64,000 nt of DNA, from contig CAWFCE010000002.1 in assembly GCA_963814275.1 (NCBI GenBank), positions 618,537 to 682,536 on the forward strand. Direction: 5' to 3'. The notes beneath the pieces were generated by a model. That model saw only the letters and a list, made by a program, of their open reading frames with translations, was not told the origin of the DNA and searched no databases. The position numbers were made by a program, and so were the translations under genes. Positions 1 to 64,000 of the stretch are shown here, piece after piece (within the stretch, counting starts at the first letter, position 1; every line of letters begins with the position of its first letter). This DNA is from Candidatus Parcubacteria bacterium (lineage in GTDB: Bacteria; Patescibacteriota; Patescibacteriia; Patescibacteriales; UBA12075).

Positions 1-668
1 GGGTCATACCAGGGGATTGCTGATACTGCAGGTTTTTCGTTGCCGTTTTCATCCAGATTATCGTAAGGCAGCGCAAAATAGAACGGATTTTCTCGGGGAA
101 CAAAACCGCACGGCCGGTAGCCGCAGCGGTCGTCCGGGTCGTCAAAACCGCCGAAATGCGCAGCCCAGGATTCATCCCAGGCGCTTTGGTCGTTGGCGAT
201 ATAGCTATTGTCGGCGGATGCCGGCTCTCCTGCCCAAAAAAAAGTCGCTATTACCCGGTGGTACGCGCTTACAGGAACGGCTTCGGCCGAGTCCGTTCGG
301 GTTTCCGCTGGATTCTCCGGCAACGCCGGGACGGCATCATAAGCCGATTCTGCGGAAGGAATGTCTTCGGTAGTGGGAGACGGAAGCGGGATGGGCGACG
401 GAATAGGGCCGGGTGGTCCGCCGGCCGCATCCGTATTTTGGCCTTGAATTTCAAAACTGTTTTGCGCGCTGCCGCTTGCCGGTGTATCCGGTAGACTGGC
501 AAGCGTCGAAGAGTCGACAGCCGCCGTTGCGCCTTCGGTATCGGTATAATCCATCGGTTGTCCGGTTACGGGTTGCCAACTGTTTTTTTCCGATTGAAAA
601 CGGTTGATCCCGAAAAGTATTGCCGCCACTATCAAGCCTCCGAGTAAATATAGCGTGAATTTTAGCAT
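1..668 (-). CDS. membrane-anchored/secreted protein of unknown function (partial, 3' end off window)
   Basis: Hand translation from ATG at 668-666 gives MLKFTLYLLGGLIVAAILFGINRF (hydrophobic anchor). A Pro/Ser/Thr-rich linker follows, then ...FFWAGEPASADNSYIANDQSAWDESWAAHFGGFDDPDDRCGYRPCGFVPRENPFYFALPYDNLDENG. The frame is open to position 1. It is absent from the ORF track because it has no stop in the window. The plus-strand ORFs 17..373, 156..494 and 413..607 are its shadows. Confidence 0.6.
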   Translation of the reverse strand, partial: MLKFTLYLLGGLIVAAILFGINRFQSEKNSWQPVTGQPMDYTDTEGATAAVDSSTLASLPDTPASGSAQNSFEIQGQNTDAAGGPPGPIPSPIPLPSPTTEDIPSAESAYDAVPALPENPAETRTDSAEAVPVSAYHRVIATFFWAGEPASADNSYIANDQSAWDESWAAHFGGFDDPDDRCGYRPCGFVPRENPFYFALPYDNLDENGNEKPAVSAIPWYD

Positions 669-730
669 AAATTATCCTTATATTTTATATCATATCAAAA
701 TTGGATTATAAAATAATTAAAATTAAATAA

Positions 731-758
731 TAAAAAAAATGGCTATTTTTCAGCCATT
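731..758 (-). terminator. rho-independent terminator candidate downstream of comF
   Basis: Stem aatggct (738-744) pairs with agccatt (752-758). An A-run at 732-739 becomes a T-run on the minus strand. Confidence 0.45.
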
Positions 759-886
759 ATTCCGGTTGTTGTCAATCTGATCAATATAGGCAGGGAACTG
801 GATAGGATGCCAATATGAATCGGCATTGTCAGGTCGATATCGATTATAGTCCTGGCCATATATTTTTTACGGACAAATATTATCTA

Positions 887-1678
887 TCAGTTTTGGGCGA
901 CGGCAATGCCCCAGATTTCCCCGGCTCCATGGGCTTTCAGTACACGGCCGCATTCATTGAGGGTCGCGCCGCTTGTAACCACATCGTCAATGAGCAATAT
1001 CGGACGTCCGTGAAGATCTTTACCGCGCCATTCGAAACAGCCGCTAATGTTATGTATCCGCGCCTTCCGCCGTAATTTGGATTGGGGCCGGGTAAAAACC
1101 TTGCGGCGCAAATCGAGATGATTGACCGCCAGCGGCCAATGACCGGCAATGGAGCGGGCGAGGATTTCCGCCTGATTGAATCCCCGAAATCGTTCACGGC
1201 GCGGATGCAGCGGTACCGGTATTAGCAAGGGCGATTGTATTGTTCGGTTGGCAGCGATGCCGATTATGCGTTGTTCGTTTGAGGCCTCGTTAGCGGCATA
1301 AATGACGTGCGGAAAGCGTTCCAGGCAGGCGACAAGGAGCTGGCCGCAGATCCGCCCCAGATCCGCTACCAGGCGGAATTTGAAATGCTTGATCAAACCC
1401 GACACCAGGGGATCGGCATAATCCGCCGCGATCAGTATTCCTTTCAAAGAATAGTCCGGCGAACAGCGGCCGCAATAATTTCCCAGCCGGTTGGGCCGAT
1501 GGCACGCCGCACAATGTTGCCGGCCGTTTATGGCTATTTTTTGCCAGCAGCTGCCGCATAGCCAAGCGCCTTCCCGTCCGCATCCGAGGCAGGACATCGG
1601 GAAAACGAGATCGACGACAAACCGGGATATCCCGCTGAATTTAATGTATAATTTATTGTAAAGCGTTTTTAACGGCAT
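887..1678 (-). CDS. comF: ComF family protein (phosphoribosyltransferase domain, competence-associated)
   Basis: N-terminal double Cys pairs (CLGCGREGAWLCGSC, CAACHRP..CGRC). C-terminal PRTase motif ILLIDDVVTSGATLNE. Confidence 0.85.
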   Translation of the reverse strand: MPLKTLYNKLYIKFSGISRFVVDLVFPMSCLGCGREGAWLCGSCWQKIAINGRQHCAACHRPNRLGNYCGRCSPDYSLKGILIAADYADPLVSGLIKHFKFRLVADLGRICGQLLVACLERFPHVIYAANEASNEQRIIGIAANRTIQSPLLIPVPLHPRRERFRGFNQAEILARSIAGHWPLAVNHLDLRRKVFTRPQSKLRRKARIHNISGCFEWRGKDLHGRPILLIDDVVTSGATLNECGRVLKAHGAGEIWGIAVAQN

Positions 1679-1787
1679 AAAAACACAAACTCCCGAAAGA
1701 TACGAATTATTCAGGAAAGGAAATAGCCATTTTCCGCCAGCGGAAATTTGGCCAATGGGTGATCCAGTGGATTCGTATATGCGGGAG

Positions 1788-3029
1788 TTATCTCAGCTTG
1801 ATTTGATGTATTCTCTTGGTGGCAGAATCGGTAAAATAAAGATAATAGCCGTTCTCGGTAACCGTAATGTCACCCATATTATAATCTCCGTCAGGGATGG
1901 CAATTAGCTTTTTCAGTCCGGTCTGGGGGTTGATCTCATAAAGACGGTCCTTGGTTTCATTGGCCAGTTCCGGGTACAAACCGGCGGTTGAGGGAAGGTT
2001 TTCCGGCACTGCGCAATAAACGGTATCGTCGCTGTAATAGGCGCATTTATCCGCCCAGGTTTCGACATTCAGCCGTTTCCTATCCGTTCCGATATCATTG
2101 CCTTGGGCGTTGACGATCCATAGCTCCGGCTTCATATCGGTATCGCTCGAGTATACGCTATAAATGAGTTTATCGCCGGACGGGGACCAAAGCGGTTCGA
2201 AACCCCGTCCTTCCACGACCATGGATTTGAAATTCTCATCATGCAAGCCGAGAAAAAACACCTCCTGCCGGTTGAAATCTATGCCCTTGGAGTACATGGC
2301 CACTACCTGGTTATTGGTCGACCATCCCGGGTATACGCTGTCGCTGTTCTCCCCGATCTGCTCGATCGTCCTGACATTGGAACCATTGTCATTGGCAACG
2401 ATCAGCCAGCGGTTTTCCGGATCGAGGCCGATGCTTTTCGCAACAACCTGATCGCCGTTCGGCGCGTAATTGAAATCTTCCCAATGCTGGGGCAGGGACA
2501 CCTGGGTTTGGCCCAGAAAATCATACAAAACATTGGCCCCATCCGGATATTCCAATATGGCGTGGTTTTTTTCAGGTGACCAGGTTATTGATTGGACATT
2601 ATGAAAGGTCTGGTTGGTCAGAAGTTCGGTATTCCCGTCCTTATCAACCCGGTAAAACTTGCCGTCTGCCGCATCGAAATACTGGATATCCTTTCCGTCC
2701 GGGCTCAGTGTCGAACCGATACTTTCGTCTTTGGTGATCGGTGTAGCGGCTGTCAGCCCTCCCCGGGCGATCTGGCTGGCGTTTGTTTCGGGCAAAATTC
2801 CGGACCTTTGTCCGGAGCTTTGACCTTCATCCGGAATAGATGTTCCTGCCTCGCCAGGACCAGCCGCAGGGAATCCCGTGGAAGAAGTAGTCGCAGACGG
2901 TCCCGGTGTCTCGGCTCCGGGCAATATTGAACGGAAGAACAGGGTAAACAGCAAATAAGCGAAGAACAGGATGATTATCAGAAATCCGGAAATTGCCAAG
3001 ATTTTTTTGTATAACGGCCAGTCAGCCAT
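1788..3029 (-). CDS. membrane-anchored TolB-like beta-propeller (PD40 repeat) protein
   Basis: N-terminal TM segment and a Pro/Ser/Gly linker. Repeated PD40-like strings: LSPDGKDIQYF, WSPEKNHAILEYPDG, YAPNGDQVV, WSPSGDKLIYS. Confidence 0.7.
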   Translation of the reverse strand: MADWPLYKKILAISGFLIIILFFAYLLFTLFFRSILPGAETPGPSATTSSTGFPAAGPGEAGTSIPDEGQSSGQRSGILPETNASQIARGGLTAATPITKDESIGSTLSPDGKDIQYFDAADGKFYRVDKDGNTELLTNQTFHNVQSITWSPEKNHAILEYPDGANVLYDFLGQTQVSLPQHWEDFNYAPNGDQVVAKSIGLDPENRWLIVANDNGSNVRTIEQIGENSDSVYPGWSTNNQVVAMYSKGIDFNRQEVFFLGLHDENFKSMVVEGRGFEPLWSPSGDKLIYSVYSSDTDMKPELWIVNAQGNDIGTDRKRLNVETWADKCAYYSDDTVYCAVPENLPSTAGLYPELANETKDRLYEINPQTGLKKLIAIPDGDYNMGDITVTENGYYLYFTDSATKRIHQIKLR

Positions 3030-3406
3030 ATGAAATATATCGGTATTGGTTTTGAGCCAAACGATATTTTATGTTATAATATAATTACTTTAACGTTGTG
3101 CATAAATGCAAATATAGCCTCAGGGATTTTTTAGCGCTTATGTTTTTGATAGTTTTTCCGCCCCTCCTTGTTTTTATGGCTATAATTTTTGGCAATAAGG
3201 CATAAGCAATATATAATAAGCCAGCAATCTCAACATATTTTGGCAAAAAGCTTATTAATGTTGTCTTATTGCTTATCCCCAAGCAACCGGCTAATTCGGA
3301 ATAATCCTGGATTTTGGAAAAATACGCTTAGGTAAGCGAATGTGAAACTTCCATTATATAAATTATATAATATTTAACCATCTTCTGTCAAAAGAACATT
3401 TGTAGT

Positions 3407-4450
3407 ATGGGTTTATTTTCTCAAGCCACTTCTTATTTAGGCGTTGATATCGGCAGTACCAGCATTAAGATCGTTGAACTAAAGCAAGAAAACAATAAGA
3501 TAAAACTGGTTACTTATGGTTTTAGTGAAAAAAGCGCCACTTCACTTTCCGAGAACCACGGAGACACTGCCTACATTGCCGGCCTGATAAATCGAATTTG
3601 CGACGAAAGCGGAGCGGCCAGCAATAGCGCCATATCGGCTTTGCCGACCTTTTCGGTATTTTCTTCGGTCTTGAATTTGACGAATGTGTCCAAAAAAGAC
3701 ATACCGGCCGCAGTCCATTGGGAAGCGAAAAAAGTCATCCCCCTGCCCCTTGACGACATGATTCTTGACTGGAAACAGATCGAAGACGAGAAGCCGGTTA
3801 AGGGCGCCAATAATATCCGGGTATTATTGACCGGTGCTCCGCGGACATTGGTCAAGAAATATATCGATATTTTCAAGCAGGCGCAGATCAGTTTACTGAG
3901 TCTGGAGACCGAAACATTTTCACTGATCCGGTCTCTTTTGGGCAACGATAAATCCACGATCATGATCGTGGAACTTGGCGCCAGCACCACTGATGTGACG
4001 ATAGTTGACCGGAGCATCCCGATATTGAACCGGAGCATTGATGTGGGCGGCATCGCGATCACCAAAGCGATCAGCCGCCAGGCGGGAATAGATTTCGAGC
4101 GGGCGGAACAGCTCAAATACGACCTCGGTATAAGCGCGATCGAGGGCGGGGACAGTGAAATCCCGAAAACGATCGCCGAAACGATCGCTCCGTTGGTAAA
4201 TGAGATCAAGTACGCGATCAACTTATTCCAAAACAAAAATAATAAACAGACGGAAAAGATCGTGCTTTCCGGCGGTTCGGCCCTATTGCCGAATTTGGTG
4301 AGTTATTTGGCTAAAATACTGGATATGAAAGTCATAATCGGCGATCCCTGGGCGCGGATAAAATATCCGGAAGATTTGAAACCCTTGCTTCATGAGATCG
4401 GCCCCCGGATGTCGGTCGCGATCGGCTTGGCGATAAGGGATATGGATTAA
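3407..4450 (+). CDS. pilM: type IV pilus assembly protein PilM (actin-like ATPase fold)
   Basis: N-terminus LGVDIGSTSIKIVELK. Length and position upstream of PilN/O-like genes fit PilM. Confidence 0.9.
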   Translation: MGLFSQATSYLGVDIGSTSIKIVELKQENNKIKLVTYGFSEKSATSLSENHGDTAYIAGLINRICDESGAASNSAISALPTFSVFSSVLNLTNVSKKDIPAAVHWEAKKVIPLPLDDMILDWKQIEDEKPVKGANNIRVLLTGAPRTLVKKYIDIFKQAQISLLSLETETFSLIRSLLGNDKSTIMIVELGASTTDVTIVDRSIPILNRSIDVGGIAITKAISRQAGIDFERAEQLKYDLGISAIEGGDSEIPKTIAETIAPLVNEIKYAINLFQNKNNKQTEKIVLSGGSALLPNLVSYLAKILDMKVIIGDPWARIKYPEDLKPLLHEIGPRMSVAIGLAIRDMD

Positions 4451-4615
4451 ATATATAATATTTATTTTTTGATTATTAACCCAAAGCTGCTTATAAGGAA
4501 ATTATTGCGAGTATAAATATTTTAAAATTGGTAATTAGTAATTTGTAATTAGTAAACTTTATTAAATATATTAATGAATTTACAAATATTACAAAAATTA
4601 TAAATTTATATATAC

Positions 4616-5575
4616 ATGTCTGATTCAAACAATAATTTAGGCGATGGTTCCGGGGGCGGGTTTCTGGGTAAGATAAGGGGAGTGTTTGCCAAAAAAGGGG
4701 ACGACTCCATCTACGCCAATGATTTTAAGAATGAGAAGGAAGTGGCGCTCAGATATCAGACAGCCGCCAAAGAGGAACGGGAGAAGCGTAAGCAGCCCGA
4801 TGATCCGCCGCTGCCGGAAAAGGCAGAGACCCCTTTGGATCATATTCCTGCCGCTTCCAAGAGCGAACAAGTAAAAACGGATAAGGAAAAACAGCTTGTC
4901 CTGGAAGATGAAGCTCCGGCGGCAGGCAAAAAAAGCGCCAAAGACGAACTGCTCGGCAGATTCAATCAGATAAAACAATGGCAGCATCCGCAAACGGTAA
5001 AAACCAACCTGATCCGGGGCGAATCCACCACTTTCGTCGATTGGGGGGAAAAGATCAAGGTATTGATTGTTGGCTTGTCGGTCCCGATATTAATCGTGGC
5101 GGTTCTTTATATCGGCCTGATGGTATGGGAAACCCAGTCCAAAAAAAAGGTCCAGGCGCTGGGTGGTGAAATAACCGACTTGCAAACCAGGATAAAAACG
5201 GCGGAACAGGCAGCCAAGCCGATCGATGAATTCCAGGCAAAAGTCAAGTTGGTCGGCAAGCTTTTGGATGAGCATATCTATTGGACCAATCTTTTCGCCT
5301 TTTTGGAAAAAAACATCTTGTCTAACGCGACATTGCTTGGCGGCTTGAGCGGCGATGCGGAGAATTACAAATATTCGCTCAGCTTAAAAGCCGAACATTT
5401 TGTCGATATACCCAACCAAGTAAGGGTATTGCGGGAAAATCCCCTGGTTAAATCCGCGGAAGTATTCCAGGGCAGCGCAGGAACGGTCTTTGGAGAGAAT
5501 GGCGACCCTTCATCTGTACTCAATTTTAACTTATTGCTCGAACTAGACCCAAGTATTCTAACGAAAGATCAATAA
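4616..5575 (+). CDS. PilN-like bitopic pilus alignment protein with long charged N-terminal extension
   Basis: Single TM (IKVLIVGLSVPILIVAVLYIGLMVW) preceded by TNLIRGE, which resembles the PilN INLLP motif. A coiled-coil follows the TM. Gene order is pilM then this gene. About 125 aa of Lys/Glu/Pro-rich sequence precedes the motif. Confidence 0.55.
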   Translation: MSDSNNNLGDGSGGGFLGKIRGVFAKKGDDSIYANDFKNEKEVALRYQTAAKEEREKRKQPDDPPLPEKAETPLDHIPAASKSEQVKTDKEKQLVLEDEAPAAGKKSAKDELLGRFNQIKQWQHPQTVKTNLIRGESTTFVDWGEKIKVLIVGLSVPILIVAVLYIGLMVWETQSKKKVQALGGEITDLQTRIKTAEQAAKPIDEFQAKVKLVGKLLDEHIYWTNLFAFLEKNILSNATLLGGLSGDAENYKYSLSLKAEHFVDIPNQVRVLRENPLVKSAEVFQGSAGTVFGENGDPSSVLNFNLLLELDPSILTKDQ

Positions 5576-5576
5576 T

Positions 5577-6188
5577 ATGGCAGTAATTAGCGATAATTCC
5601 AATGAACCATCCGAATCCGGCTTATTGAACACGGTTTTGCCGTTATTGCACCGGTATTTAACGCCGCTTATTATCCTGGCCGGTATCGTTATTCTGGCCG
5701 GCTCATATGTTTTTTTGCTCCGTCCGAAATATTCATCTATTACAGAAGAGCTTCAGGCATTGATCCAGTCCAAAGAGGACGACAAAGATATGATGGACCG
5801 GTACCTGATCCGGTTGCGCGGCTATCAGCAAAGCTTTGCATTGCTGGACGATGCAGATAAGCAGGCGTTGGAAAAGATTTTGCCGGCAAAATACGACCAG
5901 GAAGACCTGTTTGCCCTGATCGATTCATTTACTCGCGGCCAAGGGGCGGAGCTTACTTCCATGGAAATAGGCAAAAAATTATCCGCCCGTTCTACTGGAC
6001 CGGGTAGCGGTATCGCATCGGTATTAATAAGCATGAACGTTAGCGGCCTTAATTACCGCGGCCTTAAAAGTTTTTTAGCCGCCTTCGAGCAGAGTATGCC
6101 GCTTATGGACGTGATTAATGTAAGTTACACCGAGGGGGTCGACAGCGTGGCTTTCAAAGTTTTAACTTATTATTTTGACTCAAAGTAA
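5577..6188 (+). CDS. PilO-like bitopic pilus alignment protein
   Basis: N-terminal TM, then a coiled-coil (LLRPKYSSITEELQALIQSKEDD) and an alpha/beta C-terminal part. The start lies 1 nt after the PilN-like stop. Confidence 0.55.
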   Translation: MAVISDNSNEPSESGLLNTVLPLLHRYLTPLIILAGIVILAGSYVFLLRPKYSSITEELQALIQSKEDDKDMMDRYLIRLRGYQQSFALLDDADKQALEKILPAKYDQEDLFALIDSFTRGQGAELTSMEIGKKLSARSTGPGSGIASVLISMNVSGLNYRGLKSFLAAFEQSMPLMDVINVSYTEGVDSVAFKVLTYYFDSK

Positions 6189-6200
6189 CCGGTAGGGACT

Positions 6201-6494
6201 ATGATATCAAGAACAGCCGATAGCAAAAAAAATTTATTCGTTGTTATCATTCTTTTTGCCGTGTTGCTGGGCGGCATAGCGGTTTTGTATTTCCTGGGTT
6301 TTTTATCCGGCGGAGAGGCGGATAGCGGTATGGTCTCAAAAAAGATCAGTGCCGAGCAGTTAAAAAGCCGGATATTGGATACTAGTTTATTCAAAAATGA
6401 AAAATATAAAAATTTAAGGGATTATTCCGTAGAATTGCCGCCAATAGATACCGTGCCGGTCGGAAAAAATAATCCATTCGAGGAGAAGAAATAA
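6201..6494 (+). CDS. small bitopic protein, possible PilP-like accessory
   Basis: One TM. The C-terminal VGKNNPFE resembles the (R/K)xNPF motif I recall in small proteins that close pilMNO(P) operons. Assignment rests on position only. Confidence 0.35.
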   Translation: MISRTADSKKNLFVVIILFAVLLGGIAVLYFLGFLSGGEADSGMVSKKISAEQLKSRILDTSLFKNEKYKNLRDYSVELPPIDTVPVGKNNPFEEKK

Positions 6495-6502
6495 TACTGC
6501 CT

Positions 6503-8245
6503 ATGACAAAACAAGAAGAATTGATCACTATCTTGATACAAAACGATATTATTCCCCGCGACCAGGCGCCGCAAATTGCCGCGGCCCTTAAAGAACCGGG
6601 CAGTAAGATTGACGATGTCCTGCTGAAAAAACGCTTGATAGATGCGGAAAAATTGGCGCAGATCAAGGCCAAAGTATACGGTATGCCGTATATTAATTTA
6701 CGCAGCCAGGAGGTCAAACCGGAGGTGCTTAAGCTGATTTCCGGGGATGTGGCGGAAAATTACAAAGTGGTTTGTTTTGACCGCAATGCCGACCAGCTTA
6801 TGGTGGGGTTGACCGATCCGGATAATTTCAAAGCGATAGAGGCAATAGATTTTTTAGCGAAGCGCTTGGGTACCGGTGTGGAATATTACTTGATAACGGA
6901 GAAAAGTTATTTGAGCGCCGTTAAAATGTATAAGGACGCGAACCAGGAGCTAAACACGGCTCTCGAACAGCGGGCAAGCGAAGAAGAAGAGCTGCTGTCG
7001 GGCAAGGAACAGGACGAGATCGAGATCGAGGAGGTCACCAAAAGCGCGCCGGTCGCCAAAATTGTGTCGGTAATTATCCGCAACGCGGTAGAAGGCGGAG
7101 CGAGCGATATCCATGTCGAGCCGTTATTCAAGGAAAGCCGGGTGCGCTACCGTATCGACGGTATTCTCCATACCTCTTTGGTTTTGCCGCGCAACGTGCA
7201 CGCCGCCATCGTCGCCCGCATCAAAGTAATGGCCAATCTGAAGCTTGACGAGACCAGGATGCCGCAAGATGGCCGGATCCGTGCGGAAATCGGGGAAAAG
7301 GTAATAGATTTCCGTGTTTCCACCCTGCCCCTGATCGGCGCGGAAAAGGTCGTGATGCGCATACTCGATACGACGCGCGGAGCGCCGAAATTGGAGGAGC
7401 TCGGATTCCAGGGCCAGCAACTTCAGGCCATCATGACCGCGCTCGAGAAAACCGAAGGGATCATCCTGATCACGGGACCAACCGGTTCCGGAAAATCAAC
7501 GACCATTTTTTCGATTTTGGATATCGTCAATAAAGAAGGGATAAATATCGCCACGCTTGAAGACCCGGTCGAATATCAGATGCAGGGAGTAAACCAGTCG
7601 CAGGTCAAGCCGGAGATCGGCTATACTTTCGCGAGTGGATTACGCTCTTTTCTGCGCCAGGATCCGGATATCATAATGGTCGGCGAGATTCGCGACGAAG
7701 AGACCGCCGAATTGTCGGTCCATGCCGCCCTGACCGGACATATGGTATTTTCCACATTGCATACGACCGATGCCCCCGGCGCCATTACCCGCCTGGTGGA
7801 CATGAAAGTCCAAGCGTTTTTATTGGGCTCGACGCTCATTGCGGTCGTGGCCCAGCGCCTGACCCGTAAAATATGCGGCAAATGCAAGGAAGAAACCAAG
7901 CTGCCCGACAATTTTGTGAAAGAGGTCCAAAAAGACCTGCAAAAGATCGATAATGAATATATCAAAACTCTCTTGCCGGATTTCGACGAAAAAAACCTTA
8001 AATTCTATAAAGGCAAAGGCTGTTCCGCTTGCGGCAATACCGGCTATAGCGGCCGGGCGGCGGTTTCCGAGGTGATGGTAATCACCGATGAACTTAAGGA
8101 AAAGATATTGGACGGCCGGAAATATCTGTCCGTAAGCGACATCAAAGCGGTTGAAAATTTTTTAACTGTTAAGCAGGACGGTATCCTGAAAGTGATCCAA
8201 GGAATTACCACTTACGACGAAGTGCTTAGGGTAATGCGGGATTAG
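6503..8245 (+). CDS. pilB: type IV pilus assembly ATPase PilB/GspE
   Basis: Walker A GPTGSGKSTT. Asp/His box region MVGEIRDEETA..TGHMVFSTLHT. Tetracysteine CGKC...CSACGNTG. Confidence 0.95.
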   Translation: MTKQEELITILIQNDIIPRDQAPQIAAALKEPGSKIDDVLLKKRLIDAEKLAQIKAKVYGMPYINLRSQEVKPEVLKLISGDVAENYKVVCFDRNADQLMVGLTDPDNFKAIEAIDFLAKRLGTGVEYYLITEKSYLSAVKMYKDANQELNTALEQRASEEEELLSGKEQDEIEIEEVTKSAPVAKIVSVIIRNAVEGGASDIHVEPLFKESRVRYRIDGILHTSLVLPRNVHAAIVARIKVMANLKLDETRMPQDGRIRAEIGEKVIDFRVSTLPLIGAEKVVMRILDTTRGAPKLEELGFQGQQLQAIMTALEKTEGIILITGPTGSGKSTTIFSILDIVNKEGINIATLEDPVEYQMQGVNQSQVKPEIGYTFASGLRSFLRQDPDIIMVGEIRDEETAELSVHAALTGHMVFSTLHTTDAPGAITRLVDMKVQAFLLGSTLIAVVAQRLTRKICGKCKEETKLPDNFVKEVQKDLQKIDNEYIKTLLPDFDEKNLKFYKGKGCSACGNTGYSGRAAVSEVMVITDELKEKILDGRKYLSVSDIKAVENFLTVKQDGILKVIQGITTYDEVLRVMRD

Positions 8246-8287
8246 CGGTTGTCGCTTGAAATCATATAATTATTTATATAAATAGAT

Positions 8288-8671
8288 ATGGCAGGCAATA
8301 AACAAATAAAAATATTATTGATCGAAGATGACCCTTTTTTGTTAAGTATGTATTCGACGAAATTCACCTTGGAAAAGTTCCAGGTTATCGCTGCCGAAGA
8401 CGGGGAAAAGGGCTGGCGGCTGGCCAGCGAGTGCAAGCCGGACATTATACTTTTGGATATATTAATGCCCAAAATGAACGGTTTTGAAGTACTGGAAAAG
8501 CTTAAGGCCGATGAGGCGACCAAGCGCGTGCCGGTAATACTTCTCACCAATTTGAACCAAAAGGACGAGATCGAGCGCGGCATGTCGCTGGGGGCGGACG
8601 ATTATCTTATCAAGGCCCATTTCATGCCGTCCGAGGTGGTGGAGAAAATAAAAAACATAATCGGAAAATAA
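8288..8671 (+). CDS. stand-alone response regulator receiver domain (CheY/PilH-like)
   Basis: ILLIEDD..., phospho-acceptor context DIILLDILMPKMNGFEVL, then PVILLTN and KAHF. No output domain. Confidence 0.9.
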   Translation: MAGNKQIKILLIEDDPFLLSMYSTKFTLEKFQVIAAEDGEKGWRLASECKPDIILLDILMPKMNGFEVLEKLKADEATKRVPVILLTNLNQKDEIERGMSLGADDYLIKAHFMPSEVVEKIKNIIGK

Positions 8672-8740
8672 GCAATTACATTTTGTTATATAAGTTCTTG
8701 CTGAGTTAAATGTGTTATTTTTATTTCTTTTATTGAAAAT

Positions 8741-8912
8741 TATAAATTCATAATTTCTAAATTCTAAACAAATTCGAATGACCAAAATTCCAAATCCAAG
8801 TAACGCTTATGTTTTTCTTATTTGATTTATTTCGGGTTTTTAAATTTTGATCATTGGGTTTTGTTTAGAATTTAGGATTTAGTGCTTAGGATTTGGTGAA
8901 GTTAGAATTATA
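8741..8912. repeat. AT-rich inverted-repeat word element, copy A (ttctaaa / tttagaa arms)
   Basis: Left arm taatttctaaattctaaacaaattcgaatgacc. Right arm gatcattgggttttgtttagaatttaggatttag. Related copies at 43503-43678 and 44778-44948. Confidence 0.5.
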
Positions 8913-8966
8913 AGTAGCATACTTTTTGCATTTAAGTTCTAACATCATTTTCAAAAATATTGAAAT

Positions 8967-10163
8967 ATGTCTATATATAAATACCGGGCGATCAATCCGG
9001 ACAAGAAAGTTATTGCCGGTTTGGTGGAGGCGCCTTCAGAAGCGGTGGCTATCGGCATATTAAAGGACCGGGAGCTGGAAATTTTGTCTTTGAACGAGAA
9101 AAAGGGCACTAATATCAGCATAAATATCGACCGGATCAAAGGCAAGGATATCGTGGTTTTTTCCCGACAATTTTCCGTTTTGATCGGGGCGAGTGTTGCC
9201 TTGGTGCAGTCGCTCAAACTCCTTTCCGAACAGACGAAGAATGTAAAATTCCGCGGCATCATTACCGAACTGGCCGACGAAGTGGACGGCGGCGCCCGTT
9301 TGTCCGACGCTTTGGCCAAGCACCCGAAAGTTTTTACGAATTTTTACGTCAATGTCATCCGGTCGGGCGAGACCTCGGGCAAGCTTGACGAAGTATTGAC
9401 CTATCTGGCCGATGAGCTGGAGAAAGATTATGACATGACCAGCAAGATAAAGGGCGCGATGATCTATCCCGCTTTTGTCCTGTCCGGTTTGGCCGGGGTC
9501 GGTAGCGTAATGATGATATTCGTAGTCCCGAAATTGACGGATATTATGGCGGAGTCAGGCGCGGAATTGCCGATGGCAACCAAGATCGTGGTCGCATTTT
9601 CCCATATTCTGGCCGGCTATTGGTATCTGATCCTGATCGGTTTGGTCGGACTGGTCGTCGGTGTTAAATTTTTCCTAAAATTACCGATTGGCAAGAAGAT
9701 CGCCGATACCGTACTTTTGCGCACGCCCATCTTCGGCAAATTGTTCCAGCGCATCTACCTGGTCCGTTTTACCCGGTCCCTCCAGACCCTCCTTAAGGGC
9801 GGGGTCAACATCTCCAAGGGGCTGGAAGTAACGGCAGAGGTGGTCTCTAATTCAGTTTTCCGCACCTTGATACTGGACACGAAAAAAGCGGTAGAAGACG
9901 GAAATTCTGTTGCGACCGCGTTCGAGAATTCGCGTTATGTGCCGGGCATGGTGGCGCAGATGATCGCGATCGGCGAGAAAACGGGACGGCTGGATATAAT
10001 CCTCGAGAGTATTACGCATTTTTACGGCCGGGAGGTCGATAATACGGTTGCCAACCTGATGACGCTGATGGAGCCGATCATCATGGTGGTGATGGGCGTC
10101 GGCGTCGGAACCATGGTGGCGGCCATCATTATGCCGATGTATAATATGACCAACACTGTTTAG
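8967..10163 (+). CDS. pilC: type IV pilus platform protein PilC/GspF
   Basis: About 400 aa with two GspF-type repeats and three TM segments. Motifs SGETSGKLDEVL and IGEKTGRLD. Confidence 0.92.
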   Translation: MSIYKYRAINPDKKVIAGLVEAPSEAVAIGILKDRELEILSLNEKKGTNISINIDRIKGKDIVVFSRQFSVLIGASVALVQSLKLLSEQTKNVKFRGIITELADEVDGGARLSDALAKHPKVFTNFYVNVIRSGETSGKLDEVLTYLADELEKDYDMTSKIKGAMIYPAFVLSGLAGVGSVMMIFVVPKLTDIMAESGAELPMATKIVVAFSHILAGYWYLILIGLVGLVVGVKFFLKLPIGKKIADTVLLRTPIFGKLFQRIYLVRFTRSLQTLLKGGVNISKGLEVTAEVVSNSVFRTLILDTKKAVEDGNSVATAFENSRYVPGMVAQMIAIGEKTGRLDIILESITHFYGREVDNTVANLMTLMEPIIMVVMGVGVGTMVAAIIMPMYNMTNTV

Positions 10164-10410
10164 GATTTGAAATGGATAAAGTGCTGTTTATCAGCTTGGG
10201 CAATTCATGATTTATTAAATATCGGCCTTTATCCGCGGATTTGGCGAGGATTACTACCTGCCTACCGGCAGGTAAGCGCGGAAATTACGCGGAAATTACG
10301 ATTATATTCATGTTTAAATTTTCCATTGATTTATTTTTATATCAATATCTTCGTTTACGTTTTATACTGGCAAAGGCGGTCGTTGTTGAAAGCAATAATC
10401 CGCACGCTTT

Positions 10411-11052
10411 ATGACCATGGAAGCTAAATTAAAAAATATAATTAAGTCAGCGCTTAGCCTATTGATAATAGGAATGTTATTGGTTAGTTTTGAGCACTGG
10501 CAGGCGGCCATGGCGGTAAGCGGGGACTATACAAAGGTAGACAGCCCGATGGCTGATAGCCAGTTGTCGCTCAGTGACTGGAATAATTTGCCCAATGATT
10601 TTTTAAGCAAGCACGGCGATACGATGGGCGGTAATTTGGATATGAACGGACAAAAGATCATAAATACCGTTACGACCAATATCGTAACGAATGCGGCCAC
10701 CAAGTCATATGTGGATTCCCGTACTGGCATGAGCGGAGCAGTTAAAAATCCGGCCGGAGGCAGTCTAACCTCGATTTGCGACCGCAGCGGTGCGGGAACG
10801 AATTGGACCACGGTCGGCGCCAATATGATCGAAACCCATATAGACACGACCAACGGCGGGGTACCGCTTTTTGCTTCTCTTCCGAGTTATGAGATCGGCT
10901 TGTCAGGGCCCAATTCCTGGGATGTCCAGGGAAACGGCAGTATCCTTAATCCCAGCAATACCGGGTTTACCGTCCGCCTGATAACCGCTTTTACCGAAGC
11001 ACAGGCAGAATCATGGAACTGGGAAGTGATATGGTGCGGTTTTGGGATATAA
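10411..11052 (+). CDS. secreted protein, paralog 1 of tail-fibre-like trio
   Basis: Signal peptide ending AAMA. Conserved DWNNLPNDFLSKHGDTMGGNLDMNGQKIIN...ATKSYVDS. Later SICDRS and a C-terminal EVIWCGFGI. Confidence 0.7.
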   Translation: MTMEAKLKNIIKSALSLLIIGMLLVSFEHWQAAMAVSGDYTKVDSPMADSQLSLSDWNNLPNDFLSKHGDTMGGNLDMNGQKIINTVTTNIVTNAATKSYVDSRTGMSGAVKNPAGGSLTSICDRSGAGTNWTTVGANMIETHIDTTNGGVPLFASLPSYEIGLSGPNSWDVQGNGSILNPSNTGFTVRLITAFTEAQAESWNWEVIWCGFGI

Positions 11053-11209
11053 GAACCAGGGTTAGTTTTTTGATAATCTTATTATCATTTAATAATTTTG
11101 TCAGAATAATATATTGCGACCGCTGATTTAACGCGGATTACTGCGCGGAATTTACGATGAAATTATTCTTAAAATAAAAATTGTAAAATATAACTAAAAA
11201 TATCGCGAT

Positions 11210-11911
11210 ATGTCCGGAATTTTAAATAAACAAATTTTCAGATATTTTTTTATCTTATTGTTATTTTACGCATTAGGATTTGGTGCTGGCTCAATGATTT
11301 ATCGGTTACCGGGGGCAGAGGCTTATAACGGAGATTATTCGAAGACTGATAATACCGGAATTAACCCCGATCTAAGTTCGGCTGATTGGAACAATCTGCC
11401 GAATGATTTTATCGATAAGGATGGTGATGCCTATCTGGGCACGACGGCATTCGACATGAACAGTTTCCCCATAACCAATCTGGGCCAGCCGGTCAATGAC
11501 GGCGATGCCGCCAATGTCGGCTTCGTTAACGGACAGATAATAACCGGTTCGGTGCAGTTAGACGACGGCCGCAATAGCAATATGATCTGCGGTTCGACTC
11601 CGGTTGGCGCGACTATGTGGTCGAATATAGTAGCCCATGCCCTAGGTAGCCGTATTCAGGCGCATATATTCACGACTAATAATGGGTTGGAAACCGGCAC
11701 CCCCCTGTTTTCCAGTCCGACAATATATTTAGTCAGGTTGAATGAGGCCAGCGTATCGCCTACCGCCCAAAATGTTTACGGGTCATCTTCCTTCGGGATC
11801 GCCAGCGACCACGAAATATACGTAACTGTCCTTGATCCAACTTTTTCGATCAATGCCGCTCAGGCTAACGCGCGCCAATGGTATATAACTTGGTGCGGTG
11901 TGCAATACTAG
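11210..11911 (+). CDS. secreted protein, paralog 2 of tail-fibre-like trio
   Basis: Signal/anchor ending GAEA. DWNNLPNDFIDKDGDAYLG..FDMNSFPITNLGQPVNDGDAANVGFVNG. Later MICGST and a C-terminal YITWCGVQY. Confidence 0.7.
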   Translation: MSGILNKQIFRYFFILLLFYALGFGAGSMIYRLPGAEAYNGDYSKTDNTGINPDLSSADWNNLPNDFIDKDGDAYLGTTAFDMNSFPITNLGQPVNDGDAANVGFVNGQIITGSVQLDDGRNSNMICGSTPVGATMWSNIVAHALGSRIQAHIFTTNNGLETGTPLFSSPTIYLVRLNEASVSPTAQNVYGSSSFGIASDHEIYVTVLDPTFSINAAQANARQWYITWCGVQY

Positions 11912-11935
11912 CTTATTTATTGCTAATTTATCAAA

Positions 11936-12565
11936 ATGAAGCCACTTTTTAAAATAAACGACCAAAAGCAAATGTTATTCGGATGGATCCCGTTGATAAT
12001 TATTATAACTTTGTCATTGTGCTGGCCGGCCAGCGCGTTTGCCCCCAAAAATACAGGCGACCAGTTGACGCATACGGACTGGAACGGTCTTCCGAACGAT
12101 TTTTTTGACAAGCGTGGTGATACCTGGGCCGGACCCGGAGGGCTTAATATGGGCAACAATAAGATAACCGGAATGGCTGCACCGGCAGATCCTGCCGATG
12201 TTGCTACCAGAAAATATGTTACGGATAACAAGTCCGGAGGGTCTGCCAAGAGCCGGAGCGGCAGCCCTCTCCGTATTTTATGCGGCCGCACTACCTCCGG
12301 CAGTACAAACTGGAAAGACCACTCCCCGGGAACGATCTATATAGATATTAATACCGCCAGTGCTGGATTTGCCAGTATACCGGTTTATCAGGTTAGTTTG
12401 GGCGGTGCAGACCGACAATATTTGACAAAAGGGGTAACCAGTATAGAGAGCGCCAGTCCGCAGGCGTTCCGGGTAATTATAAACTATATTGCCAGCGGCA
12501 CGTTCGGTGCCGGGGAAGCCAATGTTAGGTTATGGTATTTGAATTGGTGCGCAATCGGCAGTTAA
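11936..12565 (+). CDS. secreted protein, paralog 3 of tail-fibre-like trio
   Basis: Signal peptide ending ASAFA. DWNGLPNDFFDKRGDTWAGPGGLNMGNNKITGMAAPADPADVATRKYVTD. Later ILCGRT and a C-terminal YLNWCAIGS. Confidence 0.7.
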   Translation: MKPLFKINDQKQMLFGWIPLIIIITLSLCWPASAFAPKNTGDQLTHTDWNGLPNDFFDKRGDTWAGPGGLNMGNNKITGMAAPADPADVATRKYVTDNKSGGSAKSRSGSPLRILCGRTTSGSTNWKDHSPGTIYIDINTASAGFASIPVYQVSLGGADRQYLTKGVTSIESASPQAFRVIINYIASGTFGAGEANVRLWYLNWCAIGS

Positions 12566-12606
12566 CCGTTATAATAGACGAGTTTTATAATTATTTTTGA
12601 TATATT

Positions 12607-13188
12607 ATGAAAAAAATAATAGTGATCAGTTTAACCGCCATTATTTGTTTTTGCGGGGGGCTGTTTACCGCCAGAATATTCAAACCATCGAGTCTGCCGG
12701 CACAAAATTGTTATACCCAGCAAGATATCGATACAGCCTACAGCAAGGGGCGGGAAGAGATAAGCGGGCGTTTGATCGATTCGGAGTTGGTTGCGTCAAG
12801 GAAGGATGAAATGGCGGTTTATGAGATTTCCGGCACGATCAAAAGTTTTGATAATAATAATATTGTGCTTATAACCAGTTCGCTTGATCCAAGCGCGGAT
12901 CCCGGCCTGGATAATCGGAATATTTTAATTCCCGCCAATGCAAAACTATACCGTTATGAAAAATTATCCGAAGAGGAATACCAGAAGAAGCTCGATGAAT
13001 TTACCCGCCGGTATCAAGCAGGCTCGCTTGGCGCCGACGAATTGTCTCCGGCCAGGTATGAAAAAAGGGCAGTTGAAACAAGCGCCTTAGGCGCCGGCCA
13101 GAATATAATCGTTGTGAGCGAAGAAGATTTGCGTAGCCAGAAGCAAATTTCCGCCAAAGAAATAACTATTTATCCAGTCGGTTCATAA
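12607..13188 (+). CDS. membrane-anchored hypothetical protein
   Basis: ORF with an N-terminal TM (IIVISLTAIICFCGGLF). No recognisable motif. Its stop lies 5 nt before the next pilin gene. Confidence 0.55.
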   Translation: MKKIIVISLTAIICFCGGLFTARIFKPSSLPAQNCYTQQDIDTAYSKGREEISGRLIDSELVASRKDEMAVYEISGTIKSFDNNNIVLITSSLDPSADPGLDNRNILIPANAKLYRYEKLSEEEYQKKLDEFTRRYQAGSLGADELSPARYEKRAVETSALGAGQNIIVVSEEDLRSQKQISAKEITIYPVGS

Positions 13189-13193
13189 AATCC

Positions 13194-13700
13194 ATGTCAA
13201 TATTTAGAAAAAACAATAAAGGTTTTACTCTGGTTGAACTGCTTGTTGTTATCAGTATTATTGGCATACTTTCATCATTTGCGATCGTATCCCTAAACAG
13301 TGCCAGGATCAAAGCCAGGGACGCCCTCAGGAAAGGGGATATGGCACAGTTGCGCACTGCTCTGAATTTGTACTATGACGATAATTTGAGCTATCCCGTC
13401 TGCAATCCCGGAGACGTCTGGGACCCCTCTGACCCCTATTACGGCATAAACGCGGATGACGGCGCGGATTGTTATAATGATGTATTGGCCCCCAGCCTGA
13501 CGCCGGTCGATCGGCCTTTGATGCTGGAAGCGCCGGTAGATCCGAGAAATGAATATAACGAATCGTCAAGCCAAAACCCGGTAAGTGGTAACGATATTTA
13601 TCTTTACCGCTATGTTAGCAATAATTTTGGCCAACAATACGCCATAATTTACCACCTGGAAGAAGATCCGGCTACTCCGCAGTTCATCCGCGGTTTTTGA
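13194..13700 (+). CDS. type IV pilin / GspG-like pseudopilin
   Basis: Prepilin leader MSIFRKNNKG|FTLVELLVVISIIGIL with Glu at +5. Followed by the ARIKARDALRKGDMAQLRTAL helix. Confidence 0.85.
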   Translation: MSIFRKNNKGFTLVELLVVISIIGILSSFAIVSLNSARIKARDALRKGDMAQLRTALNLYYDDNLSYPVCNPGDVWDPSDPYYGINADDGADCYNDVLAPSLTPVDRPLMLEAPVDPRNEYNESSSQNPVSGNDIYLYRYVSNNFGQQYAIIYHLEEDPATPQFIRGF

Positions 13701-13705
13701 TAATT

Positions 13706-13747
13706 TTGACAATTTATCTTTAAAATACTCTAATTATATGGTATAAT
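13706..13747 (+). promoter_or_regulatory. candidate sigma70-type promoter(s) for the major pilin gene
   Basis: ttgaca (13706-13711), 17 nt spacer, then tctaat (13729-13734). Separately, an extended -10 tggtataat at 13739-13747. Confidence 0.35.
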
Positions 13748-13879
13748 GTGGATAAGTGTATATTACCTATTTCCGGATTTAATTTTGATTAAAGTGTAAT
13801 TTATTAATTTATCCTGCATTCATTGGCTTAATTTCTAGAATTAAGGTAATGAATGTAATCTCTAGGACGGAGGTGTTCT

Positions 13880-14365
13880 ATGAAACAAAATCAAAAAGGT
13901 TTTACCTTGATCGAATTATTGGTGGTAATCGCCATTATCGGCTTATTATCCACCTTGGCAGTCGTAGCTCTGAACAGCGCGAGGGCCAAATCACGTGATG
14001 CCCGCCGCATTTCCGACGTCAAACAGATGCAAACCGCGCTTGAGATGTATTTCAATGATGTCGGTCTTTATCCGAATGCCGGTGGTGCCGACCTTACCCC
14101 TGGAGCCGCAGGCAGTGTGGTAATATGCAATCCGGGCGGATATACGACAACTTGCGCTTCGACTGACACGACATTTATGGCGGTGGTGCCGGAAAATCCG
14201 ACACCGACCAATGACGGTCCGTGTCCAGCCGCCGGTTATTCGTATAATTCCCTTGACGGGTCAACATATCGGATAATGTATTGTGTCGGCGCGGATGCCG
14301 GATCCATTAAGGCCGGAACGAATATCGCTTGCGAAAACGGAATTACAGGGTGTTCGACTCCATAA
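13880..14365 (+). CDS. type IV pilin, probable major pilin
   Basis: Leader MKQNQKG|FTLIELLVVIAIIGLL. Strong SD (ggacggaggtg), its own upstream promoter candidates and a downstream terminator. Six Cys. C-terminus ...IACENGITGCSTP. Confidence 0.88.
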   Translation: MKQNQKGFTLIELLVVIAIIGLLSTLAVVALNSARAKSRDARRISDVKQMQTALEMYFNDVGLYPNAGGADLTPGAAGSVVICNPGGYTTTCASTDTTFMAVVPENPTPTNDGPCPAAGYSYNSLDGSTYRIMYCVGADAGSIKAGTNIACENGITGCSTP

Positions 14366-14389
14366 TTTTTTAAATTTACTGCACTACCA

Positions 14390-14420
14390 GACTCCCCGAC
14401 CAACGGGGAGTCTTTTGTTC
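14390..14420 (+). terminator. rho-independent terminator after major pilin gene
   Basis: gactccccg (14390-14398), loop accaa, cggggagtc (14404-14412), then ttttgttc. Confidence 0.75.
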
Positions 14421-14453
14421 GTCAAACTTTCGCGGATAGGTTATAATGTTTGT

Positions 14454-16637
14454 ATGGATAAAAAGCGTTTAGTATCAATAATAGACGGTTTGGCAATAAT
14501 ATCGATCGCCCTGGTATTTTTTCTGGTGCCGGTATACTTCAGCGCGTTTTATAAGGATTTTTCCGGATTTATAATCGGTAAAAGCGCCATTTTCCGGATT
14601 TTGGTCGAACTTCTGGCTGTGTTAACCGTGATTCGCGTTTTTTTCGCCGGCTGGCCGGTTTTTATGTTAAAAAAGTACGTTTACATTACCGTGATTTCGT
14701 TTTTTACGGCATTTGCCGTTTCCACGGTATTTTCACTCGATCATTCCTTAAGTTTCTGGGGAACTTATTGGCGCCAGGCCGGACTGTTTACCTATCTGCA
14801 TTTTGCCTTTTTTTTTCTGCTGATACCCGTTTATTTCGACAACCGGAAAAAAATAGAATGGCTTATCGATGTCATGATCGCCGCCGGCGTGATCGCCGCC
14901 GGTTACGGCATATATCAATGGCTCGGTTATGATTTCGTGAAGTGGCAAACCGCCCCGGTTTTCGGCGGCCGTCCCGGGTCGACCATCGGCCAGCCGTTAC
15001 TGTTGGCCAATTATTTGCTGCTGGTGGCCTGGTTTCCGGTTTATAAGGCTTTAAGCGGCAGTATCTGGCGGCGGTTGATCTATATTTTGGCATTTATAAT
15101 TATTTTGTTTGGATTGTTGCTGACCTTTTCCCGGGGGGCGATTTTGGGATATTTGGCCGGAGCTTGGCTAGGCCTCATCATGATCCTATATCTGAAGAGG
15201 CGTAAAAAAACGGTTTTGATGATATTTATATTGTCATTTTTTTTATTGGGAATAGGGTATTTTAGCCTTCATTATTTGTCGGATCGCCATTATAAGAATA
15301 TTTATGCAGAATATATTTCCCAAAGGATCATTAATGCCTTTGACCTGAGCACCGGTTCGATGGCCATGCGGCTTGAGTACTGGCGGGCGGCGTCCGATGC
15401 CCTCAAAGGGCGCTGGCTGATCGGATACGGCCCGGAAATGCAAAAAGATATCCTGGCCCGGTATTATAATCCGACTTGGGCGGAATTGGAGAGCGCGAGC
15501 GGGGTGCCTGACCGTTTTCATAATGAGTTTGTCGATACGACAGTAAGCGGGGGAGTGATACTTTTGGCAAGCTATCTGGCGGTTTTATTCATTTTTTTTG
15601 CCAGAGTATTACTTCATTTCCGCTCAGGAATAAACGGCAGGAAAGATTATTTGGTCATATTTTGGCTGGTCTCTTTTTGCGGTTATTTGGCTGCTTTGCT
15701 TTTTGGTTTTTCTACGATTGAAACCAATGTATATTTTTGGGGCGGCCTGGCTCTGGTTTTTGCCGCCATAAACGACAAAGAAAATACCGAAAACAAAAAA
15801 CCGGTTGTGGCCGGCAGTTATTTCCGCTATACTTATGGTATATTAGCCTTGTTTGTATTCGCTATAAGCGGATATTTTTTATTTCTCAATATACGCATTT
15901 GGCAGGCCGACTACCATTTCCGTTGGGGAAAGTTAAGTTTTATAAACAAAGATTATTCCGGGATGCTGGGCGAATACGGCCGGGCCTTGGAATTGAATCC
16001 AAACGAAAGTTTTTATAAATATTTTTTGATCGAAGATACCCTGGCATCGCTTGGCGGCGTTCAGTCAGAGGATTACCGACGGGAAGTATTGGCCTATATC
16101 GGCGGTTTGCCGGAAATATTGCCGCCAGACAGTGAAATCAGCCTGCCAGCCGGACGGGAAAGCCTGTATAGTTCCGCCCGTTATTATGCCGCGGTAGGCG
16201 CGTATCAGGACCGGAGCGCATTTCAAACTTCGGAGAAAATGTATAAAAAGCTCCTGGATTTTAATCGTTTTTACCCCAATACTTACCGTTCGATGGCGGA
16301 AATGTATCTTATGGCTGGGGAGTGGCAAAGGGCCGCTGATACGCTCAATGATCTGTTAGCGGTCTTGCCCGATCAGCATCTGCTTAATCCAGCGAGCAAC
16401 CATTATCGCGAAGTGGCGGAATACAAAAAAAACGTATATTTTAACCTGGGAATTGTTTACGAGCAACTCGGCGAACTCTACTCCGCCGCCGATGCTTACC
16501 GGAAAGTCATCGATTTTGATCCATTCGCCGTTTCAGTATATAAAAATATCGCAACCGTATATGAAAAGATCGGTTTACCGGACGAAGCGCTAAAGTACGA
16601 AAAGCGGTACAGGGACCTGACGGAAGTTAAGCGTTAA
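14454..16637 (+). CDS. O-antigen ligase/Wzy_C-like polytopic membrane protein with C-terminal TPR repeats (candidate O-oligosaccharyltransferase)
   Basis: Start moved to ATG 14454 because the track start 14283 overlaps the pilin and its terminator. More than 10 TM segments. Motifs FSRGAILGYLAG and FHNEFVDTTVSGGVILL. TPR-like C-terminus (YGRALELNPNE, AADAYRKVIDFDP). Confidence 0.78.
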   Translation: MDKKRLVSIIDGLAIISIALVFFLVPVYFSAFYKDFSGFIIGKSAIFRILVELLAVLTVIRVFFAGWPVFMLKKYVYITVISFFTAFAVSTVFSLDHSLSFWGTYWRQAGLFTYLHFAFFFLLIPVYFDNRKKIEWLIDVMIAAGVIAAGYGIYQWLGYDFVKWQTAPVFGGRPGSTIGQPLLLANYLLLVAWFPVYKALSGSIWRRLIYILAFIIILFGLLLTFSRGAILGYLAGAWLGLIMILYLKRRKKTVLMIFILSFFLLGIGYFSLHYLSDRHYKNIYAEYISQRIINAFDLSTGSMAMRLEYWRAASDALKGRWLIGYGPEMQKDILARYYNPTWAELESASGVPDRFHNEFVDTTVSGGVILLASYLAVLFIFFARVLLHFRSGINGRKDYLVIFWLVSFCGYLAALLFGFSTIETNVYFWGGLALVFAAINDKENTENKKPVVAGSYFRYTYGILALFVFAISGYFLFLNIRIWQADYHFRWGKLSFINKDYSGMLGEYGRALELNPNESFYKYFLIEDTLASLGGVQSEDYRREVLAYIGGLPEILPPDSEISLPAGRESLYSSARYYAAVGAYQDRSAFQTSEKMYKKLLDFNRFYPNTYRSMAEMYLMAGEWQRAADTLNDLLAVLPDQHLLNPASNHYREVAEYKKNVYFNLGIVYEQLGELYSAADAYRKVIDFDPFAVSVYKNIATVYEKIGLPDEALKYEKRYRDLTEVKR

Positions 16638-16645
16638 CGTTACGG

Positions 16646-17545
16646 TTATTTTTTAAAGGCGACTACCAATAAACTGTCATACAGACTAAAACAATACAAC
16701 AGGCCATGGATCAATTTTTTGGTTTGTGAATGGGGAAGATTATTGATGTAGCGAAAAGCGGTACGGCCAGCGGTAAACGGCATTGGCTCGAAGCCGTTTG
16801 CCCGCAAAGTCCGATTGAACGTTTTTCTCTTAAAATATGTGAGATGCGAGACTGGATCCCAATCCCGCCATTTTTCTTTCAAGTAACGGGCACGCAGACT
16901 GCCCAGATTGGGGACGGTCGCTACCAGTAGGCCGTTGGTTTTGAGCAGCTGGAAAATAGTTGCCAGGTCGTCTTTAAGATTCGAAGTATGTTCGAAATAT
17001 TCTATGGCGGTAACGACATTATAAGTTCCTGGTTTCCCGTTAAATTCCCGCAAGGATTTATTGTGTACCTTTATGCCTAAATTTTGTTCCGCCCATTCGC
17101 CGCTTTCTTTCGATATTTCCAGGCCTTCCGCTTGCCAACCCCTCTTGCCGGCCATCTCTACCAAATGGCCGAATGAACAGCCGATATCCAAAAAATTACC
17201 CTGGCTATCCGCATAACGTTCGACAATATCCAAAATTGATCTTAGCTGATGAATGTGGAAAGGCAAGCCATTCATATAATGGTCGAACTGAGTACTTTTT
17301 TCCGGTTCGGAAGAATTGCCTTTCTTCTTATAGTGGCTGGCCCGGTATAGATTTTCCATATCTCCGGGTTCGATCCTTTGCTTGACATAAACCAGCCCGC
17401 AATTATTGCATTGAACTATATCGAATTTTTTGTTATATAGCTCCGGTGAATCAAAAAAATCATTTCTATGGTTTATCAGGCGCATTATACGTGAATTGCC
17501 CTCGCCGCAACCGGGACAGGGATAGACATTTATTTTAAGTGACAT
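16646..17545 (-). CDS. class I SAM-dependent methyltransferase with N-terminal zinc ribbon
   Basis: CPGCGEG...CNNCGLVY, then FLDIGCSFGHL (motif I). The only minus-strand gene in the glycan block. Confidence 0.8.
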   Translation of the reverse strand: MSLKINVYPCPGCGEGNSRIMRLINHRNDFFDSPELYNKKFDIVQCNNCGLVYVKQRIEPGDMENLYRASHYKKKGNSSEPEKSTQFDHYMNGLPFHIHQLRSILDIVERYADSQGNFLDIGCSFGHLVEMAGKRGWQAEGLEISKESGEWAEQNLGIKVHNKSLREFNGKPGTYNVVTAIEYFEHTSNLKDDLATIFQLLKTNGLLVATVPNLGSLRARYLKEKWRDWDPVSHLTYFKRKTFNRTLRANGFEPMPFTAGRTAFRYINNLPHSQTKKLIHGLLYCFSLYDSLLVVAFKK

Positions 17546-17614
17546 GATGATAATTTGAAAGTTAGCTTATTAATTGGGTCGTTTTAATTATAACAGAGAA
17601 TAATAAGCCGAACA

Positions 17615-18790
17615 ATGGAAAATAAAAATAGCCATATTAAAAAAGGACATAAGATCGTATTTTTTGACCATACGCCTTTTGTCGGCGGAGCCCAACTGTC
17701 GCTGATGCAGCATTTGATAGAAATGAAGAGGCGTGGCGATGATTTTATTTTGGTTTGCGCCAATACTGCAAAAGACAGTAATTTGAGTTCACTGTATACA
17801 AAAAACAAGATTCCTTTTCGAACAATTGAAATACCGCGATTGAAAGTGTTGCGGCCCGCTGTTCTCATCCGTTTGCTGAAATCTGTATTTGTTCTCAGGA
17901 AACTTCTTAGAGAAGAAAATGCGGAATTACTCGTGACGAATACTGTCCGGACCGCGATATACGGCAGTCTGGCGGCGAAATTATGCGGTGTTAAAATAAT
18001 TTGGCTGATTCGCGACTTCACCTTCCCTTGCTGGCTTTTTTTCGGTTTTTCCGTATTCCCCAAGAAAATCGTTTTTAACGCGATGGCGGTCCGTAATTAT
18101 TATCGGCGGTATTTACCCGCGGAAAAAAAGGCAGCTGTCGTATATGTGGGGCGCGATCTTTACCGCCGCGTATCCGGAATCGATTCTAGCTCGGTCGAAA
18201 ATACCAGATCGAATTGGCGCGCTAACGGTAAATTGGTTGTCGGCTATGCCGGCCGTTTCGTTGCCTGGAAGGGGCCGCAGATTTTGATCAGGGCAATTGC
18301 TTATTTGGATAAGAGGGGAATAAAGGATGTAATTGCGGTAATGGCCGGGAGCGGCGCCGGTCAGGCTGAAAGCAACGAAACTGAATGCCGGACGCTGGCC
18401 AAAGAATTGGGGCTGGATGCCCGGATAATATTTACCGGGTTTATTTCCGATATGGCCACTTTCCTGCCGGCACTGGATGTCCTCGTATTGCCCTCTATCG
18501 AGCCGGAGCCTTTCTCATCGACGGTAGTCGACGCGATGATGGCCCGAGTGCCGGTGATCGGCACCGCTATCGGCGGAACACCGGAAGCGATTAGCGACAA
18601 GGAAACAGGGTTATTAGTGCCTCCGGGCGACCCCAAGGCGTTAGGCGATGCCATGCTATTAATGAAGAAAAATCATGAATTAAAAATGGCAATTATTGAG
18701 CAGGCTTACCGGCTGGCAATAAATAATTTTACCGTATCGAAAACTACCGCCGCGCTGGTAAAAATTTATCGAGAGGAAATAGTCAATTGA
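17615..18790 (+). CDS. glycosyltransferase family 4 (GT-B)
   Basis: C-terminal EPEPFSSTVVDAMMARVPVIGTAIGGTPEAI..ETGLLVPPGD signature. Confidence 0.9.
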   Translation: MENKNSHIKKGHKIVFFDHTPFVGGAQLSLMQHLIEMKRRGDDFILVCANTAKDSNLSSLYTKNKIPFRTIEIPRLKVLRPAVLIRLLKSVFVLRKLLREENAELLVTNTVRTAIYGSLAAKLCGVKIIWLIRDFTFPCWLFFGFSVFPKKIVFNAMAVRNYYRRYLPAEKKAAVVYVGRDLYRRVSGIDSSSVENTRSNWRANGKLVVGYAGRFVAWKGPQILIRAIAYLDKRGIKDVIAVMAGSGAGQAESNETECRTLAKELGLDARIIFTGFISDMATFLPALDVLVLPSIEPEPFSSTVVDAMMARVPVIGTAIGGTPEAISDKETGLLVPPGDPKALGDAMLLMKKNHELKMAIIEQAYRLAINNFTVSKTTAALVKIYREEIVN

Positions 18791-19608
18791 TATTTATGCC
18801 CGATCATTGCATAATATGCCATAGCAAACAGGCAAAAGCCGTTTTTATCGACCATGAAATACCGGTATTGCGCTGCAGCCATTGTTCGCATGTTTATTCA
18901 TCTTATAATGCAGAGCAGTATTATCAGGGATATTTTGGCGATACCAAATATAATGCTGATGTGTATTGGTGGCGGGATGCGCACCGCAAGATGTATCATG
19001 AATTCGGCAAAAGATATTTAAGCAGCCGGGGCGGCCGGCTGTTGGATGTCGGCTGCGGATTGGGTTTTTTCATCGATTATGTCTCCCGGATCCCGGGCTG
19101 GCAGACAACCGGATATGAGATATCCCCCGGAGCGGTAAGCTTTGCCAAAGAGACGCTTGGCCTGAAAACTGTATATTGCGGCAAGGTCGAAGATTCCAAA
19201 TTGCCGGATAATCATTTTGACATAATTACGCTCTGGGATGTTATCGAACATTTGCCGGATCCCGGTCCAATATTGAATTTTTCACGGAAAGCTTTGAAAA
19301 ACGGCGGATTTTTGTTCATTCACACGCCGAACATAAACATTCAATTACCGAAGGCCCGGATCAAATCTATATTATCCAAAAATAGAGGCGGACATTATCT
19401 GGAGGCGAAAGATCATATAAATATCTATTCCCCCGTAACTATTCGATTATTGCTTAAGCAATATGGATTCGAAAGAGTCGATCTCGTCCAGCTGCCGCCG
19501 ATACAAAGTGTTTCCGGTAATCGAAGCAGGATGCCGGTGTGGCTGAAAAATGTTTGGTTTTATTCGGCAAAAATCGTTTTTGTTTTAACCGGCATAAAAT
19601 TAATTTAA
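18787..19608 (+). CDS. class I SAM-dependent methyltransferase with N-terminal zinc ribbon
   Basis: CIICHS...CSHCSHVY, LLDVGCGLGFF, DIITLWDVIEHL. Confidence 0.85.
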   Translation: MIFMPDHCIICHSKQAKAVFIDHEIPVLRCSHCSHVYSSYNAEQYYQGYFGDTKYNADVYWWRDAHRKMYHEFGKRYLSSRGGRLLDVGCGLGFFIDYVSRIPGWQTTGYEISPGAVSFAKETLGLKTVYCGKVEDSKLPDNHFDIITLWDVIEHLPDPGPILNFSRKALKNGGFLFIHTPNINIQLPKARIKSILSKNRGGHYLEAKDHINIYSPVTIRLLLKQYGFERVDLVQLPPIQSVSGNRSRMPVWLKNVWFYSAKIVFVLTGIKLI

Positions 19609-19669
19609 ATAATTTGTTTGTAATAGCAAAAAAGTGATTAGACGGTTAAATTTGAAGAATATATAATTT

Positions 19670-21524
19670 ATGTGCGGCATAGTGGGACAGATAAATTTCA
19701 AAGGTGAAATGGTAAATAAAGATGAATTGGAAATAATGAGAGATACGATGATCCATCGGGGTCCAGACGATTCCGGAATGTATTGCCATGGTAATGTTGG
19801 ATTAGGTTTCCGTCGTTTGAGTATAATTGATCTAAGTGGCGCCGGTTCGCAGCCAATGTGCAATGAAAATGGTTCGATTTGGCTGGTATTTAACGGTGAA
19901 ATTTATAATTTTGACTCTTTAAGAAAAGACCTTTTGTCTAAGGGCCATAAATTCAAGTCTACTTCAGATAGCGAGGTATTAATACATTCATATGAAGAGC
20001 AAGGGATAAATTTTTTAAAAAAAATCAACGGCATGTTCGCCTTGGCGATATACGACCAGCGGGCCAACAGGCTGATTTTGGCGCGGGATCGCCTTGGCGT
20101 TAAACCCTTGTATTATTATCATGACGGTAAAAAATTAATTTTTGCCTCGGAATTAAAGGCAGTTTTGGGTTCCAAGAGTATCAATAAAGAGTTGAGTCAT
20201 GACGGCCTGGTTGATTACTTGCGCTTTGGTTATGTCTTGGAACCCGATTCGATATTCAAAGGAATAAAGAAAGTAAAACCTGCCGAATATTATATATGGG
20301 ATTGTAATACAGGCTCATTGGTAAAAAACGAGCTTTACTGGAAATTACTCTTCAAAAACAGAAGAAAATGGGGATGCTAAGGAAAATTTAGAAAAATTTT
20401 CAGCTTTATTGAAAGATTCGATAAAATCACGCTTGGTCAGTGACGTTCCGCTGGGAGTATTTTTAAGCGGCGGCCTCGACTCCAGCTCCATCGTTTCGAT
20501 CATGAGTCAGGCAGTGAAAAATAAAATCAAAACGTTTTCGATTGGATTTAAGGAAAAGGACTACAACGAAACGGTTTACAGCAGACAGGTTGCCCGCCAG
20601 TACAATACCGAGCATCATGAATTGATAATCGAGCCTGATGCAGTCAGTATATTACCAAAATTGGTGGAATATTTTGACGAACCTATTGACGACTCATCGG
20701 TAATTCCTACTTATTATTTGGCTAAATTTACCCGCCAGCACGTTACGGTCGCATTAAGCGGAGATGGAGCTGACGAACTTTTAGCGGGATACCGGAGATA
20801 TTTTTATTTTCAAAGGCAGGAAAGGATATTATCCAGTTTTCCGGAATATGTAAGCAATTTTTCCAGAATTTGCGCCAAGTTTTATCCGGAGCATTTAAGG
20901 GGCAAAAGATTATTGTATTTATCGAGCCTGGACCGATACGACAGATACGGTGAATTCATCAATGCCTTTACGTCTCCCGAGCTGGAACAACTGGTGGGGA
21001 GCGATTTGCTATCCAGCGGCAGCAATAAAGCATTTGTCGATTTCACCAGTCCGATGATAGAAGATATGATTACACAACTGCAGAATATCGATAGGCAGAC
21101 ATATTTACTGGGGGATATCATCGCTAAAATCGACCGAGTCTCAATGGCGAATTCACTGGAGGTGCGTTCGCCTTTTCTTGATTATCGATTATGGGAACTA
21201 GTTTTCAGTCTACCACCCCAGTACCGAGTCCATAATGGACAAGGGAAACATATGCTTAAGGAAGTTATGAAAAATGATTACAACCAAAACTTTTTAAACC
21301 GCAAGAAAATGGGTTTTAGTGTTCCGTTAAATTATTGGTTCAAAGGCAAATTAAAAGAATATGCCAAAAATATTCTATTTGATTCCAGCTTTATTGGGCG
21401 GGGATTTTTTAACGAACGATATGTCCGTAAATTATTTCAGGTGCATGAAAAAGGAAAAAGGGACTTTTCCAGAAAAATTTGGAATTTAATATTTTTAGAA
21501 CATTGGTTTAGAAAATGGTTATGA
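19670..21524 (+). pseudogene. asnB: asparagine synthase (glutamine-hydrolysing) AsnB-type amidotransferase, split by a frameshift near 20351-20360
   Basis: ORF 19670..20380 starts MCGIVGQ (Ntn glutaminase domain). ORF 20409..21524 carries SDVPLGVFLSGGLDSS (PP-loop synthetase domain). The second frame is already open from 20325. Removing one A from ttcaaaaaca joins the two as ...YWKLLFKTEENGDAKENLEKFSALLKDSIKSRL. Confidence 0.75.
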
Positions 21525-22618
21525 AAAGAGAATTAAATATTAAAGTCGAAAAGATATTGTTTATTCTGCCCACATTAAATACCGGCGGTGTTGAAAGATT
21601 TACCGTAAATTTGGCCAAGTCTTTAACTAAGATGGGCATTTCGACGGTAATTATCATAATAAAATCCAGTACGGATAAGAACTTGGAAATCGATTTGGGC
21701 TCAGCAGGTATAAAATTGATTAGCTTGGATAAAAAATTAAAAATATCGCTTAATTGCTTGATCCGTTTGGTCAAAATAATAAAACAAATTAAGCCGGATG
21801 TTATCCATACCCAATTGTTTATTGCCGATATTTACGGCGTATTGGCGGCAATTTTAGCGCGAAATTTCAATTTAGTAACAACCGAACAATATGACTATAA
21901 AGTACCTGTAATTGGCCGTGTCGTTAAAAGGGTGCTAAATACTTATTTCAAATATTTCATCGTAAAATCCGCAGCTTTAAAAAAATTTTTGCAGGAAAAA
22001 TATCATATAGAGGGAAGCAAAATAGTACAAATACCAAACGCTGTCGATACGGAAAAATTTTATATTTCCGACCGTAATTATAATTCGGACAAAATAACCG
22101 TAGGCGCCATCGGCCGTTTGTCTCCGGAAAAAGGCTTTGATATATTGCTAGAGGCAATGGCCGTTCTGCCGGGTCATATAGAATGCTTGATCGCGGGAGA
22201 CGGTTTGTTATTTGACGATTTGAGCGGAATAATCAAATCATTCGGTTTGGTGAACAGAGTTAAATTAATCGGTAACATCGCGGATGTACCGGCGTTTTAT
22301 AGTCGGATCGATATTTTGGCTATTCCGTCGCGCTGGGAAAGCTTTGGTTTAGTGGTCTTGGAAGGGGGAGCAGCCGGATTGCCGGTGGTTTGCGCAGATA
22401 TTCCCGCGCTTCGCGAGCTGATTGTGCCGGAAGTGAATGGTTTATGTTTTAAAATAGGAGACGCAGATTCATTAGCTGAAAGAATTTCGACACTGATCAG
22501 GGAACCCGAAATAAGAAAAAATCTTGGACAAGCATTACGGAATTTAATTGTTAGTAAATATCATTTTGATAAAGTTGCAGGGTTATACTTGGATTTATAT
22601 TCTGATATAATTAATTGA
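21515..22618 (+). CDS. glycosyltransferase family 4 (GT-B)
   Basis: ILFILPTLNTGGVERF N-terminus. PSRWESFGLVVLEGGAAGLPVVCADIPALRELI. Confidence 0.88.
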   Translation: MVMKRELNIKVEKILFILPTLNTGGVERFTVNLAKSLTKMGISTVIIIIKSSTDKNLEIDLGSAGIKLISLDKKLKISLNCLIRLVKIIKQIKPDVIHTQLFIADIYGVLAAILARNFNLVTTEQYDYKVPVIGRVVKRVLNTYFKYFIVKSAALKKFLQEKYHIEGSKIVQIPNAVDTEKFYISDRNYNSDKITVGAIGRLSPEKGFDILLEAMAVLPGHIECLIAGDGLLFDDLSGIIKSFGLVNRVKLIGNIADVPAFYSRIDILAIPSRWESFGLVVLEGGAAGLPVVCADIPALRELIVPEVNGLCFKIGDADSLAERISTLIREPEIRKNLGQALRNLIVSKYHFDKVAGLYLDLYSDIIN

Positions 22619-22627
22619 TCAAAATAA

Positions 22628-23533
22628 ATGGATTTTCGTATATTCAATAAAATATTAAATAGAATAAATTTCTTTTTTGATAATATCGGAAAAATGGATT
22701 GGGACGCGGTCTGGTGCTCGCTGCAGCCGGCCGATAAACGGTCTTTGGTTTGCCTGCCGGAATTGCTGGATAAAAGGAAAATAATCAAATGGGATCCTAA
22801 AAATAAAACCGTGTCCTGCGGAAATAAGTTTTTTTGTTACAACGAAAATGAGACTTTGACCGATTTGGTTTCGATAATTATGTCCGGGCATCCTTACATA
22901 AGGAAAAACTTTTTAGACAATGAAATGTATGCTTTCGACGGCGCTTATGAGTCCGGAAAAGTTATGCTCGAAAAAGACGATGTCGTAATCGATGTTGGCG
23001 CGCACGTCGGATTATTTTCCGTGATGGCCGGGGAAAAAGTCGGTCCGGGCGGTAAAATATATTCATTCGAGCCGGTGAAGGAGAGCAGGGATCTTTTGTT
23101 AAAGAATTTAACGGCAAATAAGATCGGAAATGCCATTGTGGCCCCATATGCCTTGGGGGCGGATAATGAAAATCTAAATATAAAAATGGATTACCAAAAT
23201 CGGGGACAAAGTACCGGCGTCATGGCGGGAGATACAGAATTTGTCAGAAATGTTCCTCAAATAAAGCTGGACAGTTTTGTCCGAGACAATAGTCTTAAGA
23301 GAGTGGATTTTATCAAAGCCGATATCGAGGGTATGGAACGGGACCTTATAAGCGGGGCAAGCGAGACCATCAGGCGATTCAAACCGAAATTATCTGTCTG
23401 CATCTACCATTTGCCGGATGATCCGAAGGTGATATATTCTTTGATCCGGCAATTGGTTCCGGAATACGAAATTACTATGACAAAAACAAAACTCTACGCC
23501 TCGGTGCCGGCAAATATTATGAATAAATGTTAA
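22628..23533 (+). CDS. FkbM family methyltransferase
   Basis: VIDVGAHVGLFS..GKIYSFEP..FIKADIEGME pattern. Confidence 0.78.
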   Translation: MDFRIFNKILNRINFFFDNIGKMDWDAVWCSLQPADKRSLVCLPELLDKRKIIKWDPKNKTVSCGNKFFCYNENETLTDLVSIIMSGHPYIRKNFLDNEMYAFDGAYESGKVMLEKDDVVIDVGAHVGLFSVMAGEKVGPGGKIYSFEPVKESRDLLLKNLTANKIGNAIVAPYALGADNENLNIKMDYQNRGQSTGVMAGDTEFVRNVPQIKLDSFVRDNSLKRVDFIKADIEGMERDLISGASETIRRFKPKLSVCIYHLPDDPKVIYSLIRQLVPEYEITMTKTKLYASVPANIMNKC

Positions 23534-23540
23534 TTTTCGA

Positions 23541-25424
23541 ATGACTAAAATTCTATACATTGTCGTCGTCTTGATTATTCTGGTATTGCCCTTTTTCCAG
23601 GGAGGAAATACCGATTATACGATACCGCTTATGGAAGCCGTATCGGGCATCGTGTTGTTAAGCGGTTTGGTTGCTTGGAAACATAGAGGCCGGGTAAATC
23701 CGCCTTTTGTTGTATTGGGGATTTGGCTGGCGGTATTGTTTTTGCTGCTGCCTTTTTCCTCCTCACCGTTTAACAGTTTATTAATATGCGTATATTGGGC
23801 TTCATTGGCAATATTCTTTGCTATATTTTTTCGATTGCCTTTCGACAAGAATCAATTGCAAGGCCCGGCGATCTTATTTAGCGCTGTTGGGACGGTTTTG
23901 TCCCTAATCGGTTTTTATTTTTATCTTAGCGGTGATTATACCCGATTGACCTCCACCTTTTATTGGCCTAATCCTTTTGCCGGATATCTGCTTTTTGTGA
24001 TTCCCGTTCAAGCATATCTATTGTCCTTAGGCAGATACCGCCTGGTCAATAGCGCCGCGATTGTTTTGACTCTGGCGGCTTTCGTATTAACAGGTTCGCG
24101 CGGGGCATATATAAGCATAGTGCTCGCAGCCCTGGCCGCCTGGCTAGTTTACCGTCCGACGATTAGACCTTATCGCCGGTATATACTCTACATAACTTTA
24201 GCGACACTCTGTCTGATATTGTTTTTTTCCATTTTAAAACCTAACGCTTATTTTTTGATGAAGCGTTATGATTCCGGCGAAGCGGGGCAGAAGATCGACA
24301 GCGGCGCAGCCACCCGTGTGGCTTATTGGCGGGGGGCCTGGAAAATATTTACGGATAATCCGTTTACCGGTACGGGCTTGGGCACTTTCGGATCGGTTTA
24401 TCCGCGATATCAGACCAACCCGACCACATACGGAAAGTATCCCCACAATTGGTATCTGGGATTATTATCGGAAACCGGGATCATATCATTCTCGCTTTTT
24501 GCCGCATTTTTTATTTTAATTGCCATTATTGCGATAAAAAACAGGAACAATCGGAATGCGCTTACGATTTGCCTGGGTTGGGCCGTCTTGGCCTCGCTTC
24601 TTCACAGCGGCGTAGATATCGACTGGCATTATCCGGCCAACGCTCTTACGTTTTGGATATTATTGGGATTATATTATAATGGAATCAAGGCTGAAAGTAA
24701 TTTATTGCCAATAAGGAAAAAATCAATCATTTTTGGCTTGAATTTTTTGCGAATATTGCTGGGTGTTTTTTTCTTTATTTTTGGCGCGTCTGTAATATAT
24801 TCCACATATTATTCCAAGCAGGCAAAACAAGCGCTTATGGATGGACAAGCGACTGAAGCCAAAGTTTTCCTGGCCAGGGCAATGGCGATTTTGCCTGATC
24901 CGAATTTCCACTATTATTATTCTCTGGCCGCGCAGGAGGAGAGCAGGAGTTTAACCGGTAATTCCCGGCAAGTCGCCCTGGCGCGGGCGCAAACGGAGAT
25001 CGAACAGGCTCTTGCCTCTTCGCCCGGGGTTCCATATTATCATGAACAATTCGGGGTTATAAGCGAGTCCATCGGAAAGGGTAATGCCGCCGAATTACAA
25101 TACCGCCAGGCAATCGCGCTTGATCCCGTAAATACGCCACGTTATTATTACCGCTTGGCATCTTTACTGTATCGGCAAAATCGATTGGATGAAGCGATAT
25201 CGGTAGGAAACTCGATATTGGCCAAGTACCCTTATGATGTGGTTCTAAACCGGCAGATTATCATCACTCCGCTGCAGCCGAGCGCGAGCGGCATCGAAAA
25301 GGATGTCAGGTCCCTCTATCTCCTGATGTCCGATATTGAAACCGCCCGGGGCGATGAGGGGGCGGCCAAAGAATATCGTATTCAAGCTGAACAAGTACCG
25401 GTTAAGAATTTATTCGATTATTAA
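23541..25424 (+). CDS. second O-antigen ligase/Wzy_C-like polytopic membrane protein with C-terminal TPR repeats
   Basis: LTGSRGAYISIVLAAL and YPHNWYLGLLSETGIISF motifs. TPR-like C-terminus (YRQAIALDPVNTPRYYYRLA). Confidence 0.78.
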   Translation: MTKILYIVVVLIILVLPFFQGGNTDYTIPLMEAVSGIVLLSGLVAWKHRGRVNPPFVVLGIWLAVLFLLLPFSSSPFNSLLICVYWASLAIFFAIFFRLPFDKNQLQGPAILFSAVGTVLSLIGFYFYLSGDYTRLTSTFYWPNPFAGYLLFVIPVQAYLLSLGRYRLVNSAAIVLTLAAFVLTGSRGAYISIVLAALAAWLVYRPTIRPYRRYILYITLATLCLILFFSILKPNAYFLMKRYDSGEAGQKIDSGAATRVAYWRGAWKIFTDNPFTGTGLGTFGSVYPRYQTNPTTYGKYPHNWYLGLLSETGIISFSLFAAFFILIAIIAIKNRNNRNALTICLGWAVLASLLHSGVDIDWHYPANALTFWILLGLYYNGIKAESNLLPIRKKSIIFGLNFLRILLGVFFFIFGASVIYSTYYSKQAKQALMDGQATEAKVFLARAMAILPDPNFHYYYSLAAQEESRSLTGNSRQVALARAQTEIEQALASSPGVPYYHEQFGVISESIGKGNAAELQYRQAIALDPVNTPRYYYRLASLLYRQNRLDEAISVGNSILAKYPYDVVLNRQIIITPLQPSASGIEKDVRSLYLLMSDIETARGDEGAAKEYRIQAEQVPVKNLFDY

Positions 25425-25434
25425 ATGTTATTTT

Positions 25435-26139
25435 ATGAAATTGAGCGTAATCATACCCGTTTTTAATGAAGAGAATACTATCGAAGCGCTGATCACAGCC
25501 GTGGAAAACGCGAATTTGCCGGATGGTTTGGGCAAGGAATTGATTATTGTCGACGATGGTTCGTCTGATCGTACATCCGAAATAACCGCAAAATATTCAA
25601 GCAGGCACGAAGTTATCCGGCTTCCGAGAAATCAAGGCAAGGGCGCGGCCGTACGCGCCGGCCTGGCCCGCGCCAGCGGCGATTTTTTTATCATTCAAGA
25701 CGCCGACCTTGAGTACGACCCCAGGGAATACGTGAAATTGCTCCAGCCGATTTTGGCTGACCGAGCCGATATTGTTTTCGGTTCTCGTTTTATTTCGAGC
25801 GAACCGCATCGGATATTATACTTCTGGCATTCGCTCGGCAACCGGTTTTTGACCTTATTTTCAAATATGCTTACCAATCTGAATCTTACCGATATGGAAT
25901 CCTGCTACAAGCTGATGACGCGCGAAGCGGGCAAATATTTAGCGGCAAATTTGCAGTCGCAGCGCTTCGGCATTGAGCCGGAAATAGTCGCCCGGGTAAG
26001 TCGGAAAAATTGGCGGATATATGAAGTGGGCATTTCATATCACGGCCGTACCTACGAAGAAGGAAAGAAAATAAATTGGCGCGACGGCCTGGCGGCATTC
26101 TGGCATATAATTCGTTTCAATCTTTTCGATAAATCGTAA
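25435..26139 (+). CDS. glycosyltransferase family 2 (polyprenol-phosphate sugar transferase-like)
   Basis: Start moved to ATG 25435: MKLSVIIPVFNEE. Also IVDDGSSDRT, IIQDADLEYDP and GSRF. Confidence 0.88.
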   Translation: MKLSVIIPVFNEENTIEALITAVENANLPDGLGKELIIVDDGSSDRTSEITAKYSSRHEVIRLPRNQGKGAAVRAGLARASGDFFIIQDADLEYDPREYVKLLQPILADRADIVFGSRFISSEPHRILYFWHSLGNRFLTLFSNMLTNLNLTDMESCYKLMTREAGKYLAANLQSQRFGIEPEIVARVSRKNWRIYEVGISYHGRTYEEGKKINWRDGLAAFWHIIRFNLFDKS

Positions 26140-26208
26140 AATAATGGTTGTAAATAAAAAAGCCACCCGCGGATCGGGATATTTGGAGAATTTTTTTCCC
26201 GGAAACGA

Positions 26209-26760
26209 TTGCTACTAGCCGATCGATTGATTGACGAGAATTTGCGGCGCGGGAAAATTCTCGACATCGGTTGTGGCACTTATCCGGTGTTTCTGGATTC
26301 GGTACGATTTCGCCATAAATACGCGCTGGACAAATTGCCGCCGCCGGTGACAATGAACGCGATCGATTATCGCAGTTTTCATATCGACGGCCGGCACTCC
26401 CTGCCTTACGATGATGGTTTTTTCCAGACAGTAACCTTATTGGCGGTGCTGGAACACATGAACGTTAAAGTTGCCCGTTATCTACTGAATGAAATTTACC
26501 GCATATTAGCGCCCTCAGGTGCCGTGATCGTCACGGTTCCGCATCGGCGGGGAGACGGATTGCTCCGTTTACTGGCAAAACTGAACCTGGTATCAAGCGA
26601 AGAAATCAATGAACATGTCCAGCAATATAGCCCGAATTATCTCCGATACCAATTGACCTATGCCGGATTTGCCGAATCGGATATTACGATCGGCATATTT
26701 GAGGCCGGTTTCAATATATTTGCCCGGGTGATAAAATCAAGTAAATATCAAATAAAATGA
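26209..26760 (+). CDS. class I SAM-dependent methyltransferase (5' end probably displaced by a frameshift in a T7 run)
   Basis: ILDIGCGTYP, LLAVLEHM, APSGAVIVTVP. The track start is TTG. An ATG at 26144 opens MVVNKKATRGSGYLENFF in the -1 related frame and would join at t26191-t26197. Confidence 0.72.
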   Translation: MLLADRLIDENLRRGKILDIGCGTYPVFLDSVRFRHKYALDKLPPPVTMNAIDYRSFHIDGRHSLPYDDGFFQTVTLLAVLEHMNVKVARYLLNEIYRILAPSGAVIVTVPHRRGDGLLRLLAKLNLVSSEEINEHVQQYSPNYLRYQLTYAGFAESDITIGIFEAGFNIFARVIKSSKYQIK

Positions 26761-27389
26761 ACCTGGATTCATCCTTTTTCGAAACATTTCAATCGATAAA
26801 TTTTATTCTTCCACCCATGGTTAAGGGCTGGTCCCTGGTGATGATCGTCGGTGTTACGGCTGCGGTATTTTTGATAATTACTGCCTTATTCATGCCCCGT
26901 TTTAAATCGGGGTATTATTTGTTGATAATCGGCTGGCTGCCGCTTTTTCTTATATTTTTTTCCGGCAATATTTTAAATAGCCGTGAAGATTACGGATATT
27001 TGTCTATGCCATTGGCCGATCGCAGCGGCGAACGGGTCTGCCGCTTCGAGTCGCGGGTAACGGATAGCCGGGAATGGTGCGGAATGTTCGATTTTTTCGG
27101 ACAAATAAAAAGCGACATTCCGAACGGCGCAAAAGTAGCCGCGGAGGTTTCTCCCATTATTAAGCCTTATTTTATGTATTACTTGCTTTCGGAATACAAT
27201 TTTGTCGATCAAATCGAAAATTCCGAATATGTTATTTTTTATAACCCTTCAAGGCAATATATGCTGGATGGCGACGATCTTTTCCGGGTGGAAAACGGCA
27301 TACGGACTTCGCTTGGGAAATACGGGGTAGTGAGGGCCGATCAGCCGGGACGGATGATAATTAAACGAATGGATTATGGCAATATTTAG
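26757..27389 (+). CDS. membrane protein of unknown function
   Basis: ORF with two N-terminal TM segments. Its ends overlap both neighbouring genes, consistent with translational coupling. Confidence 0.5.
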   Translation: MNLDSSFFETFQSINFILPPMVKGWSLVMIVGVTAAVFLIITALFMPRFKSGYYLLIIGWLPLFLIFFSGNILNSREDYGYLSMPLADRSGERVCRFESRVTDSREWCGMFDFFGQIKSDIPNGAKVAAEVSPIIKPYFMYYLLSEYNFVDQIENSEYVIFYNPSRQYMLDGDDLFRVENGIRTSLGKYGVVRADQPGRMIIKRMDYGNI

Positions 27390-28773
27390 CGTAGTTTTAT
27401 TTATCATTGCCGTTATTATTCCCGGTGTTATGCTGGCTGATTTTTTTATTCTTGGCCGGCGGGATAATTTTTGGCTGCGTTTGTTCCTTGGTTACGGGCT
27501 GGGCTGTTTTCTGATTGTACTCGATATGTTCATATGGATCTTCTGGCTAAAGCTGGCATTCCGGCCGGCTTTGTTTTGGTCATTGTGGGCAATCGAAACT
27601 GTCGGATTATATTTCATCATAACCCGGATCCGCCGCCGGCGACCGGCCGATATATTCGGTTTTAATATAACTTTTCGATTAAAAACGGTCGAATGGTTAT
27701 TATTATTCCTGATAATCCTGCAGGTGGTATTTTCATTCGGCCATGCCATTGCCCGTCCGGCTGCCGCCTATGACAGTATCGCGGATTGGTCATACCGGGC
27801 CAAGGTGCTATATTATGACCAGGAGGGCATTTTCGACAAGAACAAGCCTCTTGTATATTTGGGCGGCGGCAGCCGCAATTATCCCTGGCTGGTGCCATTG
27901 CTGGCTTACTGGCTGGCGGCGCAGGGTGGGGGCTATAATGACACGGTTGCCAATATTATTTTTGTAAGTTATTTCGTTTCACTGCTTGGATTTTTTTATT
28001 TTGCCGGCCGTCAATTCGCCCTACGCCCGCTTGCCTTGTTAATGACACTTTTTTTGTCCTCAATGCCGCTTATTTTTTACCATTCATTTAATGCATACGC
28101 CGACCTGGCGTTTGCCTATTACATAATGATTATGTTTTATTGGCTGTACCGGTCGCTGCCAGAAAACAATAAGAAAAATTTGATTTTTGCCGGAATTATT
28201 TTGGGTATAGCCGCATATGTTAAAAATGATTTTTTGCTATTGTACGTTTTGACATTTATTTTTTTGTTTTTTGCGGCAATCTCCAGACCGGTAAAAAATT
28301 CACGGTTGATGTCGGCGCTTAAAAGTGAATTCGTTTTTTCTCTGCCGGTTATTGCCGTGGCATTTCCCTGGCTTTTTTTCAATTTCGTAAACCGTTTGGG
28401 ATTCCGCACCACTCCATTCGCCTTAGGCTGGCACCCGGAAGCGATGTCGAGCATTGTTCGTACCCTGTTTTTGAACAATAACTGGAATATCTGGTGGTAT
28501 CTGGTAATTGCGGTTTCTATTGTCGGCTGGCGGAAAATAATTAAAGATGACAGGCTTCGGCTGATGTGGATATATCTGCTGGCCTATCTGGCCTTGCTTA
28601 CCGGTTTATACTTGTTTACGGAAGATTACCGCTATGCCGTCGATTATACGGCTATCGGCCGCACCTTCTTGCCACTGTTACCAATAAGCGCCATAGTCGC
28701 TTTATTAATAATTAATAAAATTAACTTTTTCGGCGAGTCCTTCCGCAAGAAAAGCGTCGACTATAATTTATGA
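27376..28773 (+). CDS. polytopic membrane protein, GT-C-like (ArnT/PMT-type) glycosyltransferase candidate
   Basis: More than 10 TM segments. A loop after the early TMs (AAAYDSIADWSYRAKVLYYD) resembles GT-C first-loop acidic motifs. Context only, no firm motif match. Confidence 0.45.
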   Translation: MAIFSVVLFIIAVIIPGVMLADFFILGRRDNFWLRLFLGYGLGCFLIVLDMFIWIFWLKLAFRPALFWSLWAIETVGLYFIITRIRRRRPADIFGFNITFRLKTVEWLLLFLIILQVVFSFGHAIARPAAAYDSIADWSYRAKVLYYDQEGIFDKNKPLVYLGGGSRNYPWLVPLLAYWLAAQGGGYNDTVANIIFVSYFVSLLGFFYFAGRQFALRPLALLMTLFLSSMPLIFYHSFNAYADLAFAYYIMIMFYWLYRSLPENNKKNLIFAGIILGIAAYVKNDFLLLYVLTFIFLFFAAISRPVKNSRLMSALKSEFVFSLPVIAVAFPWLFFNFVNRLGFRTTPFALGWHPEAMSSIVRTLFLNNNWNIWWYLVIAVSIVGWRKIIKDDRLRLMWIYLLAYLALLTGLYLFTEDYRYAVDYTAIGRTFLPLLPISAIVALLIINKINFFGESFRKKSVDYNL

Positions 28774-29498
28774 GCGATTTGTCGGAAATCCTATACAAGG
28801 AATTAAAAGAATTTTCCTTAACGAACGAAAAGGAATATATCCGCTTTCATATCAAGCGTTTTTCGGCAATTATCGGGTATTTAGCGAAAGAATTTCCCGG
28901 CCGCGATTGCCGCATATTGGATATCGGTTCATATGGCGGACATCTGTTGATCGGTTTGCGCCAAAAAGGCTACAAGAATTTATGCGGCGCCGACATGCCG
29001 GAAATTAACCGGATTATCCGAAAAAGATTGGAAAAATACGGTTTTGGGCATTACGATATCGATCTACGGAGTTTGCCTTCGGACATACCGGGCAGGTCAT
29101 TTGACCTAATCGTTTTTAGCGAAACCTTGGAACACCTGGACTTCCATCCTTTATACGTATTCAAAGAATTCAGCCGGTTACTGAAACCAGGCGGAAAAAT
29201 TTTGATTACCACCCCGAACCTAACCCGATTGAATAATTGCCTGAAATTATTAGGCGGCCGCAGTATCCATCAGGACTTAGCGCTGCCTTATACCAGCGGC
29301 ACCCATTACCGTGAATATACGGCCGCTGAAGTGGCATATCTTTTGGAACGAACCGGTTTGTCCATCTCCCGAACTAAGTATATCGATTTCCATTACCCCG
29401 ATGAAAATGCGCTGTTGGCGGCGCTGAACAGTGTCGCCGGCAAAATAAGAAAAAGTTGGCTGCCAAATTATATTATTACCGGGGAAAAGATCGGTTGA
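28770..29498 (+). CDS. class I SAM-dependent methyltransferase
   Basis: ILDIGSYGGHL, DLIVFSETLEHL, LKPGGKILITTPN. Confidence 0.8.
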   Translation: MSDLSEILYKELKEFSLTNEKEYIRFHIKRFSAIIGYLAKEFPGRDCRILDIGSYGGHLLIGLRQKGYKNLCGADMPEINRIIRKRLEKYGFGHYDIDLRSLPSDIPGRSFDLIVFSETLEHLDFHPLYVFKEFSRLLKPGGKILITTPNLTRLNNCLKLLGGRSIHQDLALPYTSGTHYREYTAAEVAYLLERTGLSISRTKYIDFHYPDENALLAALNSVAGKIRKSWLPNYIITGEKIG

Positions 29499-29581
29499 CC
29501 CGGCCAATTGTTTGTGTTTTTTATAAATATTAGTAAATGTGGACATCGAAATTAGGTTTAATTGTCTAAAAACAATCAATA

Positions 29582-30448
29582 ATGTTTATGATCGACTATA
29601 TGATAATATTGTTCGCATTCCTTCTCGGCCTGATCATCGGCAGTTTTCTTAATTGTCTGATCTACCGAATGCACGCCCACAAGGATATGGGGGGGCGCTC
29701 TTTTTGCCCGCATTGCCGGCACCAGATCGCCTGGTACGACAATATCCCGCTCCTGAGTTTTGTCATCCTGCGCGGCCATTGCCGCCATTGCCGGAAAAAG
29801 ATCTCCTGGCAATACCCGATCGTCGAACTGATCACCGGATTTTTGTTTGTTTTGGCATATACGAGTGCGGCTGGTATTTGGCCGGAAGCGGCCGTTAATA
29901 TTTTTTCCAATACTTCAATGTTCGGCCTGCGATTTACGATTCCCGATTTACAATTCCCGATTTACGATTCCCGATTTAGCGTTTTGTTGCTTCGAAATTG
30001 GTTTATCGTGGCTGTTATGATAGTTATTTTCATCTATGACTTAAAATGGTACCTGATTCTCGACAAAGTTACGGTACCGGCGATGATCGTCATATTCGGA
30101 CTCAATCTGCTGTTGGGCTATAATTTGTGGAATTTGCTTTTTTCTGGTATAATAGGAGGTAGTTTCTTCCTCTTTCAGTTCCTTGTTTCCCGGGGAAAAT
30201 GGATCGGCGGCGGTGATATCCGACTGGGGGTGCTAATAGGCCTGACCCTGGGCTGGCCGATGGTCCTGGCGGCGATATTCGTTGCCTACCTGATCGGCTC
30301 ATTTGCCGCCCTGGTGTTGGTCATTTTCAGGAAAAAGCGCTGGGGCTCGATGGTCCCGTTGGGCATTTTCCTTTCCACGGCCACTGTAATCATTTTGTTT
30401 TTTGGTGGGAATTTAATCAATTGGTATTTTTCTTTGTTTTATTTATGA
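29582..30448 (+). CDS. pilD: prepilin peptidase / N-methyltransferase PilD (A24 family)
   Basis: GSFLNCLIYRM, CPHCRHQIAWYDNIPLLSFVILRGHCRHCRKKISWQYPIVEL, and the later GGGDIRLG Asp motif region. Confidence 0.93.
   Translation: MFMIDYMIILFAFLLGLIIGSFLNCLIYRMHAHKDMGGRSFCPHCRHQIAWYDNIPLLSFVILRGHCRHCRKKISWQYPIVELITGFLFVLAYTSAAGIWPEAAVNIFSNTSMFGLRFTIPDLQFPIYDSRFSVLLLRNWFIVAVMIVIFIYDLKWYLILDKVTVPAMIVIFGLNLLLGYNLWNLLFSGIIGGSFFLFQFLVSRGKWIGGGDIRLGVLIGLTLGWPMVLAAIFVAYLIGSFAALVLVIFRKKRWGSMVPLGIFLSTATVIILFFGGNLINWYFSLFYL
29931..29978 (+). repeat. 14-bp tandem repeat (3.4 copies) in frame inside pilD
   Basis: Copies gatttacgattccc / gatttacaattccc / gatttacgattccc / gatttag. Encodes ..RFTIPDLQFPIYDSRFS.. 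Confidence 0.9.
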
Positions 30449-33057
30449 AGGGTAATTGCCGTTCACATATACGAATATATCCAACGTTATCGGCTGCTAT
30501 AGTCGTTTTTCTGGTTTGGGGTATATTTTTTAACAGCCATGGCGATTTGCCAGGCAGTGTCAGATTGGCCTGGGCGGCTGACAGATTCATCAGGAGCGAT
30601 TTTAAGGGTTGTTCAGGCGCGAATTGTTCGATCACTAATTTTCAGATCGACGCCAGCGCCGCGGGAAAGCGTCTTCTGATCGTAGAGGTGACGACAAAAC
30701 CGAACGCGAATATCAATTCCATATTAGTTAACGGGGTGGATGTCAGCTTGAGCGTTAATTCCAATGTCTATACCAACCCGGTCCCCGGTGTGGGAACGAT
30801 CGCGATTGCCGAGGTCTTCAATGCCGATTTGCCCTTAGCCAGCAATAATTACACCATCACGGTAAATACCAGTATAAGCTGCAATATCACGATCGGAGCG
30901 ATCCTTTTCGATAATATGAAGCAGGTTGTCGGATTCGGCGATGGCGGGACATCCTGCAGCAGTTGCGGGAATATTTCCCGTTCGGTAGCCGGCCAAGCGC
31001 CCGGTTCCCTGTATGTGGATGCGGCGTTCACCGATTCCGCGATTGCCGGTTTCGGTAATGCTCAGGGCTATAACCCGGTATGGAAAGCCGATTCGGGAAG
31101 CAGTTCAGGCGGCGGCGGATATACGTATGTCGATAAAAGCGGCAATATCACCGGCGGCTATTCATTCGGCGCCACTGTTGCGAATTCCCTGTATTATTCG
31201 GTTGTCCTCCAGCCGTATCCGGAATTGCACGGCGCTGGATTGGAAGTTTATGGCGACTTCCGGGACGATAATGACGGTACGAACAATAGCTTTAGTGATG
31301 GATATTTAAGCTGTAAAACAGAAGGGGATTGCACTTTTGACTACCAGGTAGCGATCAATGATAACCATAACGGCACCGCTAACATTAACGGTTGCGCCGC
31401 CACCAGTATCGGCATTCTATGTTTCGATACTTACGATCGACCACCCCTCCCTCCCTTCTATTCAGCGGAATATAATATCCGGACCGGTACTACTTCCGGC
31501 TGGGCGCGATTTTGTAATATGGCAGATGACCAATTGGATTGCTACCACGGTGATGGCGGCTGGGTGCAAATGTCCGGTGCCGGCTATGGGGTAACCGTGG
31601 CCACGACATCCGGCATGTTTCTGCGCGGCCATGCCTACAACGATTCCGCTTACGGTAATTACGGTTACTTAAGTTTTAATTGTCAGGACGGTTATACCCC
31701 CGCCTTGGCGGATGATAATTATTGCGATACGGATAGCTATAAATCATTGATCGTGCCGAATATACGCGGCTATGCCTGGAGCGGTACGGGCGGCTGGGTC
31801 AGCTTCAATTGCGTTGACGGCGGCAATGGCCAAACCAATGTTTGCGGCGACAGCCCCTACGGCGTGCAATTGGACCAGGTGACGGATATCCTGTCCGGCT
31901 ATGCCTGGAGCAGCAATCTGGGCTGGATCAGTTTCCAGGAGCCGGTGCCGGTTTCTTTGCCTGGCATCGGGAATATGCATACGACAATTTCTTCTAATTG
32001 TGATTCCGCTTGTGTGCCGGCTAACGGCTGTTCGGCTTGCGTCGATCCCGACGATCCCAGCGGCAGAGTTTACGGCTGGGGCAAAGTATTGGCTTTCGGT
32101 GATGACGGCTGGGTGCGCCTGGATGACGACCCAGGCGACGGGCAAAGCTATGGCGTCAGTTTCGATTCCGTAAATAATTATTTCCTGGGGCAAGGCTGGC
32201 AAGGCGCACCAGGCGGTTTTGGCTATATCACCTGGAATTGCGAAACCCTGGGTGTTTGCGGGTCTAATCCCGGCGATTCGCAATTTGCCGTTAAGCTGGA
32301 TGTTTCCGGCAGTTTCGCATCCAATAACCCGCCGGAAGCCTATGATCTGGCCGCTACGATGCAGGGGAGCCAATGTTCTCCCGGCCGGTCGGTGAGAAGC
32401 TGGATATTCAACTGGAAATATAAAGACAGCGACAGTGACCCGGAAGAATTTTATCGTATAATGATCGGAACCGATCCGTCTAATCCTTCGGGGGAAGAGC
32501 TGGACAGTACGGAATGTGAAAATAGCGATTACCCGAGCGGTGGTTGTAAAATTACAATTCCATCCAGCGGCGTCGACCATAATTATCCGTTTACTTTCAG
32601 CAATTCCAGTTATGGCAGGACTTTTTATTACTGGGTCCAGGTCGGAGACGACCAGGGCAGCCCATCAGCCTGGGTCAAAGGAACGAATCCGCCATCAATA
32701 TCCATACCGGCGAATGAGTTTCCGGATGTTTATTTCACCTGGATCCCGAAGAATTTCAGTATAAACGAAGAGGTCAGCTTTACGAGCGAAGCATTGACGC
32801 AATATTACACAGGTGACACTGCGAGTAAATGTTCCGACCATCCCGGAACTTGCATGTATAATTGGACTACGGATGGCACCCCGGATATCGATATAATATC
32901 CCCGAGCAGCGCTTCAACGACCGTAATTGTCACCAAGCAGCTAACCGGTAAATCGATATTTTTGCAAGTGACTGAACCGGGCGGACAGTTTTGTTCTACC
33001 TCGACATCAGCATTTGCACCGAAAGTCCCCCTGCCCAGCTGGATCGAAATTAACTAA
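30445..33057 (+). CDS. large secreted/anchored repeat protein at the PilY1-equivalent position (candidate pilus tip adhesin)
   Basis: Start ATG 30445 overlaps the pilD stop (ATGA). N-terminal anchor. At least 5 copies of a G-[YW]-A-W-S..G-W-[IV]-S-F-type unit (GYAWSGTGGWVSFNC, GYAWSSNLGWISFQE, YGYLSFNC, GFGYITWNC, SGWARFCN). FN3/PKD-like C-terminal modules. Confidence 0.75.
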   Translation: MKGNCRSHIRIYPTLSAAIVVFLVWGIFFNSHGDLPGSVRLAWAADRFIRSDFKGCSGANCSITNFQIDASAAGKRLLIVEVTTKPNANINSILVNGVDVSLSVNSNVYTNPVPGVGTIAIAEVFNADLPLASNNYTITVNTSISCNITIGAILFDNMKQVVGFGDGGTSCSSCGNISRSVAGQAPGSLYVDAAFTDSAIAGFGNAQGYNPVWKADSGSSSGGGGYTYVDKSGNITGGYSFGATVANSLYYSVVLQPYPELHGAGLEVYGDFRDDNDGTNNSFSDGYLSCKTEGDCTFDYQVAINDNHNGTANINGCAATSIGILCFDTYDRPPLPPFYSAEYNIRTGTTSGWARFCNMADDQLDCYHGDGGWVQMSGAGYGVTVATTSGMFLRGHAYNDSAYGNYGYLSFNCQDGYTPALADDNYCDTDSYKSLIVPNIRGYAWSGTGGWVSFNCVDGGNGQTNVCGDSPYGVQLDQVTDILSGYAWSSNLGWISFQEPVPVSLPGIGNMHTTISSNCDSACVPANGCSACVDPDDPSGRVYGWGKVLAFGDDGWVRLDDDPGDGQSYGVSFDSVNNYFLGQGWQGAPGGFGYITWNCETLGVCGSNPGDSQFAVKLDVSGSFASNNPPEAYDLAATMQGSQCSPGRSVRSWIFNWKYKDSDSDPEEFYRIMIGTDPSNPSGEELDSTECENSDYPSGGCKITIPSSGVDHNYPFTFSNSSYGRTFYYWVQVGDDQGSPSAWVKGTNPPSISIPANEFPDVYFTWIPKNFSINEEVSFTSEALTQYYTGDTASKCSDHPGTCMYNWTTDGTPDIDIISPSSASTTVIVTKQLTGKSIFLQVTEPGGQFCSTSTSAFAPKVPLPSWIEIN

Positions 33058-33332
33058 AGCGATTTCGCGGATTGTTTATAATTATTCCATACGGCTTTTG
33101 TTATGTCAGATAATTATCTTGCGGCCGCTGATCTGTCGCTGATTGTTACGCTGAGAAGACGCTGAAACAGGATTCAGCGACTGATCAGTGCAGTCATCCG
33201 CGCCAAATCAGCGGTAAGGAGGTTGGTAATCAAGGCAAGGCTGATGGCTGGTAAAACCGTTTATTGAGCATTAAATATTTTCAAAACTATAAAGCGTGGT
33301 TCTGCCACGCTGATTTAAAATTAGCGGTCCCC

Positions 33333-33968
33333 ATGGAACTGAGCAAAAAAACCAAGAACATCTCCGGCTTTACCCTGATAGAAGTTTTGGCCAGCGTTTC
33401 CATTCTGGTGGTTTTGTCGACTTTGGTCGTGGCTAATATCCACGGCGCCAACCAGCGGGTCAAGCTCGACGCGGCCGCTTTGAAACTGGTGTCCGATCTG
33501 CGCCTGGTCCAGGACTATTCCCTGGGGCTGAGAAAATACGGGGTAAGTGATGATTATCCTTCCGGAGGATGGGGGGTGCGGTTTACCAAAGCCAATAATG
33601 CCGCCCAACAAGCCCTGAATACCGAGTATAGGATTTTTGCCGATCGTGATAATACGGCCAAATACCGTCCCAGTCTGGACGGCAATATTTCGACCAAAGA
33701 ACTGGATTCGATCGTTTCGCTGCCGGCCGGGGTGACGATAAGCGCCTTGGAGGTGAACGGGACTACAAATAAAAATTATTTGTACATCGTATTCTACCCT
33801 CCTGACCCGATGGTTTATATGAATCTGGCGAACAACGAAAATACCAACGCGCTTAATTTCGCGGTTGGCGCGGGCACAGAGGGAAGCGTAACCTTAAGTT
33901 TGGCGGGAACGAGCCTTACCAAAACGATTTATTTCAATCGTTTCGGCCTAATCGGTATATTGAATTGA
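33333..33968 (+). CDS. minor pilin, GspH/FimT-like
   Basis: Start moved to ATG 33333: MELSKKTKNISG|FTLIEVLASVSILVVL. Followed by RVKLDAAALKLVSDLRLVQDYS. Confidence 0.7.
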   Translation: MELSKKTKNISGFTLIEVLASVSILVVLSTLVVANIHGANQRVKLDAAALKLVSDLRLVQDYSLGLRKYGVSDDYPSGGWGVRFTKANNAAQQALNTEYRIFADRDNTAKYRPSLDGNISTKELDSIVSLPAGVTISALEVNGTTNKNYLYIVFYPPDPMVYMNLANNENTNALNFAVGAGTEGSVTLSLAGTSLTKTIYFNRFGLIGILN

Positions 33969-34483
33969 ATATGGACTTACATAACGGACAATCGGGTTTC
34001 TCCATGATCGAACTGGTGGCGGTCATCGGTATCGTCACGGTCGGGATGATCGGCTTATTGTCGCTGGTGATAGTCAATCTCCAGGCCCAGGACAGCAACA
34101 AGGGTTATCTGGTCGCTTCCATGCTGGCCCAGGAAGGTTTGGAATTGGTGCGCAACAAACGCGACTTGAACTGGCTCGAACAAACCGACCCGTGGTATAG
34201 CGGACTGGACGGTTCGTATACGATCGAATTCAATTACGGCAGCGACAATTACACGATCACCCCCATTACGGGAGGTTTCAGCGATGGCAATACCAAATTA
34301 TATGTTGATGGCCAGGGTTTTTATACACACTTGAGCGCCGGCAACACCGATACGAGGTTCCGCAGCATGGTCAATGCGTCCATATCCGGCGATAGCCTAA
34401 TGGCATCTTCAACCGTCACTTGGCCCGGCCGCCACGGGACGCTCAAATACCAGGCGGATACGGTGCTGTATGATTGGCGCTAG
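33965..34483 (+). CDS. minor pilin, PilV-like
   Basis: MNMDLHNGQSG|FSMIELVAVIGIVTVGMIGLLSL. Overlaps the previous stop. Confidence 0.7.
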   Translation: MNMDLHNGQSGFSMIELVAVIGIVTVGMIGLLSLVIVNLQAQDSNKGYLVASMLAQEGLELVRNKRDLNWLEQTDPWYSGLDGSYTIEFNYGSDNYTITPITGGFSDGNTKLYVDGQGFYTHLSAGNTDTRFRSMVNASISGDSLMASSTVTWPGRHGTLKYQADTVLYDWR

Positions 34484-34496
34484 GCGACTGTAGCAC

Positions 34497-34683
34497 GGGA
34501 ACACCGGAGCACAAGAACACCGGAACATCGGAACAAAAAACATTTATACTTTGTTTTAACAAAGATTGATTCTCTGGTAATAGTATGCGTATACTTAACT
34601 TTTAAACACCCATTGTTTACTTGCTTTTTGTTCTCGTGCTCTAGTGTTTCCGTGTTCCGTTGTTCGCGTGCTCCGGTGTTCCC
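34497..34683. repeat. 187-bp hairpin/MITE-like element with 16-bp perfect terminal inverted repeats
   Basis: gggaacaccggagcac at 34497-34512; its exact reverse complement gtgctccggtgttccc at 34668-34683. The arms continue imperfectly with ggaaca/gagcac words. AT-rich core. Confidence 0.7.
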
Positions 34684-34725
34684 ATACTAAAGCGTTCAAG
34701 CGTTATTAACATAAATTCCACTATC

Positions 34726-35322
34726 GTGAAATTACTAAGAAATAAAATATATAGCGCAAGCGGCTATTCCCTGATGGAAGTAGTGGTGGCGGTCGGAGTC
34801 TTCGGTATCATCATGTCGATGGTGATGGGGATGTATTCATCAGTGATAGAGGGCCAGCGGCATGCGGTGAGCGCGCAGATGGGCCAGGAGAGCATGCGCT
34901 ACGCGATGGAATTGATGAGCAAAGAGCTTCGCCAGGCCGTAAGAAGCGATGGCGAATGCGCCCAGTCGGGCATGCCTTTCGAATTCGCTCCGTCAGTTTT
35001 TGTAAACCGTAATTTCAACGCCTCTTCAACCGATGAAAAAATATATTTCAGGAATAAGCATAAAATTTGCGTTTCTTATTATCTGAAAAATAATGTCCTG
35101 ATGCGCAGGGCCAGCACCACAGAAATGGCGATTACGCCGGATGATGTTAAAATAAGCGGACTTAAATTTCTGATCAGGGATAATATTATCAATGTCAATC
35201 CCGGTGACCGGATCCAGCCGCATGTAACCGTGGCCATGAAAGTCGAAACAGTATCCAGCCGCGAGCAGTATCGCCAGCCGTTCTATATCCAGACCACCAT
35301 ATCGTCGCGGTTTTACCAATAA
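34726..35322 (+). CDS. minor pilin, PilW-like
   Basis: Probable GTG start 34726: VKLLRNKIYSASG|YSLMEVVVAVGVFGII. The track start 34660 lies inside the inverted-repeat arm. Confidence 0.6.
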   Translation: MKLLRNKIYSASGYSLMEVVVAVGVFGIIMSMVMGMYSSVIEGQRHAVSAQMGQESMRYAMELMSKELRQAVRSDGECAQSGMPFEFAPSVFVNRNFNASSTDEKIYFRNKHKICVSYYLKNNVLMRRASTTEMAITPDDVKISGLKFLIRDNIINVNPGDRIQPHVTVAMKVETVSSREQYRQPFYIQTTISSRFYQ

Positions 35323-35451
35323 ATTTAGGCGAATGTACGGATTTTAACACAAATTGCAAATTACGAATTTACAATTCAAGCGATCATTTGTAATTTGTAT
35401 ATTTGTAAAGGATTTGTGCATTCGCGTAAAATTAATGTTAAATATATTCAA

Positions 35452-35949
35452 ATGTTTAATTTAACTAAACTGATCAGAAATAACAGAGGGAGTACGGCGA
35501 TGTTTTTGGCGATATTGGTATTGGCTGCCATGCTGGTGGTAGTTATTTCCGCCAATGATATTGTGTTAAACGGACTCAAAATGACCAAAGAGCGCTACGA
35601 TTCGACCAAGGCGTATTTCGCCGCCGAAGCGGGTGCCGAACGTATTTTATGGGAGATCAGGAAAAATGGCATTGATCCGGGTGATGGCGCTTCACCGACA
35701 CCAAGCGGTGTTTGCCCGTCAATTGACGCAGAATTTTGCTTTGCCGCAAATGGTGATTTGGGCAGCCCTTCTTGCGTCGTTAATGCCGAACCTACGAATT
35801 GCGCAATAAATAAAATACAATTATCAAATGGCGCCGAATACAATATAACTTATGATTATGTTAATGGAGTCCCGGCTGTCAGGACATTCAAAGTTTTAGG
35901 GACAATCGGTAATGTGGCCCGGAAAATTCAATTACGATACGCGTATTGA
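35452..35949 (+). CDS. PilX/GspK-like minor pilus protein
   Basis: Start moved to ATG 35452: MFNLTKLIRNNRGSTAMFLAILVLAAMLVVV. Followed by AYFAAEAGAERILWEI. Confidence 0.5.
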   Translation: MFNLTKLIRNNRGSTAMFLAILVLAAMLVVVISANDIVLNGLKMTKERYDSTKAYFAAEAGAERILWEIRKNGIDPGDGASPTPSGVCPSIDAEFCFAANGDLGSPSCVVNAEPTNCAINKIQLSNGAEYNITYDYVNGVPAVRTFKVLGTIGNVARKIQLRYAY

Positions 35950-35952
35950 TAA

Positions 35953-38103
<2,151 letters not shown>

Positions 38104-38153
38104 TACCGGACTGTTACCGAGATTTCGGGATTTGATAGTCTTGAATTTTTAAA

Positions 38154-38345
38154 CTGTCATTGCGAGCGACAGAAAGATAATTTATATATAATAGACTTTG
38201 ATAAAGTTTAAGAAATTTTATTCCACTGACGGGAAGTCGCGAAGCAATCCCGCGCCACAAAACATAAAACGTGAAATATATTATTATGATAATGACGTCT
38301 CTCTCGCGCCTCGGGATTGCTTCGTCGCTACGCTCCTCGCAATGA
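38154..38345. repeat. nested palindromic intergenic element (cattgcgag / gaagcaatccc type)
   Basis: gtcattgcgag (38156-38166) pairs with ctcgcaatgac (38335-38345). Inner pair cgaagcaatcccg / cgggattgcttcg. Its translation gives the CHCEERSDEAI-type spurious ORF 38114..38404. Confidence 0.65.
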
Positions 38346-38366
38346 CAATATAAATCCGCACAAAAT

Positions 38367-38660
38367 ATGAAATTAACCAAAGAACAAATCGAACACATCG
38401 CCAAGCTGGCCCGGCTGGAACTGACGCCGGAGGAATTCGATAAGTACGGGGAACAACTTTCCGGTATTTTGGGTTATATCGACCAGCTCAAGGAGGTCAA
38501 TACCGACGATGTCGAGCCGACTGCCCAGGTGACCGGACTGGCGAATGTCCTGCGCGCCGACGAGCTCGAAGATTGGGATAGTGCCGAAAGGGAATTGGCC
38601 CTGAAACAAGCCCCGGAGACGGAAAGTGGACAAGTGAAAGTGAAAAGAGTTATACAATAA
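38367..38660 (+). CDS. gatC: Asp/Glu-tRNA amidotransferase subunit C
   Basis: MKLTKEQIEHIAKLARLELTPEE...IDQLKEVNTDDVEPT. Confidence 0.9.
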   Translation: MKLTKEQIEHIAKLARLELTPEEFDKYGEQLSGILGYIDQLKEVNTDDVEPTAQVTGLANVLRADELEDWDSAERELALKQAPETESGQVKVKRVIQ

Positions 38661-38667
38661 AAGAAAA

Positions 38668-38734
38668 CAGATAACAGATAGCAGATAACAGACTTGGAAA
38701 TAGACTGTTATCTGTTATCTGCTAGCTGTTATCT
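38668..38734 (+). repeat. long word-hairpin between gatC and gatA
   Basis: cagataacagatagcagataacagac, loop ttggaaata, then gactgttatctgttatctgctagctgttatct. The core pairing is 11 of 12. Confidence 0.7.
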
Positions 38735-38738
38735 AAAT

Positions 38739-40217
38739 ATGGAATTAAACAAATTGACAATCAAACAGGCTGCGAAAAAATTAGACAACAAAGAAATTAC
38801 ATCGGTTGAATTGACAGAGGCATGCCTGAAACGTATCGAAGAGACAGACATGAAAGTTAAGGCCTGTTTGACCGTGTGTGAAAAAGAAGCGCTTTTAGCG
38901 GCCGCAGAAGCCGATCAGCGCCGCATCCAGGGCGAAAAGGGCGATCTTCTCGGTATACCTTTCGTCGCCAAGGACAATATTCTGACCAAAGGGATCCGGA
39001 CTACCGCCGCATCCAAAATTTTGGATAACTATATCGCCCCTTATGACGCCACGATCATCGCCCGCCTGAAACAGGCCGGCGCTGTCCTGCTCGCCAAGAC
39101 CAACCTGGATGAATTCGCCCATGGCGCCTCGACCGAAAACAGCGCTTACGGTCCGACCCATAATCCGTGGGACCTGAACCGCGTTCCCGGCGGCTCATCC
39201 GGCGGTTCGGCCGCGGCCGTGGCGGCGGATATGTGCCTGTTCGCGCTCGGTACCGATACGGGCGGCTCGATCCGCTGTCCGGCGGCATTCTGCGGCGTCA
39301 CGGGGCTCAAGCCGACATACGGCCGCTCTTCCCGTTTCGGCTTGGTCGCGATGACAAGTTCGACCGATGTGCCCGGACCGCTTACCAAGACGGCCGAGGA
39401 CGCGGCAATCGTCCTGGAAACGATTGCCGGCCATGACAAATACGACGCGACCACGCCGCCGGAAAAAGTACCCGCCTATCCCGAACTTATGGGTAAGCCG
39501 CTTAAGGGGATGAAGATCGGCTTGCCCCGGGAATATTACGGCGAAGGTATCGAAAGCGGTGTCAGACAATCATTGGAAGCCGCAATCGAACAATTCAAAA
39601 AATTGGGCGCGGAATTCGTCGAACTTTCCCTGCCGCATACCAAATACAGTATTGCCGTTTATTATATCATCACCCCGTCCGAAATCAGCTCAAATCTGGC
39701 GCGCTTCGACGGTATCCGTTATGGGCATACGGTTACCGGACGGAAAACAGGGGATAATAGCGCCGATAATTTACTTGAAATATATATGAAAAGCCGGGGG
39801 GAGGGCTTCGGTCCGGAAGCCAAACGCCGGATCATGCTCGGCACCTATGCCTTGTCCGCCGGCTATTACGACGCTTATTACCTTAAAGCGCAAAAAGTGC
39901 GCACGATAATCAGAGAAGAACTGGATGAAGCTTTGTCCCTTGTCGATTGCCTCCTGACGCCGACCGAGCCGCATGTCGCTTTTCCGATCGGCGAGCAGGT
40001 GAACGATCCGCTCACGATGTACCTGGAAGACATATTCGTGGCCGGCGCCTCGCTCTCGGGCCTGCCCGCGATTTCCATCCCCGCCGGTTTTAGCGCTGGC
40101 ATGCCGGTCGGGATGCAACTGATCGCCGCCCGTTTCGCCGAACCGACCCTTTTCCGGGTAAGCCACCAGTATCAGCAAGCGACTGATTGGCACGAACGGA
40201 AACCGGAGAATTTCTAA
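38739..40217 (+). CDS. gatA: Asp/Glu-tRNA amidotransferase subunit A
   Basis: Start moved to ATG 38739 (MELNKLTIKQ). Amidase signature GGSSGGSAAAVAA and the KDN/TTAAS region. Confidence 0.95.
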   Translation: MELNKLTIKQAAKKLDNKEITSVELTEACLKRIEETDMKVKACLTVCEKEALLAAAEADQRRIQGEKGDLLGIPFVAKDNILTKGIRTTAASKILDNYIAPYDATIIARLKQAGAVLLAKTNLDEFAHGASTENSAYGPTHNPWDLNRVPGGSSGGSAAAVAADMCLFALGTDTGGSIRCPAAFCGVTGLKPTYGRSSRFGLVAMTSSTDVPGPLTKTAEDAAIVLETIAGHDKYDATTPPEKVPAYPELMGKPLKGMKIGLPREYYGEGIESGVRQSLEAAIEQFKKLGAEFVELSLPHTKYSIAVYYIITPSEISSNLARFDGIRYGHTVTGRKTGDNSADNLLEIYMKSRGEGFGPEAKRRIMLGTYALSAGYYDAYYLKAQKVRTIIREELDEALSLVDCLLTPTEPHVAFPIGEQVNDPLTMYLEDIFVAGASLSGLPAISIPAGFSAGMPVGMQLIAARFAEPTLFRVSHQYQQATDWHERKPENF

Positions 40218-40373
40218 GAAATAGTAAAAAATTATCCAATCTTCAATAATCCAATTATCCAAACAATATTAAATTTTCAATATCAAATATTTAAATATGA
40301 CGGTTTGAAAATTAAATTATTAAATATTTATTGAAAATTGAATTATAGAATATTGATAAATAATAAGTTATTT

Positions 40374-41159
40374 ATGCCCTCCAACAATTTTAATAATAAA
40401 AAAATAATTACAATATCAGTTGTTATCGTACTTATCTTGATTCTTGCCAGTCTCGGTTATTTATATTACAATAAGAAACTGGTTACCGGTATACAGATCG
40501 GGCAGGAAGAACAGGCTCCAGTAGCCGCGAAAACCGCTGATGGCGCTTTGTCTGTCGACCAGGACATTATTGATGATGCTATGAGCGCCGCTGTCCAGCC
40601 GGTGCGGCCGATCGATGACACCGATCATATTCGCGGTTCCCTGGAAGCGCCGGTCCAGCTGATCGTATATGGCGATTTTCAGGACGCGTTTTCCCGGCAA
40701 TTCAACACCGTGCTTGATCAGGCGGAATCGGATTATGGTGATCGGATAGTAGTGGCTTTCCGGCATTTTCCTCTGCGCCGTAATACCTATGCTTATCCGG
40801 CAGCGCTGGCGGCGGAATGCGCCGCGGAGCAGGGAAAATTTCGGGAAATGCACGATGGTTTATTTGCTTTAAGCGAGGCAGAGATGGGCAACGAGCAGAT
40901 AGCGTCCGTCGCGGACGGAATCGAAATGGACCAGGACAAATTTTCCGATTGTGTCGACAGCCAAAAATACCGGGATAAAATACAGGAGCAGATCAACGAG
41001 GCTGACCAATTCGGGGTTATCGGGGTTCCTGCCGTTTTCATAAACGGCGAACCGCGCACAGGCGCAATTCCGTATGAAGATTATACCGACAGCCAGGACA
41101 ATAATGAAGAGGGCTTGAAAAGCATTATCGAAAGGCTTATATCACAAAGCGGCGAATAG
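40374..41159 (+). CDS. DsbA-like thioredoxin-fold protein lacking the CxxC active site
   Basis: Start ATG 40374, N-terminal TM. Family pattern APVQLIVYGDFQDAFSRQF...FRHFPL...AAECAAEQGKFREMHDGLF...GVPAVFING. The position of the usual CPxC reads DAFS. Confidence 0.72.
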   Translation: MPSNNFNNKKIITISVVIVLILILASLGYLYYNKKLVTGIQIGQEEQAPVAAKTADGALSVDQDIIDDAMSAAVQPVRPIDDTDHIRGSLEAPVQLIVYGDFQDAFSRQFNTVLDQAESDYGDRIVVAFRHFPLRRNTYAYPAALAAECAAEQGKFREMHDGLFALSEAEMGNEQIASVADGIEMDQDKFSDCVDSQKYRDKIQEQINEADQFGVIGVPAVFINGEPRTGAIPYEDYTDSQDNNEEGLKSIIERLISQSGE

Positions 41160-41194
41160 CAAATTGGAAGTTTCCACTCAGCTTTAGCTGAGAC

Positions 41195-41300
41195 TTCGCC
41201 AGGCTTCCACTTGGCTTTACCTGCCTGCCGGCAGGCAGGGCCGAAGGTTCGCCAGGCTTCCACTTGGCTTTACCTGCCTGCCGGCAGGCAGGGCCGAAGG
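41195..41300. repeat. 53-bp tandem repeat x2 (plus degenerate flanking copies 41165-41360)
   Basis: Unit ttcgccaggcttccacttggctttacctgcctgccggcaggcagggccgaagg occurs at 41195-41247 and 41248-41300, identical. It contains the palindrome cctgcctgccggcaggcagg. Confidence 0.9.
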
Positions 41301-41473
41301 TTCGCCAGTCTTCCACTTGGCTTCAGCCGAAGGTTCGCCAGGCTTTAGCCTGATACACCGGACCAGGTCTATTCGAGCGGAAGGATTGTGCGGTGAAAGC
41401 CTCAGGAAACTTAGACTAAAGCCAAGCGGAAAAGAGTATTCGACATTCAAAATTCGTAATTCGAAATTTATCG

Positions 41474-41560
41474 GGTGGGATGGCCGAGCGGTCGAAGGCG
41501 CATGCTTGGAGTGCATGTGTGTCAGAAATGGCACCTAGGGTTCGAATCCCTATCCCACCG
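41474..41560 (+). tRNA. tRNA-Ser (anticodon GGA), type II with long variable arm, no encoded CCA
   Basis: Acceptor GGTGGGA/TCCCACC. D-arm GCCGAGCGGTCGAAGGC. Anticodon arm CATGC-TTGGAGT-GCATG. Variable stem GTGTC/GGCAC. T-arm TAGGG-TTCGAAT-CCCTA. Confidence 0.9.
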
Positions 41561-41566
41561 CAAATT

Positions 41567-41600
41567 AAAGCCTGTTCACAATGTGAGCGGGCTTTATTTT
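41567..41600 (+). terminator. hairpin plus T-run after tRNA-Ser
   Basis: aaagcc..gttcac / gtgagc..ggcttt, followed by atttt. Confidence 0.55.
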
Positions 41601-41603
41601 GCC

Positions 41604-41670
41604 GTGGGACATCTGAGAGAGCCTGCTTTTGGAGGGGCTTCCGCCCCTTCGAATCCCTGTCCCACCGCCA
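41604..41670 (+). pseudogene. decayed tandem copy of tRNA-Ser ending in CCA
   Basis: GTGGGAC...GCTTTTGGAGGGGC...TTCGAATCCCTGTCCCACCGCCA. The last 20 nt before CCA differ from tRNA-Ser 41541-41560 at one position. The 5' GTGGGAC pairs with GTCCCAC. No D-arm or T-stem can be drawn. Confidence 0.5.
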
Positions 41671-41688
41671 CAAATACAGGAAACAAAT

Positions 41689-41713
41689 AAAATCGCCAGA
41701 AATGGCGATTTTT
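41689..41713 (+). terminator. rho-independent terminator
   Basis: aaatcgcca / tggcgattt stem (41690-41711) followed by a T-run. Confidence 0.7.
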
Positions 41714-41742
41714 GCTATAATTAAAACAGGTAAAATTAAAAT

Positions 41743-42414
41743 TTGTTATGTAAAAATGTGAAAAATATTACAGTAAGCCTATTATTAGTTTTTATTATAA
41801 CCGGTTGCAGCTCGCCATTTGCTTGGTTCGGGCAAGGTATAGCAAAAGAATTGAAAAAAGATTATATTTTGGCTTATCCGGACGGTATCGCTGAAAGCAA
41901 TACAGACTTGATCTATCTTATCACCCCGGGTGGAGGCGCCCAGGAGGCGAAGGCCAGTGTGGCTTATTGGTTGCCATATTTAAAAAGCTATAATTTGGCC
42001 GTGGCCGCGCCGATCGATTGGTCTCAGGAAAAACTGGACACAGCCTTGACGGATATTTTAGCCAGTCATCAATTTGGGAAGATATTCGTTACCGGTTTTT
42101 CCAATGGCGGGTACAACAGTTGTACATTCGGATTCGACAATCCAGAACGGGTAGACGGCATAATCCCGATGGGTGCTTATTGTTCGGCTACGTTTCTGGG
42201 GGCAACACCCCCGCAGATTCCCGTTTTAGTCGTGGCGGGAGAGAAGGACAAATGGGCAAGAGGGGAGGATCTTCAGGCGATAGAGGAGTCGAGCTTAGAA
42301 TTGGAAGCGGTCGGAATCGATCAGCAAACGATTATTGTCCCCGGTATCGGCCACCAGTATCCTGTTTCCGCCTTGCCTCAAGTGATTGATTGGATAAGGA
42401 GCAATTTTCGGTAA
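41743..42414 (+). CDS. lipoprotein, alpha/beta-hydrolase esterase (PHB-depolymerase/COG3509-like)
   Basis: Lipobox FIITGC. Nucleophile elbow FVTGFSNGG. Alternative GTG start at 41758. Confidence 0.6.
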   Translation: MLCKNVKNITVSLLLVFIITGCSSPFAWFGQGIAKELKKDYILAYPDGIAESNTDLIYLITPGGGAQEAKASVAYWLPYLKSYNLAVAAPIDWSQEKLDTALTDILASHQFGKIFVTGFSNGGYNSCTFGFDNPERVDGIIPMGAYCSATFLGATPPQIPVLVVAGEKDKWARGEDLQAIEESSLELEAVGIDQQTIIVPGIGHQYPVSALPQVIDWIRSNFR

Positions 42415-42760
42415 TAAGTAGATTGACGCTGGATCTGAGGTTGCAGATAGTGCACAATGGGGCTTCTTGGTATAATCAAATTCTTATCAGTAAAAAATGC
42501 GGGAAATTACAATGTTGACTTTTACAGTTAAATATATTACTATAAATACGTAAATATTGGGTAAAACAAACATAAAGCAGAATGCGCCGCATATCTGTTT
42601 TTTGTGATTAAAAATAAAGGATTATTTAACTTTTAAATATTATTCGTGATTCGTGAAAATCAGTTTGTAATTCGCGTATATTCGTTTTTGACTGTTCAAA
42701 GCGAAAAATCCGAATTTAAACGATAAGTTCGAAAATTACGAATTATAACGAAACATAGAT

Positions 42761-42916
42761 ATGTCGCAAGATAACATGATCAAGCTGGAATGCACCGAAT
42801 GCAAGCGCGTGAACTATTTCAGCCGTAAAAACAAAAAAACCTTGAAGGGCAGGCTGGAAATGAATAAATTCTGCAAATTCTGCAAAAAGCATACCCTGCA
42901 TAAGGAAACGAAGTAA
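42761..42916 (+). CDS. rpmG: 50S ribosomal protein L33
   Basis: Hand-translated 51 aa, absent from the track: [51 protein letters not shown]. Cys4 Zn-ribbon type. Confidence 0.9.
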
Positions 42917-42950
42917 TTTTCGAATTACGATTTTCGATATTCGAATGAAA

Positions 42951-43042
42951 TCTTCCACCGGGCTTCAGCCCGGGTTCCGCGGCTTTAGCCGCACCGGAAT
43001 CTTCCACCGGGCTTCAGCCCGGGTTCCGCGGCTTTAGCCGCA
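42951..43042. repeat. 49-bp tandem repeat x about 1.9
   Basis: tcttccaccgggcttcagcccgggttccgcggctttagccgcaccggaa is repeated from 43000. It shares cttccac / ggctt(t/c)agcc words with the 41.2 kb repeat. Confidence 0.85.
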
Positions 43043-43069
43043 TACAAACTGCAATTAGCCAGTTAACGT

Positions 43070-43444
43070 ATGCGTCTAAGGAAAAAAATCAGCTATATTT
43101 CATTTATCGCTTTTTTTATTTTGATACTGAGCGGTTGCACGCAGTTAAAACAACTGGATAGCACGATCGGACTGTTGTTTTTTAACGATAATGCCACCGG
43201 TACGCCGGCTGAAGCAATCGGCGGCAGAACCGCTACGAGCTCTCTTTTAAATACCAAAGGTTTGACCGAAGCGCAGAAAATCACGATCGAGGACTGGCTT
43301 ACGAAGCATGGCTTGAACCGCTATGGCGATCCGGAAGGGACCTACTACGACGGTGGCACCCCGCTTTTGGATGAAATAACCGGCCAAGCGATCGAACGCT
43401 TCGAATATATCCTCAAGAACCACCCGGACATATTTAATGACTGA
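43070..43444 (+). CDS. lipoprotein of unknown function
   Basis: Signal peptide plus lipobox ILSGC. No recognisable motif. Confidence 0.55.
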   Translation: MRLRKKISYISFIAFFILILSGCTQLKQLDSTIGLLFFNDNATGTPAEAIGGRTATSSLLNTKGLTEAQKITIEDWLTKHGLNRYGDPEGTYYDGGTPLLDEITGQAIERFEYILKNHPDIFND

Positions 43445-43502
43445 GTATTTAAACCAAACAGTTGCGATTTTATTCAGTCGCTTCCTATTTATAAGTCTGA
43501 AG

Positions 43503-43678
43503 AATAATTTCTAATTTCTAAATTATAATTTCTAAACAAATCCCAAATCCGAATTACCCAAACCTTAAATTGCAAATTTTTTAAGTAGTGTTGAATTTCA
43601 TTAATTTATTGTTTGGAGTTTGGAATTTTCAGAATTGGAATTTGTTTAGGATTTAGATATTTAGAATTTAGGATTTGT
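43503..43678. repeat. AT-rich inverted-repeat word element, copy B
   Basis: aataatttctaatttctaaattataatttctaaacaaatcccaaatcc ... ggaatttgtttaggatttagatatttagaatttaggatt. Confidence 0.5.
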
Positions 43679-43739
43679 GCCTATCGATATATGAATTTTA
43701 GCATTTATCACGGATCACTTTTTTTGATTTATATATTTT

Positions 43740-44777
43740 ATGCAAAACATAACTATTCCCAAATTATTTCTCACTCTGATCATTGTCTTTGTCCTCTATG
43801 CCTGCTATTTGATCTTCCGGCCTTTTATGACGGTATTGCTCGTCGCTACGATCCTGGTGACGCTTTTTTACCCGCCTTATGAACAGCTGGTGAAATGGTT
43901 CCGCGGCCGCAAGCACCTGGCGGCGCTGGTGATGTGCCTCTTGATCGCGCTTCTGGTGATCTTGCCGCTGGTCAATTTCATCGCCTATACGGCCCAGCGC
44001 AGCACCGACGCTTTTGACGTGACCAAGCAGTTTTTCGCCGAGAAGGATGTGGCCAGTTTTACTTTCGAGTCGCTCCAGCGCTTCAATGTGATCGGCCTGT
44101 CCGGCGACACGGTCAGGAACGCTATCATCGACCTGGCTAACCTGGTCAAGGACTGGCTGGCAGCCGGCGCGGCAAACTTCATCAAAGGCACAACCAATTT
44201 TGTCATCAGCCTCTTCCTTATTTTTTTCACGATGTTTTTCTTCTTTATCGACGGCCCCCGGATGCTGGAACAGCTGATGCATTGGACACCCCTGCCGAAC
44301 AAGTACGACCGGCTCATATTCCAGAAGTTCCGCGACGTGAGCTATTCGACGATCGTTTCGACTTTCGTCACGGCGATCGCCCAGGGAGTAGTCGGCGCGA
44401 TCGGCTTCACCATCGTCGGTTTACCGGCCTTTTTTCCGGGGATCGCGATGGCTTTTCTCTCCCTCCTGCCCTATGTCGGCTCGGGCATCGTCTGGTTTCC
44501 GACCGCGATCTATCTCCTGGCGGTGGGCAAGATCTGGCAGGGGATATTCCTCCTGGCCTGGGGCGCGGGCGGTGTCAGTACGATCGACAATATCCTGAAG
44601 GCTTATATCATCAAGGGCAAGGCCCAGGTCCATCCGATCTTCCTGATCTTCTCGATCCTGGGCGGGATCACGGTATTCGGCTTCTGGGGCGTGATCTTCG
44701 GCCCGCTCATCATCTCCCTCGCGGTCACTGTCCTCCGGATCTACGAAATGGAATACGCGGAAATACTGGAGAAGTAA
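43740..44777 (+). CDS. AI-2E family transporter (PerM/UPF0118)
   Basis: About 345 aa with 7-8 TM segments. Characteristic ...FFFFIDGPRM... and a C-terminal GGITVFGFWGVIFGPLI region. Confidence 0.85.
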   Translation: MQNITIPKLFLTLIIVFVLYACYLIFRPFMTVLLVATILVTLFYPPYEQLVKWFRGRKHLAALVMCLLIALLVILPLVNFIAYTAQRSTDAFDVTKQFFAEKDVASFTFESLQRFNVIGLSGDTVRNAIIDLANLVKDWLAAGAANFIKGTTNFVISLFLIFFTMFFFFIDGPRMLEQLMHWTPLPNKYDRLIFQKFRDVSYSTIVSTFVTAIAQGVVGAIGFTIVGLPAFFPGIAMAFLSLLPYVGSGIVWFPTAIYLLAVGKIWQGIFLLAWGAGGVSTIDNILKAYIIKGKAQVHPIFLIFSILGGITVFGFWGVIFGPLIISLAVTVLRIYEMEYAEILEK

Positions 44778-44948
44778 ATCCTAAATCCTAATATCTAAAC
44801 TCTAAACAATATCTAATAGATAATTTTTCAAATTTATTATGAACTACGACCTGGAGGACTGGAAAAGTCAAAATAGCAATCCTTTGTGATTTAAATTATT
44901 TGAATTTGTGATTTGTTTAGAATTTAGAAATTAGAATTTAGAATTTAA
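44778..44948. repeat. AT-rich inverted-repeat word element, copy C
   Basis: atcctaaatcctaatatctaaactctaaacaat ... gatttgtttagaatttagaaattagaatttagaattt. Abuts tRNA-Trp. Confidence 0.5.
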
Positions 44949-44953
44949 AGAAA

Positions 44954-45024
44954 GCGGGTGTAGTATAGTGGTAGTACAGGGCTCTCCAAAAGCTCTAGTG
45001 TGGGTTCGATTCCTACCACCCGTG
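44954..45024 (+). tRNA. tRNA-Trp (anticodon CCA), no encoded 3' CCA
   Basis: Acceptor GCGGGTG/CACCCGT (G1:U72). D-arm GTAT-AGTGGTA-GTAC. Anticodon arm GGGCT-CTCCAAA-AGCTC. T-arm GTGGG-TTCGATT-CCTAC. Discriminator G. Confidence 0.88.
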
Positions 45025-45029
45025 CGAAG

Positions 45030-45060
45030 AAAACTAGCTTAATATTAGGCTAGTTTTTTG
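45030..45060 (+). terminator. terminator hairpin after tRNA-Trp
   Basis: aaaactagc (45030-45038) pairs with gctagtttt (45049-45057), followed by a T-run. Confidence 0.7.
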
Positions 45061-45128
45061 GTTGAGGATCGAGGGAATCGAACTTTTTATTGATATTTGT
45101 TATAATTATTTATAATAACTATAAATAT

Positions 45129-45749
45129 ATGAAATTTTATTTATCATCCTATAAGCTTGGTGACAAAACAAACGAGCTAAAAGAAATAATCGCAAATAAA
45201 AATAAAAAAACCGCCTACATTTCTAACGCCTTAGATTTTTCTTCGGACTTGGAAAGGCGGGAGAAAAGTGAAGCGGCGGATATTGCGGACTTAGAAACTG
45301 TCGGCATGGCAATCGAAAAAGTAGATTTACGAGATTATTTTGGTAAACAAGAGGAGCTTAAAAAGAAATTGGATGAATATAGTGTGATTTGGGTAAGGGG
45401 TGGAAATGTTTTTGTATTAAGGCAAGCTATGAAGTTAAGCGGTTTCGACGAGATAATGACGCAACTCCTCAAAAAAGATGATATGATCTATGGTGGATAT
45501 AGCGCTGGTGTTTGTGTATTAGCACCAACACTTAGGGGCATTGATCTTGTTGATGATCCCAATATCCACCCATATCCAAAACAAACAGAAATTATCTGGG
45601 AAGGACTTAGTATTCTGGATTATTCAGTGGTCCCGCATTATGCTTCAAATCATTCTGAATCAGATGCGGTAAACAACGTAATCAAGTATATGGTTGATAA
45701 TAAGATATTGTTTAAAGCAATTAGTGATGGTGAAGTAATAATTTTTTAA
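45129..45749 (+). CDS. peptidase E-like (S51 family / class I amidotransferase-like)
   Basis: Start moved to ATG 45129 (MKFYLSSYKLG). VIWVRGGNVFVL and YGGYSAGVCVLAP (nucleophile Ser context). Confidence 0.72.
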   Translation: MKFYLSSYKLGDKTNELKEIIANKNKKTAYISNALDFSSDLERREKSEAADIADLETVGMAIEKVDLRDYFGKQEELKKKLDEYSVIWVRGGNVFVLRQAMKLSGFDEIMTQLLKKDDMIYGGYSAGVCVLAPTLRGIDLVDDPNIHPYPKQTEIIWEGLSILDYSVVPHYASNHSESDAVNNVIKYMVDNKILFKAISDGEVIIF

Positions 45750-45762
45750 TAATCAAACTAAA

Positions 45763-45890
45763 GCGCACAGTTGGCTAACATTCTTCAAAACTAGCTCAGG
45801 CACAGGCAGGGCAGTAACCCAATCAAAGGTTCGAAAGCTGTCCCTCCATGCGTGCGGATATAATCACAGCTAACGTTGGCTGTGATTTTT
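45763..45890 (+). repeat. decayed tRNA-like relic plus conserved hairpin (boundary 1)
   Basis: gcgcacagttggctaaca..ttcaaaac..ggttcgaaagctgtccctccatgcgtgcgg, then the hairpin aatcacagctaacgttggctgtgatt followed by ttt. Confidence 0.55.
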
Positions 45891-45936
45891 GTATGGGTGG
45901 TTGTGAAATCGAACATATTTTGTTAGTATTTGAGCT

Positions 45937-46338
45937 ATGAACAATATGGATGTAAATAATAAAATAATCAGACTATGCGTTGAAGGCTCAAAGGCTGAGT
46001 TTATGAAAAACACTGACAAAGCGATAAGATGTTATCAGCAGGCTTGGGATGAGCATCAGAATAATTATGAGGGTTGTATTGCCGCTCACTATTTGGCACG
46101 GTTTAAAGATGCTCCCGATGATATTTTTTATTGGAATAAAAAAGCGCTTGATTTGGCAAATTTGTCAGACAACGATGATGTAAAAGAATTTTTTCCATCA
46201 CTCTATGTAAACATGGGGAAGTCATATGAATTACTTGGTGATAAAAAGAACGCTGTGAAGTATTATGAAAAAGCAGAAAAATTCGGCATTAAACATAGTA
46301 ATAGTAATAAAAAAAAGATATCTAACCTCGGTATATAA
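45937..46338 (+). CDS. small TPR-like helical protein, conserved family of unknown function
   Basis: Pattern ...AIRCYQQAWDEH..AAHYLARFKD...WNKKALDLA...PSLYVNMGKSYELLGDKKNAVKYYEKA. Confidence 0.5.
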   Translation: MNNMDVNNKIIRLCVEGSKAEFMKNTDKAIRCYQQAWDEHQNNYEGCIAAHYLARFKDAPDDIFYWNKKALDLANLSDNDDVKEFFPSLYVNMGKSYELLGDKKNAVKYYEKAEKFGIKHSNSNKKKISNLGI

Positions 46339-46400
46339 AACAAATTATAAGGTTTTCCGGTGCGTCGCGTATTGTAAATTATCTTATAGCTGGAATAAAG

Positions 46401-46490
46401 ATTGGTTGTTTTCTTTTTAAAAAACAAGTTCGAATAAGAATAGGCACTCCGTGCCAGAAAAAAATAACTCTAGCCCCAGAGTTATTTTTT
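46401..46490 (+). repeat. decayed tRNA-Trp 3'-portion relic plus hairpin (boundary 2)
   Basis: attggttgttttctttttaaaaaacaagttcgaataagaataggcactccgtgcc, then the 13-bp stem aaaaaataactct / agagttatttttt. Confidence 0.55.
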
Positions 46491-46559
46491 GTTTTACTAT
46501 TTAGGATAATGGAATTTTTGTGTTATAATAAACATAATAAATATAAATATTATCTATTT

Positions 46560-48641
46560 ATGAAGAGCATTAAACTATACTTTGTTTTTGTCGCAATTTT
46601 TGTAATAGGCATTTACTTATTGCCATTAACTAGCGACGCCAATACAACCCCTTATCAATTATTGGATTCAGGATTAAATGTAAATTTTGGAGGTTATGGC
46701 AATATTAATTGTAATGTTAAGTGGGATGTAGCTAACGAAGGGCAGGGCAGTTATTTTCAAGAAAAATTCTATTACAAATATGGTGATGTGGTTACCAGTA
46801 AAAACGCGATCTGTGGCTGTATTCAAACTCCGGAAGCAGAATGCCATTGTCAGGGGACAATACAGAATCCAGTTCTTGGTGGTACTTATTATTATAAAAT
46901 TAAAGAGGATGGTGAATATCCGGAGGAATTCAAATATCTAGTTAACATACCGACCAAAATGTCAGATGACGCTGTCTCAATAGATGTAACTTCCAGTTCG
47001 GCTACAATTGAATGGACCACTGATGAAAGTTTGAGATCGAATGTTTTTTATTATCAGGTAGATAAAGACATAAACCAGGATTCAGTGCGTAATGATGAGT
47101 ATGCAAAAAATCATATTATTAAATTAGACGGCCTTAATCCTGGCACGGAATATGGGTTTACCGCAAATTCTATTGACGGAACCGGATATGGAGTAACAAG
47201 CGGTTTGTTGTTTTTTACTACCGAATCGGGTAATATATGTCATGATTCTGATGGTGGTCAAAATTATGAAGAAGCCGGTCAAGTGACTTTTGACGGCAGA
47301 GAGGATACGTCTTGGGGGAAAGATGATTGTGTTATTAGTAATGGGAATTATACGTATACCCCCACTACATATTGTCAGGGTAATAATTGTTATCAACGTG
47401 AAAAGGTGTGTGATAGCGAGGGTATAGATATTGTCGCGGAATATCATCCTTGTCCTGATGGCTGCACCAATGGTGCATGTCAGATAGATAATAAACAATC
47501 ATGCCAAGAGACTGATTCGGGAGACGATATATATACGAAAGGAAAAATAATTCTGTCGAATGGCTTTGAAATGGAAGATACTTGTGACCGATATAGTCTG
47601 CGTGAAACTTACTGTGTTAACGGTTCTTATGTCTATAGTACCAGAAATTGTAAATATGGTTGTGACGATGGCGCCTGTAAAAGCTCACTGCAAGATGAAG
47701 GTAATGACAATGACGAGCAATCAGATGATTCGGACGAGGTAATGTTGGAAGAGATAGAAATTGCCACTTGCATAGACGATGATGGAGGAAAGGACTATTC
47801 GCTTAGGGGCACTGTTAAATTCGGCTCAATAAAACATAGCGATGAATGCCAGGGAAATTATCTCGTAGAATATTGGTGTTCAAACAATCAGGTTTATAAT
47901 ACAGCCTACCGGTGCCCGGATGTTTGTATTGAAGGTGCCTGTACAGAGAATAAATCAAGTAACGATTCAAATGAAGCGGGAAGTAGTGATAACGGTCAGA
48001 TGGAATATTTGGAAGAAGGGAGCCGGGAAGGCGAAAACATTGATGTCGAACCAGAAAATGAAGTAGAAGGTGGGGCAAATATAAATATTAGTATAGAGCA
48101 AGTGCCAGAGCATGTAAATGGAAGAATATTGCTAAAAACGGAAGACGCGGGTAAGGCATATTACGTGAATCCGCAAAATAAAACAATGCATTATTTGGGG
48201 ACACCGGAAGATGCTTATTCGGTGATGCGTATTAATAGCACCGGTATAACCAATAATGATTTATATAAGATTCCTATCGGTGTTATATATGTAGAAGACG
48301 ATAGCGATTTTGATGGTTTGTCGGATAGTTTTGAAGTTTGTTTGGGTTTAAATCCTTACAGTAATGATTCTGACGGTGATGGTTATGGGGATGCAGATGA
48401 ATTGAATAAGGGATATAGTCCCTGGGGGAGTGGACGTCAAAATTTGGATTTAAATTTTTCGGATAGACAAAAAGGAAGGATATTTTTACAGATTGAAAAA
48501 GCTGGCGAAGCCTGGTATGTAAATCCCGAAGATAATAAGCGTTATTTTCTCGGCCGTCCGTCCGATGCTTTTAATGTTATGCGGAATTTGGGGTTGGGAA
48601 TATCCAATAAGGATTTCAAAGATTTAACCGGGGGTGAATAG
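46560..48641 (+). CDS. large secreted multidomain protein (FN3, three Cys-rich modules, Ca-binding Asp repeats, two copies of a ~50-aa GRIxLQ..GEAWYVxP domain)
   Basis: Start moved to ATG 46560 (MKSIKLYFVFVAIFVIG). FN3-like SATIEWTTDE..GTEYGF. Repeats of form CxDxDGGxxY...C...GAC x3. DSDFDGLSD..NDSDGDGYGDADE. GRILLKTEDAGKAYYVNP and GRIFLQIEKAGEAWYVNP. Confidence 0.75.
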   Translation: MKSIKLYFVFVAIFVIGIYLLPLTSDANTTPYQLLDSGLNVNFGGYGNINCNVKWDVANEGQGSYFQEKFYYKYGDVVTSKNAICGCIQTPEAECHCQGTIQNPVLGGTYYYKIKEDGEYPEEFKYLVNIPTKMSDDAVSIDVTSSSATIEWTTDESLRSNVFYYQVDKDINQDSVRNDEYAKNHIIKLDGLNPGTEYGFTANSIDGTGYGVTSGLLFFTTESGNICHDSDGGQNYEEAGQVTFDGREDTSWGKDDCVISNGNYTYTPTTYCQGNNCYQREKVCDSEGIDIVAEYHPCPDGCTNGACQIDNKQSCQETDSGDDIYTKGKIILSNGFEMEDTCDRYSLRETYCVNGSYVYSTRNCKYGCDDGACKSSLQDEGNDNDEQSDDSDEVMLEEIEIATCIDDDGGKDYSLRGTVKFGSIKHSDECQGNYLVEYWCSNNQVYNTAYRCPDVCIEGACTENKSSNDSNEAGSSDNGQMEYLEEGSREGENIDVEPENEVEGGANINISIEQVPEHVNGRILLKTEDAGKAYYVNPQNKTMHYLGTPEDAYSVMRINSTGITNNDLYKIPIGVIYVEDDSDFDGLSDSFEVCLGLNPYSNDSDGDGYGDADELNKGYSPWGSGRQNLDLNFSDRQKGRIFLQIEKAGEAWYVNPEDNKRYFLGRPSDAFNVMRNLGLGISNKDFKDLTGGE

Positions 48642-48790
48642 CAAGTTTCCACTTTATTATCATCCGCTCTCACGTGTTCCAGTAAAAATCAATCTTCCGT
48701 GCATGGGGAAATAAAACACAGGCTCAATAGGGCTTGTTTTTTGGAATAAATACTGATAAATTGATTATATTAAATATTAATAAGAATTTA

Positions 48791-50353
48791 ATGAATAAAA
48801 GAAATTTGATCATTGCGGCCAGTATACTCGTGTTTTTATTGTTAGGTTTCGCCCTAATCAAGAACAAACATAACAGTAACAACAATTTGGAGCAGACAGT
48901 TCTGGGGGATACGCTGGATATTTCCAAACAATATCTGAATTTGCGCCTTTTGACCGACAACACCTTGACCAAAGCATCAGAATATACGGATTACCGATCC
49001 TGGAACAAACAAATGGCCGCCTTGCTTAATATGTGGCAGGAGCTGGACAAAAGCGCCGGCGCCTTGGAAAGTCTGGCCGGTGGCTATGCCGGAGAAAAAG
49101 TCAGCTGGAATTTGCTTAATCCGGCGCAGGCTGTTACCACGGAAGAAATTAATAATGTTTTCGACAATGCCCCGGCCGGAAAAAAGATCAGAACTTTGGC
49201 GAAATTTTTAGGGGTGGATGCCAAGCGGGCCTATAAGATGCTGGAACAAACCCAAAACGAGGTCAAAGCCGATGCCTGGAATGAGGCCGGCGACGAATTC
49301 CAAAAATTGGAAACCACAGCTGTGGTGATAAAAGACGGCTGCAAGGTGGCCGGTTTTGTCGGCGGCGTGATAATTACCGGCGGTACCAGCGCCATTGCGG
49401 CCGGGTCAACCCTGTCTCAGGTGGCGGTGGTAGTGACCGGGGCTGATTTGGTTTTGGAAGTATCTGAAGACGCGGCCAACATCTCCCTGGGCAACAATAA
49501 TGACGCCGCCGCGCTTATCGGCGATATCAGGAAATTCACAGAGCCGGCGGCCGCGATCCTGGCCATAACGGATCTGCCGAACAATATCGCGACAAATTTC
49601 GATAAATTCAATGCCTTTATGTTCGGTTTGGACAATTTCCGCTCCACCGCCCAGGAAGGCAAAGTGATCGGCATTGCCTTGCCGGTTTACGATGGCAAGG
49701 AAATAAAGATCAATATTGATGGCGCGGTCATGGACCGGAGCGAACTGGAAGAGTGGCTGCAATCCCAGGGCTATGACGGTTATGAAGATTATTTGGCCGG
49801 TTTATTCGGCCCAGGCGCTGAAACAGCGGCGGAAGCCAGCGCCCCGGAGGAAGCAGCGCCTGCGGACGCGGCAGCGGCGGAAGCCAGCGCCCCGGAGGAA
49901 ACAGCAGGGGAGGCAGAAACCAAGGAAACCGCGGCGAATGACGGCAATTATCAAATCACCCCCGATACGGTTTACGGACAGGACGGCAAAGTCAGCATCA
50001 CCCTGGAAAGCCCTTTGGACCCTGTTTTCCAGAGAGGCCAGGCGAGGATGTGGGAGATAAAAGTAAACAATTGGGACGAGGAAACAGCCGGCCGAAGCTA
50101 TACTTGCGACTGGTCCTTCTATCTGGGCGGAGAACTTTACCGGGAGCAAGCGGATACCTGCCGCTTTACCAGCACCTTTATTGACAAAGCGGGCGATTTG
50201 ACGGCGGAGTTGAAGTTCAAAATTTTACAAGGGCGTTCTGTTTTTGACGAGAATGGCGAATATATCGATTATGTCAAAGACACGGTTGATACCCTGACTT
50301 TGACGCAGGAATACTCGGTCGAAGCGCCGGTGGATACTTATGTGCATCCGTAG
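48791..50353 (+). CDS. secreted/anchored protein of unknown function
   Basis: Start moved to ATG 48791 (MNKRNLIIAASILVFLLLGF). Internal 44-bp-spaced duplicate encoding AAEASAPEE. Confidence 0.6.
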   Translation: MNKRNLIIAASILVFLLLGFALIKNKHNSNNNLEQTVLGDTLDISKQYLNLRLLTDNTLTKASEYTDYRSWNKQMAALLNMWQELDKSAGALESLAGGYAGEKVSWNLLNPAQAVTTEEINNVFDNAPAGKKIRTLAKFLGVDAKRAYKMLEQTQNEVKADAWNEAGDEFQKLETTAVVIKDGCKVAGFVGGVIITGGTSAIAAGSTLSQVAVVVTGADLVLEVSEDAANISLGNNNDAAALIGDIRKFTEPAAAILAITDLPNNIATNFDKFNAFMFGLDNFRSTAQEGKVIGIALPVYDGKEIKINIDGAVMDRSELEEWLQSQGYDGYEDYLAGLFGPGAETAAEASAPEEAAPADAAAAEASAPEETAGEAETKETAANDGNYQITPDTVYGQDGKVSITLESPLDPVFQRGQARMWEIKVNNWDEETAGRSYTCDWSFYLGGELYREQADTCRFTSTFIDKAGDLTAELKFKILQGRSVFDENGEYIDYVKDTVDTLTLTQEYSVEAPVDTYVHP

Positions 50354-50413
50354 CAGCTTCGGGAAACAGAAAATTGCTAATATCGCGCGGGTAATGACTT
50401 TATAAATTAGAAA

Positions 50414-50437
50414 AGGTAACGTTACCTTAACGTTACC
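50414..50437. promoter_or_regulatory. palindromic candidate operator upstream of AbrB-like gene
   Basis: aggtaacgttacct is a perfect 14-bp palindrome (50414-50427). taacgttacc is repeated 11 bp later (50417-26 and 50428-37). Confidence 0.4.
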
Positions 50438-50451
50438 TCCGAAATAAACCT

Positions 50452-50607
50452 ATGAGAGAAGTCAGGAAGATAATTAAAAATGGGGCGGGGACTTATTATG
50501 TTTCTATTCCCAAAGAATATATGAAAGCTTTGAAATATAAGGACGGGCAGAAGGTGATGGTGGAGAAGCGGAAGAATGGGATATATATTTGTGACTGGGA
50601 GAAGTAG
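50452..50607 (+). CDS. AbrB/MazE/SpoVT-type DNA-binding protein (51 aa)
   Basis: Hand translation, absent from the track: MREVRKIIKNGAGTYYVSIPKEYMKALKYKDGQKVMVEKRKNGIYICDWEK. Fits the swapped-hairpin pattern (G..Y.V.IPK......L....G..V). Confidence 0.7.
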   Translation: MREVRKIIKNGAGTYYVSIPKEYMKALKYKDGQKVMVEKRKNGIYICDWEK

Positions 50608-50720
50608 GCGATATTCAGAGTGCCATCGTGGAGAACTGTGCAAATAATTGACTGATTAAAAAAAATATTATAAAGTTTTGGCATTGATTGCATATTATTA
50701 CCCCAAAAAAAGGAGCGATC

Positions 50721-50921
50721 ATGGCTGAGGACAAAAGCAGGTATATCGACATTCGATCTAACGGAGGAGGCGTAGTCGGCAGGGTTTTTGATGAAAATGG
50801 AGAAATAATACACGAACCCTTCAAAGGGCCGACAAGAAAAGCAATGTTAAAAAAGTTTAGGAGCAAATTCAATCCCAATCCATCAATAAATATAAAACGG
50901 CGCGGGAAAACTTATTTTTGA
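50721..50921 (+). CDS. small basic hypothetical protein
   Basis: ATG 50721 is preceded by aaaggag. MAEDKSRYIDIRSNGGGVVGRVFDENGEIIHEPFKGP... Confidence 0.45.
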   Translation: MAEDKSRYIDIRSNGGGVVGRVFDENGEIIHEPFKGPTRKAMLKKFRSKFNPNPSINIKRRGKTYF

Positions 50922-51133
50922 CATTGTTATTGTATCGCAAAAAACAAACTGCAGCTGGAATAAATACTACCCCCAGACATTAATCTGGGGGTTATTATTT
51001 CCAAAATAAAGAATCATCCTCCAGCAGCCGTGATTTTTGTATGACCAGAGAAAGATCGAATCTGATTCAAGTATATGTTACAATATAAAGTAGTATAGAA
51101 TTATTAACAAAATTAATTATTTATAAAAAAATT

Positions 51134-51292
51134 ATGTCAAAATATAAATGTACAATATGCGACTATATTTATGACGAAACGGCTGGCGATCCGGAACATG
51201 GGGTAGGGCCAGGCACGAAATTCCAAGATATTCCGGATACCTGGGTTTGCCCGCTCTGCGGCGTAGGCAAGGATAAATTTGTGAAGATTTAA
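51134..51292 (+). CDS. rubredoxin
   Basis: Hand translation, absent from the track: [52 protein letters not shown]. Two CxxC pairs in canonical rubredoxin spacing. Confidence 0.9.
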
Positions 51293-51306
51293 TAATAAGA
51301 ATATAA

Positions 51307-51393
51307 ATAGGTTGCTTTATTTCTAAAAAACAAGTTCGGATTAGAATTGGCACCTTGTGCGCATAAAGTCACAGCTAAAATTAGCTGTGACTT
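51307..51393 (+). repeat. decayed tRNA-Trp 3'-portion relic plus conserved hairpin (boundary 3)
   Basis: ataggttgctttatttctaaaaaacaagttcggattagaattggcaccttgtgcg, then aagtcacagctaaaattagctgtgactt. Confidence 0.55.
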
Positions 51394-51432
51394 TCGGTAT
51401 GGAACAATGCAGAAGCGAATCCGGATAACCGG

Positions 51433-51464
51433 AAAAATATATCAATAGCTATTGATATATTTTT
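51433..51464. promoter_or_regulatory. 32-bp perfect palindrome, candidate ArsR-family operator overlapping the promoter
   Basis: aaaaatatatcaatag|ctattgatatattttt. Possible -35 attgat (51451-56) and -10 tatact (51475-80), 18 nt apart. Located 26 nt upstream of the ArsR start. Confidence 0.5.
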
Positions 51465-51489
51465 GCTCAAGCAGTATACTTAATTTCAT

Positions 51490-51810
51490 ATGGTGGATAA
51501 ATGCTGCCTTCCCGGCAGTGTACAGCAAAAAGAACTCCTTAATCTTAAAAAAGATTTTGAGGTGTTAAACGATGTTAATCGGCTTCGTATTTTATGTTTG
51601 GTTAAAGCGCATAATGAGATTTGCGTGTGCGATATCCAAGAGTCGCTGGATCTGCCGCAAAATTTAGTGTCATATCATTTGGGCAAACTGAAAGACGCTG
51701 GTTTTGTAGAGTCGAGTAAGCAAGGCGCAAAGGTGATGTATCGCCAGGGGGTCAAAAAGGCAAAAGAATTTGAGAAAACTATTGTTAATTTATTAAATAA
51801 ACGCCCTTAA
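51490..51810 (+). CDS. ArsR/SmtB family metalloregulatory transcriptional repressor
   Basis: LNDVNRLRILCLV...EICVCDIQESLDLPQNLVSYHLGKLKDAGFV. Confidence 0.9.
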   Translation: MVDKCCLPGSVQQKELLNLKKDFEVLNDVNRLRILCLVKAHNEICVCDIQESLDLPQNLVSYHLGKLKDAGFVESSKQGAKVMYRQGVKKAKEFEKTIVNLLNKRP

Positions 51811-51862
51811 GGGAGTGCACCCCGGGAGTATTTCTTTCAGGGCGCCCTCAGGGCATAACATT

Positions 51863-52183
51863 ATGCGCAGTAAAACAAGTGCCTTTGGAGCACAAATACA
51901 AGTTTTAGGTTCGGGCTGCCCGACCTGCAAGCAGTTATTAGAAACTGTTAAAAAGGTGGCCAAAGATTTAAGCATTGACACGGAAGTAGAGTATATCACC
52001 GACGTCGCCAAGATGATCGAGATGGGCGTAATGCAGAGCCCGGTGCTGGCCGTTGACGGCAAGCCGGTTTTAACCGGCGGGGGTAAAGGCGAAGAGGAGA
52101 TAAAAGAAGCTATTTGCGGAGCGATGAAAACCATTGAAAATGAAAAGGGGCATGGTGGCTGTTCTTGCTGCGAGCATTGTTGA
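51863..52183 (+). CDS. thioredoxin-fold small redox-active disulfide protein with Cys-rich tail
   Basis: Start ATG 51863. IQVLGSGCPTCKQLLETVKKV...GVMQSPVLAVDGKPV. C-terminal GHGGCSCCEHC. Confidence 0.78.
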   Translation: MRSKTSAFGAQIQVLGSGCPTCKQLLETVKKVAKDLSIDTEVEYITDVAKMIEMGVMQSPVLAVDGKPVLTGGGKGEEEIKEAICGAMKTIENEKGHGGCSCCEHC

Positions 52184-52207
52184 TTTAATCAATCAAGTTA
52201 ACTGATT

Positions 52208-53179
52208 ATGGATATTTTTTACCCTTTAGAATTATTCGCTAAATGGATCACCTATGGCGTTTTTTCACTGCATGCCGGGCACTTGGCCGGAGCCTTGGAG
52301 TTTTTTGTTTATGATTCCTTGAAAATATTTGTTTTGATAATCTTCATTACTCATTTTATGAGTTTGTTAAGATTTTATTTACCGATCGAGAAATTGAAGG
52401 ACTTTCTAGCGGCGCACCGGATGTTCGGTCTGGACTATTTTTTGGCAACAGTGTTCGGGGCTCTTACCCCCTTTTGTTCTTGTTCGTCCATCCCTTTGTT
52501 TATTGGATTCATGGAAGCCCGAATTCCCCTGGGCGTTACTTTTGCATTTTTAATAACATCCCCCCTGGTTAATGAAATAGCTATCGGTTTGTTTATCGGT
52601 ATGTTTGGCATGAAGATTACCACCATATACGTTGTATCCGGTATTTTGATCGGTATGGTCGGAGGTTTTGTGATCGGTAAACTGAAGATGGAAAAATATG
52701 TAGCTGATTTTGTTTGGAATATCAAAGCTCAGAAATTAAGCAAGGCAGAGGCTAAAAAAGTTCCTTGGGGGGGAGTGTATAGAATAATTTCCCGAGAAGC
52801 TTGGGGGATCAGTAGAAAAATAATGTTGTATGTTCTGGCCGGGGTGGCTGTTGGCGGGTTGATTCATGGCTATGTCCCGGAAGGGTTTTTTGAAGTGTAT
52901 TTACGGAAGGCTGGCTTTTGGGGTGTCCCGCTGGCGGTAATTTTAGCTGTCCCGCTATATTCCAATGCCAGCGGCGTTATACCTATTATCCAGTCATTAA
53001 TAGCTAAAGGCGTGCCGCTGGGAACAGGCTTGGCTTTTATGATGGCTACCGTGGGACTTTCCTTGCCCGAAGCCATGATACTCAAGAAAGTGTTGAAATG
53101 GCAGTTGTTGGCTGCCTTTTTCGGGATCGTTGCCGTGGGCATAATTTTAATTGGCTATTTATTCAATATAATATTATAA
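52208..53179 (+). CDS. permease of the DUF318/ArsP-type family
   Basis: Polytopic. Signature LTPFCSCSSIPLFIGF. Typical partner of ArsR plus the small thioredoxin. Confidence 0.82.
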   Translation: MDIFYPLELFAKWITYGVFSLHAGHLAGALEFFVYDSLKIFVLIIFITHFMSLLRFYLPIEKLKDFLAAHRMFGLDYFLATVFGALTPFCSCSSIPLFIGFMEARIPLGVTFAFLITSPLVNEIAIGLFIGMFGMKITTIYVVSGILIGMVGGFVIGKLKMEKYVADFVWNIKAQKLSKAEAKKVPWGGVYRIISREAWGISRKIMLYVLAGVAVGGLIHGYVPEGFFEVYLRKAGFWGVPLAVILAVPLYSNASGVIPIIQSLIAKGVPLGTGLAFMMATVGLSLPEAMILKKVLKWQLLAAFFGIVAVGIILIGYLFNIIL

Positions 53180-53222
53180 CAAAAAATAAGCCGGCGCTTA
53201 TTTAAATCAATATATAAAAACC

Positions 53223-53735
53223 ATGAAAAAATACATTTTATTTTCTTTTTTATTTTTTGTTTCTTTATCCTTGGCTGGGTGTAGCCAGGGACAAGCAGAA
53301 GCGCAAATAAAAAATAACGATAAACTAAAGAACACTGCTCAAGCAGCCAATAAGCAAGTGAATAATTCTAACCAATATCCGGTTTCGAGCATTGAGACTG
53401 TGGCTGATAAGGTGCAGGTTTTTCTTTTTCATGGCATAGAGCGCTGTGCCACTTGCATTGCCATTGGTAAATTTGCCAATGAAACAGTTAATGAAAGATT
53501 TAAGAATGAGCTTCAGTCTGGTGAAATTGAATTCAGGGAAATTAATATAGACTTGCCGGCCAACAAAGAACTGGCTAGAAAATTTCAAGCCAGCGGGTCA
53601 GCTTTGTATCTCAATGGTATCAGGGGGAACGAGGACAACATTATGCAGGATACAAAGGTGTGGAGCTTAACAGGAAATCCGACGGCCTTCAAAGACTATC
53701 TTGAAGGGAGAATAAATACTTTGCTAGGAAGATAA
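53223..53735 (+). CDS. thioredoxin-like lipoprotein with CxxC
   Basis: Lipobox LSLAGC. FHGIERCATCIAIGKF. I recall similar proteins being named ArsF-family in ars-type clusters; unverified. Confidence 0.55.
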   Translation: MKKYILFSFLFFVSLSLAGCSQGQAEAQIKNNDKLKNTAQAANKQVNNSNQYPVSSIETVADKVQVFLFHGIERCATCIAIGKFANETVNERFKNELQSGEIEFREINIDLPANKELARKFQASGSALYLNGIRGNEDNIMQDTKVWSLTGNPTAFKDYLEGRINTLLGR

Positions 53736-53736
53736 A

Positions 53737-54456
53737 ATGGATTTTATAAATGCTTTAATGGATAGTTATAATATCCCGGTGTTTACGGCTTTCTTGCTTG
53801 GTGTTTTGACTTCAATCAGTCCTTGCCCTCTGGCCACCAATATTACGGCGGTCGCCTATATATCGAAAGAGCTGAAAACAATTAAGAACACCTTGTTCAA
53901 CGGGTTGTTCTATACCCTGGGCAGAGGGATTAGCTATACACTCCTGGCTACTTTGGTTTATTTCGGGATATCAAGTTTTCAGATTTCCAATATTTTTGAG
54001 GGTTGGGGAGATAAAGTGTTAGGACCAATATTGATTATTATCGGCTTAATAATGTTTGGAGCCATAAATATAAATATTGGGATCAAAAGCGAGAAGGTAG
54101 CGAGAATAAAAGAGTGGCTAGCGCAAAAAGGATATATTGGCTCACTTCTTTTGGGTGTTATTTTTGCCCTGGCATTTTGCCCGTATAGCGGGGTTTTATT
54201 TTTTGGAGTTTTGATACCGCTGGTATTGAGTTCGACCGAGGGCTTGCTGCTGGCACCGTTATTTGCGCTAGGCACCGGGTTGCCGGTTATTATATTTTCT
54301 TTTCTGATCGCTTTCTCAATGCAAAAAGTTAGCCAGGCTTTCCAAATAGTGCAAAAGCTTGAAAGAGTGATGAGATATATTGTGGCCAGCGTGTTTATAG
54401 CAACGGGACTATATTATTCGTATATTTTACTTAAATTCCTATTCCTTCTTTTTTAA
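53737..54456 (+). CDS. CcdA/DsbD-like transmembrane thiol-disulfide transfer protein
   Basis: Six TM segments. Cys-Pro motifs SISPCPLATN and LAFCPYSG in TM1 and TM4. Confidence 0.72.
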   Translation: MDFINALMDSYNIPVFTAFLLGVLTSISPCPLATNITAVAYISKELKTIKNTLFNGLFYTLGRGISYTLLATLVYFGISSFQISNIFEGWGDKVLGPILIIIGLIMFGAININIGIKSEKVARIKEWLAQKGYIGSLLLGVIFALAFCPYSGVLFFGVLIPLVLSSTEGLLLAPLFALGTGLPVIIFSFLIAFSMQKVSQAFQIVQKLERVMRYIVASVFIATGLYYSYILLKFLFLLF

Positions 54457-54523
54457 TTCAGGCAGGATAATATTTGTAGTATTCATATAATAAGCACTAA
54501 TATCGTAACCAATCCAGCAAAAT

Positions 54524-54553
54524 AAAATCACAGCTAATATTGGCTGTGATTTT
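54524..54553 (+). repeat. conserved hairpin (boundary 4)
   Basis: aaaatcacagctaatattggctgtgatttt. Preceded by gtaaccaatcc (compare gtaacccaatc at boundary 1). Followed by ..gcagcaagttcgaacc. Confidence 0.6.
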
Positions 54554-54627
54554 TGATCGGTGAGCAGCAAGTTCGAACCTAACCAGGTAATTTGCTATAA
54601 TTAAAGCATCATATTGAAAATAATTTT

Positions 54628-54994
54628 ATGATAATTGATTCACACGTACTATATCCCTATTTGAAAATAACGCAATTAACCCGGAAGATGCGTTTAAACT
54701 TCTTTTGGCGGATATGGTGAGGAACGAAGTCGGCTATGTAGTTGTAATTCCTGATAATTTTGAGAATTCGGACAGTATAGCCGATTTGGATAAAGCAATT
54801 CAATTGGCCGGAAAGTACAGCAATGTTTTTTCTTGGGAAGTCCACAAATTGTTCAAAGAGGTTCAAGCGAATTGGAAAAATACATAAAATTATTAAAAGG
54901 AGGAACTGTTAAAGGATTAAAATTTTTTCCAGGCCACGGTCCGTATTATCCCAGCGATGAAAGGTTGTTGCCATATTATGGAATATATTTATGA
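54628..54994 (+). pseudogene. amidohydrolase (TIM-barrel metal hydrolase) 5' fragment with frameshifts
   Basis: Frame 1: MIIDSHVLYPYL. Frame 2: ..NPEDAFKLLLADMVRNEVGYVVVIP..LAGKYSNVF. Frame 3: ..VKGLKFFPGHGPYYPSDERLLPYY. The C-terminal half is absent. Confidence 0.5.
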
Positions 54995-55033
54995 TAGTAT
55001 AATATTATATTTTGTTAAATATAAGAAATAATT

Positions 55034-55819
55034 ATGCCGAATAAAATTTATCATAAAATAGACAGTCAACAAAATACGCAAATAAAATTTCTTGAGAAAT
55101 TGAATTCAAAGAAATATCGTCTGGAATCAAAAAAATTCACAGTTGAAAATTTGACAATTATTTTGGACGCATTGAAAGATGGTTTTGATTTTGAGGCTTT
55201 ATTCGTTACGGAAGAATTTGCCTTGAAACATAAAAAAGAGTTGGCATATATCGAAAATAATTCTCATTTACGAAATTTTTATTTGATTGATTCCAAACTG
55301 AATAAGCATTATTCAAATCTGGATACCCCTTCCGGTATTACGGCGGTGTACGATATTATTGAAAAAAAGCTTGACGTTGCATCTGTGGTATATCTGAACG
55401 GGATCGGTGACCCGGGAAATCTCGGAGCAATTTTACGCAGCGCCTTGGCCTTTGGCTTTGCCAATATCGTCCTTGATGAAAATTGTGTCGATGCCCACAA
55501 TCCAAAAGTTGTAAACGCCGCCAAGGACGCAATTTTTAAATTGAACATTATTGAAGACAAAACCGGAAACTGGCTAAAGAGCACTGATTTGCCGATCTAT
55601 GGCACAAGTTCTCATTTCGGGTCAAATTTATCAGAATTTAAGCCAGCCAAGGCCTATTGCCTGGTTTTGGGTTGCGAGAGCCATGGGGTCAACTCGGAAA
55701 TCGTTAAAATGGCAATAGAAAATATAAAGATCGAGATGTCTTCCCGTATTGAATCTTTGAACGTGGCGGCATCAGCCGCAATTCTTTTTTATGAGCTTAA
55801 GCAAAAACAAATTAATTAG
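55034..55819 (+). CDS. TrmH/SpoU family RNA 2'-O-methyltransferase (RlmB-like)
   Basis: GIGDPGNLGAILRSALAFG, LVLGCESHGV, SLNVAASAAILFYE. Confidence 0.88.
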   Translation: MPNKIYHKIDSQQNTQIKFLEKLNSKKYRLESKKFTVENLTIILDALKDGFDFEALFVTEEFALKHKKELAYIENNSHLRNFYLIDSKLNKHYSNLDTPSGITAVYDIIEKKLDVASVVYLNGIGDPGNLGAILRSALAFGFANIVLDENCVDAHNPKVVNAAKDAIFKLNIIEDKTGNWLKSTDLPIYGTSSHFGSNLSEFKPAKAYCLVLGCESHGVNSEIVKMAIENIKIEMSSRIESLNVAASAAILFYELKQKQIN

Positions 55820-57395
55820 AATCGAGGAAGTAACCTTGAGGTTGGATGAAGATGAAGAAGTTTTAATAACAAAAATTTCTCAGATTTTGTTTTTGCCCGA
55901 ATCGGATATAATTAGTTTTAAAATTGCCAGAAAAAATATTGATTCACGTAAAAAGAATATTCTTTTTGTATATTCTTTGGATGTTTTAGTTAAAAATATC
56001 GAAGCAGTCAAAAAATGGGACACAGTCCATAGGGTCAGAATATATGAACCGTACGTATATCAAGAAAAGAATATTGTTAAAAAAAATAGTAAAAATATCG
56101 TAATCGTCGGTAGCGGTCCTTGCGGCTTGTTTTCCGCTTTAGTTTTGGCAAGGGCAGGATTTAAGCCCTTGATAATAGAGCGTGGCAAAGATATAGATTC
56201 ACGGGTAAAAGATGTTGAAAATTTTTTCCAGAAAAGCATTCTGAATCCCGGGTCAAATATTCAGTTCGGAGAAGGCGGTGCCGGAACATTTTCCGACGGG
56301 AAGCTTTATACCCTGATAAACGATCCTCGCTCAAAATATGTATTTTCCGAACTTGTTAAAGCCGGTGCTCCGGAAGAAATCATATGGAGCGGGACGCCTC
56401 ATATCGGTACGGATAAGTTGCGGGGAGTTATAAAAAATATTCGGAAAGAAATTATTGGATTGGGCGGGCGTATCAGGTTCGAAACATGTTTAACCGGGCT
56501 TGAAATCAAGAATAGCAAACTGGAAGGAATAGTTCTTGACGATAAAGAAAAAATTTCCGTTGGCAACCTTGTTTTAGCCATCGGCCATTCAGCCCGCGAT
56601 ACATACCAAATGCTATTTGATGCGCAACTTAAAATGACCCAAAAGAATTTTTCCATCGGACTTCGCATTGAACACAACTCTGAAATGATAAATAAATCCC
56701 AGTATGGAAATTCGTATAATCATCCGAAACTTGGTGCGGCGAAATATAAGCTTGTTCAGCATCTTAAAGATAAGCGATCGGTTTATACCTTTTGCATGTG
56801 TCCCGGCGGGTATGTAGTAGGGGCTGCTTCCGAAGAGGGCGGCGTGGTGGTGAACGGGATGAGTAAATATGCCCAAGACGGTGAAAATTCCAATAGCGCG
56901 TTATTGGTGCAGATAAAGTCAAGCGATTTCAGCTCGGATCATCCTTTGTCAGGAATTGAATTTCAGCGCCAGTGGGAAAGGCAAGCTTTCTCGGCTGGCG
57001 GCGGCAACTATTTTGCCCCCGCCCAACTGGTTGGCGATTTTTTAAGAAAAAGGGCATCAAGGGTTATTGGCAGCGTTAGGCCAAGCTATAAGCCGGGCGT
57101 GACAATGACTTCGCTTGAAGCTTGTCTGCCTGATTATGTGATTAAAAGTATCAGAGAGGCACTGCCTCTTTTCGATAAAAAGCTAAAAGGTTTTGCCCGG
57201 CCTGATGCTGTTTTAACGGGGGTAGAGACCAGGAGTTCATCGGCAGTGCGATTGGAGCGAAATGAAAAATGCGAATCAAGCATAGCCGGAGTCTATCCGG
57301 CCGGGGAAGGAGCGGGACATTCCGGAGGAATCGTTTCTTCGGCAATTGACGGCATGAGGGTGGCAGAAAAAATAATTGAAAAGTATTTAATATAA
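55791..57395 (+). CDS. FAD-dependent oxidoreductase (COG2509-type)
   Basis: N-terminal ..IARKNIDSRKK.. then IVIVGSGPCGLFSALVLARAGFKPLIIERG. C-terminal YPAGEGAGHSGGIVSSAIDG. Confidence 0.85.
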   Translation: MSLSKNKLIRIEEVTLRLDEDEEVLITKISQILFLPESDIISFKIARKNIDSRKKNILFVYSLDVLVKNIEAVKKWDTVHRVRIYEPYVYQEKNIVKKNSKNIVIVGSGPCGLFSALVLARAGFKPLIIERGKDIDSRVKDVENFFQKSILNPGSNIQFGEGGAGTFSDGKLYTLINDPRSKYVFSELVKAGAPEEIIWSGTPHIGTDKLRGVIKNIRKEIIGLGGRIRFETCLTGLEIKNSKLEGIVLDDKEKISVGNLVLAIGHSARDTYQMLFDAQLKMTQKNFSIGLRIEHNSEMINKSQYGNSYNHPKLGAAKYKLVQHLKDKRSVYTFCMCPGGYVVGAASEEGGVVVNGMSKYAQDGENSNSALLVQIKSSDFSSDHPLSGIEFQRQWERQAFSAGGGNYFAPAQLVGDFLRKRASRVIGSVRPSYKPGVTMTSLEACLPDYVIKSIREALPLFDKKLKGFARPDAVLTGVETRSSSAVRLERNEKCESSIAGVYPAGEGAGHSGGIVSSAIDGMRVAEKIIEKYLI

Positions 57396-57433
57396 TAGAT
57401 TCAAAGTTAAATTATCCTAATGCGGGCATTTAA

Positions 57434-57524
57434 ACAGGATACTTTATTTCCAAAAGACAAGTTCGAATGAGCAAAGGCGCCTCGTGCGAAAATAAAATCA
57501 GCCCCTTCGGGCTGAATTATTTTC
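57434..57524 (+). repeat. decayed tRNA-Trp 3'-portion relic plus hairpin (boundary 5)
   Basis: aacaggatactttatttccaaaagacaagttcgaatgagcaaaggcgcctcgtgcg, then tcagccc-cttc-gggctga followed by a T-rich run. Confidence 0.55.
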
Positions 57525-57668
57525 GTCTGGTGCGGCAAGTAGTGAAGACACCGTGACAGATGTGAAAAGATCAATTGCGTAGTAAAGGAATTTTCGTAGA
57601 GTATTATCAGAATCGTGGTTTGCTGATGGGGCGGAGCTCTTGACCAGTCGAATGATGCGGTCCGCCCC

Positions 57669-57689
57669 TTCGATTCCTACCACCCGTGC
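57669..57689 (+). repeat. perfect 21-nt direct repeat of the tRNA-Trp 3' end (attR-like)
   Basis: ttcgattcctaccacccgtgc is identical to 45005-45025. Confidence 0.95.
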
Positions 57690-57864
57690 AAAATAAATTT
57701 ACTACTGATATTAGCTGTTATTCTTGGTACGAAAGATAAATTCGAGCTAAATTAAAAAATCTGCTATAATAATACATGGAGATGAAGCCCTCCGTGGAAT
57801 AATTTCAAAACCGCTTTTAGCTAATGGCCTCTACTTGAAGTAGGGGTTTTTGTATCCAAAATTT

Positions 57865-58272
57865 ATGAACGGATTTGTTGAATATTTATTAAAGGTCATA
57901 GCCATCCTGTTCAAGATAGGATTGGTTTTGTTTGTTATCGGAGTAATCGCATATTTTTCCTTGTCCAGATACATCGATTACCGGATGAAACAAGTCCAGG
58001 AAAAGGAAGCCATTGAACGGGAACAGCAGGCGAAAGAGCGGGAGCAATACGAAAAAGAGTCGGCTGACAAACCCTCGCAGGAAGAGCTGGATAAAGAAGC
58101 GGCTTATTCAAGGTGTGTTAACAGCGCTTATAAAGAGTATAAAAAGAAGTACGATGAGGAATGTTCCAAGATCATTATGGACGGGGAATGCGTGGTGTCG
58201 CAGGAAAAACGCTATGAACTGGATGGAATCTATATGCACGATAAGGCGGATTGTGAAAAATTAAAGCAATAA
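57865..58272 (+). CDS. membrane-anchored coiled-coil protein with Cys-rich C-terminus
   Basis: ATG 57865. One TM, EREQQAKEREQYEKE, four Cys in the tail. Confidence 0.5.
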   Translation: MNGFVEYLLKVIAILFKIGLVLFVIGVIAYFSLSRYIDYRMKQVQEKEAIEREQQAKEREQYEKESADKPSQEELDKEAAYSRCVNSAYKEYKKKYDEECSKIIMDGECVVSQEKRYELDGIYMHDKADCEKLKQ

Positions 58273-58276
58273 AATT

Positions 58277-58489
58277 ATGTCAGATACGATCATGCTGGTT
58301 TTGGGGACAATCTTCGGCATTATCGCGTCAGCAATGGCTTACCTGATCACGTATGAAGAGTACAGGAAGCATCAGTTTCCCAAACAGAGATTAATAAAAA
58401 CTTCCCTGCAGTCAGCATTATTCACTTTTTTGTTTTTTCTGATCCTGTCGCTCATACTGGGTTATGTATTTTCTAATAACTTAAATTAA
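58277..58489 (+). CDS. small two-TM membrane protein
   Basis: ORF only. Starts 4 nt after the previous stop. Confidence 0.45.
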   Translation: MSDTIMLVLGTIFGIIASAMAYLITYEEYRKHQFPKQRLIKTSLQSALFTFLFFLILSLILGYVFSNNLN

Positions 58490-58616
58490 AATATGGCCAC
58501 AATAAAAAAATTACACGCTACAGTATCAAATTTCTTGGCTTTGTGATCAGCTAAAATTAAAGCCAAGGACTAGAAACAGAGACGGTTTTACTATATCGGC
58601 GAAAACTTTTGAGCAG

Positions 58617-59018
58617 ATGTATTATCGCACTTTATTAAATGGCGATATAGATAATTGCATTATTAATAAATCTTTGGATGAATTGGAATATGTGTCAGAC
58701 ATGGCATTTGTGGTTTTAATAAAGAAGAAATTGAAGATCAAATTTAACAACAACGAGTATATTGAAAAAATCCAATCAATACAAAATCTTGATGGCGGAT
58801 TCGGTTTTAACGACGGCAGTAGTTCTTTTTTGGAAAATACTTATTTAGCAGTTAAGGCATTATCGGCATTAAATCAAAAACCCCTTTTATTAAAAGAATG
58901 TGTTAGCCTTATTGAGGGTTGCCGTGTAAATAATGGGGGATACGGCAGGTCTACGTTGACCGTGCCAACTTTGCAAGCCACATATATGGCTATTAAGTGT
59001 TTGCAGATTTTAAATTAA
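58617..59018 (+). CDS. short protein with prenyltransferase/squalene-oxidase-type alpha-alpha repeats
   Basis: QNLDGGFGFNDGSSSFLENTYLAVKAL and NNGGYGRSTLTVPTLQATYMAIKCL. Only two repeats, so possibly a fragment. Confidence 0.45.
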   Translation: MYYRTLLNGDIDNCIINKSLDELEYVSDMAFVVLIKKKLKIKFNNNEYIEKIQSIQNLDGGFGFNDGSSSFLENTYLAVKALSALNQKPLLLKECVSLIEGCRVNNGGYGRSTLTVPTLQATYMAIKCLQILN

Positions 59019-59068
59019 TTTAAAAGTGATAAATTTTCAGTTTTTTTTCTTTTATGGAGTAGCAAAAC

Positions 59069-59099
59069 GGTTCGAACACTGTCCACGACCCCGTGCAAG
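59069..59099 (+). repeat. tRNA-like relic (boundary 7), same subfamily as boundary 1
   Basis: ggttcgaacactgtccacgaccccgtgcaag compared with 45828-45857 ggttcgaaagctgtccctccatgcgtgcgg. The blocks ggttcgaa, ctgtcc and cgtgc have identical spacing. Confidence 0.5.
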
Positions 59100-59157
59100 T
59101 TATCCTGGTGCGAAATTTATCACGGCGGATGCCGGGGCCCTCACCTCACGTTAACAA

Positions 59158-59193
59158 GGAAAAACTGCGGCCAGAAGCCGCAGTTTTAATATC
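59158..59193. terminator. bidirectional hairpin, copy 1
   Basis: gaaaaactgcggc-cagaa-gccgcagttttaatat. Confidence 0.7.
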
Positions 59194-59208
59194 TCTAATT
59201 CTGTTTGG

Positions 59209-59862
59209 TCAGACGCCCAGGACTCGCGAAGAATCGTAGAGGCGGGATTTTACCACCGGAATCGCAAGGGAGTATTTGGCCAGGAGGCTCTTGACCAGGT
59301 CGACGACCCAGTCTTCGGCGTAGGGGGCGACATAGATCCGGTCGATCACCCGGCCGATCCCGATCGGGATGAAAATGCCCTTGTAGCGGCATTTGTTCTT
59401 GTCCTGGCAATGGATGATCGCCCGCACTTCCTTTTCGTGCTCGAAACTTTTCCGCTTGTAGGCGAAAGGCTTGATCGGGTCGGAGCTGGGCTTTTTGATC
59501 AGCGAATAATCGATATAATTGATCTGCCCGAAGTGAATATCATGGCCGTCCGCTTCGGCGAATGATTCCGCGAGCTTGTCGTAGGTCGAGACGATCGCCA
59601 ACCCTTCGTTCTTTTGGGCATAAAGCTCCCACATGGCGGCCGACTCGTATTCGCTCTGGTGCCAGCAATTGAGGAAAGCTTGCTTGCGGACATGTTCGTG
59701 GTCGGTCAGGGGATAGGACCCTTCGTAGGGGTCGAGAAGCTGGTCGGCCCGGGCGAAGTAGAGCGAGGCGGAATTCAGGAGGGAGACGAATTTGGTGAAA
59801 TCGAGATATTTCCACAAAGGGATGTCGCGCCTTGATGGTGCCTGGAAATCGAGGTTAGTCAT
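59209..59862 (-). CDS. DUF2971-like protein
   Basis: PLWKYLDFTKFVSLLNSASLYFARADQLLDPYEG matches my recollection of the DUF2971 N-terminal pattern. The gene is GC-rich. Confidence 0.62.
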   Translation of the reverse strand: MTNLDFQAPSRRDIPLWKYLDFTKFVSLLNSASLYFARADQLLDPYEGSYPLTDHEHVRKQAFLNCWHQSEYESAAMWELYAQKNEGLAIVSTYDKLAESFAEADGHDIHFGQINYIDYSLIKKPSSDPIKPFAYKRKSFEHEKEVRAIIHCQDKNKCRYKGIFIPIGIGRVIDRIYVAPYAEDWVVDLVKSLLAKYSLAIPVVKSRLYDSSRVLGV

Positions 59863-59919
59863 TGCGGTAATGGATTGATTATGTTATCTATCCTAATTAT
59901 AACCTATTTTGAGAAAAAA

Positions 59920-59957
59920 ATGAAAAACTGCGGTTTGTGGCCGCAGTTTTAATATAG
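59920..59957. repeat. bidirectional hairpin, copy 2
   Basis: gaaaaactgcgg-tttgtg-gccgcagttttaatat. Same arms and flanks as copy 1 with a different loop. Confidence 0.7.
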
Positions 59958-60090
59958 TGTATAATATAGTTTCTCTAAAACAGGCGCACCGGTTCCGCTG
60001 TGCCGGGACGAATGAACAAGGCCGAAATAATTTGTAATCATACTTTAATAAAATAATTATATAATTATAATTATTTATAATCACATCATT

Positions 60091-61284
60091 ATGAAAAAAT
60101 TCATCCTTACTCTAGGCGGGCTTTTGCTTCTTTTGCTTCCTTTGACGACCAATGCCGCGACTTTATCACAGCAATTGTCCGGACGGATAGTCTTGCAGGT
60201 CCAGGCCCATGGGGAAGCCTGGTATGTCTATCCCGGCAATAAGCTGCGCTATTTTCTGGGCCGCCCGGCCGATGCCTTCCGGATCATGCGCGAACTCGGC
60301 CTGGGCATCAGTGAAGCCGACTATAACCGCTACAAGGATGCCGCGCCGGACCGGCTCTTGGGGCGGATCATGCTCCGCGTCCAGGCCCACGGGGAGGCTT
60401 ACTACGTTGATCCGCTGGACAAGAAATTCACGTATCTGGGACGTCCGGCTGATGCTTTTCGAATAATGCGCGAAAAAGGCCTGGGTATCACCAATGAGAA
60501 CCTGGCCCATATGCCGATCGCGGGCGCGTCGATCATCCCGCCGGACGGGGTGATGAATATTGTCGTGGCCGCGCCGCATTGGAATGATCTCGTCAGCTCT
60601 CCGATAGCGGTGAGCGGCCAGGCGCGGGTCTTCGAAAATACGCTCCGGGTACGCGTCCGCAATTCAAACGACAAGATCCTGGCCGACACCCAGGTGATCG
60701 CGCAAGCCCCGGACGCGGGCGAATACGGTAGCTTCTCCCTATCCCTGCCGTTTACGGCCCCGGGTACGGACTCGGGCTACCTGGAAGCCTTCACCTTGTC
60801 AGCCAAGGACGGGACCGAGATCGACAAGGTCAGCGTCCTGCTCCGCTTCGGCGGGAGCGCCGCCGCGGACTGGAAAACCGCCACGGACAGCGCGGGAAAC
60901 TCATTCCTCTATCCAGCCTCCCTGGGCACCACCTATGTCCAGACTGTTGACTGGCCGCCGCAGCTCCAGCTTCTCAATCAGGCCTATAGCTGCCTCACGG
61001 CCGGCACTTCCACGGCGCCGGGCGGACAGACTGCCGCGGTCGCCATTAACGGCCGCGCTTATTGCCAGACCAAGGAAGTCGAGGGGGCGGCAGGCAGCAT
61101 CTACACGCAGTACGCCTTCGCTTTTGCCCGGGATGCCAAAACGGCGATCCTGACGTTCACGATCCGGGAACCGCAATGCGTCAATTATGACGACCCGCAA
61201 AAGACCGCCTGCGAGAATGAGGAAAATAATTTCAGTATAAACAATACGGTCGATCAAATGGCGCAGAGTCTGGTGTTGAAGTAG
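60091..61284 (+). CDS. secreted protein: two GRIxLQ..GEAWYVxP domains, a Gmad2-type Ig-like domain and an unknown C-terminal domain
   Basis: Signal peptide. GRIVLQVQAHGEAWYVYPGNKLRYFLGRPADAFRIMRELGLGI and GRIMLRVQAHGEAYYVDPLDKKFTYLGRPADAFRIMREKGLGI. VSSPIAVSGQARVFENTLRVRVRNSNDKILA (Gmad2-like). Confidence 0.72.
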   Translation: MKKFILTLGGLLLLLLPLTTNAATLSQQLSGRIVLQVQAHGEAWYVYPGNKLRYFLGRPADAFRIMRELGLGISEADYNRYKDAAPDRLLGRIMLRVQAHGEAYYVDPLDKKFTYLGRPADAFRIMREKGLGITNENLAHMPIAGASIIPPDGVMNIVVAAPHWNDLVSSPIAVSGQARVFENTLRVRVRNSNDKILADTQVIAQAPDAGEYGSFSLSLPFTAPGTDSGYLEAFTLSAKDGTEIDKVSVLLRFGGSAAADWKTATDSAGNSFLYPASLGTTYVQTVDWPPQLQLLNQAYSCLTAGTSTAPGGQTAAVAINGRAYCQTKEVEGAAGSIYTQYAFAFARDAKTAILTFTIREPQCVNYDDPQKTACENEENNFSINNTVDQMAQSLVLK

Positions 61285-61532
61285 GGCCGCTGCGGAAAGG
61301 CAAAAAGAACGTTCCTTGAACGTTTTTTTTGGGTTGGCCTGGTAAAATCCAAAATCAAATATATTAGCGAAAAGAGAATATAACTATAAAATATAAATTT
61401 GTATTTCCCGGGACTGATTCGTCAAATCCGGCACGGTCAGTAAAAACAGCATAATTGCATTCTTTAATTATTATTTAATTCAAATTTATTATAATTATAA
61501 TATATTCAATGCGATAAAATAACCTGAATCAT

Positions 61533-62150
61533 ATGGACTATGAAAAATTAGCTTCCCGCGAGGCGGTCGAGAGAACGGCCCAGGCCCTGGCAGCCAACGG
61601 TATAGAGCCCATCGTCGCGGCAAGCGGCCGAGAGGCGCTCGATAAAATCATCGAATTGATCCCCCGCGGGGCATCGGTCATGAACGGGGCTTCGCGCACT
61701 CTGGAGCAGATCGGGTTTGTCGAATATTTGAAGTCCGGCCGGGTGAGCTGGAACAATCTCCACAAACCGGTCGTGGAAGAGAAAGACCCGGTGAAGCAGG
61801 CTCTGCTCCGGAAACAGGCCTTGCTCGCCGACTATTATCTGGGCAGCGTGCACGCCCTGGCGGAGGCGGGGGAGTTCATTATCGCATCGAACACGGGCAG
61901 CCAGCTGCCGCATATCGTTTACAGCTCGGCCAACCTCATTCTCGTTGTCAGCACGAAAAAGATCGTGCCGACCCTGGGGGAGGCGTATCAGCGCCTGATG
62001 GCGCATGTCGTCCCCCTGGAGGACAAGCGGATGATGGCGGCTTACGGGGCGCATACCAAAGTTTCCAAAATAGTGACCTTCAAGTTTGAAAACCCCTCGG
62101 CCGGCCGCCGGGTCAGGATGATATTGGTAAATGAGAATTTGGGGTTTTAA
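61533..62150 (+). CDS. LUD domain protein (LutC/YkgG-like)
   Basis: Length and pattern ...AANGIEPIVAASGREALDKIIELIP....GSVHALAEAGEFIIASNTGSQL...LILVVSTKKIVPTL. Confidence 0.8.
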   Translation: MDYEKLASREAVERTAQALAANGIEPIVAASGREALDKIIELIPRGASVMNGASRTLEQIGFVEYLKSGRVSWNNLHKPVVEEKDPVKQALLRKQALLADYYLGSVHALAEAGEFIIASNTGSQLPHIVYSSANLILVVSTKKIVPTLGEAYQRLMAHVVPLEDKRMMAAYGAHTKVSKIVTFKFENPSAGRRVRMILVNENLGF

Positions 62151-62192
62151 TAATTTTGGTCTCGGAATTACCGCAAGCCGCAATCCCGTACG

Positions 62193-62220
62193 AAAAAAAC
62201 AGCCGTTTGGCTGTTTTTTT
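62193..62220 (+). terminator. rho-independent terminator
   Basis: aaaaaaacagcc-gttt-ggctgttttttt. Confidence 0.8.
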
Positions 62221-62263
62221 GGTTCTTCTTTAGAATTATGTTAAAAAATGTTAAAATGTAAAT

Positions 62264-63718
62264 ATGGTAATTGGCAATAATATTACAAAAAAGATTAGCT
62301 GGCTTCTGATCTTCAATCTGGCTGTCAGTCTGGTTATGGCTTCAACGCGCAGAGGCCTTGATTCCGTGTATTTTAATTTTGCGCCCGCTATTTTTATTTT
62401 GCCGCTGTTGCCATTTGCCAGCGGCATTTTGCTGGTATTGTTCCAGGGTAAAAACCGGAGTTATCAATATTTACCGGTCCTCATTATCGGGTCTTTTCTG
62501 AATAGTATCGCGATCGTTTTGGTTTTGGATTTGACTGAGTATTTCCGGCATGCTTACGCTTACCGCCAGTTAATTAATATTTCAGCAATGATTGGGTTGT
62601 TCTTGCCATTATCCGGCATTTCAATTTTTGGCGGACTTGTCGGTTTGGTTATCAGGGGAACATCTGAACAATTCAAAAAACATCCCGATGCAAAAATCAC
62701 TATCGCTTTCAGAAAAATATTTGGCAGCATATTTATAGGCATCGGCGCCTTGGGCGGAGCGGTTTCTGCGGTCGTGTTTTTCGTTCTGGCTTTCAATCCC
62801 TCAAGTTCCTGGCTGGATATGATAATGGCCGATTTCAGGCTCATAGAATTACTTGGAGCAGTACTTTATTATTTATTATTAGTGTCAGCTTTATCAATCA
62901 TTCTTATTCCTCTGACGTTTTTGGCAAATTGGGGATCGAAATTATTTTTAGAAAAAAAATTTGTTAATAAAAAACTCGCTTTACGTCTGAGAATATGTTT
63001 TTATATTTCCTTGGTGATATTTTCACTGATATCAACTTATATAACATCTGAATTTAATGTCAAAACGGCGGAAATGAAAGCAGATGTTCGGGAAAGCCAT
63101 GTTGATATTAAGGATTTTAAGAGTATTTATATCTCACCCTATATTGAATTTGATGACATAGTGATCAAGCAGGGAGAAAATTTCGACATCGCAGTCAAGG
63201 GCAGCGAGTATGACCGCATCGGGTTGGATTTTGCCAAGACCGGGGATACTTTGAATATAAAAAGATCAGAGTTGGAAACATATTTTAATACCGATACCTG
63301 GACGGTAGAAAACAGTGATATTTTGTTTCGCGCCCGGAGTAAGCATTTAGCCATAGAGATAACAATGCCGGATCTTGAAAAAATTGAAAATGAGGGCGCT
63401 AATATAATTTTGGAAAATTTGGAGGCTGATAATCTGGAAATAAAACTAACTCATAGATTTAATAATATAAAAGGGGATATCAAGGTTGCGGACACCCTCA
63501 GGCTTGACGCCAGGGGCGGAATAATCAATCTAACCGGCTCGGCTAAAAATTTAATAATTAATTCCGGCGATTGCTGGATCGAGATGGATAAGCTCACGGC
63601 CGAAGAAGCGATTATTAATGCCGTTAATACCAGCCGCTTGAATGTCTATGTCACGGATAATATGGAAGTGCGGTCCGGCGCAAATTCCGGCATTGTGAAT
63701 TATTTTGATGAATTATAA
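62264..63718 (+). CDS. polytopic membrane protein with C-terminal DUF2807/GIN-like beta-helical domain
   Basis: About 230 aa of TM segments. Then repeated LxIxxxGxxxI strings (LEIKLTHRFNNIKGDIKVADTLRLDARGGIINLTGSAKNLIINSGD). Confidence 0.55.
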   Translation: MVIGNNITKKISWLLIFNLAVSLVMASTRRGLDSVYFNFAPAIFILPLLPFASGILLVLFQGKNRSYQYLPVLIIGSFLNSIAIVLVLDLTEYFRHAYAYRQLINISAMIGLFLPLSGISIFGGLVGLVIRGTSEQFKKHPDAKITIAFRKIFGSIFIGIGALGGAVSAVVFFVLAFNPSSSWLDMIMADFRLIELLGAVLYYLLLVSALSIILIPLTFLANWGSKLFLEKKFVNKKLALRLRICFYISLVIFSLISTYITSEFNVKTAEMKADVRESHVDIKDFKSIYISPYIEFDDIVIKQGENFDIAVKGSEYDRIGLDFAKTGDTLNIKRSELETYFNTDTWTVENSDILFRARSKHLAIEITMPDLEKIENEGANIILENLEADNLEIKLTHRFNNIKGDIKVADTLRLDARGGIINLTGSAKNLIINSGDCWIEMDKLTAEEAIINAVNTSRLNVYVTDNMEVRSGANSGIVNYFDEL

Positions 63719-63729
63719 AATATAAAATC

Positions 63730-64000
63730 ATGAAAAAATTAGAGCATCTTATTTATATTGTAATTCAGGCTTTTCTCTGGCTGCAAATTTTGATTTTTTC
63801 TACTTATATTGTTTACCCAAAATCGGTTGTGGCTGGCAATGACGCGGAAGGATGGCTCAGGGAATTGGCGGACTACCACCTAGGCATGCAAAAAATATTC
63901 TTATTGTACTCTCTCGTTTTATTAATCATATTTTTTGTGTTGTTATGGGGTGGGCGAAGGGCAAAAATACTTTATTTTTACCCGGCGCTTGCCGTTTTTA
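63730..64000 (+). CDS. membrane protein, partial (3' end off window)
   Basis: ATG 63730. Hand translation MKKLEHLIYIVIQAFLWLQILIFSTYIV... is open to the window end. Confidence 0.45.
   Translation, partial: MKKLEHLIYIVIQAFLWLQILIFSTYIVYPKSVVAGNDAEGWLRELADYHLGMQKIFLLYSLVLLIIFFVLLWGGRRAKILYFYPALAVF

Follow-up and report, generated by a model that had tools for sequence, protein, structure and literature searches.

A 64-kb stretch of DNA from an ultrasmall bacterium of the Patescibacteria (CPR), here called the window, contains a type IV pilus operon, identified by gene content and profile matches, in which the major pilin gene is followed by a terminator, the gene of a Wzy_C-family membrane protein (WZYC1), about 13 kb of glycan genes and the gene for the prepilin peptidase PilD. 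What does WZYC1 do at this position, and to which acceptor? An earlier note, made from the letters of the sequence, proposed a self-contained pilin O-glycosylation system that makes a heavily methylated and amidated glycan. We retain the enzyme, find no support for the first adjective and are more cautious about the other two: WZYC1 is probably an O-oligosaccharyltransferase dedicated to the pilin, with a position like that of TfpO and an architecture like that of WsfB, that anchors a hypervariable glycan island. The locus most likely encodes a sugar-coating system for pilins, known as a general kind but undescribed so far in Patescibacteria/CPR.

The pilin gene and the Wzy_C/TPR protein encoded behind it

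The features from the pilin promoter region to WZYC1, and the gene that ends the island, are as follows.

13697..13747, + strand: promoter-like sites 5' of the pilin gene, TTGATA-18-TAAAAT and TTTAAA-17-TATAAT (with TG)
13880..14365, + strand: major type IV pilin (prepilin, 161 aa), N_methyl E 3e-10, GFTLIELL, MKQNQKGFTLIELL
14389..14420, + strand: intrinsic terminator after the pilin gene, a GC-rich hairpin of 10 pairs (7 GC) plus a T-run
14419..14447, + strand: promoter-like site for the WZYC1 gene, TATAAT box at 14442-14447, 6 nt before the ATG
14454..16637, + strand: WZYC1, Wzy_C-family membrane protein, 727 aa, Wzy_C E 1e-19 (aa 212-375) and C-terminal TPR
29582..30448, + strand: prepilin peptidase PilD, the island's end, A24_N_bact E 6.9e-32, Peptidase_A24 E 1.6e-10

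The pilin gene thus has promoter candidates (10/12 matches, by consensus match only) and a terminator of its own, as the earlier note had stated. A hairpin with a U-run equivalent to this terminator occurs in every orthologous pilin-to-Wzy_C spacer. The TATAAT box of WZYC1 has a leaderless-type spacing to the ATG, and a TATAAT-like box lies 6-7 nt ahead of the WZYC1 start in most orthologous loci. The pilin, whose C-terminus is ...ACENGITGCSTP, is the presumed glycan acceptor. Orthologous pilins at 10 other loci are 44-59% identical to it. Five of the 11 pilins end in a C-terminal tail C..GIxGC[S/T]xx, in which the [S/T] is a possible glycosylation site; this Cys-loop/[S/T] tail is missing from the other six, and we found no Ser/Thr that is kept in all 11.

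Profile searches recovered Wzy_C and TPR domains in WZYC1 and in a second protein of the island, WZYC2, both of which had been proposed from motifs (FSRGAILGYL and FHNEFVDTTVSGG in WZYC1, GSRGAYISI and PHNWYLGLLSETG in WZYC2). The AF2 model of WZYC1 (pLDDT 79.8) indicates a WaaL-like fold: the membrane domain matches WaaL (7tpg_B) in Foldseek with a TMt of 0.61 over 457 columns, and WaaL was the sole match in a PDB profile search (E 2e-11). WZYC1 residues R227, R306 and H356 align to WaaL R191, R265 and H313 and are invariant in a 10-sequence alignment, as are 16 more positions among sequences that are only 20-33% identical. Thirteen TM helices are predicted, and with their positive-inside pattern they place the TPR domain outside the membrane on the same side as the catalytic loop.

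This invariance, at such low identity, argues against WZYC1 being a non-catalytic factor for pilus assembly or stability, with the TPR part as a scaffold and Wzy_C as a degenerate membrane anchor. Such a role would suit the location of the gene within the core assembly operon, the use of TPR proteins in pilus biogenesis in other bacteria and the weak TIGR02521 PilW matches, which are confined to the TPR part. Most loci, however, gather glycan genes directly 3' of WZYC1, and we regard this role as very improbable. The Wzy_C family also includes lipid-A-core ligases and polymerases, activities that are indistinguishable from sequence alone. LPS production is not known from CPR bacteria.

Linkage of pilin and WZYC1 in related loci

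Recurrence of the pilin-then-Wzy_C order in relatives had been set beforehand as a test. A WZYC1-clade gene lies directly 3' of the pilin orthologue in 9/9 independent relatives with upstream DNA (L001/L013 taken as one, L004, L007, L009, L010, L012, L014, L016 and L017), a count in which the number of independent observations is inflated by shared ancestry of the loci. The sequence of a tenth relative, L018, begins at the start of its WZYC1-clade gene and ends in PilD. The adjacency is well beyond chance and is seen in every recovered member of the clade with upstream DNA. PilB in the relatives is 53-57% identical (75% in L012) and WZYC1 25-33%, so the linkage has outlasted deep divergence. 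A neighbour-joining tree unites every pilin-adjacent protein in a single clade, to which neither WZYC2 nor the non-adjacent proteins belong; none of four CPR Wzy_C/TPR paralogues at a greater distance (20-26% identical) adjoins a pilin gene.

The linkage to the pilin is constant and the cargo between WZYC1 and PilD is variable. In L001/L013 and L010 the very next gene after WZYC1 is that of PilD, with no island in between, and L004, L007, L009, L017 and L018 have differing sets of glycan genes 3' of WZYC1. As a transferase, WZYC1 must be able to work with a donor made elsewhere.

These comparisons bear on whether the acceptor of WZYC1 is something other than the pilin. As a ligase or polymerase it could serve, for example, an S-layer protein, a lipid anchor or the cell wall; the island would then make a general cell-surface glycan and sit in the pilus operon only through co-regulation or co-inheritance of surface structures. 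CPR Wzy_C/TPR proteins are common outside pilus contexts, a search of 1.84 billion representatives gave 7322 matches at E<=1e-3, the known Wzy_C/TPR enzyme WsfB targets an S-layer protein (PMC2943079), and the pilins share no conserved acceptor Ser/Thr. The promoter-like site of WZYC1 after the terminator points the same way, as it implies that co-transcription with the pilin is not strict. Against this stands the adjacency itself, which persists in all nine informative loci as the surroundings change and is absent from the other paralogues; in L001 and L010, moreover, WZYC1 is the sole non-pilus gene of the operon, wedged between pilin and PilD. We hold a non-pilin acceptor to be unlikely. 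A pilin O-oligosaccharyltransferase is the best reading of WZYC1 because it accounts for the Wzy_C and TPR domains, the recurring pilin adjacency and the WaaL-type Arg/Arg/His.

Contents of the glycan island

Between WZYC1 and PilD the window holds the following genes.

16646..17545, - strand: SAM methyltransferase with N-terminal Zn ribbon, Methyltransf_23 E 9.5e-24, CPGC...CNNC
17615..18790, + strand: GT4 glycosyltransferase, Glycos_transf_1 E 3.8e-34
18787..19608, + strand: SAM methyltransferase with N-terminal Zn ribbon, Methyltransf_23 E 2.3e-24, CIIC...CSHC
19670..21524, + strand: AsnB-type glutamine amidotransferase, frameshifted, GATase_7 E 8.5e-48, Asn_synthase E 1.5e-97
21515..22618, + strand: GT4 glycosyltransferase, Glycos_transf_1 E 2.1e-37, Glyco_transf_4 E 1.8e-22
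22628..23533, + strand: FkbM-family methyltransferase, Methyltransf_21 E 6.7e-21, TIGR01444 E 1.5e-26
23541..25424, + strand: WZYC2, second Wzy_C/TPR membrane protein, 627 aa, Wzy_C E 5e-24 and TPR
25435..26139, + strand: GT2 of polyprenyl-phosphate sugar synthase type (DPM1/ArnC/GtrB-like), Glycos_transf_2 E 8.9e-35
26209..26760, + strand: SAM methyltransferase, Methyltransf_23 E 7.8e-12
26757..27389, + strand: 210-aa protein with 2 TM helices, directly 5' of the PMT_2-like gene
27376..28773, + strand: polytopic PMT_2-like membrane protein (candidate GT-C glycosyltransferase), PMT_2 27.4 bits, 9-11 TM helices
28770..29498, + strand: SAM methyltransferase, recurrent in related islands, Methyltransf_23 E 2.2e-19

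The nesting of these genes between pilin and PilD, the two GT4 enzymes, the GT2, the two methyltransferases with paired CxxC...CxxC Zn ribbons and the one of FkbM type are all as first described. Five methyltransferases are detectable (four of Methyltransf_23 type and FkbM) in place of the six claimed, and the 210-aa protein at 26757-27389 has no family match in Pfam, NCBIfam or PHROG. The methyltransferase at 16646-17545 is the only minus-strand gene of the island; that at 18787-19608 has an orthologue in L004 (E 2e-89), and that at 28770-29498 has orthologues in L004 (2e-45) and L007 (6e-44).

The AsnB homologue is present, as claimed, but its gene is not intact. A frameshift near 20345-20352 leaves the GATase part (19670-20380) and the Asn_synthase part (~20325/20409-21524) in different frames and marks either a pseudogene or an assembly error; the L007 orthologue is intact at 616 aa. 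An amidated glycan is doubtful because of this frameshift, and a heavily methylated one had been deduced solely from the methyltransferase genes, of which there are five. Nor is a self-contained system supported: no initiating phosphoglycosyltransferase, Wzx/ABC flippase or nucleotide-sugar synthesis gene was found within the 64 kb, the first two were likewise absent from the related islands examined, and two relatives have no island.

WZYC2 has only weak similarity to WZYC1 and belongs to a separate clade, which is also represented in three related islands (L004, L017 and L018) and, as a GT2 fusion, in P0028. A second, different pathway in the island, overlooked earlier, comprises the GT2, the PMT_2-like protein and its 2-TM partner. 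The top NCBIfam matches of the GT2 are AglJ, PgfS, PpgS and ArnC, and its top PDB matches are DPMS 5mlz (1.8e-21), ArnC and GtrB; its start is probably the ATG at 25435 and not 25336, which leaves no overlap with the WZYC2 gene. The GT-C-like protein of the earlier note passes the PMT_2 cut-off marginally (26.1 bits), and a single-sequence AF2 model (pLDDT 49.6) did not confirm its fold. It has orthologues in L004 (1.8e-92) and L017 (1.1e-65).

Could this PMT_2-like protein with its partner, rather than WZYC1, glycosylate the pilin directly with a polyprenyl-phosphate sugar from the GT2, as in TfpW or actinobacterial protein O-mannosylation, leaving both Wzy_C/TPR proteins to polymerise or extend the glycan? 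The GT2 is nearest to DPMS, ArnC and GtrB, its L017 orthologue carries a fused 10-TM membrane domain, L004 and L017 retain the PMT_2-like protein and its 210-aa partner as a pair, and TfpW is a GT-C pilin glycosyltransferase encoded 3' of pilA (bioRxiv 10.1101/2020.04.19.049825). Yet the module is missing from most pilin-WZYC1 loci (L001, L007 in the covered part, L009, L010 and L018), the match is marginal with an unconfirmed fold, and the module could well work alongside WZYC1 without replacing it. We consider direct transfer by this protein quite unlikely.

A proposed route and its known counterparts

The analysis shows the gene content, the conserved order of pilin and WZYC1, the fold, the invariant residues and a predicted topology; for WZYC1 as the pilin transferase, we infer acceptor, donor, attachment site and chemistry as follows. 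The glycan would be built on undecaprenyl-pyrophosphate at the cytoplasmic face by the two GT4 enzymes, after initiation by a transferase encoded outside the window, and tailored by the methyltransferases, and by the AsnB-type amidotransferase if the frameshift is an assembly error. A flippase, also encoded outside the window, would move it across. The outward-facing TPR domain of WZYC1 may then grip the membrane-anchored prepilin or pilin, and a WaaL-type active site (R227, R306, H356) would pass the glycan to a Ser/Thr in the globular domain of the pilin; this step would precede the entry of PilD-processed subunits into the fibre. For WZYC2 the probable role is that of a polymerase or second ligase, and the GT2 probably works with the PMT_2-like protein and its 2-TM partner to attach sugars at the outer face; both modules are part of the hypervariable cargo between transferase and PilD.

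WaaL of Cupriavidus metallidurans (PDB 7TPG), the only solved structure that matches WZYC1, shares its membrane fold and the aligned Arg/Arg/His. WaaL attaches O-antigen onto lipid A-core; it has 12 TM helices against the 13 of WZYC1, lacks the TPR domain and lies in another gene context. PglL and PglS (Neisseria, Acinetobacter; general or ComP-specific) are O-OTases of the Wzy_C family whose pilin targets are modified at Ser. Pfam PglL_A and Wzy_C_2, the markers of PglL-type OTases, were undetected in the window proteins; PglL has many targets and its gene is unlinked to pilE (PMC9829042). The WZYC1 clade was compared with TfpO, TfpM, PglL and PglS by description and domains.

TfpW (P. aeruginosa group IV) is, like WZYC1, a polytopic membrane enzyme encoded directly 3' of the pilin gene with a large C-terminal TPR domain outside, periplasmic in TfpW, and is needed for pilin glycosylation (bioRxiv 10.1101/2020.04.19.049825). 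As a GT-C arabinofuranosyltransferase (ArnT-like, with a DDx motif) it draws on a polyprenyl-phosphate sugar donor; WZYC1, in contrast, has a WaaL/Wzy_C fold. WsfB of Paenibacillus alvei, an S-layer O-oligosaccharyltransferase, shares with WZYC1 the Wzy_C domain, a C-terminal TPR motif and a Gram-positive-type envelope, and its cluster, like the window island, contains an AsnB homologue (wsfA), glycosyltransferases and methyltransferase activity (PMC2943079). WsfB lies in an S-layer cluster and modifies the S-layer protein, whereas the WZYC1 gene belongs to a pilus operon and stays tied to the pilin gene.

TfpO (PilO; Pseudomonas aeruginosa 1244, Acinetobacter) and TfpM (Moraxellaceae) are, like WZYC1, polytopic Wzy_C-family enzymes encoded beside their cognate pilins, with a single pilin as the expected acceptor. 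They modify a C-terminal Ser/Thr, which the Cys-loop and following Ser/Thr at the end of several orthologous pilins resemble (PMC9829042). WZYC1 differs in its Patescibacteria host (Proteobacteria for TfpO/TfpM), in being about 270 aa longer, and in its 13th TM helix and predicted extracytoplasmic TPR domain. TfpO borrows O-antigen units, whereas WZYC1 is followed, still within the pilus operon, by a variable glycan island of its own and by another Wzy_C paralogue.

Pilin-Wzy_C adjacency in the pilus operon and its relatives

Pfam and NCBIfam scans identify a type IV pilus operon on the + strand of the window. A Wzy_C/TPR membrane protein (WZYC1) lies 3' of the major pilin, a second one (WZYC2) lies further downstream, and both fall within a run of genes that PilD closes.

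Genes of the pilus operon and of the glycan island between WZYC1 and PilD (window coordinates, strand, feature)
3407-4450, +, PilM (Pfam/NCBIfam scans)
6503-8245, +, PilB (Pfam/NCBIfam scans)
8288-8671, +, response regulator (Pfam/NCBIfam scans)
8967-10163, +, PilC (Pfam/NCBIfam scans)
10411-13188, +, four proteins with no family match
13194-13700, +, second pilin, upstream of the major pilin
13880-14365, +, major pilin (N_methyl E 3e-10; sequence MKQNQKGFTLIELL)
14454-16637, +, WZYC1 (Wzy_C E 1e-19; TPR at aa 590-720)
16646-17545, -, Zn-ribbon methyltransferase, island gene
17615-18790, +, GT4, island gene
18787-19608, +, second Zn-ribbon methyltransferase, island gene
19670-21524, +, AsnB homologue, split by a frameshift
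21515-22618, +, GT4, island gene
22628-23533, +, FkbM methyltransferase, island gene
23541-25424, +, WZYC2 (Wzy_C E 5e-24, plus TPR)
25435-26139, +, GT2, island gene
26209-26760, +, methyltransferase, island gene
26757-27389, +, 210-aa protein with 2 TM helices, no family match
27376-28773, +, polytopic PMT_2-like protein, marginal PMT_2 score
28770-29498, +, methyltransferase, island gene
29582-30448, +, PilD, closing the island

An 878-aa secreted protein and then three minor pilins follow PilD. The gene-level observations of the earlier note are confirmed with minor corrections: the motifs it quoted from the two Wzy_C proteins are all there, as are both Zn-ribbon methyltransferases, and five of its six methyltransferases are detectable, a Pfam and NCBIfam search of the island for the sixth having found none.

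The neighbourhoods of WZYC1 relatives were annotated against the proteins of the window. Scans with 5-sequence alignments yielded three loci from genomes and four from metagenomes. The earlier note had staked its reading on the recurrence of the pilin-then-Wzy_C order in relatives, and a WZYC1 relative lies immediately 3' of a major-pilin orthologue in 9/9 independent loci having upstream DNA (L001/L013, L004, L007, L009, L010, L012, L014, L016 and L017), in a survey of about 10 loci and not hundreds. The gene run of L018, whose sequence begins at the WZYC1 start, ends in PilD. Identity between the window and its relatives is 53-57% for PilB (75% in L012) and 54-61% for PilC (73% in L012), orthologous pilins are 44-59% identical, and WZYC1 is 25-33% identical across relatives; judged by such values, the organisms carrying the pilin-WZYC1 pair are not close relatives. 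The pair is constant while its neighbours differ, with PilT present or absent and the genes for the second pilin and the unknown proteins shifting position.

CPR genomes commonly encode Wzy_C/TPR proteins. Searched with the WZYC1 TM domain by phmmer, 1.84 billion representatives gave 7322 matches at E<=1e-3, 3019 at E<=1e-10 and 183 at E<=1e-30, with lengths in the last set of mostly 720-790 aa. Four remoter paralogues (P0008, P0009, P0011 and P0015; 20-26% identical) reside in non-pilin contexts (tRNA synthetase; sigma factor with another Wzy_C protein and GT4; radical-SAM and GT2; MreB and PBP). In a rough neighbour-joining tree of TM domains the pilin-adjacent proteins form one clade and the WZYC2 proteins another, and the non-adjacent paralogues fall outside both. 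Because adjoining the pilin is restricted to one clade, the linkage is a property of that clade and not of the Wzy_C/TPR architecture.

The pilin stop codon and the WZYC1 start are 88 nt apart in the window. This spacer holds a strong hairpin with a T-run 3' of the major pilin (14389-14420) and a promoter-like site 5' of WZYC1 (14419-14447). A strong GC hairpin and U-run followed by a TATAAT-like box occur in 10/10 orthologous pilin-WZYC1 spacers; in the window (14442-14453) and in most other loci, 6-7 nt separate the end of the box from the WZYC1 start. This spacing is found in L001, L007, L009, L010, L012 and L014 as well as in the window, with no Shine-Dalgarno sequence between the TATAAT-like box and the WZYC1 start codon. 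The pattern suggests termination or attenuation after an abundant pilin transcript, and a separate, conserved transcription of WZYC1 of the leaderless type. A WZYC1 start at the upstream GTG 14283 was rejected, because a gene starting there would overlap both the pilin gene and the terminator, and because the alignment of orthologues begins at ATG 14454.

Several other features of these operons were recorded. A PilT-like second ATPase lies between the response regulator and PilC in L001 (6504-7472) and L007 (6553-7587), and the pilus operon of the window, in which this position is 8672-8966, has no PilT-like gene. Between PilC and the pilins of the window are three paralogous proteins of 210-233 aa (10411-11052, 11210-11911 and 11936-12565), followed by the protein at 12607-13188. 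The three share a 'DWNNLPNDF...GD..G.L.M....I.N' motif, and each starts with a TM helix or signal and has 'W..WCG/AIG' at its C-terminus; they have no Pfam match, their short motif gives weak PHROG tail-fibre matches (E 3e-4 to 4e-3), and orthologues occur in the same pilus operons of L009, L012, L014 and L016. They may be pilus-associated adhesins. The 878-aa protein (30421-33057), between PilD and the three minor pilins, is Cys/Gly/Ser-rich, has a single TM helix at its N-terminus and matches no family; shorter homologues (~450-530 aa) are found at this position in L001/L013, L010 and L017. We regard the 878-aa protein as a candidate tip protein or adhesin of the pilus. Elsewhere in the window, a fluoride riboswitch (RF01734, 41.8 bits) at 57769-57840 lies immediately 5' of an ORF at 57850-58272.

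Fold and topology of WZYC1 and a candidate acceptor site

The HMM search that the earlier note proposed places both proteins in Pfam Wzy_C (PF04932), with 71.2 bits for WZYC1 and 85.2 bits for WZYC2 against a gathering cut-off of 31.7. WZYC1 also has C-terminal TPR_1, TPR_2 and TPR_12 matches at aa 590-720. An AF2 model of WZYC1 built from 10 homologues (pLDDT 79.8, pTM 0.78) contains 13 long helices; residues 277-357 form a helical loop and residues 501-726 an all-helical domain of repeats. This model and Foldseek predict a WaaL-type fold, which is characterised by ~12 TM helices and, between TM9 and TM10, a large helical loop on the extracytoplasmic side. The Foldseek match of the membrane part was WaaL, the O-antigen ligase (7tpg_B; E 7e-6, TMt 0.61, 457 columns), and the C-terminal part matched TPR proteins. 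In a PDB profile search with the TM domain WaaL was the sole match (E 2e-11); the single TM-domain sequence matched nothing in the PDB, and a profile was needed to reach WaaL. In the profile alignment R227, R306 and H356 of WZYC1 align with R191, R265 and H313 of 7tpg_B, which the 2022 structure paper is reported to identify as the residues needed for WaaL catalysis. All three are invariant in the 10-sequence WZYC1 alignment, and the same three motifs are present in WZYC2.

Counting from a cytoplasmic N-terminus, the short Lys/Arg-rich loops of WZYC1 (128-132, 198-206, 248-252, 389-398 and 444-454) are inside, and the 13th helix would then carry the chain to the outer face, so that the TPR domain and the catalytic loop share one side of the membrane. 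The globular domain of the pilin is likewise outside while it waits in the membrane, and the TPR domain would thus be well placed to hold the pilin.

No Ser or Thr is conserved across all orthologous pilins (n = 11). Five of the 11 have a C..GIxGC[S/T]xx C-terminal end, among them the pilin of the window (...GITGCSTP), and resemble in this the C-terminal Ser/Thr targets of the pilin O-oligosaccharyltransferases (O-OTases) TfpO and TfpM (PMC9829042). The tail is absent in the other six, so it is a tentative lead to the acceptor site. The window also encodes DsbA-like and DsbD_2-like thiol-disulfide proteins (40338-41159 and 53737-54456), which are possibly relevant to a disulfide-bonded C-terminal loop of the pilin.

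Variable glycan genes between WZYC1 and PilD

In L001/L013 and L010 there is no gene between WZYC1 and PilD. Gene sets at this position in other loci are listed here.

Genes between WZYC1 and PilD in related loci
L004: methyltransferases, radical SAM, WZYC2, 210-aa partner with PMT_2-like protein
L007: FkbM, AsnB, GT2, methyltransferases, GT4
L009: GT4, DegT aminotransferases, oxidoreductase
L017: WZYC2 fused to GT2, rhamnosyltransferase-like GT2, GT2 fused to a 10-TM domain, 210-aa partner with PMT_2-like protein
L018: WZYC2, GT2

Downstream synteny (DNA ligase, GatC, GatA) is common to the window and L001, and relative to L001 the 13-kb glycan block of the window is an insertion between WZYC1 and PilD. 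The GC content of 0.35-0.41 at 19000-23000 (AsnB, GT4, FkbM), as compared to ~0.45-0.50 in the flanking operon, lends mild support to a mosaic acquisition of part of the island. In L018 the region 3' of PilD (6371-14338) encodes a Peptidase_S74 protein and four radical-SAM proteins with HxsD, and is unrelated to the island.

The AsnB amidotransferase reported in the earlier note is present, but its reading frame is broken by one base near an A5 run at ~20345-20352 (within 20325-20410), and this genome may lack a working amidation step. The frameshift marks either a genuine pseudogene or an error in assembling the homopolymer; an intact 616-aa orthologue is found in L007.

The top NCBIfam matches of the GT2 at 25435-26139 are AglJ, PgfS, PpgS and ArnC, all below equivalog cut-offs, and its top PDB matches are DPMS 5mlz (E 1.8e-21), then ArnC and GtrB; by sequence it is closest to the polyprenyl-phosphate sugar synthases (DPM1/GtrB/ArnC). 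It has no TM helix in the window, and its DPM1-like orthologue in L017 (13572-16010) is fused to a 10-TM domain with no Pfam match. The same membrane domain occurs in L007 (19447-22081) as a separate 598-aa protein 3' of a non-orthologous GT2 (TuaG/WcaE/EpsE-like), and it may belong to a so far undescribed family of membrane glycosyltransferases that pair with a polyprenyl-phosphate sugar synthase. The GT-C call of the earlier note for the protein at 27376-28773 is marginal: Pfam PMT_2 scores narrowly above its cut-off (27.4 bits against 26.1), and two attempts at confirmation failed: a PDB profile search gave no match, and a single-sequence AF2 model (pLDDT 49.6) was too poor for a fold search. 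This PMT_2-like protein and its 210-aa partner co-occur in three loci. In our reading these genes make up a second glycosylation module, acting at the outer face beside the Wzy_C route and belonging to the 'Und-P-sugar plus membrane glycosyltransferase' type; the earlier note had overlooked this second module.

In P0028 (L017 10001-12478) an EpsD/rhamnosyltransferase-like GT2 is fused to the N-terminus of a Wzy_C+TPR protein of the WZYC2 clade. We considered that this fusion might mean that WZYC2 uses polyprenyl-phosphate monosaccharide donors, and rejected it since the fused GT2 is EpsD/rhamnosyltransferase-like and not DPM1-like. The fusion points to WZYC2 working with cytoplasmic chain building, perhaps as a polymerase or a second ligase.

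The system had been described in the earlier note as self-contained. We found no initiating phosphoglycosyltransferase, flippase or nucleotide-sugar pathway in the 64 kb, with no Bac_transf, Glycos_transf_4, Polysacc_synt, ABC exporter or NDP-sugar genes among the scanned window ORFs, and no initiating phosphoglycosyltransferase, flippase or nucleotide-sugar genes in the related islands examined; the system is therefore not self-contained.

Proposed role and comparison with known O-oligosaccharyltransferases

The best explanation of these findings is that WZYC1 is probably a pilin-dedicated O-OTase, and the earlier interpretation, a pilin O-glycosylation system making a methylated and amidated glycan, is supported in part. 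What is new is that CPR bacteria have a clade of Wzy_C proteins that are fused to TPR and locked to the pilin, and that their pilus operon contains a hypervariable slot for glycan genes. The attachment of CPR/Patescibacteria to host cells, and their life on them, centres on type IV pili. As a more tentative proposal, which we hold as possible and short of likely, the pilin-linked Wzy_C/TPR clade could be a fifth, previously unrecognised bacterial O-OTase class, specific to Patescibacteria and recognising the pilin via the extracytoplasmic TPR domain, and the WZYC1-PilD slot could act as a hypervariable locus for the 'pilus serotype', much as an O-antigen locus does. Variation at this slot would make the sugar coat diverse on the organelle that these episymbionts use for host contact and DNA uptake, and would thereby influence host range and phage resistance.

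If the reading of WZYC1 as a pilin O-OTase is right, the conserved transferase locked to the major pilin is a concrete, testable candidate, and the variable WZYC1-PilD cargo would explain strain-level surface diversity (host recognition, phage evasion, protease resistance). The bioconjugation toolbox, which now rests on PglL, PglS, TfpO and TfpM (PMC9829042), could also be extended by O-OTases of this TPR-fused kind from a new phylum. Should the reading prove wrong, the locus remains useful as a marker of glycan-island insertion into a conserved operon.

Pilin O-glycosylation in Saccharibacteria has been predicted with no enzyme named (PMC11623550, an experimental study and the sole relevant Patescibacteria paper found), and our literature search found no paper on CPR bacteria and O-antigen ligase. 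The four described O-OTase classes are PglL, PglS, TfpO and TfpM (PMC9829042). Unlike PglL, WZYC1 and WZYC2 have no detected PglL_A (PF15864) or Wzy_C_2 (PF11846) domain, neither being found at E<=0.01 in the two proteins; the WZYC1 orthologue of L018 has a sub-threshold PglL_A match (E 0.0099, 16 bits against a cut-off of 25). TfpW shares with WZYC1 the position 3' of pilA/pilin and an outward TPR domain and nothing else (bioRxiv 10.1101/2020.04.19.049825): it is a GT-C (ArnT-like) enzyme with a DDx motif, whereas WZYC1 matches WaaL and not ArnT or PMT. WsfB of Paenibacillus alvei has the same architecture of Wzy_C with C-terminal TPR, and its cluster likewise has an AsnB homologue (PMC2943079). 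However, WsfB belongs to an S-layer glycan cluster and acts on the S-layer protein, whereas WZYC1 resides among type IV pilus genes, and the scans of the window recognised no S-layer gene. By position and architecture rather than by tree, WZYC1 is like TfpO and TfpM in lying beside its cognate pilin, and unlike them in its extra TM helix and TPR domain, with 727 aa in all. The general PglL and pilin-specific TfpO of Acinetobacter offer a parallel to the CPR clades (PMC9829042). The principle is thus familiar; the phylum, the architecture and the island position are new and directly testable.

Follow-up and report, generated by a model that had tools for sequence, protein, structure and literature searches.

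Degenerate direct repeats of the integration site demarcate the tandem modules of composite staphylococcal cassette chromosome (SCC) islands, in which many modules have no recombinase, the enzymes are large serine recombinases (LSRs), and shuffling occurs between lineages (PMC7029136). The cis-mobilizable elements (CIMEs) of the ICESt1/ICESt3 type have kept their att sites but lost their integration genes, and the integration of an incoming element at the retained att site produces tandems (PMC5704250). Studies have shown that the tycheposon islands of Prochlorococcus lie beside tRNAs in a streamlined genome, that successive integrations push older elements inward, and that partial tRNAs are scattered through these islands; tycheposons have their own recombinase, which is a tyrosine recombinase in 910 of 937 and an LSR in the rest (10.1101/2020.12.28.424599). 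For tyrosine integrases that target tRNA genes, the description of Islander gives the T-loop as the classical sublocation (PMC4383910).

In this study, a stretch of 64,000 nucleotides from a patescibacterium (the window) was analysed; fragments of another assembly of the same organism (ERR11571143) match it. The region 45026-59096 of the window is a tandem array of approximately eight co-oriented accessory modules, approximately 14 kb long, on the 3' end of a tRNA-Trp gene (Table 1). Like the SCC composites with ccr-less modules (psiSCC, ACME, ars), the array is fixed to the 3' end of a single conserved gene, and it is SCC-like in that its modules are bounded there by degenerate direct repeats. 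In contrast to SCC, the target is a tRNA gene instead of rlmH, the host is a patescibacterium, and there is no ccr-like or LSR gene in the array, the candidate LSR being carried by inovirus-like phages of other lineages. The sites of the array also differ from those of SCC in having a 5-nt offset between attP-type and attB-type forms and a terminator hairpin, and their activity is predicted only. As in the CIMEs, att-like sites are kept without recombination or transfer genes. However, CIMEs use tyrosine integrases and conjugative elements, whereas there are no conjugation genes here, and the modules are far smaller (0.2-3.2 kb) and more numerous. The scars of tycheposons are partial tRNAs, whereas most scars in the array are a distinct 27-nt site.

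Table 1. Features of the tRNA-Trp locus, with positions in the window.
Feature	Position	Strand	Basis and details
tRNA-Trp (cca)	44954-45024/5	+	ARAGORN; Rfam RF00005, 61.8 bits; array anchor
Boundary site 0: tRNA 3' end, terminator hairpin, then GGGAATCGAAC	44997-45091	+	nhmmer E=3e-12
21-nt repeat copy 1, T-loop to discriminator +1	45005-45025	+	
Module 1: peptidase S51 (45090/45129-45749)	45026-45855	+	Pfam; P-type site 45829-45855
Module 2: 133-aa TPR protein	45856-46454	+	P-type site 46428-46454
Module 3: 710-aa secreted fn3/TSP3-repeat protein	46455-48702	+	P-type site 48676-48702; hairpin 48718-48737
Module 4: 539-aa membrane-anchored protein, G+C-rich	48703-51360	+	P-type site 51334-51360
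Module 5: operon of ArsR, thioredoxin_3, ArsP permease, 170-aa lipoprotein, DsbD_2	51361-54519	+	Pfam
Module 6: SpoU rRNA methylase and FAD-dependent protein	54520-57487	+	P-type site 57461-57487; hairpin 57498-57515
Module 7: 200-nt non-coding unit	57488-57689	+	G+C-rich hairpin region 57624-57668, then 21-mer copy 2
21-nt repeat copy 2, 3' end of module 7	57669-57689	+	
Module 8: fluoride riboswitch (57769-57840), two small TM ORFs, 133-aa ORF	57690-59096	+	Rfam RF01734 (riboswitch)

An earlier sequence-only reading described this locus as one 12.6-kb AT-rich island between the tRNA-Trp gene and a perfect 21-nt copy of its 3' end. The exact recurrence was upheld by sequence search: TTCGATTCCTACCACCCGTGC is present in exactly two copies in the window (chance expectation 0), and no third copy was found there, even with up to 3 mismatches. 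The identity extends from the T-loop to one base past the discriminator, with no extra matching base at either end. We agree that a tRNA gene with such a displaced exact copy of its 3' end is a genuine att-like footprint. Compared with an Islander-type tRNA island, the displaced 3' repeat is present, but the integrase gene is absent and the repeats are not the ends of one segment. Both spot counts of the reading (16 and 35 G+C of 60) were correct, and its claim that the segment is AT-richer than both flanks holds on the left, where 45026-57668 has a GC of 0.401, compared with 0.460 in 1-44953 and 0.475 in the adjoining 10 kb on that side. The low GC sets in sharply at tRNA-Trp; when 12.6-kb segments were slid along the sequence, 5 of 514 were equally AT-rich, and the minimum started at 44801. 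The claim fails on the right, where the 1.4 kb next to the repeat (57690-59096) is AT-richer still (0.363). The GC scan showed no compositional edge at 57.7 kb, and recovery to 0.476 occurs only past 59096, the end of the last P-type site (59070-59096), where the array stops and the compositional boundary on the right is found. Within the segment, the GC of the modules is uneven, from 0.34 to 0.45.

If a single island had been integrated once between the 21-mers and its integrase deleted later, the exact direct repeat and the sharp onset of low GC at the tRNA would be explained. We regard this as very unlikely, because six further sites, internal and external, partition the segment, accessory DNA that is AT-rich continues for 1.4 kb past the second 21-mer, as far as the last site, and the S51 and ArsR-DsbD modules have separate histories, as described below. 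Moreover, copy 2 of the 21-mer closes only module 7. Gene-less units like module 7, 59-245 nt long and carrying the 21-mer with a conserved upstream hairpin, are present in the relatives L156, L191, and L124, and 57624-57677 of module 7 has 83% identity to L124 7840-7893. Module 7 had no RNA family match, and its folding was not significant. The supposed island is instead an array of about eight modules with their own degenerate sites, and we infer that the perfect 21-mer is a separate, older att-type scar.

The boundary site of the modules is approximately 100 bp long and consists of GTTCnAA..CCGTGC, a covarying terminator hairpin, and a GGAATCGAAC box at about +60 on the right side. The modules of the array begin directly after CCGTGC, with the hairpin and the box first and their own genes next, and end with GTTCnAA-N19-GTGC. 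The anchor sequence at the tRNA-Trp 3' end is GTTCGATTCCTACCACCCGTGC, and the parts of site 0 together make up an imperfect palindrome of 80 nt with its centre at 45043/45044. The span GTTC..GTGC is fixed at 27 nt in the module-end (P-type) sites, compared with 22 nt in the tRNA (B-type), and the 27-nt span is unchanged over 17 divergent site copies, the inner bases of which vary. Module 5 ends with a degenerate site (..CCAATCCAGC) and a hairpin at 54524-54553 (nhmmer match 54497-54588, E=3e-11), and module 4 holds a truncated boundary site at ~51010-51075. The matches of the boundary-site profile in the window are confined to 44997-57735, all on the + strand, with no match in the other 50 kb. 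Similarly, GTTC-N19-GTGC occurs 6 times in the window, compared with 1.04 expected, and all six copies are on the + strand (45829-59096). In the non-redundant relatives, the 190 kb downstream of tRNA-Trp yielded 21 site matches on the strand of the tRNA; the opposite strand yielded 0, and the 541 kb upstream of tRNA-Trp yielded 3.

The left flank, AI-2E-tRNA-Trp, is kept in >30 relatives, and the content 3' of tRNA-Trp varies among nearly all of them, which bears out the earlier view that the enclosed DNA is accessory. The right flank is common to none of the relatives compared, the closest of which is 73% identical in the flanking protein. The S51 module has 92% DNA and 94.5% (~95%) protein identity to L124 11471-12285, and this homology stops exactly at GTGC, whereas the adjacent core gene of L124 has only 70% DNA (66% protein) identity. 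A second S51 paralog in the source genome is 66% identical. In L155, the five-gene ArsR-DsbD operon of module 5 comes first among the units that follow tRNA-Trp. As judged from sequence comparison, modules move between genomes, in differing positions, and at least one has been exchanged recently; the direct signs of recent transfer concern one module only.

Such a pattern, with a conserved left flank and a variable right side, could also come from a homologous-recombination hotspot, where transformation and RecA act between conserved flanks and the sites are a terminator or 3'-UTR module travelling with the genes. The hairpins are indeed terminator-like (26 in the region compared with 11.8 expected), and the hairpin after GTGC covaries, with 11 pairs kept and compensatory changes at 10 of the 11. 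Type IV pilus genes, which are typical of DNA uptake in these bacteria, are present in the window. Nevertheless, a terminator requires neither a fixed 27-nt GTTC..GTGC box nor a tRNA-end-like CCGTGC, and all other terminators in the window have no such sites. The strict strand-specificity of the sites, the end of the S51 homology at GTGC to the base, and the conservation of site subfamilies across lineages, which is better than that of core genes, also argue against this explanation, and we consider it quite improbable.

According to the earlier reading, genes for integrases, transposases, or phage proteins are absent from the DNA between the repeats and from about 6 kb on either side, and Pfam searches of the ORFs agree. 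In tblastn searches of the window, neither a XerD probe nor six LSRs gave a match, with no LSR or LSR remnant, and none of the best 120 of the 204 LSR homologues listed was on the source contig of 1.27 Mb. Searches of the window and of ~755 kb of related tRNA-Trp loci (XerD-probe tblastn; Pfam on candidate ORFs) detected no tyrosine recombinase; as a control, the XerD probe readily detected Xer genes in unrelated Bacteroidota loci. A REP/RAYT system was also considered and rejected, as there is no RAYT (Y1 HUH) gene in the window, and one RAYT-like gene was seen, in L205 only.

The only recombinases found at the tRNA-Trp site are LSRs, and these are in other lineages. In L063/L207, L148, L209-212, and L217, LSR genes extend into the 3' end of tRNA-Trp, and Zot and Rep genes adjoin them. 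Inovirus-like elements with Zot, rolling-circle Rep, and LSR occupy exactly the tRNA-Trp end in relatives, and sister elements are integrated in tRNA-Asn. Since the phage genes point in the opposite direction to the tRNA and those of the modules in the same direction as the tRNA, the modules are not decayed phages. In L214, a non-integrated sister phage, GTTC is 27 nt from the junction, compared with 22 nt in its tRNA-Asn target, which matches the known attP/attB geometry. At the far end of the tRNA-Trp prophages (attR), no 27-nt site is recognisable, so the attP of the tRNA-Trp-specific LSRs is deduced by analogy with this one genome of the tRNA-Asn type.

Known LSR sites are 40-50 bp long, have two related half-sites around a central dinucleotide, and obey a strict attP x attB pairing. 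In LSR sites, the zinc-ribbon-domain motif of attB is closer to the centre than that of attP, by 5 bp (PMC3783163). The recognition motif at this locus is shifted by the same 5 nt over 17 sites, from a 27-nt (attP-type) to a 22-nt (attB-type) span. The likeness to the attP/attB pairs of A118/LI, Bxb1, and phiC31 is seen twice, between the tRNA end and the module ends and between tRNA-Asn and L214. In contrast to known LSR sites, only the left half-site is recognisable here, and repeated insertion at one site is assumed. To the right of GTGC, no mirror of the left half-sites was found at the array sites, and the same is true of bona fide prophage junctions.

The modules may instead be islands of tyrosine integrases that accreted in tandem at the tRNA-Trp 3' end by the CIME route and lost their integration modules, leaving att scars; the 27-nt sites would then be element arms beside a 6-7-bp overlap, CCGTGC(R). 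The perfect 21-mer begins in the T-loop, the classical sublocation of such integrases (PMC4383910), and decay to recombinase-less cis-mobilizable elements and re-integration at the kept att site are documented (PMC5704250), also for the tRNA-flanked Prochlorococcus islands with their scattered partial tRNAs (10.1101/2020.12.28.424599). We consider this route unlikely, because the searches of the window and the ~755 kb of related loci detected no tyrosine recombinase, the recombinases at the tRNA-Trp site are solely LSRs, and the fixed 5-nt offset of GTTC has no counterpart in tyrosine-integrase sites. Copy 2 of the 21-mer, however, starts with cTTCGATT, without the G of GTTC, which looks like the T-loop crossover typical of tyrosine integrases; for this reason, more than one recombination system may have acted at the tRNA-Trp locus.

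The earlier reading offered a lost recombinase (a fossil), integration in trans, or an unrecognised protein, and the evidence favours integration in trans. In the best explanation, the modules would be recombinase-less cassettes inserted in trans, with an LSR as the most likely enzyme, a proposal to which we give about even chances. The modules would have been inserted successively, the newest beside the tRNA, by site-specific recombination with a crossover in the invariant CCGTGC. The recombinase would be supplied in trans, and the best candidate is the LSR family of the inovirus-like elements. The tRNA end would act as a half-site of the attB type, in which the GTTCGA motif is 22 nt away from the end of GTGC, and the module ends as half-sites of the attP type, in which this motif lies 5 nt farther away. 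Insertion would leave the tRNA end attB-like and the site reusable. To our knowledge, recombination of attP with attL is not carried out by canonical LSRs, and something must therefore be assumed about the right half-site if the tRNA end is to be used repeatedly.

The array resembles integrons in that co-oriented cassettes gather at one site, newest first, and in that the boundary sites are imperfect palindromes whose structure is more conserved than their sequence. Unlike in integrons, there is no IntI with an adjacent attI in the window and there are no R''/R' (RYYYAAC/GTTRRRY) cores, and the modules have their own promoters, regulators, and terminators and up to five genes each. Integron attC sites were therefore rejected, as the sites here read GTTC...GAAC, in reverse order. 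A wider and more tentative idea, possible but doubtful in our opinion, is that the tRNA-Trp end is a reusable gene-capture platform, integron-like but run by phage-borne LSRs. Circular cassettes with a single attP-type half-site and their own terminator and promoter would be inserted in trans, the attB-type tRNA end would be regenerated, and the array would grow outward while cassettes circulate among lineages.

The genomes of candidate-phyla-radiation bacteria are tiny, with few recognised mobile elements, and little is known about the ways in which accessory genes enter them. The locus described here indicates a defined route, in which one tRNA end gathers small self-contained modules; the cargo here comprises surface proteins, thiol and metal handling, RNA methylation, and a fluoride-responsive unit. 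The geometry of the module-end sites fits a serine-integrase attP, and elements resembling filamentous phages carry the matching integrases at this tRNA. If this is true, the sites would be a searchable signature of accessory DNA in these genomes, the modules would be natural trans-mobilised, recombinase-less cassettes outside staphylococci, and the phage-like elements would provide new tRNA-specific serine integrases with readable attP/attB pairs.

The last 21 nt of tRNA-Trp, TTCGATTCCTACCACCCGTGC, recur exactly at 57669-57689, and no third copy exists in the 64 kb with up to three mismatches allowed (chance expectation, none). The identity starts in the T-loop and does not reach one base further on either side. 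The sequence-only reading had correctly reported this direct repeat and had taken the DNA between its copies for one island. Comparison with the relative L124 brought to light a recurring boundary site of approximately 100 bp, in which GTTCnAA-N-CCGTGC is followed by about 8-12 A-rich nucleotides, a hairpin and a T run and, some 20 nt further on, by GGAATCGAAC, the inverse of the T-loop sequence. The first copy consists of the tRNA 3' end and its own downstream sequence and is an 80-nt imperfect palindrome. The site profile had no match in the other 50 kb of the window. The pattern GTTC-N19-GTGC occurred 6 times in the window, against 1.04 expected, and its last copy lies outside the segment first proposed, where GC recovers; a truncated boundary copy was also seen. 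The region 45026-59096 thus consists of about eight tandem modules, each 0.2-3.2 kb long, whose genes are all co-oriented with the tRNA. Terminator-like sites are enriched in it (26 versus 11.8 expected). A single fossil island would agree with the exact repeat, but the internal sites and the extension to 59096 make it very improbable.

The composition of the region was also examined. Both GC spot counts of the earlier reading were exact on recount. The GC content between the 21-mers was 0.401, compared with 0.460 in the 45 kb upstream; 5 of 514 equally long sliding windows were as AT-rich, and the minimum started at 44801, so the left compositional boundary at the tRNA is real. The claim that the segment is AT-richer than both flanks failed on the right, at 57.7 kb: the 1.4 kb past the second 21-mer is still more AT-rich (0.363), and recovery (0.476) comes only after 59096. 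The local GC peak (0.55) within the array is due to G+C-rich tandem repeats coding AAEASAPEE-type low-complexity sequence inside the gene of the 539-aa protein. Between the AI-2E gene and the tRNA, the sequence is AT-rich with low-complexity repeats (AATCCTAAATCCTAA; GAATTTAGAAATTAGAATTTAGAATTT). It is within these repeats, just before the tRNA, that the Logan contig L001 stops; we do not read this as a variant junction.

Features of the tRNA-Trp locus, its array and related loci (window positions unless a contig is named)
Feature	Location	Strand	Content or basis
tRNA-Trp(cca)	44954-45024/5	+	ARAGORN, Rfam
Site-profile matches	44997, 45825, 46422, 51328, 54497, 57455, 57670	+	
GTTC-N19-GTGC sites	45829, 46428, 48676, 51334, 57461, 59070	+	pattern search
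Truncated boundary copy	near 51010-51075		
Module 1			S51 peptidase
Module 2			TPR protein
Module 3			710-aa fn3 surface protein
Module 4			539-aa membrane-anchored protein
Module 5			operon: ArsR, thioredoxin, ArsP, lipoprotein, DsbD
Module 6			SpoU methylase and FAD protein
Module 7			200-nt non-coding unit, 21-mer at its end
Module 8			fluoride-riboswitch unit
Riboswitch and two ORFs	57769-58489		RF01734, 41.8 bits
G+C-rich tandem repeats	49824-49905		
Low-complexity repeats	44780-44950		
Conserved 157-nt block	42760-42916		
DUF2971 ORF	59209-59862	-	
Hairpins around DUF2971 gene	59161-59190, 59920-59950		
Inovirus-like prophage (patescibacterial)	L207 8800-11605		
Inovirus-like prophage (patescibacterial)	L209 ~3100-11608		
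Iteron-like units	L207 8230-8560		
RAYT-like gene	L205 16620-17183		
tRNA-Trp 3'-end fragment	L003 6964-7000		

In module 8, the fluoride riboswitch is followed by two short ORFs for membrane proteins, of 140 and 70 aa. Pfam gave no CrcB or EriC-F match for either of them, and the two may constitute a fluoride-responsive gene pair not described before.

The homologues and the genes present (type IV pilus genes, Wzy-TPR proteins, NAD ligase, GatA) assign the window to a patescibacterium related to Falkowbacteria/Paceibacteria, and for the AI-2E transporter of the left flank the best homologue has 73% identity. More than 30 related contigs keep the 124-aa protein, AI-2E transporter and tRNA-Trp of the left flank. 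Downstream of the tRNA nearly all of them have different genes, such as a type I restriction-modification system, a histone-deacetylase-like gene, a metallophosphatase, IMPDH or an FtsX permease, and none has the right flank of the window. The tRNA-Trp end is clearly a hypervariable hotspot. Further to the left, a 157-nt block, shorter than our ORF length cut-off, occupies the position of rpmG (ribosomal protein L33), and its conservation in relatives is 71-75%.

In non-redundant related loci carrying tRNA-Trp, GTTC-N19-GTGC was found 21 times in 190 kb downstream of the tRNA on its own strand, 0 times on the opposite strand of the downstream DNA (190 kb), and 3 times in 541 kb upstream on both strands. 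The boundary sites are thus specific to the tRNA-Trp locus across the clade, and arrays of 2-6 sites are present in L124, L125, L147, L171 and L191. The 27-nt span from GTTC to GTGC is invariant in 17 divergent copies, while that of the tRNA itself is 22 nt. The hairpin is kept as a structure, with compensatory changes in 10 of 11 pairs. Some site subfamilies are nearly identical between lineages that share only 45-58% identity in their core protein (for example, GTTCGAACACTGTCCACGACCCCGTGC in the window and GTTCTAACACAGTCCACGACCCCGTGC in L171).

Direct evidence of recent transfer comes from one module. Over the S51 module (45043-45855), identity to L124 11471-12285 is 92% for DNA and 94.5% for protein; for the core gene next to it, these values are only 70% and 66%. 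In L124, this module stands 8.2 kb from the tRNA with other modules in between. Until the C of GTGC the two copies align with some 95% identity; from the next base they are unrelated. A second S51 paralog (protein P0137), outside the window on the same 1.27-Mb contig, is 66% identical to the array copy, a level typical for orthologues, so we regard the array copy as an extra acquisition. The same 27-nt site is retained behind the S51 gene in L202 and L204, and in L155 tRNA-Trp is followed, as first unit, by the five-gene ArsR-DsbD operon. The S51 transfer and the variable content after the tRNA support the earlier view of accessory, horizontally acquired DNA. A hotspot working through homologous recombination would be compatible with the shared left flank and the variable DNA to the right of the tRNA, but the S51 similarity ends at one defined base; we consider this explanation rather improbable.

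Pfam scans of every sizeable ORF of 38-64 kb and of 14 upstream ORFs, about half of those there, found no integrase, transposase or phage gene. A XerD probe and six large serine recombinases (LSRs), searched against the window by tblastn, gave no match either. The sequence-only reading had seen no such gene between the repeats or within about 6 kb outside them. The window contains no LSR or LSR remnant, and none of the best 120 of 204 LSR homologues was on the source contig. A recombinase hidden among the unknown ORFs was rejected, since the 710-aa, 539-aa and 170-aa proteins are secreted or lipoprotein-like. The DUF2971 ORF gave weak, repeated tblastn matches to LSR N-termini (FAYKRKS.E.E); because it has no Resolvase Pfam match even at E = 10 and the similarity lies inside the DUF2971 domain, it was treated as chance. 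Near-identical hairpins (AAAAACTGCGG..CCGCAGTTTTAATAT) bracket this gene, which may be a separate small insertion at the array end. An Xer/dif (IMEX) origin was suggested by GTGCGCATAA in one site, but no dif-like 11-6-11 site is common to the copies; the window has no Xer gene, and its GC skew gives no terminus signal. A RAYT/REP origin was dismissed, as a single RAYT-like gene occurs in one relative only. That gene, in L205, encodes a HUH protein (motifs HMH and YDHIIR), and the accessory region around it also contains Fic, RadC, an S51 homologue and a restriction system of the DpnI type. The 14-kb array matched no known phage record.

The second 21-mer is unlike the other sites: it reads cTTCGATT, copying the tRNA from the T-loop on without the G of GTTC. 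In front of it lies a G+C-rich hairpin region that matches part of L124 at 83% identity, and the module of this 21-mer carries the conserved arm GGGGC..GGTCCGCCCC-TTCGATTCC. Gene-less units of 59-245 nt ending in a tRNA-Trp 3' copy are also present in L191 and L156. This copy resembles what a classical T-loop crossover by a tyrosine integrase would leave behind, or else a secondary attB. Accretion of the whole array by a tyrosine integrase would explain such a scar, but XerD-probe tblastn and Pfam of candidate ORFs found no matching recombinase in the window or in about 755 kb of related tRNA-Trp loci, and we hold it to be unlikely. Other origins of the copy were rejected: ARAGORN and Rfam (gathering and E-value modes) found no tmRNA or other RNA gene ending in it, 57527-57692 folds no better than shuffles (z = -0.18), and the DNA upstream of it has neither a T-stem partner nor the residual similarity of a decayed tRNA. 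Among the matches listed in a genome-contig scan with the 21-mer, most were Bacteroidota tRNA-Trp genes, which have this 3' end in common, and two patescibacterial loci were useful. The viral contig L003, which also has the 21-mer, carries a 29-nt tRNA-Trp 3'-end fragment without a tRNA, between PD-(D/E)XK nuclease and Cpn60 genes, with no integrase nearby.

An LSR of 534-535 aa with Resolvase, Recombinase and Zn_ribbon_recom domains was found in L063/L207, L148 and the Falkowbacteria loci L209-L212, where its gene is convergent with tRNA-Trp and its reading frame enters the last tRNA bases. Next to it are genes for a rolling-circle Rep (REP_ORF2-G2P) and for a Zot-type ATPase, as well as small ORFs, and together they form an inovirus-like prophage of some 8 kb; at tRNA-Trp, L217 is one more example. 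In tRNA-Asn(gtt), sister elements whose LSRs belong to this family are inserted likewise (L213, L218, L295, L296). Throughout the prophage family (L207, L209, L217, L148 and these four; LSR 534-550 aa), the LSR frame ends inside the 3' end of the respective tRNA. Earlier work has reported both inoviruses that carry serine recombinases and inoviruses from this radiation (PMC6813254). Adjoining the Rep gene of L207 are three iteron-like units of about 120 bp, each an inverted repeat around TTACGGGTAA, which may be a replication origin.

The 6.4-kb viral contig L214 has the same junction arm joined to AT-rich non-tRNA DNA (aaaGTTCTGAAAATATATAATTCGTGGAGC, then CAAGAGAGACGAAGC). The distance from GTTC to the junction is 27 nt in L214 versus 22 nt in integrated copies (GGTTCGAATCCGACCCCGGGAGC, then CAAGAGAGACGAAGC), and L214 appears to be a free form with an intact attP. 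For serine integrases, crystallography and mutagenesis have shown that the zinc-ribbon-domain motif of attB is 5 bp closer to the centre than that of attP, and that attB is the shorter site by about 10 bp (PMC3783163). The same 5-nt shift separates L214 from the tRNA-Asn copies, and the tRNA-Trp end (22 nt) stands in the same relation to the module ends (27 nt) in the window. The tRNA end and module ends share CnCCCGTGC beside the putative crossover, with CGTGC nearly invariant. By analogy, this attP/attB-type signature points to phage-borne serine integrases. The far junction (attR) of the tRNA-Trp prophages was not recognised as a 27-nt site by regex or profile, so the attP geometry of the tRNA-Trp-specific LSRs rests on analogy with one tRNA-Asn-type genome. 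Searches of viral contigs for the boundary hairpin or the prophage junction patterns returned nothing or already-known loci.

We propose that circular modules, each with one attP-type half-site followed by its own terminator and promoter, would recombine with the tRNA-Trp end, with the crossover in CCGTGC and the LSR provided in trans by a phage. The tRNA sequence would be unchanged, and the module hairpin would become the new tRNA terminator. The 27-nt site of the incoming module would come to stand before the previous module, so that the array would grow from the tRNA outward, which matches the observed layout. To our knowledge, canonical serine integrases do not reuse attL, and the model therefore requires a right side that does not discriminate. 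The sequence right of the crossover has no mirror of the left half-sites; the GGAATCGAAC box, conserved about 60 nt downstream, has no explanation in the model. Overall, we give an even chance to a cassette array served in trans, most likely by an LSR.

The logic is like that of staphylococcal composite islands, in which ccr-less units with degenerate direct repeats accumulate at rlmH (PMC7029136). Precedents also exist in elements that decay to a cis-mobilizable state and then undergo new accretion (PMC5704250), and in the Prochlorococcus islands flanked by tRNA genes (10.1101/2020.12.28.424599). In the literature searched, no such platform was described for this phylum, and the array reaching to 59096 is a multi-module, recombinase-less unit of this kind, a composite island or tandem accretion at the 3' end of a conserved gene.

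Follow-up and report, generated by a model that had tools for sequence, protein, structure and literature searches.

The window analysed here, 64,000 nucleotides from a Falkowbacteria-like genome of the candidate phyla radiation, contains a tRNA-Trp gene that is followed by a row of small gene units. The locus raises the question of what separates these units from one another and how they came to be lined up at the tRNA. A first-pass annotation had described at least six decayed relics of tRNA-Trp as dividing the segment into gene units. In line with this view, the segment is indeed split into co-oriented units by a recurring element: 3' of tRNA-Trp we find cassettes of 0.6-5 kb each, some consisting of a single gene, with one conserved boundary module between them. 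The proposed relics lie in these modules, but each is only the first part of an element of ~115-170 nt rather than the whole boundary, and the modules at 54444-54579 and 57628-57748 had been missed.

Hereby, a module consists of a non-coding element of ~85 nt ending in CCGTGC (termed X), a terminator (A-tract, hairpin, T-tract), a TCGAAC-like box, which is a possible -35 element, and a TATAAT promoter, which as predicted can drive the next cassette. Judged from sequence, every module supplies both terminator and promoter. A covariance model of the module (R1) scores all seven modules, spanning 44975-57748, at 70-96 bits. With filters off, R1 finds no further significant match on the module strand of the 64-kb window, where its remaining strong matches all fall on the minus strand and echo the palindromic hairpins. 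An eighth X (59015-59100) stands without a module. G+C is lower within the island, whose features are, from 5' to 3':

44954-45025, + strand: tRNA-Trp(CCA), the anchor of the array (ARAGORN; Rfam tRNA, 61.8 bits)
45026-45129, + strand: downstream part of module U0 (alignments; R1 92.6 bits over 44975-45084), with terminator hairpin (~45033-45056), AATCGAAC box (45076-45083) and TATAAT (45101-45106)
45130-45749, + strand: cassette 1, peptidase S51, peptidase E-like (Pfam PF03575, E = 3e-19)
45777-45915, + strand: module U1 (R1 93.1 bits; X-HMM E = 6e-8), with X copy B1 (CGTGC end at 45855), hairpin TCACAGCTAACGTTGGCTGTGA (45864-45885; hairpin pattern, 0 expected by chance) and the AATCGAAC box again
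45937-46338, + strand: cassette 2, TPR protein (Pfam TPR families)
46373-46515, + strand: module U2 (R1 91.9 bits; leave-one-out HMM E = 1.3e-10), with X copy A1 (end at 46454), a hairpin differing from that of U1, ATAACTCTAG...CAGAGTTAT, and then the box
46509-51292, + strand: cassette 3, fn3 protein (710 aa), 539-aa protein, AbrB/MazE-like protein, 77-aa ORF and rubredoxin (Pfam)
48647-48767 and ~50935-51102: weak unit-like remnants in cassette 3 (R1 with filters off, 13.7 and 7.8 bits; not significant)
51283-51421, + strand: module U4 (R1 95.8 bits), with X copy A2 (end at 51360), hairpin TCACAGCTAAAATTAGCTGTGA (51369-51390) and GCGAATCC box
51490-54456, + strand: cassette 4, ArsR, thioredoxin-like protein, ArsP permease, 170-aa ORF and DsbD_2 (Pfam), with a palindromic operator atatcaatagctattgatata upstream
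54444-54579, + strand: module U5 (R1 83.6 bits; X-HMM E = 2.8e-6), with a decayed C-type X that has lost CGTGC, a perfect hairpin (54528-54549) and GTTCGAAC box
54580-57395, + strand: cassette 5, short remnant ORFs, SpoU/TrmH-type methylase (55034-55819) and FAD-dependent protein (55791-57395) (Pfam); an amidohydrolase fragment proposed earlier lacks Pfam support
57407-57548, + strand: module U6 (R1 81.6 bits; leave-one-out HMM E = 6e-10), with X copy A3 (end at 57487) and hairpin TCAGCCCCTTCGGGCTGA (57498-57515; terminator scan)
57628-57748, + strand: module U7, attR-like (R1 70 bits; tRNA-Trp HMM E = 0.05; repeat family D13), with a GC-rich stem (ggggcgga...tccgcccc), the last 21 nt of tRNA-Trp repeated exactly (57669-57689), a decayed hairpin and the box
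57769-59018, + strand: last unit, with a fluoride riboswitch at 57769-57840 (Rfam RF01734, 41.8 bits, exceeding the gathering score), two ORFs for small membrane proteins and one ORF with prenyltransferase repeats (Pfam)
59015-59100, + strand: terminal X, copy B2 (X-HMM E = 1.3e-6; no R1 match), with no hairpin/box module after it
59161-59187: a separate terminator beyond the terminal X

Are the X elements remnants of tRNA-Trp? Genuine as the repeats are, our comparisons give no support for an origin from tRNA-Trp, and X forms a family of its own. Pairwise alignment of tRNA-Trp with A1, A2, A3, B1 and B2 gives z = -0.5 to 2.2, an HMM of 12 tRNA-Trp genes matches none of the relics at E <= 10, and tRNA profiles and X profiles do not match each other's sequences in either direction. 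What X has in common with tRNA-Trp is limited to a GTTCGAA box and the CCGTGC at the end, and the spacing between the two is fixed in X at 5 nt more than in tRNA-Trp. A near full-length pseudo-tRNA, suggested earlier at 45763, is seen neither by ARAGORN nor by the Rfam tRNA model (fold z = -1.8). The sole true partial copy of tRNA-Trp is the 21-mer in U7. Together with 45005-45025 in the gene itself it forms an exact direct repeat, running from the T-loop through to the tRNA 3' end, that brackets 12.7 kb (0 expected by chance). Such exact tRNA 3'-end repeats start precisely at TTCGA here, at a tRNA-Ser and in relative L008, where the equivalent repeat of 12-13 nt brackets an 8-kb defence island.

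As a family, X is well defined. Its subfamily A (46401, 51307, 57434) aligns without gaps over ~71 nt and withstands the shuffle control as a true three-copy family (pairwise z = 13-21, 0/2000 shuffles reaching the score; leave-one-out nhmmer E = 1e-10 to 3e-12). The pair B1 and B2 is by itself only weakly similar (z = 5.1; 3/2000 shuffles); both copies belong to a cross-genome family with the fixed geometry TTC[G/T][A/C/G]A-N15-CGTGC. This geometry is matched 13 times in 425 kb and always within such an array, compared to 0-1 matches for each other spacing from 8 to 23. A profile built from X copies of other genomes only gives B2, U5, U1 and A1 four of its five best scores in the 64-kb window, with individually marginal E values (B2 0.004, the best in the window; U5 0.06; U1 0.8; A1 1.6). 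In pairwise terms, the terminal X is 63% identical to an X of L030, and that of U5 66% identical to one of L029. Searches of viral contigs, phage genomes and plasmids did not find X.

Related genomes keep the gene order p124, AI-2E transporter, tRNA-Trp, and each has different gene content 3' of the tRNA. Module copies outside the training set lie at this position in L002 (59 and 27 bits), L003, L007, L028 and L034; further copies occur in L029, L030, L058 (at least six units in 10 kb) and L059. The genes they flank are unrelated (Fic, phosphotransferase-like, K+ channel, HD-domain protein, restriction-modification, toxin-antitoxin). Units vary independently among relatives, as the earlier reading implied. 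Both a phosphotransferase-like gene of 331 aa and the ArsR module turn up again beside differing boundary types, the ArsR and thioredoxin-like genes of cassette 4 lying in L029 behind a unit with another X type. Homologues of the cassette 2 TPR protein elsewhere occupy ordinary contexts with neither X nor tRNA. Beside unrelated genes, C-type X elements keep 82-89% identity across genomes in which the four-fold sites of the flanking gene have fallen to 9-38%, i.e. are saturated, and the intergenic DNA 5' of the tRNA is unalignable. X is conserved far above neutral DNA.

Similarity of X and of the downstream module is uncoupled (Mantel r = -0.15). U2 and U4 are 74% identical in X and 7% downstream, whereas U5 and unit 2 of L002 are 80% identical downstream and 19% in X; the 22-nt hairpin of U4 also occurs in that unit. 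Since the type of X does not go with a particular downstream module, a recombination breakpoint can be placed at the CGTGC junction. Hairpins vary between modules with compensating changes, which fits a terminator role and is by itself no sign of a recombinase site. The commonest is AAAATCACAGCT-AANNTT-AGCTGTGATTTT, with invariant arms and a variable centre. Pfam searches for tyrosine or serine recombinases revealed none in the island, in 20 further ORFs of the window or in the arrays of L002, L003, L008, L058 and L059, and no integrase remnants were found in these arrays.

Because relatives are laid out alike but carry other genes, with no visible integrase, the array resembles known tRNA-anchored island building, in an unusual, integron-like layout. 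As the best explanation, although tentatively and at slightly less than an even chance, we favour the accretion of integrase-less cassettes in tandem at the tRNA-Trp 3' end. Hereby, the array would grow by repeated site-specific recombination, with crossover at CCGTGC or just 3' of it; a crossover 5' of CCGTGC is excluded since X would not make a working 3' end for the tRNA. On the incoming DNA, X would form the left arm and the hairpin/promoter part the right arm of an att-like site. As the cassettes carry no integrase, comparable to CIMEs or satellite elements, the recombinase would have to come from elsewhere and act in trans. The exact 21-nt repeat probably reflects a separate, classical T-loop-type integration. 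A terminal X without hairpin module is as expected for the final attR beside native flank.

The first-pass annotation was aware of no described system of this kind; comparable ones exist, however. In Dehalococcoides, several islands lie in tandem 3' of the ssrA gene, each bounded by a direct repeat of its 3' end after insertion in the T-loop, with ~85 bp around each repeat extra-conserved, including a motif not alignable with the RNA gene itself; some lack integration module and integrases and were proposed to be cis-mobilizable (McMurdie et al. 2011, PMC3146451). Tandem units and a conserved non-tRNA motif at the boundaries are shared with our array. Yet a module with a serine recombinase (DsiB) is present in most ssrA islands, and the repeats are true ssrA copies of 20 bp (PMC3146451), whereas none of the arrays examined here shows a recombinase, cassettes are as small as one gene, true tRNA copies are lacking at most boundaries, and each boundary adds terminator and promoter. 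Prochlorococcus islands likewise combine a streamlined host with a tRNA-adjacent location; each new integration displaces older elements outward, the islands are strewn with partial tRNAs and degenerate elements, and the cargo is adaptive and defensive (Hackl et al., 10.1101/2020.12.28.424599). Their tycheposons carry tyrosine recombinases, leave fragmented integrases and are bounded by partial tRNAs (10.1101/2020.12.28.424599); our boundaries form a distinct conserved family, and integrase fragments were not found. CIMEs are integrase-less, att-flanked units in tandem at a target gene 3' end that use the recombinase of another element, but they are decay products of large ICEs/IMEs and usually few per site (Guedon et al. 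review, PMC5704250), compared to up to seven or more small cassettes here, with neither ICE/IME genes nor a conjugation context.

With integrons, the array shares co-oriented, often single-gene cassettes, each ended by a recombination-site-like element, and one fixed anchor with variable content among relatives. Membership is contradicted by the lack of IntI beside the anchor and of a conserved attC-like hairpin in X, by a promoter and terminator per cassette in place of a shared Pc, and by a tRNA gene as anchor. The pdif modules of Acinetobacter plasmids and other Xer-dependent elements are small, bounded by short sites and rely in trans on a recombinase encoded by the host. In our array, the commonest hairpin has the arm/spacer layout of a dif site, but the other hairpins are unrelated and change as plain terminators would, and the sites lie in direct orientation, whereas pdif sites alternate.

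The main rival, possible but rather unlikely, is homologous recombination with no dedicated recombinase, in which hairpin, box, promoter and tRNA act as portable homology arms. Cassettes of other Falkowbacteria would enter as DNA and be inserted, replaced or deleted by RecA-type crossovers; the minimal mobile elements of Neisseria resemble such an exchange. This would account for no integrase being found in ~11 arrays and for the shuffling of X types against downstream modules, and the type IV pilus components encoded in the window (PilM, PilC-like, prepilin peptidase) could serve DNA uptake. Around the hairpin, distant genomes agree exactly over 14-22 nt, but exact runs between modules of one genome reach only 10-12 nt, which is short for RecA. 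Left unexplained are the invariant CCGTGC at fixed distance from the T-loop-like box, the TTCGA-starting tRNA repeats and the origin of the first module copies.

Less probable still is that X and hairpin are mainly a functional RNA or regulatory element, be it a conserved 3'UTR, a small RNA with -10-like box, or a terminator/promoter insulator. Selection for expression control, rather than the recombination machinery, would then explain the recurrence, a reading compatible with either recombination model. X always lies on the coding strand between stop codon and intrinsic terminator, many copies carry a TAYAAT-like box at a fixed position (read from the alignment), and its conservation and the terminator and promoter of every module fit such a role. 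However, across 13 copies RNAalifold yields not a single conserved base pair, single sequences fold no better than shuffles, Rfam yields nothing at E <= 10, and copies are confined to arrays, being absent at other genes of the window; the tRNA anchoring would remain unaccounted for.

It is very improbable that a stretch comprising the 3' half of tRNA-Trp and the intergenic spacer was duplicated in tandem in situ and the copies then decayed neutrally into dead, immobile relics: the window-specific A-type X elements, 65-69% alike, make some local duplication plausible, and U5 and perhaps both cassette 3 remnants look decayed, but X shows no statistical match to the tRNA, independent decay would not preserve the +5-nt geometry common to all X, and the identity of C-type X despite saturated four-fold sites and unalignable intergenic DNA disfavours it. 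Contigs of the same strain (ERR11571143, the only ones) break near the module and tRNA positions.

Downstream of the tRNA-Trp(CCA) gene the accessory genes are separated by repeated copies of one composite boundary module (window copies U0 to U7). According to the spacer alignment, the module consists of an element X of about 85 nt ending in CGTGC, 8-10 A-rich bases, a hairpin with a T-run, about 20 nt, a (G)TTCGAAC-like box, about 18 nt and a TATAAT sequence, after which the next gene follows; in U0 and U7 true tRNA sequence stands in place of X. Hereby, the hairpin adjoining X is a perfect terminator-type palindrome preceding the T-run, and the hairpin TCACAGCTAAnnTTrGCTGTGA occurs in three copies, all within the island, with 0 expected by chance. 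A covariance model of the module (R1, 115 positions) detects seven modules at 70-96 bits, which together with a terminal X lie in tandem and in a single orientation after tRNA-Trp:

44954-45025: tRNA-Trp(CCA), called by ARAGORN
44975 (start), + strand: module
45800 (start), + strand: module
46399 (start), + strand: module
51305 (start), + strand: module
54465-54579, + strand: module dividing the ArsR genes from the SpoU/FAD genes
57432 (start), + strand: module
57630-57748, + strand: module in which the last 21 nt of the tRNA recur exactly
59015-59100, + strand: terminal X, the last X, without a hairpin module

With filters off, R1 finds no further significant module on the same strand of the whole 64 kb, and its other strong matches are only minus-strand echoes of the palindromic hairpins. 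Extra units considered at 48647-48767 and ~50935-51102 reach only 13.7 and 7.8 bits in this search and were rejected; they are possibly decayed remnants. Since a sigma-70 consensus scan finds promoters no commoner than in shuffles, the promoter is assigned solely from the aligned TATAAT and box. The first-pass annotation had described the boundaries as tRNA-Trp relics: they are indeed repeated between the gene units, each relic being merely part of the larger module, and the modules at 54465-54579 and 57630-57748 had been overlooked.

All substantial ORFs at 45130-59018 lie on the + strand, and the G+C content at 45-59 kb is below that of the upstream DNA. Pfam assigns the island proteins to peptidase S51, a TPR protein, an fn3 protein, a 539-aa protein, an AbrB/MazE-like protein, rubredoxin, ArsR, a thioredoxin-like protein, an ArsP permease, DsbD_2, a SpoU methylase and an FAD-dependent protein. 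Upstream of the anchor lie a 124-aa lipoprotein-like ORF (p124) and an AI-2E transporter, and the order p124, AI-2E, tRNA-Trp is kept in relatives; the transporter places the window among Falkowbacteria-like Patescibacteria. Within the relatives' DNA compared, the genes downstream of the array are not syntenic.

Of the repeats previously taken for decayed tRNA-Trp copies, the three-copy subfamily A is a robust family (leave-one-out E = 1e-10 to 3e-12, z = 13-21 versus shuffles). Their descent from tRNA-Trp finds no footing: pairwise comparison of the A and B elements with the tRNA gives z = -0.5 to 2.2, and profiles are negative both ways. Hereby, an HMM of 12 tRNA-Trp genes recovers every tRNA and the copy at 57669 and matches no X at E <= 10, HMMs of the X copies match no tRNA, and tiled Smith-Waterman alignment of the window against tRNA-Trp recovers the tRNA itself and 57669 only. 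Because none of these approaches, shuffles included, gives a significant alignment or profile of X against the tRNA, the claim of tRNA descent was dropped. The supposed near full-length pseudo-tRNA at 45763 shares this fate, with ARAGORN and the Rfam tRNA model negative, as on every X copy, and the fold of 45763-45857 at z = -1.8. Thus, at boundaries other than the anchor, tRNA homology is confined to the exact 21-mer at 57669-57689.

X and tRNA-Trp do have the GTTCGAA box and the terminal CCGTGC in common. Counted from TTC to CGTGC, every X copy has a spacing of 21 nt and the tRNA one of 16 nt, an invariant difference of +5. The pattern TTC[GT][ACG]A-N15-CGTGC has 13 matches in 425 kb (window plus loci), 11 of them distinct as contig L024 duplicates L002, and all inside arrays; other spacings from 8 to 23 give 0-1 matches each. 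Since independently decaying tRNA copies would not keep a constant +5 spacing, X represents a coherent family of its own.

Copies of the module or of X, none of which had been used for training R1 or the X HMM, also lie downstream of tRNA-Trp in five relatives, namely L002 (two further units), L003, L007, L028 and L034 (truncated). Four contigs carry units with the tRNA off the contig: L029, L030, L058 (at least six units in 10 kb) and L059 (three units). Tandem arrays resembling that of the window are found in L002, L058 and L059. The expectation that units vary independently was borne out, the genes between modules differing in every genome; the cassettes of relatives include genes for Fic/RhuM, a 331-aa phosphotransferase-like protein, a K+ channel, an HD-domain protein, an L,D-transpeptidase, restriction-modification, RelB/YafQ and CreD. 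In L002 the 331-aa gene forms cassette 2 with a C-type X behind it, and in L059 a C-type X precedes it. In L008 (63% amino-acid identity) it closes the island, with the tRNA-type repeat behind it, and in L060 its context is without units. Likewise, the ArsR module lies behind an A-type X in the window and behind a C-type X in L029, with hairpin, box and operator common to both. Over 14 units the identity of X is uncorrelated with that of the downstream module (Mantel r = -0.15), from which we infer that the two module halves recombine at about the CGTGC junction. Tracing cassettes via the TPR protein was abandoned, its homologues lying in ordinary contexts without X or tRNA. The common hairpin is found immediately 3' of the native tRNA-Trp in L023, L026 and L034, and is thus the lineage's usual tRNA-Trp terminator; L003 has an ATACAGC variant.

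MAG contigs L009 and L010 stop at or right after tRNA-Trp, and exact-protein look-ups for the same strain recover only short Logan contigs of one run, which break near module and tRNA positions. As L001, L009, L010 and L035 end near tRNA-Trp or modules, arrays are probably under-represented or fragmented in MAGs.

The exact copy of the tRNA 3' end (TTCGATTCCTACCACCCGTGC) at 57669-57689 repeats 45005-45025 and brackets 12.7 kb; this pair is a classical attL/attR signature. As is characteristic of tRNA-targeted islands, the insertion thus starts where the tRNA gene ends, and its far side is marked by a direct repeat of the tRNA 3' part. In L008, an 8-kb defence island ends in a 12-13-nt exact tRNA 3' repeat.

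Traces of a similar kind occur elsewhere. tRNA-Ser(GGA) (window 41474-41720) likewise has part of its 3' end repeated, as TTCGAATCCCTgTCCCACCGC at 41649-41669, ~88 nt past the gene, with ggaggggcttCCGCCCC ahead of it; this repeat and the tRNA-Trp repeat (57660-57669) have the left junction CCGCCCC|TTCGA in common, and L058 has a similar GC-stem|TTCGATTCC junction at ~8900-8925. The likeness of the three junctions suggests one family of T-loop-targeting elements, which would have left a tiny scar at tRNA-Ser. In L004 (8225-8400) a ~150-nt G+C-rich insert separates tRNA-Trp from a degenerate 3'-end copy cttCATCCCaTGCca, with no cassette array after it; here the tRNA-Trp site may have received a miniature insertion or kept a scar. 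Within the array of L058, positions 8451-9130 hold a fragment of an IS200-type Y1 transposase and two partial non-Trp tRNA 3' ends, one per strand; arrays therefore seem to gather debris of several element kinds.

Several known systems resemble the array in part. The ssrA islands of Dehalococcoides are tandem and inserted in the T-loop; their 20-bp repeats each adjoin a conserved motif foreign to ssrA, and some of the islands lack an integrase (PMC3146451). In Prochlorococcus, tycheposon islands have grown by serial integration, and partial tRNAs are scattered through them (10.1101/2020.12.28.424599). Tycheposons carry a tyrosine recombinase and a replication module between partial-tRNA boundaries, whereas Pfam finds neither gene type in the window's island and only its U7 boundary is a partial tRNA. 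As in CIME accretion (reviewed in PMC5704250), integrase-less segments and att-like repeats stand in tandem at one target site. tRNA-targeted islands encode an integrase, whereas none was found in the window island. A Xer/dif site, which an XerC/D-type recombinase binds, is ~28-30 bp long and has a conserved inverted arm on either side of a 6-bp spacer; the common hairpin has a dif-like layout, its arms being identical between genomes around a variable loop centre, whereas other modules carry unrelated hairpins.

The integron-like organisation proposed in the first-pass annotation holds for the cassettes, which are co-oriented and vary in content between relatives, and fails for IntI and attC structure. 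No intI lies beside the anchor, where the upstream genes are p124 and the AI-2E transporter. Integron attC sites have imperfect inverted repeats and a conserved hairpin with poorly conserved sequence, whereas X is conserved in sequence and not in structure: RNAalifold predicts 0 conserved pairs, single copies fold no better than shuffles and Rfam gives no match, and X was rejected as a structured RNA or attC-like fold. The feature as such is real and recurs across the lineage; in the literature we found arrays of this sort described for no candidate phyla radiation genome.

We favour tandem accretion of integrase-less cassettes by site-specific recombination at the tRNA-Trp 3' end, in which X would be one arm and the hairpin/promoter the other arm of an att-like site. 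Since the cassettes are without integrases, the recombinase would have to act in trans. Within the 64 kb covered of the ~1.27-Mb source genome, Pfam detects no recombinase in the island ORFs, the short ORFs, the 57500-57668 gap or 20 other window ORFs; likewise, Pfam shows no tyrosine or serine recombinase for the L002, L003 and L008 arrays, and there is no recombinase among the precomputed domains of L058-L060. A pattern scan for X on the viral contigs of IMG/VR matched by chance only, the CGTGC-plus-hairpin pattern is absent there (0 matches), and BLAST found nothing of X on phages or plasmids. That an integron-like cassette capture made from other parts exists in Falkowbacteria, and possibly in further lineages of the candidate phyla radiation, appears unlikely to us. 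Here, the tRNA-Trp 3' end would be the fixed insertion site, X-CCGTGC would be a cassette-borne site read in double-stranded form by a recombinase whose gene lies elsewhere on the chromosome, and terminator and promoter would come with each cassette.

The main rival to site-specific accretion is homologous exchange, the modules serving as portable homology arms, and the type IV pilus genes of the window are compatible with the DNA uptake involved. These genes (3407-10163 and 29582-30448) encode PilM, a T2SS-F/PilC-like protein and a prepilin peptidase, possibly a DNA-uptake apparatus. X is possibly also a regulatory element or an RNA, which is not exclusive of the other readings. Among the compared genomes the AI-2E proteins are 54-63% identical, with four-fold sites only 9-38% identical, and the spacer upstream of tRNA-Trp is unalignable (z <= 1.7); C-type X is 82-89% identical among L002, L003 and L059. 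Such conservation needs either strong constraint or recent horizontal spread of modules. Local duplication and decay of the repeats, the simple alternative raised earlier, is disfavoured by the kept +5 geometry and by this identity of C-type X across genomes.

Candidate phyla radiation bacteria have tiny genomes, and their route of accessory-gene gain is poorly understood; to our knowledge, few mobile elements are recognised in them. Here one tRNA gene is a hotspot recurring across the lineage, with defence, toxin-antitoxin, metal/redox and surface genes as cargo, and the searchable boundary module offers a concrete handle on gene flow in these bacteria. Running the X model or the fixed-spacing motif over MAGs would give array maps, which could explain the frequent contig breaks at tRNA-Trp, and allow a search for a co-occurring recombinase. 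Should a trans-acting recombinase be found, this would be a second integron-like solution to cassette capture; if there is none, cassettes would be exchanged via portable homology arms. If the integron-like reading were true, lineages otherwise without plasmids or conjugative elements could trade single defence, detoxification and cell-surface genes.

Beyond the 21-nt repeat come a fluoride riboswitch above the Rfam gathering score and three small genes. The riboswitch precedes two small membrane ORFs (140 and 70 aa; 57769-58489 including the riboswitch), for which neither CrcB nor another significant Pfam match was obtained; they may form a pair of fluoride-responsive membrane proteins not recognised so far. 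A 40-nt direct repeat (83% identical; 59153-59192 and 59916-59955), containing a terminator-like hairpin AAAACTGCGGCC...GCCGCAGTTTT, brackets a DUF2971 gene on the minus strand (59209-59862); together they may be a further small insertion immediately past the array. A coding repeat of ~99 nt (72% identical; 48503-48601 versus 60210-60308 and 60435-60490) links the C-terminal region of the 710-aa fn3 protein of the island to the N-terminal part of a Gmad2-domain protein outside it, and the corresponding peptide repeat also matches L006.
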